Source: Sphingomicrobium sp. (GTDB lineage: Bacteria; Pseudomonadota; Alphaproteobacteria; Sphingomonadales; Sphingomonadaceae). From it: DNA of 54,030 nt. This document shows, one piece after another, positions 1 through 54,030 of the stretch. The notes beneath the pieces were generated by a model, which had not been told where the DNA came from, did not search any database, and saw only the letters and a program-made list of their open reading frames with translations. The stretch lies in the NCBI GenBank assembly GCA_040006255.1, contig JBDTXI010000142.1, positions 1 through 54,030 on the forward strand, given 5' to 3'. The position numbers and the translations under genes are program-made. Positions within the stretch are counted from its first letter, which is position 1. The number at the start of each line of letters is the position of its first letter.

Positions 1-2
1 GC

Positions 3-341
3 ATGAGCCCCAAGGAGATCAAGAAGTACATCCGCTACATCGCCGACTGGCGGCTCGGGCAGCTCGGTTTCGCGCCGATCTACATGGTCGACGAGCACCC
101 GCTGCCGTGGCTCGCGCCGATGCTCAACGGAGTCGAGCACGCCAACTTCTTCGAAACCCGCGCGACGGAATATTCGAAGGCGGCGACGCGCGGGAACTGG
201 GGCGAGGTGTGGGACAGCTTCGACCGCCGGCAGAAGGCGAAGGGGGCGGCCGAAGCGGCGAATGACCCGGCGCAGTCGGCGGAGGCTTCAGCGCAGCCCG
301 ATGGCGATATGTTCAGCGCTGCTGGGGTGGCGGCGGAGTGA
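3..341 (+). CDS. nrdB: Ribonucleotide-diphosphate reductase beta subunit, C-terminal part (5' end outside window)
   Basis: KKYIRYIADWRLGQLG...PLPWL...EHANFFETRATEYSK is the class I RNR beta C-terminus. Confidence 0.92.
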   Translation: MSPKEIKKYIRYIADWRLGQLGFAPIYMVDEHPLPWLAPMLNGVEHANFFETRATEYSKAATRGNWGEVWDSFDRRQKAKGAAEAANDPAQSAEASAQPDGDMFSAAGVAAE

Positions 342-353
342 CAGCAACGCAAA

Positions 354-671
354 ATGCGCTGCCTGTCGGAGCGACCGCAGAATAGTATGTTATCGCCATT
401 TGACCGTTTTCGACCGAAGCGAAAGAGCAACGGCCTAGCAAAATACCTGTACCTGACCGATAAGCAGCTCATTTATAGACATATTTCCAATTTGGAGAAC
501 GCGCCCGTCGAAAGCAGGCTGAACGTATTCTACAAGCAACTAGAAGCGCTTCGGCCAGAGCGGAACTCGGCATATTTCCAGTATGCAATTGCCTTCGGTG
601 CGTCAGACCGCCGGAGTAGTATCACAGCCGATGGCCGGCGCGCGCATCGTCGATCACGGCGCAACTCGTGA
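354..671 (+). CDS. Hypothetical protein in an AT-richer patch; possibly a frameshifted remnant
   Basis: ORF with no recognisable motif; an overlapping frame at 583-744 also looks protein-like. Confidence 0.25.
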   Translation: MRCLSERPQNSMLSPFDRFRPKRKSNGLAKYLYLTDKQLIYRHISNLENAPVESRLNVFYKQLEALRPERNSAYFQYAIAFGASDRRSSITADGRRAHRRSRRNS

Positions 672-865
672 AGTCTTCGTTGGTGCTCTGCACACTGGAG
701 GATGGAGGGAAAAAGTTAGCGCTCGAGTTCAACGGTGCATCTAATTCAGGATGAATTGGCACCAACTCCGCCGCCCGCTCCCACATTGCCGCCCACACCC
801 GCACCAACCATCGCTACCCCCCCTCCACCATGTACCATGCCCCCTCCAACCGCAGGGGGCCTGCC

Positions 866-1087
866 ATGTCGAAGAAAGCGCGCGCAGTGATCGGGATCGG
901 CTTGGCCGAGTTGCTGCTCGCCGGACCGTGGTTCTATCTCGCCAACTCCGGCGCGAACCATCCCGAGCGCGTCGCGCCCGGGTTCCAGCGCACCGTCGGC
1001 TCGACCATGGGCGCCGCCATGGGCGCCCTCCTCGGCCTCGGCCTGGTGCTCTTCCTCATCGCCGCGAGGAGAGATCGTCAGGGTTAG
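866..1087 (+). CDS. Small two-TM membrane protein
   Basis: MSKKARAVIGIGLAELLLAG...GAAMGALLGLGLVLFLIAARR, with a purine-rich RBS (AGGGG) upstream. Confidence 0.65.
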   Translation: MSKKARAVIGIGLAELLLAGPWFYLANSGANHPERVAPGFQRTVGSTMGAAMGALLGLGLVLFLIAARRDRQG

Positions 1088-1097
1088 CTGTTCGCGC

Positions 1098-1159
1098 CTC
1101 GCGCCTTCGCGTGAACCAATTCTCTTCATCGCTTCCTGATCTTCGTGCCTTCGTGTGAA
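1098..1159. repeat. Two short intergenic direct repeats (CTCGCGCCTTCGCGTGAA / CTTCGTGCCTTCGTGTGAA)
   Basis: Copies at 1098-1115 and 1141-1159, between convergent genes. Confidence 0.4.
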
Positions 1160-1237
1160 AGCAAAACGTCCGCGCTTCGCCGTCTCTACGTGCTGGCTCC
1201 CGATTGCTTGCGCAATCGCTCACCTACGCTCGGCGGC

Positions 1238-1816
1238 TCAGCTGCACCAATCCTGCGGCGTACCCTCGGACGTGCGCACGACGCCCGCGTCCACCATCGC
1301 ATCGCCGACATCCGCCCCGCCGACCTGCACCTTGCGCACCTCGCGCCCTGACCCGTCGCGGAACGCCCCGCCGACCGTCACCCGGCCGCCGTTGAGCATT
1401 TCGGACAGCCGCACGGCGGCGTCGATGCCGCGGCTGCGCTCGGCTTCGCAGCGCGCGTCCTGGATCGAGGGGGCGTCGACGCCGGCGATCGCGAGCTTGC
1501 GCCCACCGACGCGCATGGTCCCGCCGTCGATCACGCAATTGGGCCCGCTGTTGTAGCATTGGCCGAAGCGCGCGGCGCGCGCCGCCGCCGCCGGATCGTC
1601 GTGGAAGATCGTCGCCGCGCTGATGCCGACCGCCAGCACAACCAGCGCGCCGGCGAACACCAACACGCCGGCGACCCCGCCCCACACTTCGCGCTCGCTC
1701 GAAATGGCGGCGACTTTGGCGAGGCTGACTTGGGGCTCGATGCGCACCGGATCGCGCCTGATGCGCGAGGGGCGCGGCGCGACGCGCTTGCGCGGAGGTT
1801 GAAAAAGCTTGCTCAC
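1238..1816 (-). CDS. Thermonuclease (SNase)-family protein with N-terminal TM segment; active site degenerate
   Basis: CVIDGGT...LAIAGVDAPS...C..E...DVGDAMVDAG; paralog of 2137-2775. Confidence 0.8.
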   Translation of the reverse strand: MSKLFQPPRKRVAPRPSRIRRDPVRIEPQVSLAKVAAISSEREVWGGVAGVLVFAGALVVLAVGISAATIFHDDPAAAARAARFGQCYNSGPNCVIDGGTMRVGGRKLAIAGVDAPSIQDARCEAERSRGIDAAVRLSEMLNGGRVTVGGAFRDGSGREVRKVQVGGADVGDAMVDAGVVRTSEGTPQDWCS

Positions 1817-1934
1817 GCGGCAACACTAACGCGCAGGCCTTACCGCCGAGTTAGCAGCCATGAACCACCGAATCGCGGGCACGCCCACGCCAAGCGTCGC
1901 CAGAGCAGCGCGTAGCGATGGCGAGCGCCAATCG

Positions 1935-2072
1935 TCATGGAGCGAAGATGTCGCGCGGGCCGGCCACCTGGTAGATGACGACCGCCGCTCCGACGCAGCA
2001 GGCCGCGATCAGCACCACGCCAGCCGTCGCCCCGGCCGGCCACGGCGCGCGCCGGGTCGGCTCCGCTGGCAC
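1935..2072 (-). CDS. Putative 45-aa single-TM peptide
   Basis: GTG start; hydrophobic stretch GVVLIAACCVGAAVVIY fills the gap between the two nuclease genes. Confidence 0.3.
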   Translation of the reverse strand: MPAEPTRRAPWPAGATAGVVLIAACCVGAAVVIYQVAGPRDIFAP

Positions 2073-2136
2073 ATTGCGATCGATCTCGCCGCGCGGGTTC
2101 CAGTGTCTGCTCACCGGGCGGAAGACGGTGCAGGAA

Positions 2137-2775
2137 TCAGCACCACGGCCTGCGCCCGCCGGCATAGTCCCGGGCGACTCCGGCGCCGACCATCGCCTCG
2201 CCGACGTCCGCGCCGTTGACCGCGACATTGCGCAGCAGCCGGCCGTAGACGTCGCGGTCGCGGTCGATGGCGGTCATCGTCACCGCGCCGCTGTTGAGCA
2301 GCGCATGCAGCCGCTGCGTCGCGGCATTGCCGAGCCGCGCTTCGCTGGCGCAGCGCGAGGGATGCGTTTCGGGGGCGTCGATGCCGGCGATGCGCACCTT
2401 TTCGCCCCGGATCCAGAAGGTGTCGCCGTCGACCACGCAATTGCTCCCGCCGCCGGCGTAGCAATAGCCGAAGCTGGCCCGCATCCCCTCGGCATCGCCA
2501 GCCGCCGAAGGCGCCGATCCGGCCCCATCGAACGCTCGAGCCCGCTGCTCCCACGCAACGTCCTCGGGGTCCGGCGTGCGCGTCGGCACCGCTTGCACCG
2601 CATTCCATTCGATTCCGCTCGCCGCGCCAACGTCGCCCGCGTTGCGGCCCGACCAGCCGAGCATCATCCCCGCTGTCAGCCCGACCAACACCGCGCCGAT
2701 CACCACCGGCAGCGCACTCGGCGCCGAAGCGGATCGCGTGCGGAAACTGTCGTCGGGGGGCCAATGCTTGCTCAT
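2137..2775 (-). CDS. Thermonuclease (SNase)-family protein
   Basis: VVDGDT...VRIAGIDAPE...DVYGRLL: intact SNase motifs; N-terminal TM segment. Confidence 0.9.
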   Translation of the reverse strand: MSKHWPPDDSFRTRSASAPSALPVVIGAVLVGLTAGMMLGWSGRNAGDVGAASGIEWNAVQAVPTRTPDPEDVAWEQRARAFDGAGSAPSAAGDAEGMRASFGYCYAGGGSNCVVDGDTFWIRGEKVRIAGIDAPETHPSRCASEARLGNAATQRLHALLNSGAVTMTAIDRDRDVYGRLLRNVAVNGADVGEAMVGAGVARDYAGGRRPWC

Positions 2776-2860
2776 GACGCGCAAGACTAACGCGACGGGC
2801 TTACCGCCCGGTTACCGGTTTACCGTCCGGCAACTGTCGGCGTGCAACAAGGAGGCCGTC

Positions 2861-3115
2861 ATGCGCGCGAAAGATATCCTTCTGCCGGCGGCTATATTGG
2901 GCGGACTGGCGAGTTACGCCTGGGCGTCGCTCCCGCGCGCGGTCTTCATATCGCCCACGGACCGCATGAAGATCGAGCAGAGCGTCTATTATTCAGGCTG
3001 CGACGAGGCGCGCGCCGCTGGAAAGGCGCCGATCCAGGCCGGCCAGCCCGGCTATCGCGAGGGCCTCGACGGCGACGGAGACGGCATCGCCTGCGAACCC
3101 ATCCGCACCTACTGA
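2861..3115 (+). CDS. Excalibur calcium-binding domain protein
   Basis: YYSGCDEARAAGKAPIQAGQPGYREGLDGDGDGIACE; AGGAGG RBS before ATG 2861. Confidence 0.92.
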   Translation: MRAKDILLPAAILGGLASYAWASLPRAVFISPTDRMKIEQSVYYSGCDEARAAGKAPIQAGQPGYREGLDGDGDGIACEPIRTY

Positions 3116-3143
3116 TTTGGTTGCGATTTCGGGCAGGCGCGGC

Positions 3144-3241
3144 TGGTGGAGCTGAGGTCCGCCGAACAAGTCGACGTATTATATTGATCTTATTGCATTC
3201 TACGCGATCATGATACTGCTGTCCCAACATACGTCCCAACA
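3144..3241 (-). mobile_element. Probable att junction of a tRNA-Ala-integrated island: tRNA 3'-end copy plus arm-type direct repeat
   Basis: TGGTGGAGCTGAGG (3144-3157) is the reverse complement of CCTCAGCTCCACCA; an AT-rich stretch follows, then GTCCCAACA-TAC-GTCCCAACA (3221-3241). Confidence 0.65.
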
Positions 3242-3279
3242 GTTCGTGCCTGCGCGACCGCCCTTCGCGTGGCGGCGCT

Positions 3280-3309
3280 AATGTCTGCTTTCGACCCAAA
3301 GCGGACATT
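3280..3309 (+). repeat. 30-bp 12-6-12 site, copy 1
   Basis: AATGTCTGCTTT-CGACCC-AAAGCGGACATT; dyad extends to GCGCT/AGCGC. Confidence 0.9.
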
Positions 3310-3332
3310 AGCGCTGTATCCGCCGGCGGCGA

Positions 3333-3473
3333 GGCAGCAACGTATCTGTACCGCAGCCGGCGACTGTACCCGCACCGGCGACCTGGGCCATGATGCTCGT
3401 CGGTATTGGAGCCGTTGGCTATTCCATGCGCTTCGCCCAGGGGAAGCGCAGGGCGCCCCGCGCGACGGCCTAG
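3333..3473 (+). pseudogene. Orphan C-terminus of a PEPxxWA-CTERM-type surface protein
   Basis: Manual translation GSNVSVPQPATVPAPATWAMMLVGIGAVGYSMRFAQGKRR...*; in-frame stop at 3309-3311 and no start codon upstream of the motif. Confidence 0.7.
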
Positions 3474-3514
3474 TTTGCGTTCCGCCGCCGACCGAAACGA
3501 CATCGGCGGCGCCT

Positions 3515-3545
3515 CAGGTCTGCTTTCGATCCAAAAGCAGACATT
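3515..3545 (+). repeat. 30-bp site, copy 2 (one extra A)
   Basis: CAGGTCTGCTTT-CGATCC-AAAAGCAGACATT. Confidence 0.8.
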
Positions 3546-3574
3546 GCTTAGGATCGACGGGCCCGAAAGGAGGG

Positions 3575-4375
3575 TCAAGCCGCTTCCGCACGCCGATCCG
3601 AGGCTTGCGGGCACGGACCATAACTCGCGGCCCGCGCCGGCGGGTCGACATGGCGGTGAACCGGCACGCGCTTGATGCTCAAGCGCCCGGCTTCCCACAA
3701 AATTCCCGCCACGACCTTCCAGCTCATCAGGGGGTACGCAAGCATTGCGCGCACGAGCGTCGCGTCGCTCAATGCTCGGCGTGTGCCGGTCTGCAGGGCG
3801 ACAAGGATCGGGCCGTTGGCGTCGACGACATTTATGGCGATCAACAGATTCTCGGCCGGCGGCCGCACCCGAAAGCTGTAGTGCAGCCTCATTGGCAGGA
3901 AGGGCGAGACGTGGAAGCGCTTCGCGCAATTCTGGCGCACATCCGTCCCTTCACCCGCGACCGGCATGACATACGTGTGGCGCTCGCCGAAGGTGTTGCT
4001 GACTTCGTAAAGGATGGCGATTAGCCTCCCGTCGCGTCCGCGGCAGAAATAGAGGCTGATGGGGTTGAACACAAAGCCCAACACGCGCGGCATCGCCAGC
4101 AGCTCGATCGCGCCAACAGCGTTCGTCAGTCCGGCGGCCCGCACATGGCCTTCGACTTGCGTACGCAGCGGCTCGCGCGAGCCATCGCCATGGTCGCGAT
4201 CATGAAAGGCAATCAGGTTGAAGCGGTTGCGCGAAAACAGGCGCAGGCTGCGGGCGAGCCCATCGATCTCGTCGAGATCAAGCAGAAGAGAGAACAGCCG
4301 ATAGCGCAGCTGATGCAGCCTCGGCCGCAGGCGGCGGTGCATGACCTTGCCGATATAAAGTGCGGAGCGGGTCAT
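3575..4375 (-). CDS. DUF1365 family protein (UfaO-like)
   Basis: MTRSALYIGKVMHRRLRP...PRVLGFVFNPISLYFC...EVSNTFGERH...KRFHVSPF; ATGA overlap with the upstream gene. Confidence 0.9.
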   Translation of the reverse strand: MTRSALYIGKVMHRRLRPRLHQLRYRLFSLLLDLDEIDGLARSLRLFSRNRFNLIAFHDRDHGDGSREPLRTQVEGHVRAAGLTNAVGAIELLAMPRVLGFVFNPISLYFCRGRDGRLIAILYEVSNTFGERHTYVMPVAGEGTDVRQNCAKRFHVSPFLPMRLHYSFRVRPPAENLLIAINVVDANGPILVALQTGTRRALSDATLVRAMLAYPLMSWKVVAGILWEAGRLSIKRVPVHRHVDPPARAASYGPCPQASDRRAEAA

Positions 4376-5688
4376 GCCGCTCGTTGCACTTCCGGCGGAC
4401 TCAGGAAATGAATGCGCGCGGATTCGTTGGGGACATCCCACGGCCGCCGCACGCTGCCGAGTTGCTCGGCCACGGCCAAGCCGGCCTGCAGTCCGTCCTC
4501 GTGAAAGCCCGCGCCGAAATACGCGCCGCAAAACCAGGTCTGACGAACGCCCTGAAGTGCCCACAATTGATGCTGGGCGGCGCTCGCAGCGGAATCGAAC
4601 ATCGGATGATCGTACACGTTGCGGCAAAGGACCAGGTCCGGGGCAGGCGACCGGATAGGGTTTAGGGTCAGGAAGATCGGACGATCATCCACAATGCCCT
4701 GCAACTGGTTCATCCAGTATGTAACCGACAGCAGCGCAGACTGTTCGCTCGGTTCCGAGGCATAATTCCAGCTCGACCAGACCCGCCGGCGACGGGGCAT
4801 CAGGGTCGGGTCCGAATGAAGCACTGCCTCGTTTCGCCGGTAACGAAATGCGCCCAGCAGCCGGCGCTCTTGGGCGTCCGGATCGGCGAGCATGCGCAAG
4901 GCCTGGTCGGCATGGGCGGCAATAACGACATGATCGAATCGTTCGATGCCGCTCTCACTCGTTAGTTCGACGCCGCCGTTGCTCCGGCGGATGGCATGAA
5001 CCGGACAGCCGGTCCGGATTCGGTCCGCGAACGGGCGCGACAGCTTCTTGACATACTCACGGCTGCCTCCTTCGACCGTGCGCCATAGCGGGCGGCGAAC
5101 GAATTTCAGCAAACCGTGATTCTGACAGAACCGGATGAACGCGGCAGCCGGATATTCGGAAATCTTGTGGACTGGTGTCGACCAGATTGCAGCGGCCATC
5201 GGATAAAGATGGTCATCTCGGAATGCGTGCCCGCAGCCTATTCCGTCGAGATAGTCACCAAGGCTGGTCGATCCAATGGCCGACAAATCGCGCGGTGCGC
5301 GGTGATAGAATCGGGCAAGATCGCGCAGCATCGACCAGAAACGCGGCGAGGCGACGTTACGCCCCTGCGCAAACAACCCGGCAAGACTGCCGGAATATTC
5401 GAGACGCCCGCGATCAAGCGAAACCGAAAAGCTCATTTTCGAGGGTTTTGTCGCGACTCCAAGATGGTCGAACAGGGCGGTCAAATTGGGATAGGTACAC
5501 TCATTGTAGACGATGAAGCCGGTATCGACGGCATTTCCGCCGGCCTGAACGGTGTTGCTGTGCCCCCCGATCCGCCGGTCCATCTCGAACACAGTGACGC
5601 GATGGCGCCGGGACAACAGCCACGCCGCCGAAAGCCCTGAAATTCCTGTGCCGACGATGGCAATGTTAAGCTGCTGGTCAGCGCGCAA
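4372..5688 (-). CDS. FAD/NAD(P)-binding oxidoreductase (UfaD-like, cfa-cluster type)
   Basis: IAIVGTGISGL, GGHSNT, VDTGFIVYN..TYPN, GAYFGAGFHEDG. Confidence 0.9.
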   Translation of the reverse strand: MRADQQLNIAIVGTGISGLSAAWLLSRRHRVTVFEMDRRIGGHSNTVQAGGNAVDTGFIVYNECTYPNLTALFDHLGVATKPSKMSFSVSLDRGRLEYSGSLAGLFAQGRNVASPRFWSMLRDLARFYHRAPRDLSAIGSTSLGDYLDGIGCGHAFRDDHLYPMAAAIWSTPVHKISEYPAAAFIRFCQNHGLLKFVRRPLWRTVEGGSREYVKKLSRPFADRIRTGCPVHAIRRSNGGVELTSESGIERFDHVVIAAHADQALRMLADPDAQERRLLGAFRYRRNEAVLHSDPTLMPRRRRVWSSWNYASEPSEQSALLSVTYWMNQLQGIVDDRPIFLTLNPIRSPAPDLVLCRNVYDHPMFDSAASAAQHQLWALQGVRQTWFCGAYFGAGFHEDGLQAGLAVAEQLGSVRRPWDVPNESARIHFLSPPEVQRAA

Positions 5689-5741
5689 TTTTGTCTCCCG
5701 TCGGGCCGGCGCCCTTATCTGTTCGATCGTGTTGGCCTAGA

Positions 5742-5767
5742 TACGGATTGATTTGTTCATCGGATGA
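5742..5767 (-). promoter_or_regulatory. Putative RpoE(ChrR)-type ECF promoter
   Basis: Minus strand reads TCATCC-N15-CCGTA about 55 bp upstream of the oxidoreductase; resembles the TGATCC...CGTA singlet-oxygen regulon motif. Confidence 0.55.
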
Positions 5768-5814
5768 GTCCGCCGCCCTATGGTCCGGAAGCGACATGCA
5801 AAGGTAGACGGCCA

Positions 5815-6612
5815 ATGGGCCTAGTCAGTCTCCTTGCCGCCTTGGCGCTGGCGCTCTCTGCAGCGATGGCGCTCGCATGGGCAATCGTGCGCCAGCCTGG
5901 ACGTTCGGGCTGGACCGATGTCAGTTGGTCCTACGCCGTCGGGTTTGCCGGGGTGGTTGGCGCGCTCGCTCCGGTTGGAGGAGGGGTTGACCTTCGCCGC
6001 TGGCTCGTCGCCTTGCTAGTGGGCATTTGGTCGCTGCGGCTTGGCACTCACATTCTGCAGCGCACACTCAAGGGCGGCGACGACCCGCGCTATGCGGAGT
6101 TGAAGCGAGAATGGGGCGATAATTTCTCCCGCCGCTTGCTATGGTTCCTGCAGATACAGGCCGCCGCCGGGTTCCTGCTCATTCTTTCGATCGTCGTCGC
6201 CGCCCGCAACCCGGCCTCATTCCCAGCGTGGTCAGATTGGGCGGGGCTTTCAATCATGGTCCTCGCCACTGTTGGCGAGACCATTGCCGACCGACAGTTA
6301 CGTTCGTTCGCGGCTCGGGCACAGGACAGACAGGCGGTTGCGGACCGCGGTCTGTGGGGCTGGTCCCGCCATCCCAATTATTTCTTCGAATGGCTAGGCT
6401 GGTTCGCTTATGCACTCATCGCCATCGGTCCGGACGGACGCTTTGCATGGGGCTGCCTCGCGCTTAGCGGCCCGGCGTTCATTTACTGGCTCCTCGTACA
6501 CGTCTCTGGGATACCGCCTACCGAGGCGCATATGCTGCGATCGCGCGGGGAAAAGTTCCGGGACTACCAGCGGCGCGTCAACGCCTTTTTCCTTTGGCCA
6601 GGCCGTCGCTGA
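5815..6612 (+). CDS. DUF1295 (steroid 5-alpha-reductase-like) membrane protein
   Basis: WSLRLG...DDPRY...ETIADRQL...GLWGWSRHPNYFFEW...SGIPPTE. Confidence 0.9.
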   Translation: MGLVSLLAALALALSAAMALAWAIVRQPGRSGWTDVSWSYAVGFAGVVGALAPVGGGVDLRRWLVALLVGIWSLRLGTHILQRTLKGGDDPRYAELKREWGDNFSRRLLWFLQIQAAAGFLLILSIVVAARNPASFPAWSDWAGLSIMVLATVGETIADRQLRSFAARAQDRQAVADRGLWGWSRHPNYFFEWLGWFAYALIAIGPDGRFAWGCLALSGPAFIYWLLVHVSGIPPTEAHMLRSRGEKFRDYQRRVNAFFLWPGRR

Positions 6613-6633
6613 TCTGCGCTCGCTCGATGACCA

Positions 6634-7038
6634 TTACGCTGCCCCCCAGCGTGACGCATAATATCCGGCGGTTGCCGCGGCACCGGTGAGGATGGTCCCC
6701 CAGCACATGTCCGCGATCGTGACGAGTCCCGACCATTGTCTAAGCGTGGCCTGGTTAGTGAGGTCATAGGTCCCGTATGCGATCAGCCCCAGCACGAGTC
6801 CGCGGACAAGCGCAATGGTCCACTTCCCGGCAGCAAGACCGGGTACGACTGCGAGGACGACAATTCCAGCGACGTAGAGGAAATAGAACAACGCTGCCGG
6901 CGCCAGGCGGAAGCCGTCCGCAAGCATGCCGCCGAGCAACGGCCGGTAAAGCCGCTTAGCCGCGAACGAAAGCCAGGCGCCGTCGAGCACGAGCATGGCC
7001 GCTGCGGCGCCCAAATAAGCAAAGATCCAGTTGCGCAT
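6634..7038 (-). CDS. DUF2177 family membrane protein
   Basis: LDGAWL...PAALFYFLYVAG...YGTYDLTNQATLRQW...DMCWG. Confidence 0.88.
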   Translation of the reverse strand: MRNWIFAYLGAAAAMLVLDGAWLSFAAKRLYRPLLGGMLADGFRLAPAALFYFLYVAGIVVLAVVPGLAAGKWTIALVRGLVLGLIAYGTYDLTNQATLRQWSGLVTIADMCWGTILTGAAATAGYYASRWGAA

Positions 7039-7287
7039 CACGTTTCCCGGCCGATGGCTCCAAACTCTTGCGGTCACCTTTAGACTAACGCTTGGACCCG
7101 ACAATGGCCGCTTCTGATATTCGGTCAGTTGATCGAGTCTCTTCCGATGACAAGATTTGATATCGCTCGCAGGCTCGAATTCGCGACATGACCTAAAGGC
7201 CATATGTAATCAGATCGTTAGCTCTGATAATCCTTAGAATCTGCGACGAACCTAACTTTCATACAGTGTGAAAAGAGGACTGGTTTC

Positions 7288-7500
7288 ATGTCTATTGTCC
7301 TCATCCTCCTCCTGCTCGTCGCAATGTCGGCAACGGCTTACGTCCTCGTTCGCGGCGTTGTCGCAATGGCAACAGGCGGGGCCGCGCTCGCCAGCGCGCA
7401 GCAGCAACAGAACTGGATGCGCAAGCGTGTCTTGTATCAGGCGGTTGCAATAGTGCTGGTAACCCTGATCTTGGCGGTCGTCGGCGGTGCGGGCCACTAG
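7288..7500 (+). CDS. HIG1-domain twin-TM small protein
   Basis: VLVRGVVAM...NWMRKRVLYQAVAI. Confidence 0.8.
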   Translation: MSIVLILLLLVAMSATAYVLVRGVVAMATGGAALASAQQQQNWMRKRVLYQAVAIVLVTLILAVVGGAGH

Positions 7501-7579
7501 GCAATCGGCGGTCGCGCTGAACCGGCTCCCACTGCACTCGGCGTTGAACTCGAACACCTGTGAGTTCGGGGTTGGCTAT

Positions 7580-8806
7580 TTATAGGGGACGAACGGATCG
7601 CGCGGATCGTCGATTTGGCCCTAAGTCCAAAGTCCGCTTTCGACCCATTTCAGAGATCAGCGAATCCTGCCTTGCCAGCGTCAGCCCGCCTTCGTCCAAC
7701 CTGGTCTGGCCCCCGCGTGATTGATGAGCGGGGCAGCGGGCCGAGCTTACGAATGCTCCGCGCCTCGGCGCCCGCAATCTCCGTTCGCTCGGCCCGGCGA
7801 CCACCGGCCAGCCGTGGCGCCATTCGATGCGGTCAATGAGCATCACTCGCCGACTGTTCAATTCGTCGACCGGCTTCTCGCGGGGACGGCGCTGGTCGAC
7901 CGCGTGATAGACGATCCAGTCGTGCCCGGCGGCGTCGGTGACGATCGAATTGTGGCCCGGAGCAATCCATTTCCCGCGCTTTTGCAGAATGATGCTGTGC
8001 GGTTTGTCCGTCGCATGCTCGAGCGTTTCGAACGGGCCCAGAGCGCTTTTCGATCGCGCCACCATCACCGCGTAATCGGCCTTGGGGCCGCAGCAATTGT
8101 CGCCCGAATAGAAGAGATAATAATAAGCGCCGCGGCGGATCAACCACGATCCCTCGACCAGCACCGGAAACGCGCCCTTCGCCGGGTTGGGCCAGACCAG
8201 ATTCCTGGGCGCCGAGCCGGGGGCGAACGCGAGCCTGTCGCGCGCCAGTTCCTGTACCTTCAGCGGGGCGAAGCCCGAACCCCAGTAGAGCAGGCGTTTG
8301 TGCGTCGCCGGATCGTCGAACGCCATCGGGTCGATGTTGATGAACCCCTCACCGCATTGCAGCGGGTGACCGATGTCGATGAACGGCCCCCGGGGCGACG
8401 CCGCCGTGGCGACCCCCAGGCAGAGTCCATGGCGCTCGTCCGCGGTGTCCGGCTTGGCCGAGAAATACATCACGTAGCGCGCGCCGTCGCGCTGCACGTG
8501 GGGCGCCCAGAAATCCTGCGTCGTGACGGCCCATGCCGGCTTGGCGGACAGCGCGTCCCCGAGGTACTTCCAGTGCGCGAGGTCGGGCGAGCGCGCGACC
8601 TGGATGTTGACCCAATGCCCGTCGCGCTGCGTCTGCGTCGCATAGCCGTAATAGAATCCGTCGGGCGCGCGGATGACTGTCGGGTCGGGGAAATCCGCAT
8701 CGATGACCGGATTGGCGTAAGTCGCCTTGGCCGCCGCGCCGACAGCCGCCGTCGTTCCGCTCGTAAGAGCGAGTGAGACGAGCCCAAGGGTGACGAACGC
8801 GCGCAT
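7580..8806 (-). CDS. Secreted glycoside hydrolase family 43 (arabinanase-like); C-terminus reads through site copy 3
   Basis: Signal peptide; NPVIDADFPDP, FWAPHV, NIDP, VEGSW, APGHNS. Confidence 0.9.
   Translation of the reverse strand: MRAFVTLGLVSLALTSGTTAAVGAAAKATYANPVIDADFPDPTVIRAPDGFYYGYATQTQRDGHWVNIQVARSPDLAHWKYLGDALSAKPAWAVTTQDFWAPHVQRDGARYVMYFSAKPDTADERHGLCLGVATAASPRGPFIDIGHPLQCGEGFINIDPMAFDDPATHKRLLYWGSGFAPLKVQELARDRLAFAPGSAPRNLVWPNPAKGAFPVLVEGSWLIRRGAYYYLFYSGDNCCGPKADYAVMVARSKSALGPFETLEHATDKPHSIILQKRGKWIAPGHNSIVTDAAGHDWIVYHAVDQRRPREKPVDELNSRRVMLIDRIEWRHGWPVVAGPSERRLRAPRRGAFVSSARCPAHQSRGGQTRLDEGGLTLARQDSLISEMGRKRTLDLGPNRRSARSVRPL
7629..7658 (+). repeat. 30-bp site, copy 3 (right arm degenerate)
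   Basis: AAAGTCCGCTTT-CGACCC-ATTTCAGAGATC. Confidence 0.75.
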
Positions 8807-8884
8807 GTTTGAAGCATAGTTTGCGCAAGACCGTTGCGGAAGCGCGTTCGTTCGTTAGGCTGCGCGCAGGAGAGGAAGGCGCCC

Positions 8885-9910
8885 GTGGCATTTCGCGCTA
8901 TCGTTCGACGTCTGGGATTGGCCGCGGCGGCGTTGCTCTGCCTCGGCGCGGCGGCGCCCGACGCTTCGTTCGTCCCGGTGTTCACCGAGAATTTCCCCGA
9001 CCCGTTCGTTCTACTTCACGACGGCCAGTTCATCGCTTACTCGACCAACGACGGTCCGAACGTGCCGGTGGCGACCTCGCGCGACCTCATCCACTGGAGC
9101 TTCGCGACGGACGCGCAGGGCAGAAAACGCGACGCGCTGCCGCGGTTGGGGAGCTGGGCGAAACCGGGCTTCACCTGGGCGCCGGAAGTGCTTGAGCTGA
9201 ACGGCCGCTTCCTACTGTATTATACCGCCAGCGATACGAAGAAGAACTCGCAATGTATCGGGGTCGCCGTGGCCGCCGATCCGCTCGGGCCGTTCGTCGA
9301 TTCCTCGCCCGAGCCGCTGGTGTGCCAGACCGACCTTGGCGGAAGCATCGACGCCGATGCGTTTCGCGACTCCGACGGCAGGCTCTTTCTCTACTTCAAG
9401 AACGACGGCAACCGCGTCGGCAAGCATAGCGCCATCTGGGCGCAGCAACTCGCGGCCGACGGGCTTTCCGTGTCCGGCCAGCCGGTCGAGCTGATTCACG
9501 ACGACAAGGGGTGGGAGCAGCGCCTGGTGGAAGCGCCGACCATGGTCCATTCGCCGGCCGGCTATGAACTGTTTTTCTCCGCCGCCTTTTTCGGCTGGAA
9601 CGAAGGCCAGGATCTGTCGCCCTACGCGATGGGCTATGCCGACTGCTCGGGCCCCCTTGGCCCGTGCACCAAGTCGCCGGCAAACCCGCTCCTGCACAGC
9701 TTCTACGACCGCCAGGCGGGATGCCTAAGCGGCCCCGGGCACCAGAGCATCTTCCAGGTCGGCGCGCGCAGTTTCATGAGCTTCCACGCGTGGCAGGCGT
9801 CGAGCGGCTGCCACAAGGTCGACGACAAGCGCTTCCTCTACATCGCGCCGATTTTCTGGAAGGACGGCAAGCCGCAGATCGGCGTCGGGCTAAGGCCGAC
9901 TGGACCTTAG
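8885..9910 (+). CDS. Secreted glycoside hydrolase family 43
   Basis: NFPDPFV, TWAPEV, GSIDAD, LVEAP, GPGHQS; likely GTG start after a GAGGAAGG RBS. Confidence 0.9.
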   Translation: MAFRAIVRRLGLAAAALLCLGAAAPDASFVPVFTENFPDPFVLLHDGQFIAYSTNDGPNVPVATSRDLIHWSFATDAQGRKRDALPRLGSWAKPGFTWAPEVLELNGRFLLYYTASDTKKNSQCIGVAVAADPLGPFVDSSPEPLVCQTDLGGSIDADAFRDSDGRLFLYFKNDGNRVGKHSAIWAQQLAADGLSVSGQPVELIHDDKGWEQRLVEAPTMVHSPAGYELFFSAAFFGWNEGQDLSPYAMGYADCSGPLGPCTKSPANPLLHSFYDRQAGCLSGPGHQSIFQVGARSFMSFHAWQASSGCHKVDDKRFLYIAPIFWKDGKPQIGVGLRPTGP

Positions 9911-9915
9911 CACGT

Positions 9916-11433
9916 CTACTTCCGCCGCACCTCAGCACGGCAGACCTGGGCGATGAAGTCCCCATGCGACGGCATCTGCTCGGCCATCCGGCGGTAGCTG
10001 ACCCGCATCTTGTCGAGCGCGTCGGCGGCGACAGCCCGATCGATCGCCATGGCCGCCGGCTCCGGCTCCTGCGGAACGACTCCCTGCCCGAGCAGGACAG
10101 CAACCCAGCTCGGCGCCCCAAACAGCTCTTGGCCGTCGCGGAACAACCGCCCTTTGGATCGCCACAGGTCGAGCTTCGACGCGAGCTTGTCCGGCAGGTC
10201 CATCGTCCGGCAGTAATTCCAGAATTCGGAATCGTCGCGGCGGGTGGCCTTGTAGTGGAGGATAATGAAGTCGCGGACGTCCTCGAACACGTCCTGCATC
10301 TGCCGGTTATATTCGTCGCGCTCGGCCGGATCGAAACGCCGGTCTGGGAATAGCGCGAGCAGCTTGCCGATCCCGCTCTGGACGAGGTGGATGCTGGTCG
10401 ATTCGAGCGGTTCGACGAAACCGCTCGAAAGGCCACGCGACACGACATTGGCGTTCCAAGCGAGCCGCCGCCGGCCAGCCGCAAAGGAAAGGTGCCGCGC
10501 GGGCGCCAGCGGTTCCCCGTCGAGATTGGCGAGCAGCAGCGCCTCGGCCTCGTCGCGGCCGAGATGGGCGCCCGAATAGACCAGCCCGTTGCCCATCCGG
10601 TGCTGGAGCGGGATGCGCCATTGCCAGCCGCTCGTGCGCGCGGTCGAGCGGGTGAAGGGGTCGGGCGGACCGGGGAGCTGGCAGGGCACGGCCACCGCGC
10701 GGTCGCACGGCAACCATTTGCCCCAATCGACCCAGCCGGTGCCCAGTTTCTCCTCGATCAGTAGGCCGCGAAAGCCGGAGCAGTCGATGAACAACTCGCC
10801 CTCGATGGTCTGGCCGCCGGCGAGCGTGACCGACCGCACATGACCAGTTCCGCTATCTAGGCTCGCCTCGACGATCTTGCCCTCGACGCGGCGCACGCTT
10901 TTGCCCTCGGCGTGGCGGCGCAGGAACTGCGCATAGAGCCCCGCATCCAGGTGGAATGCGTAGATCAGCTGGGACAGCGGCAGGCGCGCGCCCGGACCCG
11001 GGCGCGCAAAGCGCCCGAGCTCGGCGGCGACGGCGCTCATCGACCATTCGCGGATGTCCGGGAGGTCGCGGTGCTTCACCTCGCGCAAATAGAGCTGGTG
11101 AAAATGCACGCCGCTCAAGTCCGCTCCGTGAGCGCCAAAGGGGTGGAAATATCGCTCGCCGAGCGCGCCCCAATCGACGAATTCGATGCCGAGCTTGAAC
11201 GTACCCTGGGTCGCCGCGAGGAACTCGTCCTCGTTCAGGCCGAGCATGTCGTTGAAGGCGATGAGCGGGGGGATTGTCGCTTCGCCCACGCCGACCGTCC
11301 CGATCTCATCGGATTCGACGAGCACGATTTCGACCGACCCACTCGGGAGTGAAGCGGACAACGCGGCGGCGGCCATCCACCCAGCCGTGCCCCCGCCGAC
11401 GATGACAATTTTGCGGATCGCGTGTTCGCTCAT
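9916..11433 (-). CDS. Tryptophan halogenase-family flavin-dependent enzyme
   Basis: GGGTAGW, IGTVGVGEATIP, TFKLGIEF (catalytic Lys), WQWRIP, GFVEPLESTSIH. Confidence 0.93.
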   Translation of the reverse strand: MSEHAIRKIVIVGGGTAGWMAAAALSASLPSGSVEIVLVESDEIGTVGVGEATIPPLIAFNDMLGLNEDEFLAATQGTFKLGIEFVDWGALGERYFHPFGAHGADLSGVHFHQLYLREVKHRDLPDIREWSMSAVAAELGRFARPGPGARLPLSQLIYAFHLDAGLYAQFLRRHAEGKSVRRVEGKIVEASLDSGTGHVRSVTLAGGQTIEGELFIDCSGFRGLLIEEKLGTGWVDWGKWLPCDRAVAVPCQLPGPPDPFTRSTARTSGWQWRIPLQHRMGNGLVYSGAHLGRDEAEALLLANLDGEPLAPARHLSFAAGRRRLAWNANVVSRGLSSGFVEPLESTSIHLVQSGIGKLLALFPDRRFDPAERDEYNRQMQDVFEDVRDFIILHYKATRRDDSEFWNYCRTMDLPDKLASKLDLWRSKGRLFRDGQELFGAPSWVAVLLGQGVVPQEPEPAAMAIDRAVAADALDKMRVSYRRMAEQMPSHGDFIAQVCRAEVRRK

Positions 11434-11535
11434 GCAGCCATCCTGCACGGGCTACCGGTCGAGGCAAGCCTAGCCATGGAGGCAAGCGCCAAGGCCGAGG
11501 CACCAGTCCCCGGCCTTCTCGCATTCAGACGGCGC

Positions 11536-14500
11536 TTAACCGCGCTCCGGAGCCGCGGCTGGCGGCGGCGGTGGCGGAGGAGCGGCCGGCGAAGGCGCTT
11601 CCACGACCGGTGGCGGTGGTGGCGGCAGAGGAGCCGGCGGCGGTGGCGGAGCAGCCGTCGGAGCGCCACCCCCGAACCGGAACCGCACGCCAAGCGACAG
11701 GATGCGCTCGGTGTAGCGGGCGCGCCACGCGAACTTGACGCGCGAACTCGTGCCAGGATCGAGCGACGTGCCGGTTGGATCCATGCGGACCAGATCGACC
11801 TTCTGCGGCTTGTCGAGAATGTTCGTCCAGTCACCAAAGACCGTGAAGCGGTCGCGGAAGTTGTAACTTGCCGAAAGATCAAGCCGGCCGGGCTCATGGA
11901 TTTTCTGCCGCAGCACATAGGGATTATAAATGACCGCGCCCGCCTCGGGGCCAGTGGTGATGCTTGTGCAGCAGCTCGAGAAATCCGCGCGCTCCGACCA
12001 GTCTCCCCAGTATGGACTGCGCTTGTTGTAGGCGAGTCGAATTGAAATCGGGCCGTGCTCGAACATTCCGATGAGGTTGTACGAGAATCGCGATACGTTG
12101 AGCAGCGGCCGCGTGATCTGATCCGCGGGATCATTCGTCAGACGGGTGCACGCATCGGGATTGTTGAAATTGCAGGTTGGAATTGTGAATGGCCGCGGGA
12201 ATTTCGCCCCGTGGTTCAAGTAAGTGGCATTTGCCTGGATACCGAACGAGCGCAGCCAGGTCGGCGCCCCCTGGAAATCGAAAAAGGTGCTGATCTGGCC
12301 TTCAAATCCTTTGACGTGCCCCTTCCCCGAGTTGATCGGAGCATTGATGCGCAAGGGGAATCCGCCCTGCGTGCCTGCGGTGAAGGAAGACGGCGTCACG
12401 AACCCTTCGAACTCGTGGTCGAACGCCGCAAAGGCCGCGAAGCCCGTTGATGAGAAATAATATTCCAGGCTCGCGTCGTAATTGTTCGATTTGAGGTCTT
12501 TGAGGTCCGGATTACCCCCATTGGCGATCGTTTCGCAGAGGGCGTTCAAGCTGCTGCAGCCGGTCGGCGGCTGGCCGATGCTGATCGATGGACTGAGGTC
12601 GCCGAACTGCGGACGGGTGCGCGTCTTTGTTGCGGCGAGTCGCAATTGCAGCTCGCGCGTAAACTGGATTCGCGCATTGAAATTCGGCAGCCAGAATGTC
12701 TCTTTCTGGTTGGCGCTAACCGGATCCAGCGCGAAAGTGCCGCCCCCGAGATTCGTTCGCTGGGTACCGTTGATCTTGCGGTTGGCGTGCACGCCACGAA
12801 GTCCGAGTTGGCCATCGACGGCGATGCCGCCGAGGTTGAATGCCCAGTCGGCCTGGACATAAGCGGCAAGGCTCTTCTCGTTCGCGCGGAAGCCTGCGCT
12901 CGGGTCATAAGGCACGGGCGTTGTCGTCAGGAACCCGACGAACTGCCGCAACTCCGTCAGACTGTTGCGGATGCTCGAATAGGTCGGCGTGAGCCAGCTG
13001 GTGGGGAACGGCGCGATGTCGGCGCCCCTGAACCCCGGACTGAACAGCTGATAATCGAGCGGCACGGCGGTGATCGGCGTGCCATACACATCGGGGAAGC
13101 CTGGGAGGCGCGTCGGCGCGTCGCGGCTATAGCGACTGCCGTAAGAGCGGCTGGCGTCGCGATTGACGTAACGCACACCCCACCGGAGCTTCGGCAGGAA
13201 GTTCAGGCCTGTCTGGTAATTGAAGTCGACGCGACCCTGCCAGTCCTTGCCTGTCGCCCTCTGATTCTCCTCGAACAGCCCGCGGAAGGCGTAATTGTTC
13301 GGATCGGACGGGTTGAAGCCAACCAGCTCGAAGCTCGGGATGTCTCCCGGTGCGCCAATCGTGAAATTGACGGTCTGGCCGCAATTGAACGGATCATTAT
13401 TGCCGGGAACGCTCGGGCACAGCCGGTAGTCCACGCTCTCGGTCGAGCCCGTGAACGTGCTGTTGGTCCGCGCAAGGTCGGCCGTAATCTGCAGCGGGCC
13501 CGCATCGTAACGGCCGCCGGCGGCAATCTGATAAGTGTTCGTTTTGTTGTAGGTGCCGCCCTGCCAGCCTTCGCCGCGCCGCGGATTGAAAACGGTGCCG
13601 CTCTCGATCAGATTGGTTCCCGGCTGAAATTCCAGATTTGTGTACGATGCTCCGCCCCACAACGGTTGTTGGAATTGCCGGTCCTGGATCTCATGCCGGA
13701 AGCCCTGCCACAGCCCTTCGACGTAGAATTCGAGGTTGGGATTGGGTCGCCACTGAATGGCGCCGTTGAGCGACGGACGGGTGCGCGTCGCCTCGTCATA
13801 TTCGATGTACGGCCAGTCGGGGAAACGCCCGGCGTTCGGGCCTGGCGCCACGAAATAAGCGTTGGAGCTGATGGAATCGAGATAGTGCAGTCTGGTGTAT
13901 GAGAAATTGAGCAAGGCGCCCATTTCCCCGTCGCCGACCCGCCACCGGTCCGTGATCATGATGTTGCCGTTCGGGTTCCAGCCACCTGCCTGGCGCGGGT
14001 GAAGCTCCCAGAACGAGCCGTTGAGCTCGAAGCCCTTGAAGTCGAACGGGCGCCGTGAACGGACGTTGATGAGGCCCGTGATTCCGGGCTCGATCAGGTT
14101 CGCTGTCGACGTCTTGAACGCCTCGAGCGCCGCGATTGCGCCGGATGGGAAATCCTGCAGCGCGACCGAGCGCGTCTCCGCCGTGAAAATCTCGCGGCTA
14201 TTGTACGTGGTCGTATAGAACGCCCGGTCGAGGCCGCGTAGCAGTACGCGGTCGGCTTCGCCGCGCTCGCGCGTGACTTGGATGCCAGGGATGCGCGCAG
14301 CCGTATCCGACACCGCGATGTCGGGCAGCTTGCCGATGTCCGACGCGACGATCGCATCGACGATCTGGTCGCTGTTGCGCTTGACGTTGCGCGCCGACTG
14401 CAGCGAGCGGCGCATGCCGGTCACGACGATCGTCGAATTGTCGCTTCCGCCGGCAGCCGCGGGGCTCTGCGGAGCGTCGGCATTTTGCGCCGGTGTCGCG

Positions 14501-14628
14501 GGACTTTCTTGCGCCGTCGCGCCGGGGTCGAGAGCACCCGGCTGACCTTGCGCCAGAGCCGGATTGGCGCCGGCGAAAACCGCAACAAGCGCAGTCGTTG
14601 ACATGAGCAGAGTTGTTACGCGCCGCAT
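11536..14628 (-). CDS. TonB-dependent receptor with Pro-rich C-terminal tail
   Basis: Signal peptide, TIVVTG TonB-box region, DAIVASDIGKLPD plug, GGNPDLK, ...SLGVRFRF followed by a poly-Pro tail ending PERG. Confidence 0.95.
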   Translation of the reverse strand: MRRVTTLLMSTTALVAVFAGANPALAQGQPGALDPGATAQESPATPAQNADAPQSPAAAGGSDNSTIVVTGMRRSLQSARNVKRNSDQIVDAIVASDIGKLPDIAVSDTAARIPGIQVTRERGEADRVLLRGLDRAFYTTTYNSREIFTAETRSVALQDFPSGAIAALEAFKTSTANLIEPGITGLINVRSRRPFDFKGFELNGSFWELHPRQAGGWNPNGNIMITDRWRVGDGEMGALLNFSYTRLHYLDSISSNAYFVAPGPNAGRFPDWPYIEYDEATRTRPSLNGAIQWRPNPNLEFYVEGLWQGFRHEIQDRQFQQPLWGGASYTNLEFQPGTNLIESGTVFNPRRGEGWQGGTYNKTNTYQIAAGGRYDAGPLQITADLARTNSTFTGSTESVDYRLCPSVPGNNDPFNCGQTVNFTIGAPGDIPSFELVGFNPSDPNNYAFRGLFEENQRATGKDWQGRVDFNYQTGLNFLPKLRWGVRYVNRDASRSYGSRYSRDAPTRLPGFPDVYGTPITAVPLDYQLFSPGFRGADIAPFPTSWLTPTYSSIRNSLTELRQFVGFLTTTPVPYDPSAGFRANEKSLAAYVQADWAFNLGGIAVDGQLGLRGVHANRKINGTQRTNLGGGTFALDPVSANQKETFWLPNFNARIQFTRELQLRLAATKTRTRPQFGDLSPSISIGQPPTGCSSLNALCETIANGGNPDLKDLKSNNYDASLEYYFSSTGFAAFAAFDHEFEGFVTPSSFTAGTQGGFPLRINAPINSGKGHVKGFEGQISTFFDFQGAPTWLRSFGIQANATYLNHGAKFPRPFTIPTCNFNNPDACTRLTNDPADQITRPLLNVSRFSYNLIGMFEHGPISIRLAYNKRSPYWGDWSERADFSSCCTSITTGPEAGAVIYNPYVLRQKIHEPGRLDLSASYNFRDRFTVFGDWTNILDKPQKVDLVRMDPTGTSLDPGTSSRVKFAWRARYTERILSLGVRFRFGGGAPTAAPPPPPAPLPPPPPPVVEAPSPAAPPPPPPPAAAPERG

Positions 14629-14642
14629 GATGAGCCCCCTCT

Positions 14643-14686
14643 GGCGACAATCAGCCATTTCCCGTGGCTTACGACAATCCTACGAC
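14643..14686. promoter_or_regulatory. Possible operator repeats upstream of the TonB receptor
   Basis: CGACAATC occurs twice, and TTACGACAATCCTACGAC contains a TACGAC direct repeat. Confidence 0.25.
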
Positions 14687-14733
14687 GGCGGTTGATAAAC
14701 TTTCAAGCGGCAATCGAGCCACACTGAGCCAAG

Positions 14734-16041
14734 TTATTTTACTTCCGCGAGCAGCGCGTCGACACGGCGTTCAGCCTCCGCCAGCGCGCGCGGAACCGTC
14801 TTCTGCCCGGTGAACGCCGCGGCGGCTTCTTCGCCGACGATTCCTTCGATTGCATTTTGCCTTTGCACATAGCTCGGAAGCGGCCGTCCAATCGAAGCCA
14901 GCGGGGCAATGTCGGCGCGATGCGGAAGCGCCTTGAACCGCGGATCGTCGAGCACCGCTTTGAACGCGGGGATATGCCCGGTCCGCGCCCAGTCGAAATT
15001 GTGCGCGGCCATGAAACGGAAGAAGCGCGCGATCGCCTCGCGTTGCTTTGCGCTGCGCTTGCGCGCGGGGACGATCCAGCTGTGTCCGCTGACGAATTCG
15101 ACATGATTTCCCCACAGCCGCGGGTAGGGGAACACCGCATAGCTTTTGTACAGCGGCCGGCCCGGAGTTTCGGCTTCCTTTTGGAACGAGCCGATCATCC
15201 AAGTGCCCGTCGGATAAATGCCGCCCTCGCCACTCACGAACGCGGCGATCGCGCCCGGCGTGTCCATGTTCAGCGTGCCCAAGCGCTCGGCGTTGATGTG
15301 CGCAAAAAGGGTCGCGACCTGCACCCCCACCGGCGTGTTCAGGCGGATGTGCCTGGGGTCGGGGAACAGCACCGCGCCTTGCGCCATCATGTAGGTGTAG
15401 AGATTGCGCGCGGCGAACGCGGTGTCGCCGACGTTACTTTGAATGAGATAAGGCTTGCCGGTGCGCGCCTCGAATTGCCGCGCTTGGGCGATCAGCTCGT
15501 CCGCCGTGTTGGGCAGGATCGGCGTGCCGCCGCGCATCAATCCGGCCTTCGCGAACAACGCCGTATTGACGTGGAACAAGCCGCCGTGCGTGTCCCAGGG
15601 CAGGCCGTAAATGTGGCCGCCGATGGTCACACCTTGGCGCGCCGCCGGCGTGAAACTGTCGGGCGTGATTCCGGCCGCTGCGAGATAGGGATCGACCGCT
15701 TCAACCAGGCCCTTCGCGGCGTAATCGGAAATCACGCCTTCGTGCATGGTGACGAGATCGGGCGGATCGCGCGCAGCCATTTGCGCCGTCAGCTGCGGAT
15801 AGCCGGGCCAGGCGACGACGTTGACGTCGACATGTACGTCCGGGTTCTCGGCGTTGAAGCGAGCGATCATCGTAGTGATGATCCCGCATTCGCCTTCGGC
15901 TGCGGCAATGTCGGTGTTGCCGCCATATTCGGCGCCGCATTCACCGAAGAATCGCTGCAGGTAGAGGTGCGTTTTGTGGTCGGGCCGGGCACAACTCGCG
16001 AGCGCAACCGCGAGCAGCAATAGGCAAGCCGAGCGGATCAT
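14734..16041 (-). CDS. Carbohydrate ABC transporter substrate-binding lipoprotein
   Basis: Lipobox LASC; PPDLV, IYGLPWD; ATGA overlap with the permease. Confidence 0.88.
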   Translation of the reverse strand: MIRSACLLLLAVALASCARPDHKTHLYLQRFFGECGAEYGGNTDIAAAEGECGIITTMIARFNAENPDVHVDVNVVAWPGYPQLTAQMAARDPPDLVTMHEGVISDYAAKGLVEAVDPYLAAAGITPDSFTPAARQGVTIGGHIYGLPWDTHGGLFHVNTALFAKAGLMRGGTPILPNTADELIAQARQFEARTGKPYLIQSNVGDTAFAARNLYTYMMAQGAVLFPDPRHIRLNTPVGVQVATLFAHINAERLGTLNMDTPGAIAAFVSGEGGIYPTGTWMIGSFQKEAETPGRPLYKSYAVFPYPRLWGNHVEFVSGHSWIVPARKRSAKQREAIARFFRFMAAHNFDWARTGHIPAFKAVLDDPRFKALPHRADIAPLASIGRPLPSYVQRQNAIEGIVGEEAAAAFTGQKTVPRALAEAERRVDALLAEVK

Positions 16042-16874
16042 CGCACCGCGGTTCCCGCCATCGCTCGCACGATCTGCTTCTGGAACACGATGTAGACGAT
16101 GAAGATCGGGACCGACGCGAAGACCGCCTGCGCCATCAGGAACCCGAGCCCGCTGGTCTGCGCGTAATTCATCTGCGACGCGGCAAGGCCGACGGTCAAC
16201 GTGTACATTTCGCTGCGCGTGGCGGAGATTAGCGGCCACCAATAATCGTTCCAGCTGCCGAGGAAGGTGAACACGGCAAGCGTCGATTGGGCGGGCTTGG
16301 TCAGCGGGAGGATAATCTTCCAGAAGATCGTCCAGTGCGACGCCCCGTCAAGCATCGCCGCTTCATCCAGCTCGCGCGGAATGCCACGCATATAGGTGGT
16401 CATGAAGAACACGCCGAACGGGGCAATCAGCCCGGGCAGCATCAGCCCCGGATAGGTGTTGTGCAAATGCGCCCAGGCGAACAGCTGGTGCTGGGGCAGG
16501 ATCACCGCCTGGCTGGGCACGGCAAGGCCGAGCACGACGATGACGAACAGCGTGCGACGAAAGGGAAAGTCGAGGCGCGCGAAACCGAAACCGGCGAGGC
16601 TTGCGAGAATGAGCACGCCGGCGGTCGTTCCCAAAGCCACGATCGCGCTGTTCAACAGCCAGCGCATGGTCGAGCTGTTGCCGAAGATCGCTGCATAGTT
16701 CTGCAACGTGTAGGGCGGGTGCAGCGCGGCGCCGCTGTGCCCGACGAGCTCGCCGTTGTCTTTGAGCGAAAGCGCCAGAGTCCACAGCAAAGGCGCGACC
16801 ATGATCAGCGCGCCGATCGCTAGCGCGGCCCAACCCGCCGGCGTCAGTCGACCACGCTGGAGGCTAACGGCCAT
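16038..16874 (-). CDS. Carbohydrate ABC permease (MalG-like)
   Basis: IPRELDEAAMLDGAS EAA loop; FLGSWNDYWWP. Confidence 0.93.
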   Translation of the reverse strand: MAVSLQRGRLTPAGWAALAIGALIMVAPLLWTLALSLKDNGELVGHSGAALHPPYTLQNYAAIFGNSSTMRWLLNSAIVALGTTAGVLILASLAGFGFARLDFPFRRTLFVIVVLGLAVPSQAVILPQHQLFAWAHLHNTYPGLMLPGLIAPFGVFFMTTYMRGIPRELDEAAMLDGASHWTIFWKIILPLTKPAQSTLAVFTFLGSWNDYWWPLISATRSEMYTLTVGLAASQMNYAQTSGLGFLMAQAVFASVPIFIVYIVFQKQIVRAMAGTAVR

Positions 16875-17742
16875 TGTGCGCCGGATTGGTTCGGCCGGTC
16901 GCCCAATATTGGGTGATCGTGACGGCGAGGATGATCAGGAACAGCACCTCCGCCGCTGCACTGGCATAGCCCATCTCCCATTGCCCGAACGCCGTTTCGA
17001 ACAGGAACAGGACGGCGGTTCGCGAAGCGCCGCTCGGCCCGCCCGCGGTCAACAGCTGCGATTGTCCGAACAGCTGCAGTTGCGCCGCGGTCTGGAGCAT
17101 GACGACCAGGACCATGGTGCGCTTGAGCGACGGCAGGGTGATCCGCCAGAAGCTCGTCCACCGGCTCGCGTTGTCGAGCGCCGCCGCTTCGTACATGTCT
17201 TCGGGAATCTGCTGCAATCCGGCAAGGAACAGCAGCATTGGAAAACCGAGCGACCACCAGATCGTGGTGATCGCGATGGCCGGAAGAACGAGGTGCGAGT
17301 CGCTGAGGAACGGCAAGGGATCGCGTCCGAGCCATTTCCATGTTTCACCTAGCAGCCCCGCGTCCGGCGCCAGGACGAACCGCCAGATCAACGTCACGAT
17401 CGTCACCGACAACACCGCCGACGAGAAGAACAGCCCGCGGATGAGCGCCGCGCCCTTGCCGGCGGAGTTCAGCGCCAACGCCAGCAGCAAGGCGAGCACG
17501 GTGAGCGGCGGCACGATCATCAACGCGAGTTCGAACGTGTTGACCAGCGACGTCGCGAAAATGGGGTCCTGCGCCAGCCGCGCATAATTGGCGGCACCGA
17601 CGAAATGCCCGGCGCCGAACAAATCGACCTGGTTGAGACTGAGCCACAGGCCGCGGAAGACGGGAAAGATGAGGATGACCGCGTACAGCAGCAGGAACGG
17701 AGCGACGAACAACAGGCCGCGCCAGCTCCGGTCGCTGGTCAT
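16864..17742 (-). CDS. Carbohydrate ABC permease (MalF-like)
   Basis: FLAGLQQIPEDMYEAAALDNAS. Confidence 0.93.
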   Translation of the reverse strand: MTSDRSWRGLLFVAPFLLLYAVILIFPVFRGLWLSLNQVDLFGAGHFVGAANYARLAQDPIFATSLVNTFELALMIVPPLTVLALLLALALNSAGKGAALIRGLFFSSAVLSVTIVTLIWRFVLAPDAGLLGETWKWLGRDPLPFLSDSHLVLPAIAITTIWWSLGFPMLLFLAGLQQIPEDMYEAAALDNASRWTSFWRITLPSLKRTMVLVVMLQTAAQLQLFGQSQLLTAGGPSGASRTAVLFLFETAFGQWEMGYASAAAEVLFLIILAVTITQYWATGRTNPAHNGR

Positions 17743-18830
17743 GCTTCCGCCCGGTGATAGCCGGTGCCGTCACTGTCGAACACGTGGGCCGCGGCTCCGT
17801 CGATTTTGAGCGGGACTTCGTCGCCGATCCTGGTGCCGCTATCTCCCTCGTCTTCGGCGGTGACCGGCTGCCCGTCGGCGAGGCGCGCATAGATCAAAGT
17901 GCGCTCGCCGAGCCGCTCGACCAGCTCGACCTTGGCCATCGAGGCTGCCTTGCCGCGTTTCCCCACGCGCACCGCCTCGGGACGCAGACCGAGCTTCAGA
18001 TTGGCCCATTGCGGCAGTGCATTACGCGGGACTCGGGTTTCGACGATTGTGCCGTCGCCAAGCTTGAGGGTGGCAAATTCGGCGGTGTCCACAAGTTGCG
18101 CATGGGCCAGGGTCATCGCCGGCGATCCGACGAATTGCGCGACGAAGACGTTCGCCGGCCGCGTGTAGATTTCCATCGGGTGCCCGACTTGCTGAATCCG
18201 GCGGTCGTTCATCACCACGATGCGGTCGGCGAGAGTCATCGCCTCGGCCTGATCGTGCGTGACCATGATCACCGCGGCATCGACTTTCTGCTTCAATTGC
18301 GCGAGCTCGACCCGCGTGCGCAGCCGCAGCGCGGCGTCGAGATTCGACAGCGGTTCGTCGAGCAGGAACAGCTTGGGCTCCTTGACCAGGGCGCGGCCGA
18401 TGGCGACGCGCTGCTGCTGCCCGCCGGAAAGCTGGGCCGGCTTGCGCTCGAGCAGCGGCTCGATTTCGAGCACCCGCGCGGCATCGCCGATACGGCGCTC
18501 GATATCGTTCTTGGCGACGCGCGCGTTGCGCAGCCCGAAGGCCATGTTCTCGCGCACGCTCATGTGCGGATAGAGCGCGTAATGCTGGAATACCATTGCC
18601 ACTCCGCGCTCGCCCGGCGGCAGCTGGTCGATACGCCGGCCCTCGAGCCAGACTTCGCCGGAATCGGCGCTCTCGAGCCCGGCGATGATGCGCAGCAAAG
18701 TCGATTTCCCCGATCCGGAAGGGCCGAGGAACGCGATGAACTCGCGCGCTTCCACGGCGAGGCTGACATCGTCAAGCACCGGCGTCGCGCCAAAGCTCTT
18801 TCGTACGCCGTTCAGTTGCAGGCTCGCCAC
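17739..18830 (-). CDS. Sugar ABC ATP-binding protein (MalK/UgpC-like)
   Basis: [29 protein letters not shown]-terminal TOBE-like region. Confidence 0.95.
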
Positions 18831-19149
18831 GCGTCACTCCACTATTGGGCGCGAGACTTTACAGGAGCCCGTGCCCACCGCAACGGCGCACTGTCGTGCA
18901 GGGCATTGTTCAGAGCAAATGCACGACCGTGTAAGGATGTGAGGGTAGGAGCGCTGCTATGCCCCGTTCTCGCGTACCCACCAGTCCGTCGCGTTACTTC
19001 AACGGTAAACCCGAGGTGACGTTAGCGCTTGTTACCCGTCTCCGTCCCCCCGCCATCGGCGGCGACTCGCAGCCCGCAGGATGCCCGCTAGCCGGGTTGA
19101 GCGGTCGGTTCATGGATCGCCCCTAGCTAAGAGCAGCGATCAAACGGCT

Positions 19150-19179
19150 GATGGCAGCTTTCCAGCCATTGCGGACATT
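19150..19179 (+). repeat. 30-bp site, copy 4
   Basis: GATGGCAGCTTT-CCAGCC-ATTGCGGACATT. Confidence 0.8.
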
Positions 19180-19261
19180 AACATCCTGGCGGTTTCTTTG
19201 CAGGGCGGCCGCGGTGCAAGTGCGCTATCCAACATCCGGACGTTAGCTTATCCGCTAGCCT

Positions 19262-19567
19262 TTGCGTCGCGTTGTTGACGGCTATCGCAAAGGGGCACAT
19301 TCTGATTGCCCGCGGCGGGTTGCGGCCCGCCGTCCAAAGCCGGAGGGCCCGCCGCCATTGGGGTTTCTGTTTGGAGCTTGGGCGACTTTCTCACCCGCGT
19401 TCACCTTCGATGACTTTGATGACCATGGGAATCCGACGAAAGTTGGCGCCTATGCGGACAGAGAGCCGTTCACCCTTTACATGAAGGCCGGAACTGATGG
19501 TCCTACCATCCAGATGTTCATAGGGAGCTACGGGTTCCAAGACGTCACCCTGGGAGAGCGTTGCTAG
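19262..19567 (+). pseudogene. Degenerate hypothetical gene between sites 4 and 5
   Basis: 3' half is protein-like (AFTFDDFDDHGNPTKVGAYADREPFTLYMK...); a signal-like N-terminus lies in another frame; the TAG overlaps site 5. Confidence 0.4.
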
Positions 19568-19595
19568 CGGCAGCTTTCGACCCAAAGTAGACACT
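19566..19595 (+). repeat. 30-bp site, copy 5
   Basis: AGCGGCAGCTTT-CGACCC-AAAGTAGACACT, flanked by GCT/AGC. Confidence 0.85.
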
Positions 19596-19641
19596 AGCTT
19601 TCGCCGGACGATGACCTAGGCTGTCGCGGGGGGCCTGGAGG

Positions 19642-19812
19642 GTGAAGAGTGCGCTCGGTCTACATCTACTGGCGATGACGGTGGCCTGTATCGGCTTGGC
19701 CGCATACCTGCTGACAAGACATTTCGGGTCGTTCCTGTATTTCGTCAGCGTGTTTGCGGCAATCGGCTTCGGGGGCAGAGCCTTTCACACGTGGTTGCGC
19801 ATTCGTGCCTAG
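19642..19812 (+). CDS. 56-aa two-TM membrane protein (absent from the ORF track)
   Basis: Manual translation MKSALGLHLLAMTVACIGLAAYLLTRHFGSFLYFVSVFAAIGFGGRAFHTWLRIRA*; stop 10 bp before site 6. Confidence 0.6.
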   Translation: MKSALGLHLLAMTVACIGLAAYLLTRHFGSFLYFVSVFAAIGFGGRAFHTWLRIRA

Positions 19813-20078
19813 CTGCGACCTAAATGTCTGCTTTCCACCCATTGCGGACACTTGCGCGAAGGTGGCCCCTGGGGCACACCCTTTTCGTCGCTAGTCAGAC
19901 TTTTGCGATATTCACGCAGCAGGAACACCGCGTAGGCGATCGTGACGGCGCCCGCGATCCCAAGGATCAGGCTCAGCCAGAAATTTCGCACGATGATCGC
20001 GACGATGAACAGTGCGAAGGCAACGATAACGGCGACAGCGACAGCGACATTGGAACGGGGAACCGGTTTGCGGGTCAT
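19809..20078 (-). CDS. Small two-TM membrane protein; C-terminus reads through site 6
   Basis: VAVAVAVIVAFALFIVAIIV-RNFW-LSLILGIAGAVTIAYAVFLL. Confidence 0.6.
   Translation of the reverse strand: MTRKPVPRSNVAVAVAVIVAFALFIVAIIVRNFWLSLILGIAGAVTIAYAVFLLREYRKSLTSDEKGVPQGPPSRKCPQWVESRHLGRS
19823..19852 (+). repeat. 30-bp site, copy 6
   Basis: AATGTCTGCTTT-CCACCC-ATTGCGGACACT. Confidence 0.9.
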
Positions 20079-20193
20079 GAAGGGGCTTGTCGACCCGATC
20101 AGCCTTAGCCGCAAGCAGGAGCGCCGTCTTGTTCGAAGGTCGTGGCTGTCGAGTCAGCTCATCCCTCGTCCACCAAGCGCAGACATTAAAGTT

Positions 20194-20223
20194 TACGTCC
20201 GCTTTCGACCCATTGCGGACATA
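20194..20223 (+). repeat. 30-bp site, copy 7 (preceded by a partial site at ~20170-20188)
   Basis: TACGTCCGCTTT-CGACCC-ATTGCGGACATA. Confidence 0.9.
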
Positions 20224-20226
20224 ACC

Positions 20227-22197
20227 TTAGCTTTGCAACTTGGGGCATACTGGTTCGGGCCGGCTGCGACAGAAGTCGGGCAGCTTCCCGCCGCGCCAGT
20301 ATGACAAGAGACCAACGCGCTGCGCCAATGCCGCATATCGCGGGTCGAGCCGAAGCTGGCCAGCCGCCCGCGACGTGATGAAGTTGAGCGGCGTGGAGTC
20401 GGGGTCATCAAGCCAACGCAGCTCTTCCTCAGACGCCGTTGCTGCTATGCGGGCGGGATAGATCTGGTCGGCAACCGCATAGGCCCGGTCGAGGTCGCCA
20501 AGCTGGGCGAAGGCGAGCATGCACTCTTCCTTTTGGAGCCACCCCGCCTTTTCGCTTTCGCAGCTGCGATTGAGCTCACTTAGGGACTTAGCCCTCACGG
20601 CCTGGGCAACGGTGGCGATCCCCGCATAATCCGAAAAGTCCTTTGGTCCGAGCTGATCGCGCAGCTGCATGATCGCTTTGAAATCCCCGCGTTCGACCAG
20701 CCCCCACACGCGTGAGAAAAGCAGTCCTGAGTCTGGCCACCAGCCGATCGCGCGTTGGTACAGCCGGTCCGCCTCGGTATCTTTTCCTGTGACCGTCAGC
20801 ATACGAATCATAAAGCCAATTTTCTCAGGCATATAGGGATCGTGCACATAGGATTGGCGCGCCATCTCGAAGGATTCACCGGTCCGGCCGCCATTATCCA
20901 GCAGCCGCGCGAGGAATGCATTGGCGAAGGGCGCGTCCGGGTCTGTGCGCATACCCGCGCGAAGGCGATCTTCGCACTGGGCGATGCGGACTTCGGGCTG
21001 AAGGATGCACGAAGGGATGTAGGTGTCCCCGAACTCGGGCATCAGCGCTTGGGCGCGCTCGGCCGCCTGGCGGGCGGCGGCAACTGCCGCGGGGCGCTCG
21101 GCACGGGGAATCTCGCCAAGCGCGAAGGCGGTGTAAAAGGCCACCCCGAGCTGCGCCATTGCCGAGTTCGGCCATTTGGCGAGCAGGCCCTTGGAAAGTT
21201 GATAGGACTGGAGGGGATCGCCCGTGAGATCCATCTGCCGCATCAGGTCCGCGATAAGATTCGGATCCGCGACTTGCCCGCGGTCGAGGGTGCGCAGCGC
21301 TCCCGCCCAGCCAAGCGTGCCAGCGACCTGAGCGCCGATCTGGTCGGGCAGGTCAGAAACCTTCTTGCCCTCCGCCTCGAACCTTCTCGACCAGACGGTG
21401 ACATGCTGTCGCGCTTCTTCCAGCCTGACAGTCGCGACCACCTTGCCGCCGCTGCCGCCAAGCTCGCCGAACAACAGGTAATCTGCCGTAGGCGAGCTGT
21501 CGGGCGTGACGGACTCGACCAGCCGGACCGGAATCCCGCTGTCCGACAAGTCATGCGCGGTGGAATCGCGGGCCTGCGACGCCAGGCTTTTCAGCGCCGG
21601 GTCCGGCGATGTCGCCGTGAAGGGCATGATGGCCAGCGTCGGCCGCGACGTTCCCCTGCTGCGGGCTTCGCGGGACTTCAAAAAATAGGCCGCGCCGGCA
21701 ACGACGAGCAACAGGAGCGCCGCCCCGATTACCCAGACCGGCCGTCCAAGCGGCCACGCGAAACCACGCTGGCGCGGCGGCGGCGGAGCATCCGCGATCG
21801 CCGCCTTCCCCTGCAGACGGCGCTCGACCGAGCGGACGAGTTCGCGGGTGCGTTCATCGCCGCCCGCGCCCTTCCAGCCCGCCAGGTCTAGCGTGTGGAA
21901 TTGACGAAAGCCCATGGGGGGCCGGGCACCGTCGATCGTTACCGGCACGAGCCTGCCGCGGTCGCCGCCCGATGCTGCTTCATCGCGGACCCAGCGCGAC
22001 GTGATCGAACGTGCCGACCAGGCGACGACCACGACATCGGCGTTGTCGAGCGCGGCCTCGATTTCCGTCGAGAACTCTTCCCCGCCGTCGATACGCCGGT
22101 CCCACCAGACTTCGTGACCGTTCTTTTCGAGGACGCAGGCCAGCCGCTCCGCAAAGGGGCGGTCTTCGCGTGCGTAGCTAAGGAAGATGCGCCCCAT
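20227..22197 (-). CDS. TIR-domain protein with TM helix, TolB_N-like and TPR-like regions
   Basis: IFLSYAREDR...VWWDRRI.GG.F..EI...VVVAWS..S..SRWVRDEA; TM WVIGAALLLLVVAGAAYFL; TLAIMPF; helical repeats. Confidence 0.88.
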   Translation of the reverse strand: MGRIFLSYAREDRPFAERLACVLEKNGHEVWWDRRIDGGEEFSTEIEAALDNADVVVVAWSARSITSRWVRDEAASGGDRGRLVPVTIDGARPPMGFRQFHTLDLAGWKGAGGDERTRELVRSVERRLQGKAAIADAPPPPRQRGFAWPLGRPVWVIGAALLLLVVAGAAYFLKSREARSRGTSRPTLAIMPFTATSPDPALKSLASQARDSTAHDLSDSGIPVRLVESVTPDSSPTADYLLFGELGGSGGKVVATVRLEEARQHVTVWSRRFEAEGKKVSDLPDQIGAQVAGTLGWAGALRTLDRGQVADPNLIADLMRQMDLTGDPLQSYQLSKGLLAKWPNSAMAQLGVAFYTAFALGEIPRAERPAAVAAARQAAERAQALMPEFGDTYIPSCILQPEVRIAQCEDRLRAGMRTDPDAPFANAFLARLLDNGGRTGESFEMARQSYVHDPYMPEKIGFMIRMLTVTGKDTEADRLYQRAIGWWPDSGLLFSRVWGLVERGDFKAIMQLRDQLGPKDFSDYAGIATVAQAVRAKSLSELNRSCESEKAGWLQKEECMLAFAQLGDLDRAYAVADQIYPARIAATASEEELRWLDDPDSTPLNFITSRAAGQLRLDPRYAALAQRVGLLSYWRGGKLPDFCRSRPEPVCPKLQS

Positions 22198-22406
22198 TGA
22201 ACCCCGTCGGTGGAAGGCTGGGCGTGGGTCAGGCGTGAGTCAATGCAAGCTTCCCGCTCTAGTTGCGCGTCAGAGAAAACTTGGATCTGCTGCCAGCTTG
22301 GGGCTCCTACGAAGGTGCGGCCGGAAGGAGTCTCGCGACATAGCTGCGAACCGGGCCCCAGGGCATCGCGCCGGTTGTCCAAGCCAGGCGCTAATGGCAG
22401 TGTTCT

Positions 22407-22436
22407 AGTGCCCGCTTTCCACCCAAAGCAGACATT
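22407..22436 (+). repeat. 30-bp site, copy 8 (preceded by an isolated left arm at 22388-22400)
   Basis: AGTGCCCGCTTT-CCACCC-AAAGCAGACATT. Confidence 0.88.
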
Positions 22437-22443
22437 CGGCGCC

Positions 22444-22941
22444 CTATCTGACTGATGGTAGAAATAGCGCACTCAGAAAGAGCAGGGTGGCTACCAGCAG
22501 AACAACCAGGCTGACTATCAGCACCAAGAGAGCGCTATCGTCGGTTTCGGTTTCATATCGGCCGCCACTTTCCAAGAGATCCCTTGGCGGCGACAGGTCG
22601 CCGTCTCCCTCGATCGTGCGCTCACTCGGTGCGCGCAACAGCGTCGCGCTCACAAGTTTCTTTGTCAATGGAAACGGGAACTCACATCCAAAGAGATCCC
22701 CGCGTCGCCACACCACGACCGCGGCCCGAATTCCGGCTTCAGGAAGCTCGACATACAAGCGATCCCCGAGCGCTAGATCAACCGCCGTCTCGACGAGGAG
22801 GCCGTATTCCGAAAGGTCGCGGATGACGGCTTCGAACGCGCCATACCCCAATTGGCTATCTACACTGAGCTGGAGTGTTCGACGAACCGCACCGCGCCGG
22901 TCGGCACTCTGGGTCTCTCGTATCTCGGCCGGTAACGCCAC
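22444..22941 (-). CDS. PilZ-domain protein with C-terminal TM helix
   Basis: RRGAVR (RxxxR), DLSEYG (DxSxxG), AVVVW....FGCEF. Confidence 0.85.
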   Translation of the reverse strand: MALPAEIRETQSADRRGAVRRTLQLSVDSQLGYGAFEAVIRDLSEYGLLVETAVDLALGDRLYVELPEAGIRAAVVVWRRGDLFGCEFPFPLTKKLVSATLLRAPSERTIEGDGDLSPPRDLLESGGRYETETDDSALLVLIVSLVVLLVATLLFLSALFLPSVR

Positions 22942-22974
22942 AACATCGTCCCTCAGGGACGCAGTGCGCTTTTT

Positions 22975-22995
22975 ATGGTTAAAATTTCATTATGG
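22975..22995 (-). promoter_or_regulatory. CtrA-like box upstream of the PilZ gene
   Basis: Minus strand ATAA-N7-TTAACCAT, one mismatch from TTAA-N7-TTAAC. Confidence 0.4.
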
Positions 22996-23076
22996 TCAGA
23001 CGTTTAATACCGCTCGCGTCAGGAATCTTCTGGGATGCGCCGCAGCTACGGTGAGCGCTGTTCCTGCTAGTAGCCT

Positions 23077-23105
23077 AACGTCCGCTTTCCACCCAAACGG
23101 ACATT
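23077..23105 (+). repeat. 30-bp site, copy 9 (1-bp deletion), 3 bp from the recombinase stop codon
   Basis: AACGTCCGCTTT-CCACCC-AAACGGACATT. Confidence 0.88.
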
Positions 23106-23108
23106 AGC

Positions 23109-23207
23109 TCACAATTCGAGGGCCTCTGAGAGCTCCAAAGCGTCATCAACTTCAACTCCCAGGTATCTGACGGTGCTTTCCAGCTTCGTGTGCCCCAGCA
23201 AGAGCTG
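23109..23207 (-). pseudogene. C-terminal remnant of a tyrosine recombinase/integrase
   Basis: QLLLGHTKLESTVRYLGVEVDDALELSEALEL*: box II LGH...Y with the catalytic Tyr; the upstream part is replaced by the 90-bp repeat. Confidence 0.88.
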
Positions 23208-23211
23208 CTTG

Positions 23212-23335
23212 CGCATGTTGCACTGCAACATCTCAAAAATGCACCGCACTCCGGACGGGAAGATTTCCCATCGCAGCCGCTTCCCCAAGCCGCTGCATTG
23301 CGCGCGTTGCACTGCAATTTTTCAAAGTGCAACGC
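23212..23335 (+). repeat. ~90-bp repeat family, copy A (~1.4 units, 89-bp period)
   Basis: TGTTGCACTGCAACATCTCAAAAATGCACCGCACTCCGGACGGGAAGATTTCCCATCGCAGCCGCTTCCCCAAGCCGCTGCATTGCGCGC, then a partial repeat. Confidence 0.9.
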
Positions 23336-23351
23336 GGATGCGCGCGCCCTC

Positions 23352-24944
23352 CTACTGGTGCGTGGAAGCCTCCACAGGCGTGAACAGCAGGTCCTGATAA
23401 TCCCAACTGAAGTCGGCAGTCGGCGAGACAGCGCTCATCGTCACGCGATCGACCGTGCCGTCCGCGCCAATCGAGAAAGTCACGTACGCCGGCTCGACCC
23501 AGTCGAGCTTAGGGTTCGTCTTGAACGTATCGTATTGATAGTGCGTCAGCGGCCCTTCCATTCCACTTGAATGCGGAAAATCGATGGTGAGGCCCTTGCC
23601 CGAGCGACGGACCTTGATCGTCCCGTACCAGGGGTCGGCGTAGTCGCCCGCATAGCGGTCCAGCGGAAGAGACGGCCCGATGGCTGGCGGTTTTGCCGTC
23701 GCCGTTTTCAACTGCTGGGCGGCCTTGTCGAGCCTGCCGATCTTGAACTGGTGAAACCTCTCCGGCCATTGGTTCCGAGGCGCGCCGAGATAGTGGTCAA
23801 GCAATTCGTCGCGCAGGCCGAGGATGATCTCGCCGTCCTCGCTATTCGCGGCGACGAAGATGCCGACATTCTTCCCGGGCAAAAGCGCGATCGTCGCCTG
23901 TGAGCCGAGGACCGCGCCGTCGTGCCCGACGACCTTCGCGCCGCGATAGTCCGAAACGTCCCATCCCAAAGCGTAGAGGTTGAAGTTCGGCTCGGTGGTC
24001 GCGAACTCGGCCGGGAAACGCCGAATGGGCGTGGGTACCACGCCGGTCCACATCTCGTTGGACTGCTGCTCGGTGAAGAGCCGCTTCTCGCCACCGGGGA
24101 TCTTGCCGCGACCCAGCTGTGTCAGCAGCCATCGGCCCATGTCGTTGGCGCTGATTGCAAGGCCGCCCGCCGGCGCAGCATTTTGGGCGATGGTCGCGTT
24201 TTCATTGAGGGGTGTTTGGGCGCCCAGACCGTGAATGGCGCCATTGTTGCGGCTGTGCTGACGAGCGTGGTTCGGACTGGCCTGAAACTCGGCGTCCGTG
24301 TCGGTGGAATGTTTCATGTCCAGCGGACCGAAGACATGGTCCTGGATGTACTTCTCCCAGCTCTCGCCGCTGACCACTTCGATCAACTGGCCGGCAGCCA
24401 TGTAGAGGATGTTGTCGTAGGCGTAGCCGCTGCGAAAGCTGGTCGCCGGCTTCAAATAGCGGATACGGCGCACCGTTTCCTTCCGTGATAGCGTGCTGTT
24501 GGGGAGGAAGAGGAGGTCGCCTTCGCCGAGACCGAGGCCACTACGGTGGACGAGCAGGTCGCGGATCGTCATCTCGCGCGTGACCCACGGGTCCCACATG
24601 CGAAAGTCGAGCATGTGGTCGATCACCTTGTCGTCCCAACTGATTTTGCCTGCGTCGACCAGCGTTGCGAGCGCCGCGTTGGTGAAAGCCTTGCCAGTCG
24701 AGCCGGTGAAGAAGATGGTGTCTGCATCCACCGGCTTGTTTGTGCCGATGTCGCGAACGCCCCAGCCGTGCGCGAGTGTGACTTTGCCATCCTCTACGAT
24801 GGTGATGGAAACGCCGGGCACGCCGAATTGCTTGCGGAGCTGCTCGACGCGCTGCTCGAAGCCGGCCGGCGGGGCCGCGCCGACCGAAGTTGCAAAGAAC
24901 GCTGAAGCGACGGCTCCGGCGCAAAGACGTGCGGCAAGCTTCAT
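23352..24944 (-). CDS. Secreted serine hydrolase (beta-lactamase/AmpC-fold) with DUF3471-like C-terminus
   Basis: Signal peptide; GSTGK (SxxK), YDN, GHDG; YAGDYADPWYG. Confidence 0.88.
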   Translation of the reverse strand: MKLAARLCAGAVASAFFATSVGAAPPAGFEQRVEQLRKQFGVPGVSITIVEDGKVTLAHGWGVRDIGTNKPVDADTIFFTGSTGKAFTNAALATLVDAGKISWDDKVIDHMLDFRMWDPWVTREMTIRDLLVHRSGLGLGEGDLLFLPNSTLSRKETVRRIRYLKPATSFRSGYAYDNILYMAAGQLIEVVSGESWEKYIQDHVFGPLDMKHSTDTDAEFQASPNHARQHSRNNGAIHGLGAQTPLNENATIAQNAAPAGGLAISANDMGRWLLTQLGRGKIPGGEKRLFTEQQSNEMWTGVVPTPIRRFPAEFATTEPNFNLYALGWDVSDYRGAKVVGHDGAVLGSQATIALLPGKNVGIFVAANSEDGEIILGLRDELLDHYLGAPRNQWPERFHQFKIGRLDKAAQQLKTATAKPPAIGPSLPLDRYAGDYADPWYGTIKVRRSGKGLTIDFPHSSGMEGPLTHYQYDTFKTNPKLDWVEPAYVTFSIGADGTVDRVTMSAVSPTADFSWDYQDLLFTPVEASTHQ

Positions 24945-24948
24945 GCGG

Positions 24949-26112
24949 TCACTCCTGGGGCTCGATTGTGCGGGAGAAAGGCAGCTCGCGCTCAGCCGCC
25001 GGGCGCTCCGCGCGCCACAGCTTCCAGACGCCGATGGTGAGCAGCGGCAGGATGTAGGTGGCGAGCAAGATGTAGGCGAGCGCTCGGTAACCGTTGGCGA
25101 TCAGCGCGACGAGACCGAAGCGGCTGGCGAGGAACATGCAGCCAACGAGAAGCACCAGCGCGATGCCAAGGCGCGCGCGGTGCGACAGCGTTCCGCCGGT
25201 GCGCGCTTTCCACGCCTGGTCGATCCGCTCGTTAATCGCATGCACCGAGCTTGTTCCGCTCTCGAGCAAGGCCGAAAAGATCATCGCCTGGAAGAGCAAG
25301 TGGAACACGGAAATGCCGATGCGCTGGAGCATGAAATCGGACGGCAAAGTGGCGCTCTGAACTTCGGGATAGAAGGCGACCATCGGAATGAAGAACAGCA
25401 AGGCCGGAAGCATTGTCAGCGGCCCCGCGATGACGCCCGACATGACCGCGTCGCGGTCGCTGGTGAGGTGCCGTAGCACGGGCAGGATCACGACTGCGCC
25501 GATGATATTGTAGCCGAAATAAGTGAGGCCGGAGAGCGCCCAGCCCGTGGTTTGCCGATGATCCGCGAAGCCGCCGGGAACGCGCCCACCAAACTTCCAC
25601 AGCGCCAGGACGACGAAGACGGCGTAGATGCCGTAAAGATAATAAGAGACGTCACGAAACAAGCGCTCGACCGCTTTGTTGCCGAAGGCAACGACGCCCG
25701 CGATCCCGGCCATGAGCGCGACCGTTCCAACCCATTCCGGCACGCCGAACACCGCCGCTCCGATCGCTCCCGCCGCCGCTCCGTAGACGGCAAGGATCAG
25801 CACAACGAAAAGGAGGTAGGCGAGCTCGAACAGCGGCCACGCCGGTCCGAGCAGCCGCTTGAAGAAACTGCGGTAATCGTAGGTGCCAAAGCGCCGAGCT
25901 ACGACGAAGGTCAGCGGACAGAAGATGCTGAAGAGCAGGGTCGCGAACAGGATCGCCAGAAGCCCGCCCCACGGACCTCGCGAGAGGAAGAATTCTGCTA
26001 GCTCGCGCCCGGTCGCATAACCGCCGCCGATCACGACCGCTTTGACTCCAAGGCCCGGAAGCAAGAAGCGCTTGAACCAGCTGTTGGGGTTGTCGCTCGC
26101 GCCGTCTTTCAT
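24949..26112 (-). CDS. YkvI-like membrane transporter
   Basis: VVIGGGYATGRELAEFF; about 10 TM segments. Confidence 0.82.
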   Translation of the reverse strand: MKDGASDNPNSWFKRFLLPGLGVKAVVIGGGYATGRELAEFFLSRGPWGGLLAILFATLLFSIFCPLTFVVARRFGTYDYRSFFKRLLGPAWPLFELAYLLFVVLILAVYGAAAGAIGAAVFGVPEWVGTVALMAGIAGVVAFGNKAVERLFRDVSYYLYGIYAVFVVLALWKFGGRVPGGFADHRQTTGWALSGLTYFGYNIIGAVVILPVLRHLTSDRDAVMSGVIAGPLTMLPALLFFIPMVAFYPEVQSATLPSDFMLQRIGISVFHLLFQAMIFSALLESGTSSVHAINERIDQAWKARTGGTLSHRARLGIALVLLVGCMFLASRFGLVALIANGYRALAYILLATYILPLLTIGVWKLWRAERPAAERELPFSRTIEPQE

Positions 26113-27095
26113 TGCGGCGCTTCGAACAGGTAATAATCGTAGAGCGCGCGGCTGATGTCGGCGATGACGCGCTCGCGGTCTTCGACCGGCTTGCCGCTCT
26201 TCTTGATGAAAACGGCGACGATCAACTTGCCGGCGTTGTCGGGCAGCGTGATCACTCCGACGTTGTTGACGGAGCCCCCGATCGTGCCCGTCTTTTCGGC
26301 AACGACGGTGCCCGCAGGCAGGCGAGCGCGGATGCGCGCCTTGCCGGTCGTGTTGCGCTCCTGAATCTCGCGGAGAAGGGTAGTGCTCGCAGCGCTGAGG
26401 ACATTGCCGGTGTAGATCCGCTCCAGGAGCTGAGCCATTGCGACCGGCGTGGACGTGTCGCGCGGGTTATTGTCGAATGCCGGATCGGGTTTGTCGCCTT
26501 TGTCTTCGAGTTTGGGGTTAGCTTTCAGCCCGGCTTCAAGCGACGCAGGGAATGAGGGACCCGGCGGCAGTCGATAGAAGTCGCGGATCAGACCTGCCGT
26601 GTCGCGGTCGACGCGCAGGCCCGCAACGCCCTGATCGCGGACCCACTGAGTGACCACGGCCGGGCCGCCCACCAGCTTGACCAGCGTGTCGGTCGCAGTG
26701 TTGTCGCTCACAGTCAGCATCAGCTCGAGCAGGTTTTCGACGGACACGCTGACGCCAGGATGATGGAAGGTTTCCGCAAGTCCTTCGGATTCGACCATCA
26801 TGTTGGGATCGACCGGGACCAGCTGGTCGAGCTTCAGCCGGCCCTTGTCGACCAGCGACAGGACAGTGCCGGCGATGGGCACCTTGAACGTGCTGGCCAT
26901 CGGGAATGGCTGGTCGGCGTTGACCAGAACGTGGGGGCCGCGGCCGTCTAGCCGCCATGCGGCAACGCCCACGATCCCGTCGATGCCCTCCGAAATATGC
27001 GCGATTTCCGTCTGAACGGCCGTCGGTGGCGCCGCTGCAGCAGGACATGCAATCGCCACCAGGGCAAGTCCGGCAAGCGCAACTAGGCGAGACAT
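26109..27095 (-). CDS. Class A beta-lactamase-fold serine hydrolase lacking Glu166
   Basis: ASTFK, SDN and KTG present; omega loop reads VDRDTAGLI with an insertion before PRDTSTP. Confidence 0.85.
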   Translation of the reverse strand: MSRLVALAGLALVAIACPAAAAPPTAVQTEIAHISEGIDGIVGVAAWRLDGRGPHVLVNADQPFPMASTFKVPIAGTVLSLVDKGRLKLDQLVPVDPNMMVESEGLAETFHHPGVSVSVENLLELMLTVSDNTATDTLVKLVGGPAVVTQWVRDQGVAGLRVDRDTAGLIRDFYRLPPGPSFPASLEAGLKANPKLEDKGDKPDPAFDNNPRDTSTPVAMAQLLERIYTGNVLSAASTTLLREIQERNTTGKARIRARLPAGTVVAEKTGTIGGSVNNVGVITLPDNAGKLIVAVFIKKSGKPVEDRERVIADISRALYDYYLFEAPQ

Positions 27096-28141
27096 GAATC
27101 CACCAGCGTTTCAAATTCCGCACCGCCGCGCACGGGATCAGCGACGGGCAGCCCAATGCGAGCGCTTTCGCGTACCATGAGCTGCCGGGCGTCGTCCTCA
27201 CCGAGCGAGGAAGTGTTGAAGCTGAGCCCGCCGCAGCGGATCGCCGGATTGGTGCGTGCGCCTAGCTTCAGAGTCAGGTCGATAATCTCCTCGACGCTGG
27301 GGACGGCGAAGGCTTCGTCCCCGAGCAGACGTGCGCGCGTCGGGTCATGGCACACGACGAAGACGTCGGCCTGACTGCCCTGCAGCAGCGACAGCGTCAC
27401 CCCGGCGAACGCAGGATGGAGAAGCGAGCCCTGCCCTTCGATGACGTCCCAGTGATCGTCCGGTGCCGAGGGGCTCAGCATCTCCGCCGCGCCTGCGGCA
27501 AAGTCGGCGACCACCGCATCCATCGGAATGCCGCGTCCGGCGATCATGATCCCGGACTGGCCCGTCGCGCGGAAATCGGCGTCGATGCCCCGTTGATGCA
27601 GCGCACGCGTGATTGCCAGCGCGGTATATTTCTTGCCAAGCGCGCAGTCGGTGCCGACGGTGAGCAGGCGCTTGCCGCTCCGCTTGAGGCCCGTTGCGAT
27701 CGGAATGTTCGGCGGCGGCTCGCGGACATCGATCAGACGTCGCCCGAGCCGTTCCGCCGCCTCGCGGATCGCGCCGACGTCGCGCAGGCGCGCATGCATC
27801 CCGCTGATGATGTGCAATCCGGATTCGAGCGCCTCGACGAGTGCCGGCACCCAGCTGTCGGCGATGAATCCGCCCGAGTTCGCGACTCCGATGACCACTG
27901 AACGCGCGCCTTTCTCCCGCGCCTCGTTCGGCGAGAGCTTCGGCAGTCCAGTGCTGACGCTTGCACCCGGAAGCGCAAATTCGCCGACACACCGCTCGCG
28001 CGCCCAGTCGCGCAGTCCGAATGCCGTCTTGGCGTAACCCGGCTCGATCGTGTCGCCGAGAAACAGGAGGTAGGGCTGCGGCAGCGTTAGCTGCAGCGGA
28101 TCGCCCGCGGCCGGCTCCACCTCCTGTTTCTGACTCAGCAC
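27083..28141 (-). CDS. DUF1611 protein (DgcN-like)
   Basis: AKTAFGLRDW, LLTVGTDCALGKKYT, FRATGQSG, IEGQGSL; start uncertain. Confidence 0.88.
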   Translation of the reverse strand: MLSQKQEVEPAAGDPLQLTLPQPYLLFLGDTIEPGYAKTAFGLRDWARERCVGEFALPGASVSTGLPKLSPNEAREKGARSVVIGVANSGGFIADSWVPALVEALESGLHIISGMHARLRDVGAIREAAERLGRRLIDVREPPPNIPIATGLKRSGKRLLTVGTDCALGKKYTALAITRALHQRGIDADFRATGQSGIMIAGRGIPMDAVVADFAAGAAEMLSPSAPDDHWDVIEGQGSLLHPAFAGVTLSLLQGSQADVFVVCHDPTRARLLGDEAFAVPSVEEIIDLTLKLGARTNPAIRCGGLSFNTSSLGEDDARQLMVRESARIGLPVADPVRGGAEFETLVDSCLA

Positions 28142-28157
28142 CAGACCTGCGCCTTTC

Positions 28158-30509
28158 TCAGGAACCAAACTTCCCGGTGAGAGCGAGACCTATCGTGCGC
28201 GGTCGAATCGCCGACACGGCGGCAGCGCCGTTCGGGAACGTAGTTCCGTCGAAGCCGAACGCGTCGGTGATGCCGCGTTTGTCGAACAGGTTGCGGGCGA
28301 AAGCTTCGACCGTGAAACGGCCGACGTTCACTCCGGCACGAAGGTCGACTTCGGTGTAGCCGGGGATCCGGACCAACGAGCCATTGGACAGTCGCTGGTT
28401 GAACTCCGTCGTCCGCTTGCCGACGTAGCTTACGCTCGCGCCAACGAATCCGTCAGTGACTGAGCTCACCGGGAACTGGTAGTCGGCGTGGAGGGCCCCG
28501 CTCCATTTCGGCACCCACGGGAGCGGATCGCCCGCAAAACCCCCGGTCAGTGGCGGCGTATCGTCTTTGAGCTTCCCGCTCGTGTATGCCCCGTTGGCGG
28601 CGAGGGTCAGTCCCGGGACCGGCCTAAGAGCACCTGAGAATTCAAGGCCGTTTACCCTGGCCCTGCCGCCGTTGGCGTTGATCCCAGTCTGATTGACTAT
28701 TTCGAACAACTGAATGTCCTTCCAGTCGATGTGGTACGCCGCGAGCTCCAATGACCAGAGATGCGCGTCGGGCGCCTCGGCCTTGATCCCCAGTTCCCAG
28801 TTCGTCAGCCGGTCGGCACCGTAGGTCGTCGGGACGCCAGGCGGTGAGCCTACCGGGATCACGTTCGGGCCCCCCGGGCGATAGCCGCTGGCAACGCGCG
28901 CGTAGATCGACGCATGCTTGCTGAGCTCGTATCGCGGTGCGACCGAGTAGGTGAACACCGTCTCCGACGAGTTAAGGTTGGTTCCTTCGGAGTTGCCGAT
29001 GACGGCGGAACTGATCTGCAGGTCCGCCCGCTGCTTATTGTGAGCGAGGCGTCCGCCGAGCGTCAGGTCAGCCCGCGGAGTGATGTGCCAGGTCGCATTG
29101 GCGAAGCCGGCATATTCCTCATATTTGGAACGCAGGAAGATGAGTGCAATCGGAATGATATCCGGCGCGACCCGGTCTGTCCCGAACTCGGTGGCAAGAA
29201 GGTTTTGCGGGTCGATTGCCGACTTCTCGTGCGTGTAGAATGCGCCGACCAGCCACTCCAGCGTGTCGTTGTTCGGCGAGGAGAGGCGGAACTCCTGCGT
29301 GAACTTGTTGGTGCTCGTCGTCTGGAAAAGCTGAAGGCCGAGCGGACGCGTCACGGGCAAGCCAGTGGTGGTGATCAGTCCCAGGTTAGCGAGAAAGTTG
29401 ATCGTCCCTCCGAGCGCAAACGTGTCGTCCGTCTCGAGATTTTCTTTGAAGGTCGAATAGCTGGTCGACGAGAACAGGTTGGCGAAGCCGAGATTCCAAT
29501 CCGCCGTGCCGGAGTATACGCGATATTTGATATGCGTCGGCTGCGGCTGATAGGTTGACTGGACAAAGCGCCCATAGAGCGACTTCAAGGTGGCGGGATC
29601 GACGTCGAAGTAGTTGTCCCCACCGGAATTGAGGTTCTGGGCGAAGGCGGTCAGCCTGATCGATAGATTTTCTGTGGGATCGAAGAGCAGCGACGCGCGA
29701 CCGCCATAGCTCTTCCGGTCGTTGATATCCTTGGCAATGAGCGTTTCGGTACCGGTATCCGGACCCAGAAGCGGATTGTTGCCGATCGAATCGACGTATC
29801 CGTGATCATTCCGGAAAAAACCGTCGACCCGAACAGCCGCCTTTTTGCCGAGCGGCACGTTCAGGACAGCCGCGGCGCTATACCCGAGACCTCCGTGGGC
29901 GGTATCTTCAATCCCTGCTTGCCCGCGTACCTCGAACCGGCCCAGCTTCGGTGCGTTGGTGATATACCGCAGGACGCCGCCGAATGAGCTTGCGCCGTAG
30001 AGGGTGCCCTGCGGCCCGCGCAGCACCTCGATCCGGTTGAGATCGAACGGGTCGAAATCGCTGGATAGTATCGAGCCGTTCGCCAGGCCCGTGCTTGAGC
30101 CGAACGGCACGTCGTCCATGAAGATCGCGACAGTCGAAGCCACGCCGCCTGTGTTCGCACCGCGCAAGGTGATGCGCGTGACGCCTGACGTGCTGCCGTT
30201 CACACTGAAGCCCGGAACCAGCGAAAGATAGTCCTGGAAGCTCTTCGCCTGCTGTCGATCGAGCGTGTCGCCGCCAATCACCGTGACCGACGACGGGACG
30301 TCGAGCAGCACCTGCGGACGCTTTTGAGCGGTGATCACGATGGACTCGGAGTTTTGCTGCGCGAGACTGTCCGTCTGCTGTGGCGCAGATTGCTCGGGCG
30401 CTTGCTGCGGCGCCGGGTCCTGCGCCGCGGCTGGGCTGGCGAACGACAGTGCGAAGATCGCGGCCGAAGACAACAGAGCGGCACGTCCCCTGTCATGCAT
30501 CCTGTTCAT
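28158..30509 (-). CDS. TonB-dependent receptor
   Basis: SIVITAQKR, RIEVLRGPQGTLYG, ends PRTIGLALTGKFGS. Confidence 0.95.
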   Translation of the reverse strand: MNRMHDRGRAALLSSAAIFALSFASPAAAQDPAPQQAPEQSAPQQTDSLAQQNSESIVITAQKRPQVLLDVPSSVTVIGGDTLDRQQAKSFQDYLSLVPGFSVNGSTSGVTRITLRGANTGGVASTVAIFMDDVPFGSSTGLANGSILSSDFDPFDLNRIEVLRGPQGTLYGASSFGGVLRYITNAPKLGRFEVRGQAGIEDTAHGGLGYSAAAVLNVPLGKKAAVRVDGFFRNDHGYVDSIGNNPLLGPDTGTETLIAKDINDRKSYGGRASLLFDPTENLSIRLTAFAQNLNSGGDNYFDVDPATLKSLYGRFVQSTYQPQPTHIKYRVYSGTADWNLGFANLFSSTSYSTFKENLETDDTFALGGTINFLANLGLITTTGLPVTRPLGLQLFQTTSTNKFTQEFRLSSPNNDTLEWLVGAFYTHEKSAIDPQNLLATEFGTDRVAPDIIPIALIFLRSKYEEYAGFANATWHITPRADLTLGGRLAHNKQRADLQISSAVIGNSEGTNLNSSETVFTYSVAPRYELSKHASIYARVASGYRPGGPNVIPVGSPPGVPTTYGADRLTNWELGIKAEAPDAHLWSLELAAYHIDWKDIQLFEIVNQTGINANGGRARVNGLEFSGALRPVPGLTLAANGAYTSGKLKDDTPPLTGGFAGDPLPWVPKWSGALHADYQFPVSSVTDGFVGASVSYVGKRTTEFNQRLSNGSLVRIPGYTEVDLRAGVNVGRFTVEAFARNLFDKRGITDAFGFDGTTFPNGAAAVSAIRPRTIGLALTGKFGS

Positions 30510-30609
30510 TTCTCTCTCCCATCAAATGTGTCCATGTTTCGAGCGGTCACGCGCATGCAGCGCACGGCTGCCCGCGGAAATTTCAGGCCGACGGTACTGC
30601 GGGTGCGGA

Positions 30610-31947
30610 TCACGCATTGCTTGGCCTCGCATATCCCTCGGAAACGTCGGTCAGATCATCGACTCGCGCAGGGCCGGCGGCACGCGCGAGGATCCTGCGC
30701 GTCGGAGCGTCGAGCAGGTAAAGAAGGCCCGCCGACACTGTGGCGATTCCCGCAAGGATCATGAAGAAAGGAACGTGCCCGGTGCGGCTCCACAGGCGCC
30801 CGACCTGGCCAGCGGCTAGGCTTCCGCTGAAAATAGCCAAATACCAGGCGGCGACCGTACTTGCGCCCAGCTTTGGCGGCGCAAGCCGGGCAAAGATCCC
30901 AAGGCCGTTCGGCAGGATATAGAGCTCGCCGAGGGTGAATACTAAGAAGTAGCTGAGCAGCCACCCCCAGTGGACACGGCCGCCGCCCGCCAGCGCCTCG
31001 GCAGTGGCCACCAGCAGATAAGACGCAGCGACCAGCAACGCGCCGACGGCCATTTTCTCGATCACCGAAAGCTCGCGCCCGCGGTCGGCCTGACGGCGCC
31101 AGCGGGCGAGGAGCAACGGGGTCAGGACCATGACCAGCAGCGGGTTAAGCGAGAAGAACATCGCTGCGCCGATCTCGTGCCCGCCAATCACCCGGTTCAC
31201 GTCGTCGCGCATCCACAGTGCGATCGTGTTGCCGATCTGCTCGTAGGCACCGCGGAAGACCGTGACGGCCAGACCGATTCCGAGCAGCAGCAGGAAGGTG
31301 TCACGGCCGCGCTGCGAGTGCGACACGGCTGCAGTCGCGGGAGCCGCGATGATCCGTTCGGGCGGCAGATGGCGCTGCCCGTAGAGGTAGATTGCCAAGC
31401 CAGAGAGCATGCCCACTCCGGCCGCTGCAAAGCCGTAATGCCACCCGTAAGTCTCGCCGAGAAATCCGCACACGAGCGGTGCGAGGAAGGCCCCGACGTT
31501 CACCCCGACATAATAGACGTTGTAGGCCCACGGGCGGCGCGGATCGTCGGCGGTATAGAGGTCGTTGATTTGGCTCGGCAGCGTTGGGAGGAACAGGCCG
31601 TTGCCGACTGCGATCGTCGCGAGGGCCACGTAGAACAAGGGCTGGGACGCCATCATGAAATGGCCCGCGGCCATAACGAGAGCACCGATGATCACGGCGC
31701 GGCGCTTACCCAGCCAGCGGTCCGCGATGGTACCGCCAATGATCGGCGTGAAGTAGGCGAACGCCGTGTAAAAGCCGTAGATGCTCGAGGATTTTTCCTG
31801 GCCGAACAGCAGCTGCGTGGTCATGTAATAGACCAGCAGCGCGCGCATCCCGTAGTAGGAGAATTGCTCCCACATGTTGGTCAGGAACAGGATCGTCAGA
31901 CCCCGCGGTTGACCGAACCAATTCGAGGGCGCAGTCGCCTGGGTCAC
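30610..31947 (-). CDS. POT/PTR-family peptide MFS transporter
   Basis: FGQPRGL..LFLTNMWEQFSYYGMRALL; GTGA overlap with the epimerase. Confidence 0.9.
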   Translation of the reverse strand: MTQATAPSNWFGQPRGLTILFLTNMWEQFSYYGMRALLVYYMTTQLLFGQEKSSSIYGFYTAFAYFTPIIGGTIADRWLGKRRAVIIGALVMAAGHFMMASQPLFYVALATIAVGNGLFLPTLPSQINDLYTADDPRRPWAYNVYYVGVNVGAFLAPLVCGFLGETYGWHYGFAAAGVGMLSGLAIYLYGQRHLPPERIIAAPATAAVSHSQRGRDTFLLLLGIGLAVTVFRGAYEQIGNTIALWMRDDVNRVIGGHEIGAAMFFSLNPLLVMVLTPLLLARWRRQADRGRELSVIEKMAVGALLVAASYLLVATAEALAGGGRVHWGWLLSYFLVFTLGELYILPNGLGIFARLAPPKLGASTVAAWYLAIFSGSLAAGQVGRLWSRTGHVPFFMILAGIATVSAGLLYLLDAPTRRILARAAGPARVDDLTDVSEGYARPSNA

Positions 31948-32948
31948 GCGGCGAGCCTCGATCCCCACACTTCGTCCGGGCACCAGATGGTGCCGTCGCG
32001 ATATTCGCAGGATGGTGTGCGGTCCTCGCGAAGGAACGTCGGTCCGTCGAGATCGACGATGTCGCATTGCTGGCCGACGATGAACGCCGGCGCCATTGCC
32101 AGGCTGGTGCCAACCATGTTGCCGACCATGACGCCGAGGCCGCGGCGGCGGGCTTCCTCGGCAATCAGCAGCGCCTCGGTCAGACCCCCGCACTTGTCGA
32201 GCTTGATGTTGATCACGTCGAAGCGCCCCACCAGGCCCGGCACGTCGTCGAGCCCGATTGCACTCTCATCGGCGGCGATCGGGATCGGGCACCGATAACC
32301 GTCGAGGTCCGCTTCCTTGCCCCGCGCAAGCGGCTGCTCGAGCAAGGCGACGCGATTCTGCGCCAGTGAGTCGACCAGCGCATCGAGCTGCTCGCGCGAA
32401 TAGCCCTGATTGGCGTCGACGCCGAGCCAGACGTCTGGGCGCGCCGAGCGAATGGCGCGCACCCGTTCAATGTCGAGCTCGAGCTGGCCGGTCAGCTTGA
32501 CCTTGATCGCTTGTGCCGATGCATAGCACCGCGCACCCTCGGCCATGATGCCCGGATCGTCGGCGCCGAGCGTAAAAGTGGTGATCAACGGCCGAGGGTC
32601 GCTTACCCCGGCCAATTGCCGCGCCTGCGTACCTGAGCGCTTCGCCTCCAGGTCCCACATCGCGCAATCGACGGCATTGCGCGCGCCGCCGCGCGGCATG
32701 GTCTCGCGCAGCTCCGCTCGGCCCGCGCCGTGTTCGATGACCTCGCGATGGGTTTCGAGCTCGGCGACGATGTGCGCGGAATCGTCACCGAGATAATAAA
32801 CTCCGGCCGCCTCGCCGCGCCCGACCTTGTCGTCGTCGGCGAGCTCGACCACGACCATGTCCGACTGCTCGAACACAAAGCCCGAGATCCGGAACGGCGC
32901 CGAGAGAGCGCGCGTCTCCACGCGGTAGTCGAGCCGGAGCGCCCCCAT
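31944..32948 (-). CDS. Dipeptide (L-Ala-D/L-Glu) epimerase / DgcA-like enolase-superfamily enzyme
   Basis: IKVKL, VDANQG, LEQP, ADES, NIKLDKCGG, DLDGP. Confidence 0.9.
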   Translation of the reverse strand: MGALRLDYRVETRALSAPFRISGFVFEQSDMVVVELADDDKVGRGEAAGVYYLGDDSAHIVAELETHREVIEHGAGRAELRETMPRGGARNAVDCAMWDLEAKRSGTQARQLAGVSDPRPLITTFTLGADDPGIMAEGARCYASAQAIKVKLTGQLELDIERVRAIRSARPDVWLGVDANQGYSREQLDALVDSLAQNRVALLEQPLARGKEADLDGYRCPIPIAADESAIGLDDVPGLVGRFDVINIKLDKCGGLTEALLIAEEARRRGLGVMVGNMVGTSLAMAPAFIVGQQCDIVDLDGPTFLREDRTPSCEYRDGTIWCPDEVWGSRLAA

Positions 32949-34957
32949 CAGTAGTTGGTCGCCAGCCCGACGAGCTTGAAGACGAGACCGATGTAGAGGA
33001 TCGTGCCGGACGCGATGACCAGCAGGACGCTCCATACCTTGCCGGTCCAGCGCCATTTGTTGCGCCACGCGTTGTATGCGTACCAGCACATCACCGCGAA
33101 GCCGCCGATGAACACCACAATGCTGAGCAGTTCGAGAATCAGCAGAATCGCGTTGAGGCTCGCTTCATTGCCGAGGTCGGCGAACAGCATCGACATCGCC
33201 CAGATCCAGCCGCCGAGGATCAGCAGGATGGCCAGAGCGGCAATCCTGCTTGAACGATATGTCCAGAGCTGCCGTCCGGTAAGACCTAGCTCGGCTTTGT
33301 ATTTGCGGCGCACCAGAAGCCGCGTGGGCCACAGCACCACGGTCAGGAAAAGGATCGCCAGTGAACAATAGAGCAAAGGCAGGATCCAGGCCGACGAGCG
33401 GAAGCCTGGCGTGCGGTCGTAGTCGATGATGGGCGCCAGCTCGCCGTAGCTGAAGCGCGTCGCCTTTCCGTCCGCGACAGTCGCGCTGAGCAGATCGTGC
33501 CCATCAGCGTCCCTCCACAGCATTGGACCGATGTGGTTCCATTTGCGCGGCTGACCATTCAGTCCCTTCGCATCGGCGATGAGCGGGTTGCCGTCCTTGT
33601 CGACGCCGACCTTCGCCTGGCCGATCAGATCGACGACGGCGAGGAAGTTGGACCGCGTTCCGCGCGTGGTCGAATAGACCCCGGCCAGCTTCTTGGCGTC
33701 GGCTTTGGCGCCGTTCGGATCGGCCTTCTGGATCGCCGTCGGCGCTTCCGGGAAGTAGCGGTCGGCGAAGTTTTCGAAAAGCGCGTTGCGCAGTGGCCCC
33801 GCAGCGCCTTCCTTGCCGGCGCTGTTGAAAGACACGAAAATTCCGACGTTCTTGTCGAGGAAGAGGTGGAGGTCGCTGTGGAACGCGACCGTGTCGCCAC
33901 CGTGTGCGATGACGCGCATCCCGTTGATGTTCGTCTCGTAGAAGCCGTGCGCCATCCCGTCGCCCGCCGGGAACGGCGTGTTGGCGCGCGAATGCATCAG
34001 TTGCGCGGTAGCCGGCTGCAGGATGCTCTGCCCGTTGTACGTCCCGTTCTGGAGGTGGGCGATCATGAACCGACCCATGTCATCGCCGCTCGCCGCAAGT
34101 GCGCCAGCGGGCGCCGCATTGACGAACTCATAACCGTACGGCTTGTCCTTTCCGGAAACGTAGCCCTCGGCCATCAGGGGCTTGAGGTTGGCCGGAAGCG
34201 GCTGGCGGAATGTCGAGTGCGCCATCCCCAGCGGCCCGAAAATATGATGCTCCAGATAAGCGTCGAACGGTTCGCCGGACGTGCGCTGCACAATGTAGCC
34301 GGCAAGACTTGCGCCATAATTGGAGTAGGCCGGCGTCGTACCCGGTGCGTAAATGCGCCTTGGCGTCCAGCGCTTGAGCAGAGTGTCGAACGGCACCTGC
34401 GTTTTCTCGCCAAGGCTGATGAGGTCCTTGACCTGTTCCTCGAAGCCCGGCGTGTGCGTCATCAGATTGAGGACGGTCACCGGTTTGCCATCGTAGGGAG
34501 GGATCTTGAAATCGATATATTTATTGACGTCGGCGTTCAGATCGACCTTTCCTTGCTCGACTTGCTGCATCAGCGCGGTCCACGTGAAGAGCTTCGAGAT
34601 GGAGCCTGGCCGAAAGAGCGTGGTCTTGGGGTCGACCTTGGTCTTCTTCGCCAGGTCGCCATAGCCGAACCCGCGTTCGGTCAGCACCTGCCCGTCCTTG
34701 ACGACCACGACGACCGCGCCGGGAATATCGCCCTTGGCGATCGCGTAAGGCATGTAGCCGTCGAGCCACGTAGTGACGTCGTCACCGGTCAGCTGAGGCG
34801 CAACCGTCTGCTGTTGAGTCGTCGTGGGCGCGCTGGGCAAAGTCGCGCTGCTGAACTTCGCCGTCGGAACAAGCGTCGGTTGAGTTGTTTGCGCAACCGC
34901 TCCAGACAGGACCGCAGCGCCAAGAATCGCAGCGAGAATTGCAGCCGCCTTTCGCAT
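32948..34957 (-). CDS. Serine hydrolase (beta-lactamase fold) with C-terminal TM helices
   Basis: FRPGSISKLF, YSNYG, HGGDT; three to four hydrophobic helices at the C-terminus. Confidence 0.88.
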   Translation of the reverse strand: MRKAAAILAAILGAAVLSGAVAQTTQPTLVPTAKFSSATLPSAPTTTQQQTVAPQLTGDDVTTWLDGYMPYAIAKGDIPGAVVVVVKDGQVLTERGFGYGDLAKKTKVDPKTTLFRPGSISKLFTWTALMQQVEQGKVDLNADVNKYIDFKIPPYDGKPVTVLNLMTHTPGFEEQVKDLISLGEKTQVPFDTLLKRWTPRRIYAPGTTPAYSNYGASLAGYIVQRTSGEPFDAYLEHHIFGPLGMAHSTFRQPLPANLKPLMAEGYVSGKDKPYGYEFVNAAPAGALAASGDDMGRFMIAHLQNGTYNGQSILQPATAQLMHSRANTPFPAGDGMAHGFYETNINGMRVIAHGGDTVAFHSDLHLFLDKNVGIFVSFNSAGKEGAAGPLRNALFENFADRYFPEAPTAIQKADPNGAKADAKKLAGVYSTTRGTRSNFLAVVDLIGQAKVGVDKDGNPLIADAKGLNGQPRKWNHIGPMLWRDADGHDLLSATVADGKATRFSYGELAPIIDYDRTPGFRSSAWILPLLYCSLAILFLTVVLWPTRLLVRRKYKAELGLTGRQLWTYRSSRIAALAILLILGGWIWAMSMLFADLGNEASLNAILLILELLSIVVFIGGFAVMCWYAYNAWRNKWRWTGKVWSVLLVIASGTILYIGLVFKLVGLATNY

Positions 34958-35087
34958 GTTTATCTCCCCGTTTTTCCTGCAGATTTGCCCATTCGGGCGA
35001 TCTGGCCTTATCATGCTATTACGTGCCTATCGGGGACATAATGATCCTGATTAGAGAATTGTCAAATCTAGTACGGGAGCGCTCCCG

Positions 35088-35777
35088 GTGAGCGAGCACC
35101 CGACTCTTGGTCGCATTCTGAAAGAGCTTCGGAATCACCGCGGCTGGACGCTCAAGGAGATGAGCGCGCGCAGTGGCATTCCCGTCTCGACGCTGTCGAA
35201 AGTCGAGCACGACCGGCTCACCTTGACCTACGACAAGCTCCTTCAACTCAGTCAGAAGCTCCACATCCGGATCTCGGAGCTGTTCGCCGAAAGCGAGCCG
35301 GCGGACGAGAGTGTCACCGCTCGGCGCAGCATCGGCCGGATTGACGACTCGGTCCGAGTCACGACGCCCAACTACGATTATTATTACTTGTGCACGGAAC
35401 TGAGACGGAAGCGTATGGTCCCGATCCTAACCAGGATCCGCGCCAAGTCACTCGGCGAGTTTGGCGACCTCGTCCGCCACTCCGGCGAGGAATATATCCA
35501 TGTGCTCGAGGGAAGCATCGTGGTGCACACCGAATTCTACGATCCGGTGACCTTGCACACGGGCGAAGGCATCTACATCGATTCCAACATGGGCCATGGC
35601 TATGTCGCGGACGAGGGGTGCGACGAGGCGTTGGTTCTCGGAGTGTGTTCGAGCGCAGACGAAGGCCTGATGAGCTCACTCATGAACATTCACGAGCCCA
35701 TCGCCGCCGATCAACCTGCGCAGGACCTTCTGGTCACCCCCGTTCGAGTTCGCCGGCTTGACCGGCCTGCTGCGTAG
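35088..35777 (+). CDS. XRE-family HTH-cupin transcriptional regulator
   Basis: LKELR..RGWTLKEMSARSGIPVSTLSKVE; RHSGEEYIHVLEG; divergent from the operon. Confidence 0.92.
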   Translation: MSEHPTLGRILKELRNHRGWTLKEMSARSGIPVSTLSKVEHDRLTLTYDKLLQLSQKLHIRISELFAESEPADESVTARRSIGRIDDSVRVTTPNYDYYYLCTELRRKRMVPILTRIRAKSLGEFGDLVRHSGEEYIHVLEGSIVVHTEFYDPVTLHTGEGIYIDSNMGHGYVADEGCDEALVLGVCSSADEGLMSSLMNIHEPIAADQPAQDLLVTPVRVRRLDRPAA

Positions 35778-35798
35778 CCGGGCGAGATCTCTTGCGCC

Positions 35799-35877
35799 CG
35801 CAGCGGCTTCCCCAAGCCGCTGCATTGTGCGCGTTGCGCTGCAACATCTCAAAAAATGCACCGCTCTCCGGACGGGA
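35799..35877 (+). repeat. ~90-bp repeat family, copy B
   Basis: CGCAGCGGCTTCCCCAAGCCGCTGCATTGTGCGCGTTGCGCTGCAACATCTCAAAAAATGCACCGCTCTCCGGACGGGA. Confidence 0.9.
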
Positions 35878-35992
35878 CGTGTCCGCCATTCAGTGCCCTT
35901 CCAGTAGCCCGCTGCAATCCGCTTGCCTCGGCTGTGTGACTGTGTCCGAACTCCTCAAGGAACGATCGCACTGATCCACGCTCCGATCTGAG

Positions 35993-36022
35993 CTCATGAC
36001 AAAAGTGGCAAAATGTCGTGAG
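35993..36022. promoter_or_regulatory. Dyad CTCATGACA-N12-TGTCGTGAG upstream of the DUF2868 gene
   Basis: Near-perfect inverted repeat; second copy at 39495-39528. Confidence 0.5.
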
Positions 36023-36217
36023 TGCGGCGGACCTTCTAGTACGCCGGCAAAGGCTCCACCCCGGCCGTCCCTTGGCCGACGAACACAATGATTCTTGGAC
36101 CCGTTTTTCGGCAACGTCAGTTCCCGGCCATTGTGAACATACAGGGGCGGTGCGAGTAGGCAGGAGGCGATCCGCTCGAAAAGTAAGGGCTTCAGACGGT
36201 GCCGCCACGGAGTGGGA

Positions 36218-37708
36218 ATGACCGAAGACGAAGCGCGTCATGTCGAACTGGTGCGAGCGGTCGAACTGGAGGACCGCCAAGCCACTCTGCTCACGCGAGA
36301 AGATCGAGCTCAGGCGGAAGCCCATGCCCGAAGCAAAAGTGCCCAAATCAAGGGCCCCCGTGCTGACGATACTTATATCGCCGCTCGCGCCGTCTTCGCT
36401 TCGGCTCGCCTTACAACGCGCCATCCCGGCGCTGCCCGGCTGCTCCGGCGCGGTCAGTGGCCACGCTGGCTCGGCGTCGGCTTACCGTCGGTCGCGCTAT
36501 TCGCGGGGCTCCTCGCGAATGAATTCGGGACCGGCAAGCGGCTCAACCTCCTAGCCGTCCCATTGCTAGTGACAATCGTGTGGAATCTCCTGATCTATGT
36601 GTTGCTGTTGGTTGCTGTGATCCGCCGAAGCAAGGACGACGACGGTAACCCGCTCTATCGAGCATTGCTCAGGGTTCAGGGACTCGGACGCGGTAATGCC
36701 GAGCACGGTCCCGCACTTCAGCGAGCTGGCTCGTCGTTCAGGGATCACTGGATGGTGGCGTCCGCACCGCTGACGCTCGCGCGCATCGAGCGGACGTTGC
36801 ACTTCGGTGCTGCATTGTTCGCCTGTGGCCTAATCGGCGGCATCTATTTCCGCGGACTGATTATCGAATACCGCGCTGGGTGGGAGAGCACTTTTCTTGG
36901 TCCGCAAGCGGTCCATACCTTGTTGTCGATCGTGCTCGGTCCGGCCAGCTGGGTGACGGACATAGCGCTTCCGTCGACGGGGGGCATTGCGGCCATGCGC
37001 TGGACGGGTCCGGAAACGGGCGGAGTCAACGCCGCGCCCTGGATAACGCTTTACGCCGTGACGGTGCTGGGACTGGTGATCGTGCCGAGACTGATGCTCG
37101 GCTCGTGGCAGGCGGCTCGCGCCTTTCATCTTGAGCGCCGCTTCCCGACATCGGGCCGGGGAGACTTCTACATCCGTCGTTTGCTTCGCAATGCTGGCGG
37201 TCGCCCTGGGCGGGCGCGGATCACGCCTTACGGCTATCACCCGGGGGATGAGACGCGACGGCGCCTGTCCGAAGTTTTGCGCAGTGCGCTCGGTGACGGC
37301 GCGGAAGTACGGTTTGATGAGCCTATCGATTACGGAGAGGAAGATAGTTGGGTAGCCGAGCACGTCGGTGCTCCGGACGATGATTATCACATACTGCTTT
37401 TCACCCTGTCGGCGACGCCTGAAGAGGAGAATCACGGTGCGCTTGCAGTCGCGCTGGCCCAGCGCATCGCGACCGAACGGCGGGGAACTGTCCTTGCCGC
37501 AGTTGTGGACGAGACTCCTTTTCGGGCCCGTTTCGCGGGGGATACCGGGCTCGAAGAGCGGATCACAGGCCGCCTCGCCGCCTGGGGACAGGCCCTTACG
37601 AATGCCGCGATTGTGCCGCTTGGCGTGGACCTGTCGCAGGAGGAGAATCGAAGTCTCGCTCAGCGCCTTGAGAGCCGTCTAATGCCTGACGGGGCGATGC
37701 GAGGGTGA
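36218..37708 (+). CDS. DUF2868-like membrane protein
   Basis: Several TM helices; LHFGAALFA.G...Y.RGL..EYRAGWESTFL; GLVIVPRL; GTGA overlap with the GTPase. Confidence 0.78.
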   Translation: MTEDEARHVELVRAVELEDRQATLLTREDRAQAEAHARSKSAQIKGPRADDTYIAARAVFASARLTTRHPGAARLLRRGQWPRWLGVGLPSVALFAGLLANEFGTGKRLNLLAVPLLVTIVWNLLIYVLLLVAVIRRSKDDDGNPLYRALLRVQGLGRGNAEHGPALQRAGSSFRDHWMVASAPLTLARIERTLHFGAALFACGLIGGIYFRGLIIEYRAGWESTFLGPQAVHTLLSIVLGPASWVTDIALPSTGGIAAMRWTGPETGGVNAAPWITLYAVTVLGLVIVPRLMLGSWQAARAFHLERRFPTSGRGDFYIRRLLRNAGGRPGRARITPYGYHPGDETRRRLSEVLRSALGDGAEVRFDEPIDYGEEDSWVAEHVGAPDDDYHILLFTLSATPEEENHGALAVALAQRIATERRGTVLAAVVDETPFRARFAGDTGLEERITGRLAAWGQALTNAAIVPLGVDLSQEENRSLAQRLESRLMPDGAMRG

Positions 37709-39168
37709 CTGATAGCGCTGCCTCAGCTGGTTCCGGCACGACCATTAACTTGAGCCTGATTTCCCACACCAATGCGGGAAAAACGACGCTCGCGCGGACT
37801 CTGCTCGGGCGGGACATTGGGGAGGTGCGCGATGCTGCCCACGTCACGGATCTTTCGTCCGGCCATGTTCTCGTTCAAAGCGGCGACGACACTCTCATGC
37901 TGTGGGACACCCCCGGCTTTGGCGATACTGCTCGATTGCTGTCGCGCCTGCGGATATCCAAAAACCCAATTGGCTGGTTCCTGTCACAAGTGTGGGATCG
38001 CTGGCGTGAGCGGCCACTCTGGTCAAGCCAGCAAGCCATCAAGAATGCGCGGGAAGAAGCTGACGTCATTCTGTATTTGGTCAATGCCGCTGAAGACCCG
38101 GCGTCTGCTTCCTACGTCCATTTGGAAATGGAAGTGCTCGCCTGGATCGGCAAGCCCGTCGTTTTCCTGCTCAACCAGATGGGCCCGCCGCGCGAGGGCG
38201 TGTCAAACGAGATTGCGCGCTGGCGGGGCATTGGCGCACCCGGGCAGGTTCGTGCAATCCTCCCTCTCGACGCTTTCGCGCGATGTTGGGTACAGGAAAT
38301 CGGCTTACTGGATACCCTTAAGCCGCTGCTCCCCCCGAGCAAGGCGAGCGCGATGGCGAGCCTCAGCCGCAAGTGGGAGGAGTTGAACCGTGCTCGGTTC
38401 GAGGCATCAATGGCCGTCTTAGCCCGTTATGTGCATCGCGCGGCACGCGATCGTGAGACGGTGGAGGAAGCGAACTGGCAGGGCAAAGTGGCGGCTGCGA
38501 TCACGGGGCGGTCAAAAGGTGATCGTGCCGCCCGGAAGGCAATGGGCGTGCTCGCCACCCGCTTGGCCGACTCGACCGCCAAGTCGACGGACGAACTCAT
38601 CCAGTTACATGGTCTCTCGGGTAAAGCGGCGTACAAGGTGCTCGAGCGAGTAAGCGACGATTACGCGCATCAGGCGAAAGCTCCGGAGGGCGCTAGTGCG
38701 GCGCTCGGCGGGCTCTTCTCCGGAGCCGTGGGTGGCCTCGCAGCGGACTTGGCGGCAGGAGGCCTGACGCTCGGAGGCGGAATGATCATAGGTGCGATCC
38801 TTGGTGCGCTTGGCGGAACCGGTGTCGCGAAGGGCTTCAACTTGGCGAGGGGCGACGAAAAGTCGAGCGTACGCTGGTCTGCCGAGCTGCTCGAGCGGCT
38901 GACTGTCACCGCCCTTCTTCGTTATCTTGCGGTGGCGCATTTCGGTCGCGGACGCGGGGAATGGGCAGAAGGCGAACATCCAAACTTCTGGCAGTCCGTG
39001 GTCGCCGAGGCGGTGACGGAGCGAAGAAGCGAGCTTGCCCGATTGTTGAAGACCTCAAGCGCACCGGGCGAGGGCGATGAAGCATCGCCGGCCGATTTGT
39101 CTGCTCTTGTGCGGCAGCTCGGGTCAACCATCCTCGCACACCTTTATCCCGAGGCGACACGAGCCTGA
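37705..39168 (+). CDS. DUF3482-type P-loop GTPase
   Basis: SHTNAGKTTLARTLL (G1), HVT, WDTPGF (G3), LLNQ; Gly-rich hairpin GGLAADLAAGGLTLGGG. Confidence 0.85.
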   Translation: MTDSAASAGSGTTINLSLISHTNAGKTTLARTLLGRDIGEVRDAAHVTDLSSGHVLVQSGDDTLMLWDTPGFGDTARLLSRLRISKNPIGWFLSQVWDRWRERPLWSSQQAIKNAREEADVILYLVNAAEDPASASYVHLEMEVLAWIGKPVVFLLNQMGPPREGVSNEIARWRGIGAPGQVRAILPLDAFARCWVQEIGLLDTLKPLLPPSKASAMASLSRKWEELNRARFEASMAVLARYVHRAARDRETVEEANWQGKVAAAITGRSKGDRAARKAMGVLATRLADSTAKSTDELIQLHGLSGKAAYKVLERVSDDYAHQAKAPEGASAALGGLFSGAVGGLAADLAAGGLTLGGGMIIGAILGALGGTGVAKGFNLARGDEKSSVRWSAELLERLTVTALLRYLAVAHFGRGRGEWAEGEHPNFWQSVVAEAVTERRSELARLLKTSSAPGEGDEASPADLSALVRQLGSTILAHLYPEATRA

Positions 39169-39248
39169 AGAGCGATCCTGGGACTCGGCGACACCGGCGC
39201 AAACCCCATCCGCTCAGATCTCGGTAACGGGGAAGCAGGGATTCCGGG

Positions 39249-39313
39249 GCTGCATCCCGCATGTTGCACTGCAACATTTCAAAAATGCACCGCGCTCCGG
39301 ACGTGAAATTCCC
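39249..39313 (+). repeat. ~90-bp repeat family, copy C (partial)
   Basis: GCTGCATCCCGCATGTTGCACTGCAACATTTCAAAAATGCACCGCGCTCCGGACGTGAAATTCCC. Confidence 0.85.
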
Positions 39314-39318
39314 TGCTC

Positions 39319-39525
39319 GATTTTGAAAATACGACCGTCATCGTGGTGTTCAACGGGCCAGAACACTACGTCCGAAAGTACTTGCCCGCGTCATTCGAGA
39401 GCCAACGATCATTGTCTCCAAATCAGATACGTGAAGCAGATGGAATGGTCCGCGACAACGAGCGCTTGAGCGCCGTCCTGCAATTCGAAACCACCACTCA
39501 TGACAAAACCGTGTTTTTGTCATGA
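39319..39525 (+). pseudogene. Possible orphan C-terminal gene fragment
   Basis: Lower-GC protein-like frame DFENTTVIVVFNGPEHYVRKYLP...QRSLSPNQIREAD beginning just after repeat C. Confidence 0.35.
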
Positions 39526-39528
39526 GTG
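39495..39528. repeat. Perfect 14-6-14 inverted repeat
   Basis: CACTCATGACAAAA-CCGTGT-TTTTGTCATGAGTG. Confidence 0.8.
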
Positions 39529-39619
39529 CTGACCCGGTGCTTACGGGCGAGTGCTTCGGCCCTCGCTTGCGGTGTGCCGGCGCGATGATTGGATGTTAGC
39601 AGCCCCTCGGGATGCACGC

Positions 39620-42160
39620 CTAGGGCTGCCTTGCTGTGGTTGTGAAACTCCGAAAGTGATCTCGCGCCTTGCGCAAATACTCCAACGTCGCCGCCCGCTC
39701 GCGTGAATTGCGGTAATCGTTGCGCGCTGACGCGTCGGCGATCACGCGATCGAGCCACGCGACGAAATATGCGGCGTCCCCCGGGTCAGGGGCCGGCGCG
39801 CTAGGCAGCTCCAGATAGATCGGGCTGGTGGTGGCATAGGGATAGATGTCGAGCACTTCAGGATCGGCGGCGTCATTCCATGCGCGCAACAGCAGCCAGC
39901 CGGCGGTATCCACGTCTAGGTCACCCTCGGCGTCGAACCTGCGCCGGTCACCCGTCAGCGCGAAGGCCTTCACAACTTTCCCATTCTCCACCATCTCGAG
40001 ATGCTTCATTGCGACGGGTGAGCGCAGCGCAACGCGGTAGTGAAGCCTGCCCGGGCTACCGCGCGAGATCACGTCGCCGGGGTGCTTGCCCTCGATGTCC
40101 AGGCCGAGCAGCGGACCGTTGCTCGCAAACGTCCGGCCAGCTTTCAGTGCGGCAAGCAGAGCCGCAGGGCTCATCTCGCCGCCCGTCTCTAGGAACACCC
40201 GGTTCATTCCGACGGGCCCGCGCAAGTCGGCATAATTGGCCATCGCGTCGGTCCCGGCGCCGGCGGGGATCCGGTAACCGAGGTTGAGTAAGCGGTACCA
40301 AACGTGCGCGGTCGATTTGTGATCGGAGAAGCCGACAATCTCCATGTAATCGACCTTGCCGTTGGCGACGTCCGCGGGAAGCTCGTTGGTGAGCGACTTC
40401 TCATTCGGCGGATCGATGTCGGTGTCGAAAGGATGCACGTAGCCGACCAGTGCGCCTTGCGAGTGCGCCAGGTCGGCAATCGCGCCGTTATCCGGATAGG
40501 AGCTGGGCAGAGGGCTGTTCCGATAGGCCGAGAAACCGGGCGTGAGATAATGGTCGGAAAGGCCCAGAAGTCCGAGGTGCCCCCAATAACTGGTGTGATA
40601 TTCCTGCGAGTGCAGGATCAATACATCGCTGCCGCTCGCCGGATCCGGGCCAGGCCGAAAGTACGCGATGTCGGGGACCCGCTCTTCCTTGTTGACGATG
40701 AGGTCATAAACGACATCGAGATCCTCTGCGCGAGCCTGCCGCGCCAAATTCTCGGGCGTGTTTCGGTAATGCCCACCGTAGTTCATGTGCACGTGCAAAT
40801 CGGCGCTGCGCCACCTCCCAAATGAAGCCGGCAGATCGTTCGACTGAAGGTTCACTGGCACCGTCTGATTGGCGCCGGCGACCAGCCTCACCGTCTGCCG
40901 CCACGGCAGGTAGCGAAAGCCCCGCTGCACCCATATGGCAGTGTCGCCCGCGGGTGCCTCGAGCGTGCAGCGCGACGGGCAATGGAAGTAATGCGTTTCG
41001 GTTGACTGAAGCGCTCGGTCGAACCCGTCATCGCCGTGCATCCAGGCAGCTTCGGGAGCAGCCGCCCGCCCGTCACTGTCGAGAACAGCGACGCGCGCAG
41101 GGATGCTTCGGCCTTGATCGTCGCGGATGTCGAGGGTGAGCTGTGCCTCCGGCAGCTTATATCGCCGCTTGCTCGCAATCACCGGCGTTTCGGCGCCACC
41201 CACAAAGTCGTGAAGCGTCAGGCTCGTATTGCCTTGCTCGTTGCTGATGAAAGCGAGGCGTTGGCCATCCGGAGACCAGCGGGCATTCCAGCGGTCGAAA
41301 TCGCCGAATGTCAGCGGCAGCGGCGCAGCGCCTGGCGTGGTCACCCACAACTGCCGCCACTGTCTGCCGTGATAGCTGGCGAAGAGCACCTGATGCCCGT
41401 CAGGCGAGGTCTCGGGCCTCGCGCTCCAGCTCGTTTCCTCGCTCAGCATTTTGCGGCGGTCTTTTGGATTATCGACGGTGATCGACCAGATGTCGCCGGT
41501 GCCCCAGGCGACCTCCCGGTTCGAGACGTACAGGATGCGCTTGCCGTCGGGACTCCATGACGGGTTCAGCACATGGTCCCACCGGGAATAGTAATAACGC
41601 GCGATCCTGCTCTGCCTGCCACCAATCAAGGGTCGCGGTTTGCGCAAGCCATCGGCATGGACGTCGGCAATGAAGAGGTTGAAATGACCGGTGCCTTGCG
41701 TCGACACCCAAGCGATGCGCTTGCCGTCGGGCGACAGCCGTGGCTCCACGTTAACCGCACCACCAGAGGTCAAGGCCTGCTCGCGACCGGTGCCGAGATC
41801 AAGACGCCAAAGCTCGATCGCCTTCCCGTCGTAGCGGCTGAACACGACGCCTTCGCCGTCGGCGGATACATCCGGCTGATAATCATAGGCGGCGCGCGGA
41901 TGCGTCAGCTCCACCGCTTCCTCCGAACCGATCGACTGGCGCCATAGCGATCCACCCATGCTGTAGATCAGCGCACGGCCGTCCGGCGTGAAGCTCACGC
42001 TTGAGGGACCGGTTGTCAGCTGAGGAATGTAGAGCTCGCGCCAATAGTAGCTGTGCGGCAGATCGACCTGCTTGAGCACCGGCTCCCGTCCGGCCGCTGC
42101 GGCGCCTCCCGCAGCCAAAAGGAACCCTGCGGACAGCGCACGTCGCAGCTTGCCTGTCAT
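39620..42160 (-). CDS. Secreted TolB/PD40-propeller + PHP-type (CehA/McbA-like) metallohydrolase
   Basis: Signal peptide; repeated P..SPDG; ADLHVHMNYGGHY, GYVHP, GAGTDA. Confidence 0.85.
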   Translation of the reverse strand: MTGKLRRALSAGFLLAAGGAAAAGREPVLKQVDLPHSYYWRELYIPQLTTGPSSVSFTPDGRALIYSMGGSLWRQSIGSEEAVELTHPRAAYDYQPDVSADGEGVVFSRYDGKAIELWRLDLGTGREQALTSGGAVNVEPRLSPDGKRIAWVSTQGTGHFNLFIADVHADGLRKPRPLIGGRQSRIARYYYSRWDHVLNPSWSPDGKRILYVSNREVAWGTGDIWSITVDNPKDRRKMLSEETSWSARPETSPDGHQVLFASYHGRQWRQLWVTTPGAAPLPLTFGDFDRWNARWSPDGQRLAFISNEQGNTSLTLHDFVGGAETPVIASKRRYKLPEAQLTLDIRDDQGRSIPARVAVLDSDGRAAAPEAAWMHGDDGFDRALQSTETHYFHCPSRCTLEAPAGDTAIWVQRGFRYLPWRQTVRLVAGANQTVPVNLQSNDLPASFGRWRSADLHVHMNYGGHYRNTPENLARQARAEDLDVVYDLIVNKEERVPDIAYFRPGPDPASGSDVLILHSQEYHTSYWGHLGLLGLSDHYLTPGFSAYRNSPLPSSYPDNGAIADLAHSQGALVGYVHPFDTDIDPPNEKSLTNELPADVANGKVDYMEIVGFSDHKSTAHVWYRLLNLGYRIPAGAGTDAMANYADLRGPVGMNRVFLETGGEMSPAALLAALKAGRTFASNGPLLGLDIEGKHPGDVISRGSPGRLHYRVALRSPVAMKHLEMVENGKVVKAFALTGDRRRFDAEGDLDVDTAGWLLLRAWNDAADPEVLDIYPYATTSPIYLELPSAPAPDPGDAAYFVAWLDRVIADASARNDYRNSRERAATLEYLRKARDHFRSFTTTARQP

Positions 42161-42879
42161 GCTTCCGCCCCCGCCGCTTGATGGCGCGTCCGCACGGTTA
42201 AATTCTCGATCCGCTTCTGGTTGATCGTGCTCTTCACAATTCGATCGACGTAGATGCCGGGCGTGTGCACGCAGTCGGGATCGATCGTGCCGGCGGCGAC
42301 CAGCTCCTCGGCCTCGACGACCGTCACTTCGCTCGCCGTCGCCATAACGGGATTGAAGTTTCGAGCGGTTTTGCGGAACTGGAGGTTGCCGTGCGGGTCC
42401 GCGCGCCACGCCTTGATGATCGCGAGGTCCGCTCGAAGCCAGGTCTCGCGGACATAGACCTGCCCGTGAAATGACTCCTGCGGCTTGCCCTCCGCGACCA
42501 CCGTTCCGACACCCGTCCGCGTGTAGAAAGCGGGGATGCCTGCGCCGCCGGCGCGAATCCGCTCCGCCAGTGTGCCCTGAGGGTTGAATTCGATCTCGAG
42601 CTCGCCGGCGAGAAATTGCTGCTCGAAGAGCTTATTCTCGCCGACGTAAGACGAGATCATCCTGCGGATCTGCCGTGTCTCGAGGAGCTCCCACAGCCCA
42701 AAGCCGTCCGCACCCGCGTTGTTTGAAATGACCGTGAGGTCCTTCACACGGGACGCCCTAATCTCGGGGATGAGGCTTTCGGGATTGCCGACGAGCCCGA
42801 ACCCGCCCGACATGATCGTCATCCCGTCCCAAAGCAGGCCCTGAAGAGCCTCGTTCGGGGAAGCGAAGATCTTGTTCAC
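42157..42879 (-). CDS. CoA-transferase subunit A (ScoA/AtoD-like)
   Basis: GMTIMSGGFGL.G.PE, ISNNAG, ISSYVGENK, PQGTLAERIRAGGAGIPAFYT. Confidence 0.92.
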   Translation of the reverse strand: MNKIFASPNEALQGLLWDGMTIMSGGFGLVGNPESLIPEIRASRVKDLTVISNNAGADGFGLWELLETRQIRRMISSYVGENKLFEQQFLAGELEIEFNPQGTLAERIRAGGAGIPAFYTRTGVGTVVAEGKPQESFHGQVYVRETWLRADLAIIKAWRADPHGNLQFRKTARNFNPVMATASEVTVVEAEELVAAGTIDPDCVHTPGIYVDRIVKSTINQKRIENLTVRTRHQAAGAEA

Positions 42880-44450
42880 AGCGCGCCGAAGATCGTATGG
42901 CTCTGTTCGCGCATGAATTGCGGGACGTACCAACTGCCGAGACCGCCCTTGCCAGTCGTGCCGGAGCCCTTCCAGCCGCAGAATGTCTGGTAACCCGGCC
43001 ACGCGCCCGTCGTCGCCCCGCTCGCCCGGTTGGCATAGAGGACTCCCGCCTCGATCCCGGTCAGAAAGCGATCGAGCTCTTCTTGCTCCTGCGAGTAAAG
43101 GCCGGCAGTCAGGCCGAAGGCGCTTCGGTTCGCGTCCGCCATCGCGTCGTCGAGGTCATCGAACGGCAGCACGCTGACAAACGGCACAAACAGCTCGTCG
43201 CGGTTGACGCGGTGATCGTTAGGCAGACCGGTGACAATCGTGGGCTCGACATATGGACCGTGGTCGCACCCCCCGCCTGAAAGCCGGCGGCCTCCGCGGA
43301 TGACGGAACCAGCAGCAGCCGCGCTCGAGAAGCGGTCAACCGCAGCCTCGTTGATCACGGGACCCATGAACACGTCGCGCCGACGAGGGTCGCCGACCAC
43401 TAGCCGATCGGTCGCATCGACCAGCGCAGCGATGAAGTCGTCAAAAATCCCGAGCGCGACATAGGCTTTCGAAGCAGCGCTGCATTTCTGCCCGGACAGA
43501 CCGAATGCCGACCGCGCTACGCCCGTTGCGGCTACGACTAGGTCGGCGCTCTCCGCGACAAATGTCGGGTTCTTGCCGCCCATTTCCGCGAGCACAGGGC
43601 GCATAGCTGTTGCCGATGCTGCGTGGCGGAGGATCGTCATGCCGGCCGCATTGGACCCGGTGAAAGCGACACCGTCTACACGCGGGTGCCGCACCAGCGC
43701 CTCGCCAGTCTCGGACGCGCCGTAGACGAGGTTGAGAACGCCGTCGGGCAAGCCGCCCTGAACCAGCGCCTCAACGACGAGCCGGCCGGTGAGACCGGCA
43801 GCATCGCTTGGCTTGAACACCACCGTGTTGCCGGCGACGAGGGCCGCGGAAATCATTCCGAGCGACAGCGCGACCGGGAAGTTGAACGGCGCGATCACGG
43901 CGAACACGCCATAAGGGCGCAGCACGACGCTGCACCGTTCGGCGGAAGTCGCGCCCGGCCGCTCCTCGCCAAAGCCGCCGTTGCGCTCCATCTCGGCGCA
44001 ATAATGGCGAATGAGGTCGATCGCTTCCTCGACCTCGCCGACGGCTTCGAGCCGCGATTTGCCCACCTCAACAAGACAGGCGACCGACACGTCCCACTTG
44101 CGCTCCTCGAGGACGTCCGCACCCGCGCGGAGCAGCACCACGCGTCTTTCCCAGCCGATGTCTCGCCAGGCCGGAAACGCGGCGCGAGCTGCGGCCACGG
44201 CTTCGTTCACTACCGCGGCGTCAGCCTGCGGAAACTCGCCAAGCACGATGTCGCGGTCGATCGGACTTCGCGCGGCAACGACATGGCCTTCCGTCCGGTC
44301 ACGGCCGCCAATTAGAGCCGGCCGGCTCTTGCCCAGCAGCCGCGCCTGGGCCGCGGGAATGAGCTCGTCGAGATGCGCGTGGATTCCGGAGAAATCCTCG
44401 CCGGTGTTCGAGTAAGTGACTCGAGGCAGGCTTGTTTGCACTGCCGTCAT
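42876..44450 (-). CDS. Aldehyde dehydrogenase (P5C-dehydrogenase-like)
   Basis: IAPFNFP, AFTGS, AEMGGKNP, GQKCSA, ELFVP. Confidence 0.92.
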   Translation of the reverse strand: MTAVQTSLPRVTYSNTGEDFSGIHAHLDELIPAAQARLLGKSRPALIGGRDRTEGHVVAARSPIDRDIVLGEFPQADAAVVNEAVAAARAAFPAWRDIGWERRVVLLRAGADVLEERKWDVSVACLVEVGKSRLEAVGEVEEAIDLIRHYCAEMERNGGFGEERPGATSAERCSVVLRPYGVFAVIAPFNFPVALSLGMISAALVAGNTVVFKPSDAAGLTGRLVVEALVQGGLPDGVLNLVYGASETGEALVRHPRVDGVAFTGSNAAGMTILRHAASATAMRPVLAEMGGKNPTFVAESADLVVAATGVARSAFGLSGQKCSAASKAYVALGIFDDFIAALVDATDRLVVGDPRRRDVFMGPVINEAAVDRFSSAAAAGSVIRGGRRLSGGGCDHGPYVEPTIVTGLPNDHRVNRDELFVPFVSVLPFDDLDDAMADANRSAFGLTAGLYSQEQEELDRFLTGIEAGVLYANRASGATTGAWPGYQTFCGWKGSGTTGKGGLGSWYVPQFMREQSHTIFGAL

Positions 44451-46519
44451 GGCGCTACTCTCAAGCGGCCGGACTCGATCATCGGCAGTTCGCGGGGCGT
44501 CAGGCCTTCGGGCGCTTCGTCAAGCTCGCGAGCCCATTTATGGCCGGAGTAAACCGCTTGTTGAATGGTGCTCGGCGCGAGACAATCGCCGATCCGCGCA
44601 AGCGATATCATGCCAATCCCCTCCCATTGATCGCGTAATTGTTCATAGAGGCTGTCGACAGGCAAGCGCGCCGTCACCGTGATCAGCGCGGCAGCAGAAA
44701 GCTCCGTCTCGGCACCCGTCAGGGCATTCACCAGCTGCACCGCACCGTTCCGGAAGCCCACAACATTCGTGTACGGAATTACGTCGATCCCAAGGCGCGC
44801 AAGACGTTTCGCGATCGGCAGCGCCTCGAGCGTGTTCACGGTCCACGCCGAAACGATCGGCGCGGCGGTAACGACCGTGACCTCCAGGCCGGCATTGCGG
44901 CACAGCTCGGCGAGCACTCCGCCGAAGTAATAATGGTCGTCGTCCCACACGACCACCGGACCTGCATTAGGGACACGGCCGGACATGAGATCGTCGGGCG
45001 TGTAGACCGACGGGCCGTCGAAGCCCGGCACTGGAAAGCCGGACTCCCGGCCGACGCCGTCGCCGCGCCAGAGGGCGCCAGTGGCGATGGCGACGTGGCG
45101 CGCGCCGAACTCGATCACATGCCCCGCCTCGAGTTTGCTGCCACGATAGATCGAGACGTTCGCCATCCGCTCCAGCTGCGTCACTCGCCAGTCGCGCACG
45201 CGCGCCCATTCGGACAGTCCCGGCAGTCGGCTTTCGCGGCTGACTCGGCCGCCCAGCTCGTCGCCGGCTTCGGCGAGGTGTACCTCATAACCGCGCCGCG
45301 CGGCGGACAGTGCCGCCTCAAGTCCCGCTGGACCTGCGCCAACCACCAGCACCGACCCTTCCGATTTCTTCGGCGGGATGATTTCGGGATGCCAGCCGCG
45401 TCGCCATTCCTCGCCCATCGTCGGGTTCTGCGTGCAGCGCAGGTTGGTCGACGTGTAATCGCTCGACACGCACATGTTGCAGCCGATGCACTCGCGGATC
45501 TCGTCGATCCGCCCCTCTTCGATCTTCTTGGGCAGAAAGGGGTCGGCGATCGATGGCCGCGCCGCGCCGATGAAGTCCATGACGCCCCGCCTGATCTGCG
45601 AGACCATCGTGTCCGGCGAGGTAAAGCGGCCGACGCCCACCACCGGCTTGCTCGTCACCTGTTTGACGAAGCGCGTATATTCCTCCTGAAATCCTTCCTT
45701 GGCGAAGCGCGACGTCTGGCTGTCGTTCGGCCAGTTGGAAATGTTCACGTCCCAGAGGTCGGGCAACTCGGCGAGCATTTCGATCACGTCGCGCGCCTCG
45801 CCGTCATGGGTGAGCCCGGCGTCGCCAATCAGCTCGTCAGCCGCGAAGCGGACAGCAACAGCGCAGCGGTCACCCACGGCGTCCTTGGTGTCCTCGATCA
45901 GCTCGCGCAGGAGACGCGCGCGGTTCTCGAGGCTTCCGCCATATTCGTCGGTGCGGTCGTTCCTGCGGCGCTGAAGGAACTGGTGCGCGATCGACAGGTC
46001 GTGGGTCGCATAGACGTAGACCACGTCGAACCCGGCCTTCTTCGACCGCAGGGCGGCATCGCGGTGCCACCTACGCAAGTCGCGGATGTCCTGCTTGTCC
46101 ACGGCCCGCGCCTGCACCGGGGAATAATATATGATCGGCCGATGCGAGGGTCCGATGGGCGCCATGCGCGTGCCCCAGTTCGCGACCGACGCGCCGTGAT
46201 GCATGATCTCGATAGCCGCTAACGCGCCGTGCTCGTGCACCGCGTCGGCCATCAAAGCGAAAGCGGGAATGTCGCGATCGTCCCACAAGCGCCCCTCGTG
46301 AAAGGGCTCGCAATCGGCGCTCGGATGGATCTCGGTCTCCTCCGTCGCGACGACTGCCCATCCACCCTCAGCCTTGATTCCGCGCAGCCGCGCGAGCGTC
46401 TCGGGTTGAGTCCAGCCGATGCCGGTGCAGTGCGGCACCTGATAGAAGCGATTGCGCGCGGTCACGGGGCCGATTCGAACCGGTTCAAACAGAATGTCGT
46501 AGCCGGGATCGCGAGTCAT
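44447..46519 (-). CDS. Histamine/trimethylamine dehydrogenase-family flavin Fe-S enzyme
   Basis: NRFYQVPHC (FMN-linked Cys position), KAEGGW, RECIGCNMC...C (4Fe-4S), VVGAGPAG. Confidence 0.9.
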   Translation of the reverse strand: MTRDPGYDILFEPVRIGPVTARNRFYQVPHCTGIGWTQPETLARLRGIKAEGGWAVVATEETEIHPSADCEPFHEGRLWDDRDIPAFALMADAVHEHGALAAIEIMHHGASVANWGTRMAPIGPSHRPIIYYSPVQARAVDKQDIRDLRRWHRDAALRSKKAGFDVVYVYATHDLSIAHQFLQRRRNDRTDEYGGSLENRARLLRELIEDTKDAVGDRCAVAVRFAADELIGDAGLTHDGEARDVIEMLAELPDLWDVNISNWPNDSQTSRFAKEGFQEEYTRFVKQVTSKPVVGVGRFTSPDTMVSQIRRGVMDFIGAARPSIADPFLPKKIEEGRIDEIRECIGCNMCVSSDYTSTNLRCTQNPTMGEEWRRGWHPEIIPPKKSEGSVLVVGAGPAGLEAALSAARRGYEVHLAEAGDELGGRVSRESRLPGLSEWARVRDWRVTQLERMANVSIYRGSKLEAGHVIEFGARHVAIATGALWRGDGVGRESGFPVPGFDGPSVYTPDDLMSGRVPNAGPVVVWDDDHYYFGGVLAELCRNAGLEVTVVTAAPIVSAWTVNTLEALPIAKRLARLGIDVIPYTNVVGFRNGAVQLVNALTGAETELSAAALITVTARLPVDSLYEQLRDQWEGIGMISLARIGDCLAPSTIQQAVYSGHKWARELDEAPEGLTPRELPMIESGRLRVAP

Positions 46520-47847
46520 GACGGCAGGACCGCGTCCAACGTGTCGGCGAGCAAGTCGATGATCATCTCGAGTTCGTCATCACTGACATTGTACGGCGGC
46601 GCCACGAGGATATGATCGCCTTGGCAGCCATCGATGGTACCGCCGCCCGGATAGATCAGCAGCCCCCGACCGAAAGCTGCGGCCTTTACCCGCTGATGCA
46701 TAGCCAGCGCCGGGTCGAACGGCGTCTTCAGCGTGCGATCGGCAACCAGCTCGATCGCCTGGAGCAGTCCGCGGCCGCGGATGTCACCGACATTGGGATG
46801 ATCCCCGAAGCGCTCCGCAAGCAATCGCCTTAACCTCGCTCCGCTGGACTGGACGCGATCGAGCAGTCCATCCTCGCGGATGATACTTTGCACGGCGAGC
46901 GCCGCGGCGCAGCCGATCGGATGCGCGTTGTAGGTTTGTCCATGCTTGAGCGCGGCGGAATTGTCCGCGACAGCATTGTAAACCTCAGTCGTGCACACCA
47001 CCGCTCCGATGGGCTGGTAGCCCCCGCCTAGGCCTTTCCCCAACGTGACGATGTCCGGGAAGACCTGGTCCTGCTCGCATGACAGGAATGTACCGGTCCT
47101 GCCGGAGCCGCACATCACCTCGTCGAGAATCAGAAGCACGCCGTACCGGTCGCAGATCTCGCGCACCCGGCGGAGGTATCCGGGGACTGGCGGCACTGCG
47201 CCGGCGGTTGCCCCGACCACGGTTTCGGCGACGAAGGCGATGACGGTTTCCGGACCGAGACGCAGGATTTCCTGCTCGAGCGAGTCAGCTGCCCTGCGCC
47301 CGTATGCCTCCGGACTCTCGCCCGGCTCGGCAAAGCGGTACTCGAAACATGGATCGACCAGCGAGACGTCGAAGAGCAGCGGCTGATAGGGAGCTCGGCG
47401 CGAGGCGCTTCCACCCGCGGCGAGCGCGCCGAGTGTGTTTCCATGATAGCTCTGACGTCGGGCGATTAGTCGGCTGCGTCCCGCGTCTCCCCGCTCGAGA
47501 TGATATTGCCGGGCCAGTTTCAGGGCAGCCTCGATCGCCTCCGAACCGCTGCTTGTGAACCACACCCGATCAAGCGCGCCCGGCGACATGTCCGCAATGA
47601 CGGCCCCCAGCTCTTCGGCTGCCTTGGTCGTGAAGAATCCTGTGTGGACATACTCCAAGTCAACGGCTTGGTCCGCCATCGCCGCAATGACACGAGGGTG
47701 AGCGTGGCCGAGGCACGACACGGCAGCTCCGCCGCACGCGTCGATATAGCGGCGCCCGCCGTCATCGATCAGGAATATCCCTTCTCCCCGAACAGCAACG
47801 GGAGACTGGGCTGACGTGGACCGTTGGAAAACGTGTTCGGCGGTCAT
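46516..47847 (-). CDS. Class III PLP aminotransferase
   Basis: IDACGGAAVSCLGH, SGSEA, SYHGNT, ILDEVMCGSGRTG, LGKGLGGG. Confidence 0.93.
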   Translation of the reverse strand: MTAEHVFQRSTSAQSPVAVRGEGIFLIDDGGRRYIDACGGAAVSCLGHAHPRVIAAMADQAVDLEYVHTGFFTTKAAEELGAVIADMSPGALDRVWFTSSGSEAIEAALKLARQYHLERGDAGRSRLIARRQSYHGNTLGALAAGGSASRRAPYQPLLFDVSLVDPCFEYRFAEPGESPEAYGRRAADSLEQEILRLGPETVIAFVAETVVGATAGAVPPVPGYLRRVREICDRYGVLLILDEVMCGSGRTGTFLSCEQDQVFPDIVTLGKGLGGGYQPIGAVVCTTEVYNAVADNSAALKHGQTYNAHPIGCAAALAVQSIIREDGLLDRVQSSGARLRRLLAERFGDHPNVGDIRGRGLLQAIELVADRTLKTPFDPALAMHQRVKAAAFGRGLLIYPGGGTIDGCQGDHILVAPPYNVSDDELEMIIDLLADTLDAVLPS

Positions 47848-47942
47848 TGTCGCACACTAACGGTTGCAGCGGCGGCATCAACGTTGCTGCTGTTCTTCTT
47901 TCGGCAGCCATCCTACGCTCTTCTCGAGGCACGAGAGGGGAC

Positions 47943-50354
47943 ATGCGAATAGCAGCTGTTATTCTTGCAGCGGCAATGGCGACCGCAGCGCCGGTAAATG
48001 CCGAGCTCAGCCTCAATCGCGCCGGAATCAGCCATCTTCCGAATGGCCTGACCGTGATCATGCTGGAGGACCATAGTTTTCCGATCGTCAGCGTGCAGAT
48101 GCTCTACAAGAGCGGTTCGGCCGCCGAGACTACCGGAAAGACCGGTCTCGCCCATTTCCTCGAACATCTCGCCTTCCGGGCAAGCAAGAATTTTCCCAGC
48201 GAACGGGCAACCGAGCTGATCTACGACGCCGGCGGGGAATGGCATGGCTACACCGCGATGGATCAGACGACCTATTTCGCGACCATGCCCAGTGACGGCC
48301 TCGATCTGTTGCTCAAGATCGAAGCGGACAGGATGGCGCGGACGGTGATCAATCCCGCCTCGATCACGGCCGAGAAGGGCGCGGTGATTACCGAGCTGCA
48401 CAGTTACGAGAACGACCCGGCATCCGTCCTTCAGGACGCGGTCACAAGAACCGCGATCCAGGCGCATCCGTACGGGAGTCCGATGGCGGGTTACGTCAGC
48501 GATGTGCTGGACCTGACCGCGGAAGACGCGCGCGCATATTATGCAGGTCACTACGCGCCGGGGAATGCCGTCCTCGCGATCGTCGGTGACTTCGTCCCTG
48601 CGCGCGCGCGCGCGTTGGTTTCGCAAGATTTCGCCGATGTGCCGGCTAGGCCGGTCGCGGAGCCGAGCTTTACCGTCGAGCTGCCGCAACGTGGGCAACG
48701 GAAGATCCAATTGTCCGGCCCCGTGGACCGGCAATATTTCCTGCTCGCCTTTCCGTCCTGCGCTGCGTCCAGTCCGGACTTCCCGGCGTTTCTCGTACTT
48801 CAGGAAATTCTGTCCGGCGGCTCAGGCGTCAACCTGCACCAGAGCGGCTGGTCAGCGACTCAATCGCTTAAAGGCTCAATGCTGTTTGGAGCGGCTGGCG
48901 ACATCGCGACCTGGCTGCCACCTACGCATGAGCCGTTCCTTTTCACCATCGGCGGGTCGATCGGCTTGAACGCGGATCGCAGCGCGCTCGAGCGCGACCT
49001 TCAACAGCGCATCTCGAGGATCGCGGAACGCCCAACGGCGGAGCGGCGCCTTCAGCAGGCCAAGGCCGCGGTGGTTCGCGCGATCTCCGAGGATGTGCAG
49101 ACAACCGAGGATGCCGCTCACCAGCTCGCCTTTTTCGAGGGCGTTGACGCGCTTGATGCGCTGCTCGGCATGCCGCAGCACATAAGGGCCGTCAGCGCCG
49201 CGGACGTTCAACGCGTCGCTCGGGCATACCTGCGAACGGAAAGCTCTACCGTCGGTTGGATGGTTCCGGGGAGATTACCTTCCACACGGCCGGGTGCGGG
49301 CGACCCGCAGCCGGCAGCTGACCGGCTCGGAGCCGTCCCGGTCACTGTCGCGGCGGGCGAGCCGCAGCTGCGCCATCTTTCACGCGGGCTGCCGGCCATC
49401 GTTCAGTCAAACCCCCTTTCCGAAACGGCCACCGTCGAGTTGCTCTTGTCTGGAGCGATTGAAGCCGGGGCACATCCCGCGGAACTGCCGGGGCTCGATG
49501 CGGTCGTTCGCTCCGGCACGCCAGAACATCTCGACGCCCTGATCGTCCAATCCATTGCTGCGGCGCGTCAGCCGCAAACACGCTCAGAACAGGCGAGCAA
49601 AGATCCTGTAACGCGCCTGCAGGAGCTAATCTTCGCGCACACCGGTACTCACGCGACCACCGCACCGAAGCCGCTGGCCGTGATCGTCAGCGGGAAGGTT
49701 GAACCGGGGCAAGCCTTCGCTGTCCTCGAGCGGGCGCTTGGCCCGACTGCGCCGGGCAAGCTGGCCGGCAAAGCGCCGCCTGCCGCTTCCCCTACCCTGC
49801 GCCTGGTTCGCGAACGAATCTCCAAGCCGCTGTCGCAAGGCGCAATGGGCTATGTCGTCGAGGGTCCGCCGCTCGGCACTCGCCAGGCGCTGGCGTGGCA
49901 AATGCTGCTTTATGTCCTGACTCACGATTATTCGGGCCGGCTTGGCCGTTCGGCCATAACTGACAAGGGGATTGTCTATCACATCCACAGTGATTTTCGG
50001 ACGGACGGCGGACGCACGTGGGCGACAATCTCGACCGGCGTGGACCCCGACAAGGCGGATGCGATGGAAGCTGAGCTCAGAACTGAGCTCGCAAGACTCG
50101 CCAGCGACCCGCCCTCGCCTGGCGAAGTCGCCGCCGCACGAGATCACCTCCTCGGCCGAGATCTGACGGCCGCTCAAAGCAACGACGAATTGACTAGCAA
50201 GCTCGGTCGCGAATTCATCGAAGTCGGCGCCTTGCGCTCACATGAGCAGCTCCGCGCTGAACTGATGAGCATCTCACCCGCTGATCTTGCGGTGGCGACG
50301 CAAGCATTCGCCCGCGGAACGATCATCCGCGTCGACGTGCTTTCCCGGGACTGA
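47943..50354 (+). CDS. Secreted M16 (pitrilysin)-family zinc peptidase
   Basis: Signal peptide; LPNGLTV, TGLAHFLEH (HxxEH), EKGAVITE. Confidence 0.88.
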   Translation: MRIAAVILAAAMATAAPVNAELSLNRAGISHLPNGLTVIMLEDHSFPIVSVQMLYKSGSAAETTGKTGLAHFLEHLAFRASKNFPSERATELIYDAGGEWHGYTAMDQTTYFATMPSDGLDLLLKIEADRMARTVINPASITAEKGAVITELHSYENDPASVLQDAVTRTAIQAHPYGSPMAGYVSDVLDLTAEDARAYYAGHYAPGNAVLAIVGDFVPARARALVSQDFADVPARPVAEPSFTVELPQRGQRKIQLSGPVDRQYFLLAFPSCAASSPDFPAFLVLQEILSGGSGVNLHQSGWSATQSLKGSMLFGAAGDIATWLPPTHEPFLFTIGGSIGLNADRSALERDLQQRISRIAERPTAERRLQQAKAAVVRAISEDVQTTEDAAHQLAFFEGVDALDALLGMPQHIRAVSAADVQRVARAYLRTESSTVGWMVPGRLPSTRPGAGDPQPAADRLGAVPVTVAAGEPQLRHLSRGLPAIVQSNPLSETATVELLLSGAIEAGAHPAELPGLDAVVRSGTPEHLDALIVQSIAAARQPQTRSEQASKDPVTRLQELIFAHTGTHATTAPKPLAVIVSGKVEPGQAFAVLERALGPTAPGKLAGKAPPAASPTLRLVRERISKPLSQGAMGYVVEGPPLGTRQALAWQMLLYVLTHDYSGRLGRSAITDKGIVYHIHSDFRTDGGRTWATISTGVDPDKADAMEAELRTELARLASDPPSPGEVAAARDHLLGRDLTAAQSNDELTSKLGREFIEVGALRSHEQLRAELMSISPADLAVATQAFARGTIIRVDVLSRD

Positions 50355-50395
50355 CTGAGATGTAAGCCGAGCGGACCCTCTGTAATTTTCGGGTG

Positions 50396-51706
50396 CTATG
50401 TTGGAGCGGCTTTCTCCGCCGAGATCGCTACGCGCGAATTGAGGCGGCGCATGACGGTGCGAATGGCCAATCCCGCGGCGAGCAGTACCAAACACCAAAG
50501 GCTGGCTTCGAGGCCGACCCCGTAGATGGCAAAAGCAATGAACGTAACGGCGATCGCGATGATCGCGCGCGGGCCGAGCGTCGGGCTGAGCTTCCAGGCC
50601 GCTAATGCGCTGGCGAAATAAAGGACGATGATCGCCGCCGTCGACAGCAGGATGATGAAAGTGAACAAATTGGCTGTGGCGCGGCTGCTGTTGGCGAGCA
50701 GGAGGAGGACGGTGAGCCCGGATCCGACGAGTTGCGCCACGACCGGAGTGTTGACGCCGCGCGTTTTTGCCATGACGGCCGGCAGGTCGCCGCGCAGGGC
50801 CATGGCATAGCCGAGCTCGCCGGTGGCCAGTATCAGCCCATTCAGGCAACCGAACGCACTGATTGCGATTGTCAAAGCTGCGAGTGATGCGACGCCGTGT
50901 CCCCAGTTGGAGACCAGGGCATCAGCGTATGGCGCGGCCGAAGCCGCGACAACGTTAGCGGGCAAGAGCAGCTGGATGCCAGTCCCCGCGAGCAGGTACA
51001 GGATCACGACGAATGTCGTGCCGACAAACAATGCGCGCGGGATGGTGCGTGCGGGATGGGCGACTTTGCCGACGGGGGTCGTGGCGCCTTCGAAGCCCGT
51101 CAGTGCAAAGAAGGTCAATGCAGTGGCCGTGGCCACATTGGCGAAAGTGATCGCGAGTGGCGGCAGCGGCTCGTAGCTGGCGCCACTCGCACCGCGTTGA
51201 ACGAACAGCCAGATGACGGCCAGCAGCGGTAGGAGCTTAATGACTACGGTCACCACCGAAAGTCCGCCGGCCGCACGCACCCCAATCGCATTGACGGCGG
51301 TGAGCAGAAGAACGCAGCCGATGGAGACGGGAACGATGAGTCCCGGCCCGCCGAACTGCGATCCAGCGAATGACAGGGCCGATGCCGCACCGATGGCGAC
51401 CGACGCCTGCGCCGTCCAGTTGGAAACCCAGAACGCCCACGCGACGACGAACGCGATAGTCGGCCCGAATTCGCGCTCCATGTTGGCTTGGATGCCGTCG
51501 CCGCCAAGGCGCGACAATTGTGCCATAGCGAAGACGATGCACACCACACCAACGCCGCTGACCAACCAGCCGACCAAGACATTACGCCCAAGCGGCGCAA
51601 GGCTAACCGGGAGCATGAAAATTCCCGATCCGATAATCGTCCCGACCACCAGTGCAGTGGTCATCCAGATCCCGATCGTCTGCGGCTTTTCGCCATGTTT
51701 TGTCAT
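50396..51706 (-). CDS. APC-family amino acid/amine permease
   Basis: LVVGTIIGSGIFMLP, FFALTGFE, P.RTIPRA; about 12 TM segments. Confidence 0.92.
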   Translation of the reverse strand: MTKHGEKPQTIGIWMTTALVVGTIIGSGIFMLPVSLAPLGRNVLVGWLVSGVGVVCIVFAMAQLSRLGGDGIQANMEREFGPTIAFVVAWAFWVSNWTAQASVAIGAASALSFAGSQFGGPGLIVPVSIGCVLLLTAVNAIGVRAAGGLSVVTVVIKLLPLLAVIWLFVQRGASGASYEPLPPLAITFANVATATALTFFALTGFEGATTPVGKVAHPARTIPRALFVGTTFVVILYLLAGTGIQLLLPANVVAASAAPYADALVSNWGHGVASLAALTIAISAFGCLNGLILATGELGYAMALRGDLPAVMAKTRGVNTPVVAQLVGSGLTVLLLLANSSRATANLFTFIILLSTAAIIVLYFASALAAWKLSPTLGPRAIIAIAVTFIAFAIYGVGLEASLWCLVLLAAGLAIRTVMRRLNSRVAISAEKAAPT

Positions 51707-51798
51707 GCGCCCCCCAAGCAGCCTTGGTAGCCCCCTGGATCCGCCTAGTCGCTTCTTTCTCCGTATTGTAGCCTTGGCCTAGGACTGCTTTCTCACTC

Positions 51799-51828
51799 AA
51801 TGGCAGGAATGGGTCGAAACCGGACGTT
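51799..51828 (-). repeat. 30-bp site, copy 10 (opposite orientation)
   Basis: Reverse complement reads AACGTCCGGTTT-CGACCC-ATTCCTGCCATT. Confidence 0.8.
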
Positions 51829-51967
51829 TCCTTATGTCGCGATTGGTGGAGAGCAGACAGGGCGCTCTATCCGCGCAAAGTCAATTCACGCAACCATTGC
51901 CCCGAGTGATCCGCGTCGAAATCGCTTCTGTAGGGTTTCACACCGACCGCATTGAATGCCGCTTCAC

Positions 51968-52135
51968 GCACCGGCTCCGGACGGGAAGTTTTCTCATCGC
52001 ATCCACTTCCCCGAGCCGCTGCATTGCGCGCGTTGCACCGCAACATTCTCAAAAATGCACCGCACTCCGGACGAGAAGTTTTCTCATCGCAGCCGCTTCC
52101 CCAAGCCGCTGCATTGCGCGCGTTACACTGCAACA
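51968..52135 (+). repeat. ~90-bp repeat family, copy D (~1.9 tandem units, 90-bp period)
   Basis: Two tandem copies of CTCCGGACG(G/A)GAAGTTTTCTCATCGCA..C.CTTCCCC.AGCCGCTGCATTGCGCGCGTT.CAC.GCAACA. Confidence 0.92.
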
Positions 52136-52284
52136 AATCGAGAGCTACCGCCTTGCTCATTCCTTCCAGACCCCACTTCAACGCGCAGTAAAGTGAACTG
52201 TTCGCTCACCATTCTGCGGATATTGACCACAATGGACTGCTGGCGCAGCAAGCCCGCCTAGGTCTGGAACTAAGCGCTGTGGAT

Positions 52285-53772
52285 TCAGATCGGAAGTCGG
52301 CCGCTCATATAGGGGTCGGCCGGAGGCGCATCGGGCACGTGCAGCGTGGGCCGCGGCCTCGATGCAGCCGAACGTAACCACTCAGGTCCGCCCGGTCGTT
52401 GGCGAATCGATCGGTCATTGCGGGTTTGCACGAGGCCAAAGATCGGACTGACGCGGTAGCCTGGTGCAGCGTCGCCAAATGCCCAAGCCAGATTGCCATA
52501 AGTTGAGGGATCACGCCCGTCGAGACTTAGCCGATCGTTGAGGTAGCACGCCGTCGCCCAACCAGTCCGAGGATCAGGCGTCATCGCGATGATCCGCTTC
52601 GCCCAGTACATCCGCAAATTGTTATGCATCCATCCGTCGATCAAATATTGCTTCTGGCAGGCGTTCCACGTTTCGTCGGCGGTTTCGCCATGGACGAGCG
52701 CCCAGAGCGTTTCCTTCTCCGGCCGCGGGTCACCGGCGTGCTCCGCCAGCTGCGCGCGCGCCCAGTTCGGAACGCGATCATATGCTTCGGGCACGCGCAT
52801 CGTTCGGGCCTTGTAATGGAACCACTCGCGCCAAGTGAGGAGTTCATCGGCAAACTTGTCCTGGCTGATCGGGGAAGCGATGGAAGCCTTGATCGCGGCC
52901 ATGATCTCGCGCGGTCCGACGACCCCGAAGTGCAAATAAGGCGACAACGTGCTCGCGCCCTCCGGTCGCGCGGCATTGCCGCGAGCGGCCGCATACGCGG
53001 GCAGAACCTCCCGGGTGAGCCTCGCCAAGCGAAGGAGCACCTCGTCCCGCGATCCGGGAAGCATGATACTAGGCGGCAGGTCATGATCAATTTCTAGCGA
53101 GGCGACGAGCGTGTCGAGTTCCTCGTCCGTCAGCGTGCCGAGGCGATCGGGCTCATACGGTAGCGGCCCGTCATAGGCCGCAACGGACCGCTTCTCGTCC
53201 ACCCAGTATCGCCACTGCTCACGCGCCGCCACGTGCCGACGACGAAAAGCGGCGGTCGTGCCCACTCCCTGGTCAAGCGCGGCAGGAGGGACAAGGCAGG
53301 CAGCGTTGACCGCGATCACTGCAGCCTCACCCTTACTGGCAACTAGACTCGCTTGCCACTGCGCCACGAAGGCGGGCTGATCTTCGAGGATGATCGCGGC
53401 TGCGTCGCTCGCGAGCCGGTAGACCAAGCCCTTCTCGCGCTTCGCTGCTCGATCGACAAACTGGATGCAGGCAAGGCCGCGTTGCTCGCACCCCCGCGCC
53501 AGGTCCTTGCTGGCGCCCATGATGAACCGATGAAGACGAGCGGAGGCGAACGGATAGTCTTCACGCAGCCCGTGATAAACGAGGACCGGCAGACTGAGCT
53601 CATTGCCAAGCCGAACCGCAGCATCGATGACAGGGTTGTCGTGGGATCGAAGCGCCTGCTGAAGCCAGCAGAGGACGTACCGTTTATCGGGACGCACATC
53701 ATGCTCGTTCAGACGACGGCAACGGGGGAAGTCGGACCAGCTCGTGAGGCTCTTGGGAAATTCACTTTGCAT
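52285..53772 (-). CDS. Deoxyribodipyrimidine photolyase, class II-like
   Basis: QALRSHDNP, STLSPYLHFG, ELLTWRE, GWMHNNLRMYWAK, NDRLSLDGRDP. Confidence 0.9.
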   Translation of the reverse strand: MQSEFPKSLTSWSDFPRCRRLNEHDVRPDKRYVLCWLQQALRSHDNPVIDAAVRLGNELSLPVLVYHGLREDYPFASARLHRFIMGASKDLARGCEQRGLACIQFVDRAAKREKGLVYRLASDAAAIILEDQPAFVAQWQASLVASKGEAAVIAVNAACLVPPAALDQGVGTTAAFRRRHVAAREQWRYWVDEKRSVAAYDGPLPYEPDRLGTLTDEELDTLVASLEIDHDLPPSIMLPGSRDEVLLRLARLTREVLPAYAAARGNAARPEGASTLSPYLHFGVVGPREIMAAIKASIASPISQDKFADELLTWREWFHYKARTMRVPEAYDRVPNWARAQLAEHAGDPRPEKETLWALVHGETADETWNACQKQYLIDGWMHNNLRMYWAKRIIAMTPDPRTGWATACYLNDRLSLDGRDPSTYGNLAWAFGDAAPGYRVSPIFGLVQTRNDRSIRQRPGGPEWLRSAASRPRPTLHVPDAPPADPYMSGRLPI

Positions 53773-53862
53773 TGTGCCTCAACCCTTGTGATGAATGCTT
53801 GCTCCCGAGGGCGGAGCGGACGCCTGCGCATTATCGAGCCGCTAACGGTCGCGCGCGCTACT

Positions 53863-54030
53863 CTAGCGAGCCCAGCCTTTCGCGGCGGGTTCAAGCGTTT
53901 CCAGAAAAGCCCCGGCACTCACGCGATATGCGTCGCGCACCGCCGCATCCATTCGATCCCAACTCGCATACATCTTGGTCATTCGGCGATTGCGGCGGAA
54001 ACGACGCTCGTGCCGTGCAAGGAAATCCCA
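53863..54030 (-). CDS. C-terminus of a cryptochrome/photolyase of the FeS-BCP (PhrB/CryB-like) type; 5' part outside window
   Basis: Manual translation WDFLARHERRFRRNRRMTKMYASWDRMDAAVRDAYRVSAGAFLETLEPAAKGWAR*. Confidence 0.75.
   Translation of the reverse strand, partial: WDFLARHERRFRRNRRMTKMYASWDRMDAAVRDAYRVSAGAFLETLEPAAKGWAR

What the first reader, a model, noticed from the sequence alone, without database searches (positions are those of the whole stretch)
3280..51828. Candidate new cassette system: ten 12-6-12 recombination-like sites partition the island and abut a tyrosine recombinase
Seen: copies start at 3280, 3515, 7629, 19150, 19566, 19823, 20194, 22407, 23077 (all co-oriented) and 51799 (inverted). 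Consensus is AATGTCCGCTTT-[CGACCC/CCACCC]-AAAGCGGACATT, with arm variants ATGGCAGC and ATTGCGG. They fall at gene or module boundaries and enclose units from ~0.2 to ~11.5 kb (PEP-CTERM remnant; ufa-like cluster; GH43 locus; single genes). Copy 9 is 3 bp from the stop of a recombinase remnant. Known: inverted arms around a 6-8 bp asymmetric core is the layout of tyrosine recombinase sites (dif, loxP). Inference: a gene-capture array functionally like integrons or pdif modules, but with a different site and recombinase. I cannot verify from here whether it has been described.
Basis: partly seen in the sequence, partly recalled or inferred. Interest (0 to 1): 0.92.

Follow-up and report, generated by a model that had tools for sequence, protein, structure and literature searches.

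The report
Polar gene-cassette arrays with mini recombinase
The short palindromic sites are real and mark the exact joints at which small gene cassettes have been copied and swapped within and between related genomes (likely Sphingomicrobium), probably by a very small tyrosine recombinase that is broken in this window, which would give a bacterial class reported to lack integrons its own gene-cassette system.

Summary
All ten sites are at the stated places. This genome has 62; neighbours within 12 kb are co-oriented in 34 of 34 pairs, and 133 of 151 genus genomes carry them. They are exchange joints: five cassettes recur at 96-100% identity exactly site to site with unrelated flanks, and orthologous slots hold different cassettes. 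Arrays are polar (CGACCC tail in 54 of 68, CCACCC head in 74 of 85) and converge from both sides on a 203-211-residue tyrosine recombinase that has only the catalytic domain. The window holds the left arm (nine sites) and that gene's last 31 codons. Corrections: the tenth site is separate, the 28-kb block is not a cassette, and movement of the GH43 and TIR units is not shown. It is neither an integron nor a pdif array. That this enzyme acts on the sites is inferred; many site-rich genomes lack it. Ten literature searches found no description. The scan noted this recombinase family before on other DNA.

The parts
3280..3309 (+). Site 1, CGACCC core; outermost (tail) site of the left array
3312..3473 (+). 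PEP-CTERM-like gene tail between sites 1 and 2 (remnant)
   Evidence: translation; no Pfam hit
3515..3545 (+). Site 2, degenerate (CGATCC core, 1-base insertion)
   Evidence: leave-one-out 8.3 bits
3575..7500 (.). DUF1365, flavin oxidoreductase, DUF1295, DUF2177 and a HIG_1_N ORF; close copies (81-85%) lie in site arrays in three other genomes, with partly different ends
7629..7658 (+). Site 3, CGACCC core, decayed right arm
7721..18830 (.). Two GH43 genes, Trp-halogenase family gene, TonB receptor, ABC transporter; lies between sites, movement as a unit not shown
19150..19179 (+). Site 4, CCAGCC core
19262..19567 (+). 101-aa ORF with no Pfam hit, ending at site 5
19566..19595 (+). Site 5, CGACCC core
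19642..19812 (+). 56-aa hydrophobic ORF between sites 5 and 6
19823..19852 (+). Site 6, CCACCC core
19809..20114 (-). Small hydrophobic ORF between sites 6 and 7, reading through site 6
20194..20223 (+). Site 7, CGACCC core
20227..22197 (-). TIR-domain protein gene, 656 aa, stop 4 bases from site 7
22407..22436 (+). Site 8, CCACCC core; its right flank is shared with a site in G007 whose left flank is unrelated
22444..22941 (-). PilZ-domain gene; 86% identical over 599 bases to a site-adjacent copy in G007:C67
23077..23105 (+). Site 9, CCACCC core, 1-base deletion; head of the array, 3 bases from the recombinase stop
23109..23207 (-). 3' remnant of the small tyrosine recombinase gene; the last 31 residues are identical to those of intact P0002
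23212..23317 (.). Copy of a second repeat of about 90 bases that begins where recombinase homology stops; further copies at 35799-35877, 39249-39307, 51968-52133
50396..51706 (-). Amino-acid permease gene; an 89% copy in G070 has a site at its other end, in the same relative orientation
51799..51828 (-). Site 10, CGACCC core; separate from the left array; about 80 bases of one flank are shared with a site on contig C38

Best explanation
The 30-base sites are the joints at which small gene cassettes have been exchanged in these genomes, and they are likely the target sites of a small tyrosine recombinase that has only a catalytic domain and whose gene sits where two arrays meet. Shown: cassette copies begin and end at sites; the left arm and the C/G base at core position 2 mostly stay with the DNA on their left and the right arm with the DNA on its right; arrays run from a CGACCC tail to a CCACCC head and point towards the recombinase gene from both sides. 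Inferred: the enzyme binds the 12-base arms of two co-oriented double-stranded sites and crosses over between site positions 15 and 19, cutting out a circle of right arm, gene and left arm, which goes back in at any other site in the direction set by the asymmetric core. A host-anchored CGACCC site that receives cassettes ending in CCACCC then gives the G-C-C-C order. The recombinase gene would itself be a module between two inward-pointing CCACCC sites that comes and goes, leaving orphan arrays. The window holds a left arm of nine sites and the last 31 codons of that gene.
For: Co-orientation in 34 of 34 neighbour pairs within 12 kb. Five cassette pairs of 237-699 bases are 96.2-100% identical between their sites and 15-43% identical in the 40 bases outside; four lie within one genome, one across genomes. 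Among 585 sites, 110 pairs share one flank and not the other, 1 pair shares both (79 of the 110 are recombinase-adjacent; the other 31 form 23 families). At two orthologous loci (flanks 92-94% identical) the host flank is kept up to the tail site and the cassette differs. Core position 2 is the same in 20 of 21 left-sharing pairs and 6 of 13 right-sharing pairs that are not recombinase-adjacent, against 0.49 at random. Polarity: tails G 54, C 14; heads C 74, G 9, other 2; heads away from a recombinase C 50 of 61. Around recombinases at 70% identity or more, 117 of 120 upstream and 92 of 93 downstream sites point at the gene; 53 of 55 adjacent sites have CCACCC. All 24 genomes with the close recombinase have sites, median 37, against medians of 9 and 10 otherwise. 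R54, K82, H151, R154 and Y186 are invariant and H177 nearly so in 30 sequences; the model (pLDDT 85.7) matches XerA, XerH and Cre. Near distant homologues, arm-like palindromes, often with other spacers, score above 20 in 8 of 118 windows against 0 of 590 shuffles.
Against: No assay and no circle has been seen; the laid contigs give only joints with 20-26-base sides at the sites, which site-to-site mis-mapping explains. 15 of 43 genomes at least 90% complete with no homologue at E 1e-30 still have 20 or more sites. G000 has no intact copy but is 70% complete. The protein lacks the core-binding domain that these enzymes usually have (PMC8138268 passages). One orthologous tail site differs at core position 2 although its left flank is shared. 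38 of 166 cassette-sized steps end in a G site. Relatives lacking an array show no leftover site at three loci (G050, G079, G069, G139), so how arrays start is unexplained. In the window, GH43-locus homologues have no site in 8 of 9 loci and TIR homologues have a matching site in 1 of 18. The genomes are kin, so the counts are not independent.
Confidence: 0.68

Rival explanations
1. The sites are recombination joints, but another host enzyme (XerC/XerD or an unrecognised recombinase) acts on them, alone or by supplying the missing DNA-clamping function; the small recombinase is a passenger or one partner.
For: Near-complete genomes with 33-84 sites lack the close recombinase (G079, G060, G094, G095, G143, G165). 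The protein has no core-binding domain. G000 encodes XerC- and XerD-like proteins.
Against: The gene holds a unique place, between two inward-pointing CCACCC sites where the arrays flip. Distant homologues carry related arms with other spacers. The arms do not resemble XerC/XerD boxes (recalled, not tested).
Confidence: 0.14
2. CGACCC and CCACCC are two non-interchangeable addresses, and G-gene-C units are swapped by double crossover into G...C slots, without free single-site circles.
For: 15 of 23 complete two-site arrays are G then C; abutting doublets are C then G in 19 of 28; at locus L344 a G...C slot holds different cassettes in two genomes.
Against: The same cassette start follows a G site in one place and a C site in another in 7 of 13 pairs; C-to-C steps are common (57 of 166).
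Confidence: 0.1
3. The sites are REP- or MITE-like repeats or terminator hairpins; genes are exchanged at them only through short homology.
For: They are intergenic (9 of 62 inside long ORFs that cover 77% of the genome), reach 140 copies per genome and some fold well.
Against: Strict local co-orientation, G-to-C polarity and convergence on one gene. The arms hardly co-vary (complementarity 0-3 points above shuffled pairing) and 36% of sites fold weaker than -4 kcal/mol; the unpaired core is 97-98% conserved at five of six positions. No Rfam match.
Confidence: 0.06

Closest known systems
Integrons (IntI, attI, attC) and CALINs (PMC4889954, passages read)
   Same: Arrays of mostly one-gene cassettes with co-oriented sites, a tyrosine recombinase gene at the array, many orphan arrays, and small or unknown cargo such as GNAT, SnoaL/DUF4440 and an Arr-family gene.
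   Different: 30-base 12-6-12 sites with a conserved core and little hairpin co-variation; crossover in the middle of the site; a 203-residue enzyme; arrays on both sides of the gene; longest ORFs in both orientations (108 with, 61 against, 57 unclear); found in Alphaproteobacteria, where that survey found none in 243 genomes.
Acinetobacter pdif/dif modules, XerC/XerD (PMC12907356, abstract and introduction read)
   Same: Short arm-core-arm sites with a 6-base centre that bound gene modules and form multi-module arrays on chromosomes.
   Different: Arms of 12 bases of another sequence; a dedicated small recombinase gene within the array, below the XerC and XerD cut-offs; long co-oriented runs, whereas pdif sites are recalled to alternate in orientation.
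FimB/FimE-type invertases (recalled; NCBIfam 'tyrosine-type DNA invertase')
   Same: About 200 residues, catalytic domain only.
   Different: Only weak hits (20 bits against a cut-off of 222); those enzymes flip one promoter switch and build no cassette arrays.
Inverted repeats at the variable locus of P2-like coliphages (Nilsson et al. 2004)
   Same: Title proposes site-specific recombination at a variable gene locus (citation seen in PMC9122126).
   Different: The paper is not held, so its sites could not be compared; no P2-like phage encodes this recombinase among the 3 phage records hit. An overlap with this family is not excluded.

Membership tests
Integron | IntI integrase (core-binding plus catalytic domain with the IntI-specific insertion) | tested here: not met
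   P0002 is 203 aa, catalytic domain only; no IntI model among its 8 NCBIfam hits
Integron | attC sites recognised as folded single strands, crossover at the 3' end of the site (recalled) | tested here: not met
   Sites are 30-36 bases, arms barely co-vary, many fold weakly; right arm follows the right flank, so crossover is central. An attC covariance model was not run.
Integron | One attI site and Pc promoter next to the integrase, one array | tested here: inconclusive
   Two opposed sites flank the gene and arrays lie on both sides; promoters were not scanned
Integron | Array of mobile one-gene cassettes bounded by co-oriented sites | tested here: met
pdif/dif modules | 28-base site, 11-6-11, with XerC and XerD boxes | tested here: not met
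   12-6-12 with other arms (definition); XerC/XerD box sequences are recalled
pdif/dif modules | Recombined by host XerC/XerD | not testable with these tools
   Needs an assay; see first rival
pdif/dif modules | Gene modules bounded by sites and reused in other contexts | tested here: met
Tyrosine recombinase superfamily | R-K-H-R-H/W-Y catalytic residues and catalytic fold | tested here: met
   for intact homologues; the window remnant keeps only the last H and the Y
Tyrosine recombinase superfamily | Core-binding domain before the catalytic domain | tested here: not met
   About 20 low-confidence residues precede the first helix; top profile hits are mostly about 210 aa
REP/MITE repeats | Scattered, either orientation, conserved as hairpins or with terminal repeats and target duplications | tested here: not met
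   target duplications were looked at by eye at one locus only

The most novel reading that the evidence does not exclude
A third natural gene-cassette platform beside integrons and pdif modules: a clamp-less tyrosine recombinase of about 205 residues that is enough on its own to excise and insert cassettes at a 30-base site, tolerates a mismatch in the core, builds polar arrays on both sides of its own mobile gene, and serves a dozen orphan arrays per chromosome, doing in sphingomonads what integrons do in other Proteobacteria.
Probability: 0.4. Interest if true: 0.92.

Novelty: new variant of a known kind. Interest (0 to 1): 0.8.

Why it matters
A survey of 243 alphaproteobacterial genomes found no integrons and called that 'extremely puzzling' (PMC4889954, passages). 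A different cassette system in 133 of 151 genomes of one sphingomonad genus, with exact site matches also in Lysobacter, Dyella, Caulobacter and Brevundimonas, offers a testable part-answer. It would also explain where much strain-variable small-gene content comes from, including an Arr-family gene in one array. A working 200-residue recombinase with a 30-base site would be about two-thirds the size of Cre and would test what the core-binding domain is for.

Tried and rejected
Motif search in papers returned only primer matches in the 30 of 141 papers listed. The 31-residue remnant found nothing in plasmids; the full protein found 408 records. Contigs of four runs from one study, likely the source of the window, were laid on 6000-24000: they match the window over 18934-21042 and 22564-23942, and their joints at the sites are too short to count as excisions. 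'Many address cores in fixed order', as in some earlier scan notes on other systems, was tested with the core masked and rejected: 56 of 61 sites in G000 and 227 of 243 in other loci are within one base of C[C/G]ACCC. 'The 23-52 kb block is a cassette' was rejected: G042 has its first genes near nrdB without sites and G070 has a later part at the same locus in another order. No conserved motif separates G-site from C-site flanks after allowing for many tests, though a subset of G sites shares a CGTTCAGC stretch. The second repeat was not found in 60 other genus genomes. No tRNA or Rfam family in the window. The top plasmid homologue (Bosea, 68%) has no site of this exact type within 4 kb. No complex prediction was run.
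Full report
Observation. The window is contig C142 of G000, a 1.9-Mb assembly in 160 contigs, about 70% complete. The genus is likely Sphingomicrobium, from the label of a same-genus protein and from the named genomes that hold the site. Nine score 25-43 bits when left out of the matrix; 3515 scores 8.3 because of a 1-base insertion. Shuffled and Markov-random genomes give no hit above 18 and 16 bits. With the core masked, the spacer is 6 (106 hits against 10 or fewer for 4, 5, 7, 8), and 56 of 61 such hits have a core within one base of C[C/G]ACCC. Site 9 ends 3 bases from the stop of a recombinase remnant whose last 31 residues equal those of an intact 203-residue protein, P0002, in G007.

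The sites are a genome-wide family in local arrays. G000 has 62 sites on 26 contigs; neighbours within 12 kb are co-oriented in 34 of 34 pairs, and the two discordant pairs are 29 kb apart. Nine of 62 lie inside long ORFs that cover 77% of the genome. Three single-contig relatives have 73-94 matches; those listed for G096 and G089 fall into about a dozen clusters each; the reversed pattern gives 0. 133 of 151 genus genomes have matches, 0-140 each. An exact pattern hit 130 stretches in the eighth of GTDB scanned, mostly sphingomonads among the 80 listed, also Lysobacter, Noviluteimonas, Dyella, Caulobacter, Brevundimonas and Phenylobacterium.

The sites are exchange joints. Among 585 distinct sites, 110 pairs share a 67-base flank on one side and not the other, and 1 pair shares both (first pass 64 and 1). 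Of the 110, 79 are recombinase-adjacent; the other 31 form 23 families. Because intergenic DNA diverges anyway, the stronger evidence is five cassette pairs, picked from those junction lists, that are 96.2-100% identical over 237-699 bases from site to site and 15-43% identical in the 40 bases outside: three within G096, one within G089, one between G072 and G096. Of five orthologous loci examined, two keep the host flank up to the tail site in G096 and G072 (92-94% identical) and carry different cassettes; at three loci relatives have no array and no leftover site (G050, G079, G069, G139); one locus gave no clear comparison. In the window, site 8 shares its right flank and the PilZ gene with a site in G007 (86% over 599 bases) and not its left flank; that homology ends 65 bases short of site 9. 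Site 10 shares one flank with a site on C38.

Where the crossover lies. The C/G base at site position 14 is the same in 19 of 19 left-sharing pairs and 6 of 12 right-sharing pairs away from recombinases, against 0.49 at random; left arms follow left flanks (0.84 against 0.77) and right arms follow right flanks (0.85 against 0.73). Adding the orthologous loci gives 20 of 21 and 6 of 13, with one clear exception. Positions 13 and 15-18 are 97-98% fixed, so the crossover cannot be placed more finely than between 15 and 19. The arms hardly co-vary and 36% of sites fold weaker than -4 kcal/mol, which points to binding sites on double-stranded DNA and away from hairpins.

Polarity and the recombinase. 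In 100 arrays of two or more sites, tails are CGACCC in 54 of 68 and heads CCACCC in 74 of 85 (ends near a sequence edge were left out); away from recombinases heads are CCACCC in 50 of 61, and 15 of 23 complete two-site arrays are G then C. Abutting doublets 34-38 bases apart are mostly C then G (19 of 28). Segments have a median of 533 bases. Around recombinases at 70% identity or more to P0002, 37 of 38 loci have sites, and 117 of 120 upstream and 92 of 93 downstream sites point towards the gene; 9 of 63 more distant loci have sites. 53 of 55 adjacent sites are CCACCC. The catalytic R54, K82, H151, R154 and Y186 are invariant in 30 sequences (four candidate rows were left out). The model (pLDDT 85.7) matches the XerA, XerH, Cre and Tn1549 integrase structures and has no core-binding domain. 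P0002 is below every NCBIfam cut-off. The family is large: 47 of 151 genus genomes, 408 plasmid records, 1935 clusters at E 1e-30 or better, 3 phage records. Near homologues below 65% identity, arm-like palindromes score above 20 in 8 of 118 windows against 0 of 590 shuffles, several with 5-, 7- or 8-base spacers.

Against the enzyme assignment. All 24 genomes with the close recombinase have sites (median 37), but 15 of 43 near-complete genomes with no homologue have 20 or more (counts typed). Either the gene passes through and leaves orphan arrays, as CALINs lack IntI, or another enzyme acts. No circle was seen: contigs from four runs of one study, likely the window's source, give only 20-26-base joints at the sites.

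The window, corrected. Sites 1-9 form a left arm from a CGACCC tail to a CCACCC head at the recombinase stop. Recombinase homology ends at 23207, where a second repeat of about 90 bases begins; that repeat occurs only on this contig and in none of 60 relatives. From there to 51798 there is no site. The genes there are nutrient-uptake and catabolic genes, parts of which lie near nrdB in G042 without sites and in G070 in another order. Site 10 is best read as a separate site beside the permease. Close copies (81-85%) of the DUF1365 cluster lie in arrays in G108, G070 and G153, two with a site at the same point after DUF2177 that the window lacks; two more (77-82%) lie on short site-free contigs; of seven distant copies one has a site nearby. 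GH43-locus homologues have no site in 8 of 9 loci with 1.5-kb flanks, and TIR homologues at 66-76% have a matching site in 1 of 18, so those two units are not shown to move. Of 122 inter-site ORFs from other genomes, the 79 longer ones were scanned: 33 hit Pfam (hydrolases, TIR-TPR, GNAT, GST, SnoaL/DUF4440, PEP-CTERM, Arr) and 46 did not; some of the latter may be wrong-frame picks.

Mechanism. Most likely the small recombinase recombines two co-oriented sites within the right part of the core, releasing a circle of right arm, gene and left arm that re-enters at another site in the direction fixed by the core. A host-anchored G site receiving C-ended cassettes yields G-C-C-C. The joints, polarity and geometry are shown; the enzyme, the circles and the founding of arrays are inferred or open. 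Confidence 0.68 for the whole, above 0.9 that the sites are recombination joints.

Known systems. It works like an integron or pdif array and fails the defining tests of both. Seen: passages of PMC8138268 (12 of 16 places) and PMC4889954 (12 of 24), abstract and introduction of PMC12907356, three passages of PMC9122126; Nilsson et al. 2004 is not held. Searches (listings only) showed no description of this system; subscription papers are outside the library and no supplements were read, so a listing of the family in the datasets of PMC8138268 is possible. Earlier notes of this scan describe the same small recombinase family on other DNA; they are unchecked and not counted as support. G020 and G121 are marked unpublished: G020 is one of the 24 close-recombinase genomes, G121 one of the 23 distant-only genomes, and loci L004 and L036 enter the site sets; G097, also unpublished, is one count.

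Verdict. Real, and very probably an undescribed cassette system; new variant of a known kind; interest 0.8.

Noticed in passing
window 23212-23317, 35799-35877, 39249-39307, 51968-52133: A second repeat family of about 90 bases with a TGTTGCA-C-TGCAACA palindrome, tandem at 52 kb, found only on this contig; one copy starts where the recombinase gene is cut, and the outer copies (92% over 116 bases) bracket 28.8 kb. Role unexplained.
   Followed up: partly
L341:3004-3391; L334:17184-17569; G051:C1:864562-864643: Convergent CCACCC pairs with no recombinase between them; in L341 a tRNA-Arg gene lies between the two.
   Followed up: no
L350:3571-3644, L079:7835-7911, L340:6920-6995, L347:4170-4253: Several array tails lie within 45-650 bases of a tRNA gene; at tRNA-Gly a relative has the empty allele with no site.
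   Followed up: partly
L077:8899, L337:2468 and 15924, L341:4487, L105:2707, L340:6661: A subset of CGACCC sites share an upstream CGTTCAGC stretch preceded by a looser arm-like palindrome with a long spacer; may bear on how arrays are founded.
   Followed up: no
L071:2207-2620: An Arr-family (rifampin ADP-ribosyltransferase) gene fills a site-bounded cassette in G050.
   Followed up: no
L076:13980-15728: A large serine recombinase gene lies between two sites in a G089 array.
   Followed up: no
window 19824-20108 and 3281 onward: The site read from its ATG gives spurious frames beginning MSAFHPLRT or MSAFDPKRT, which gene callers may annotate as proteins.
   Followed up: no
window 23352-27095 and 32948-35014: Three beta-lactamase-fold serine hydrolase genes with DUF1611, a TonB receptor, a peptide transporter and an enolase-family epimerase: likely a peptide-scavenging cluster.
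   Followed up: no
L080:5509, L081:3395, L082:9744, L076:18097: Site pairs only 24-26 bases apart that share an arm.
   Followed up: no
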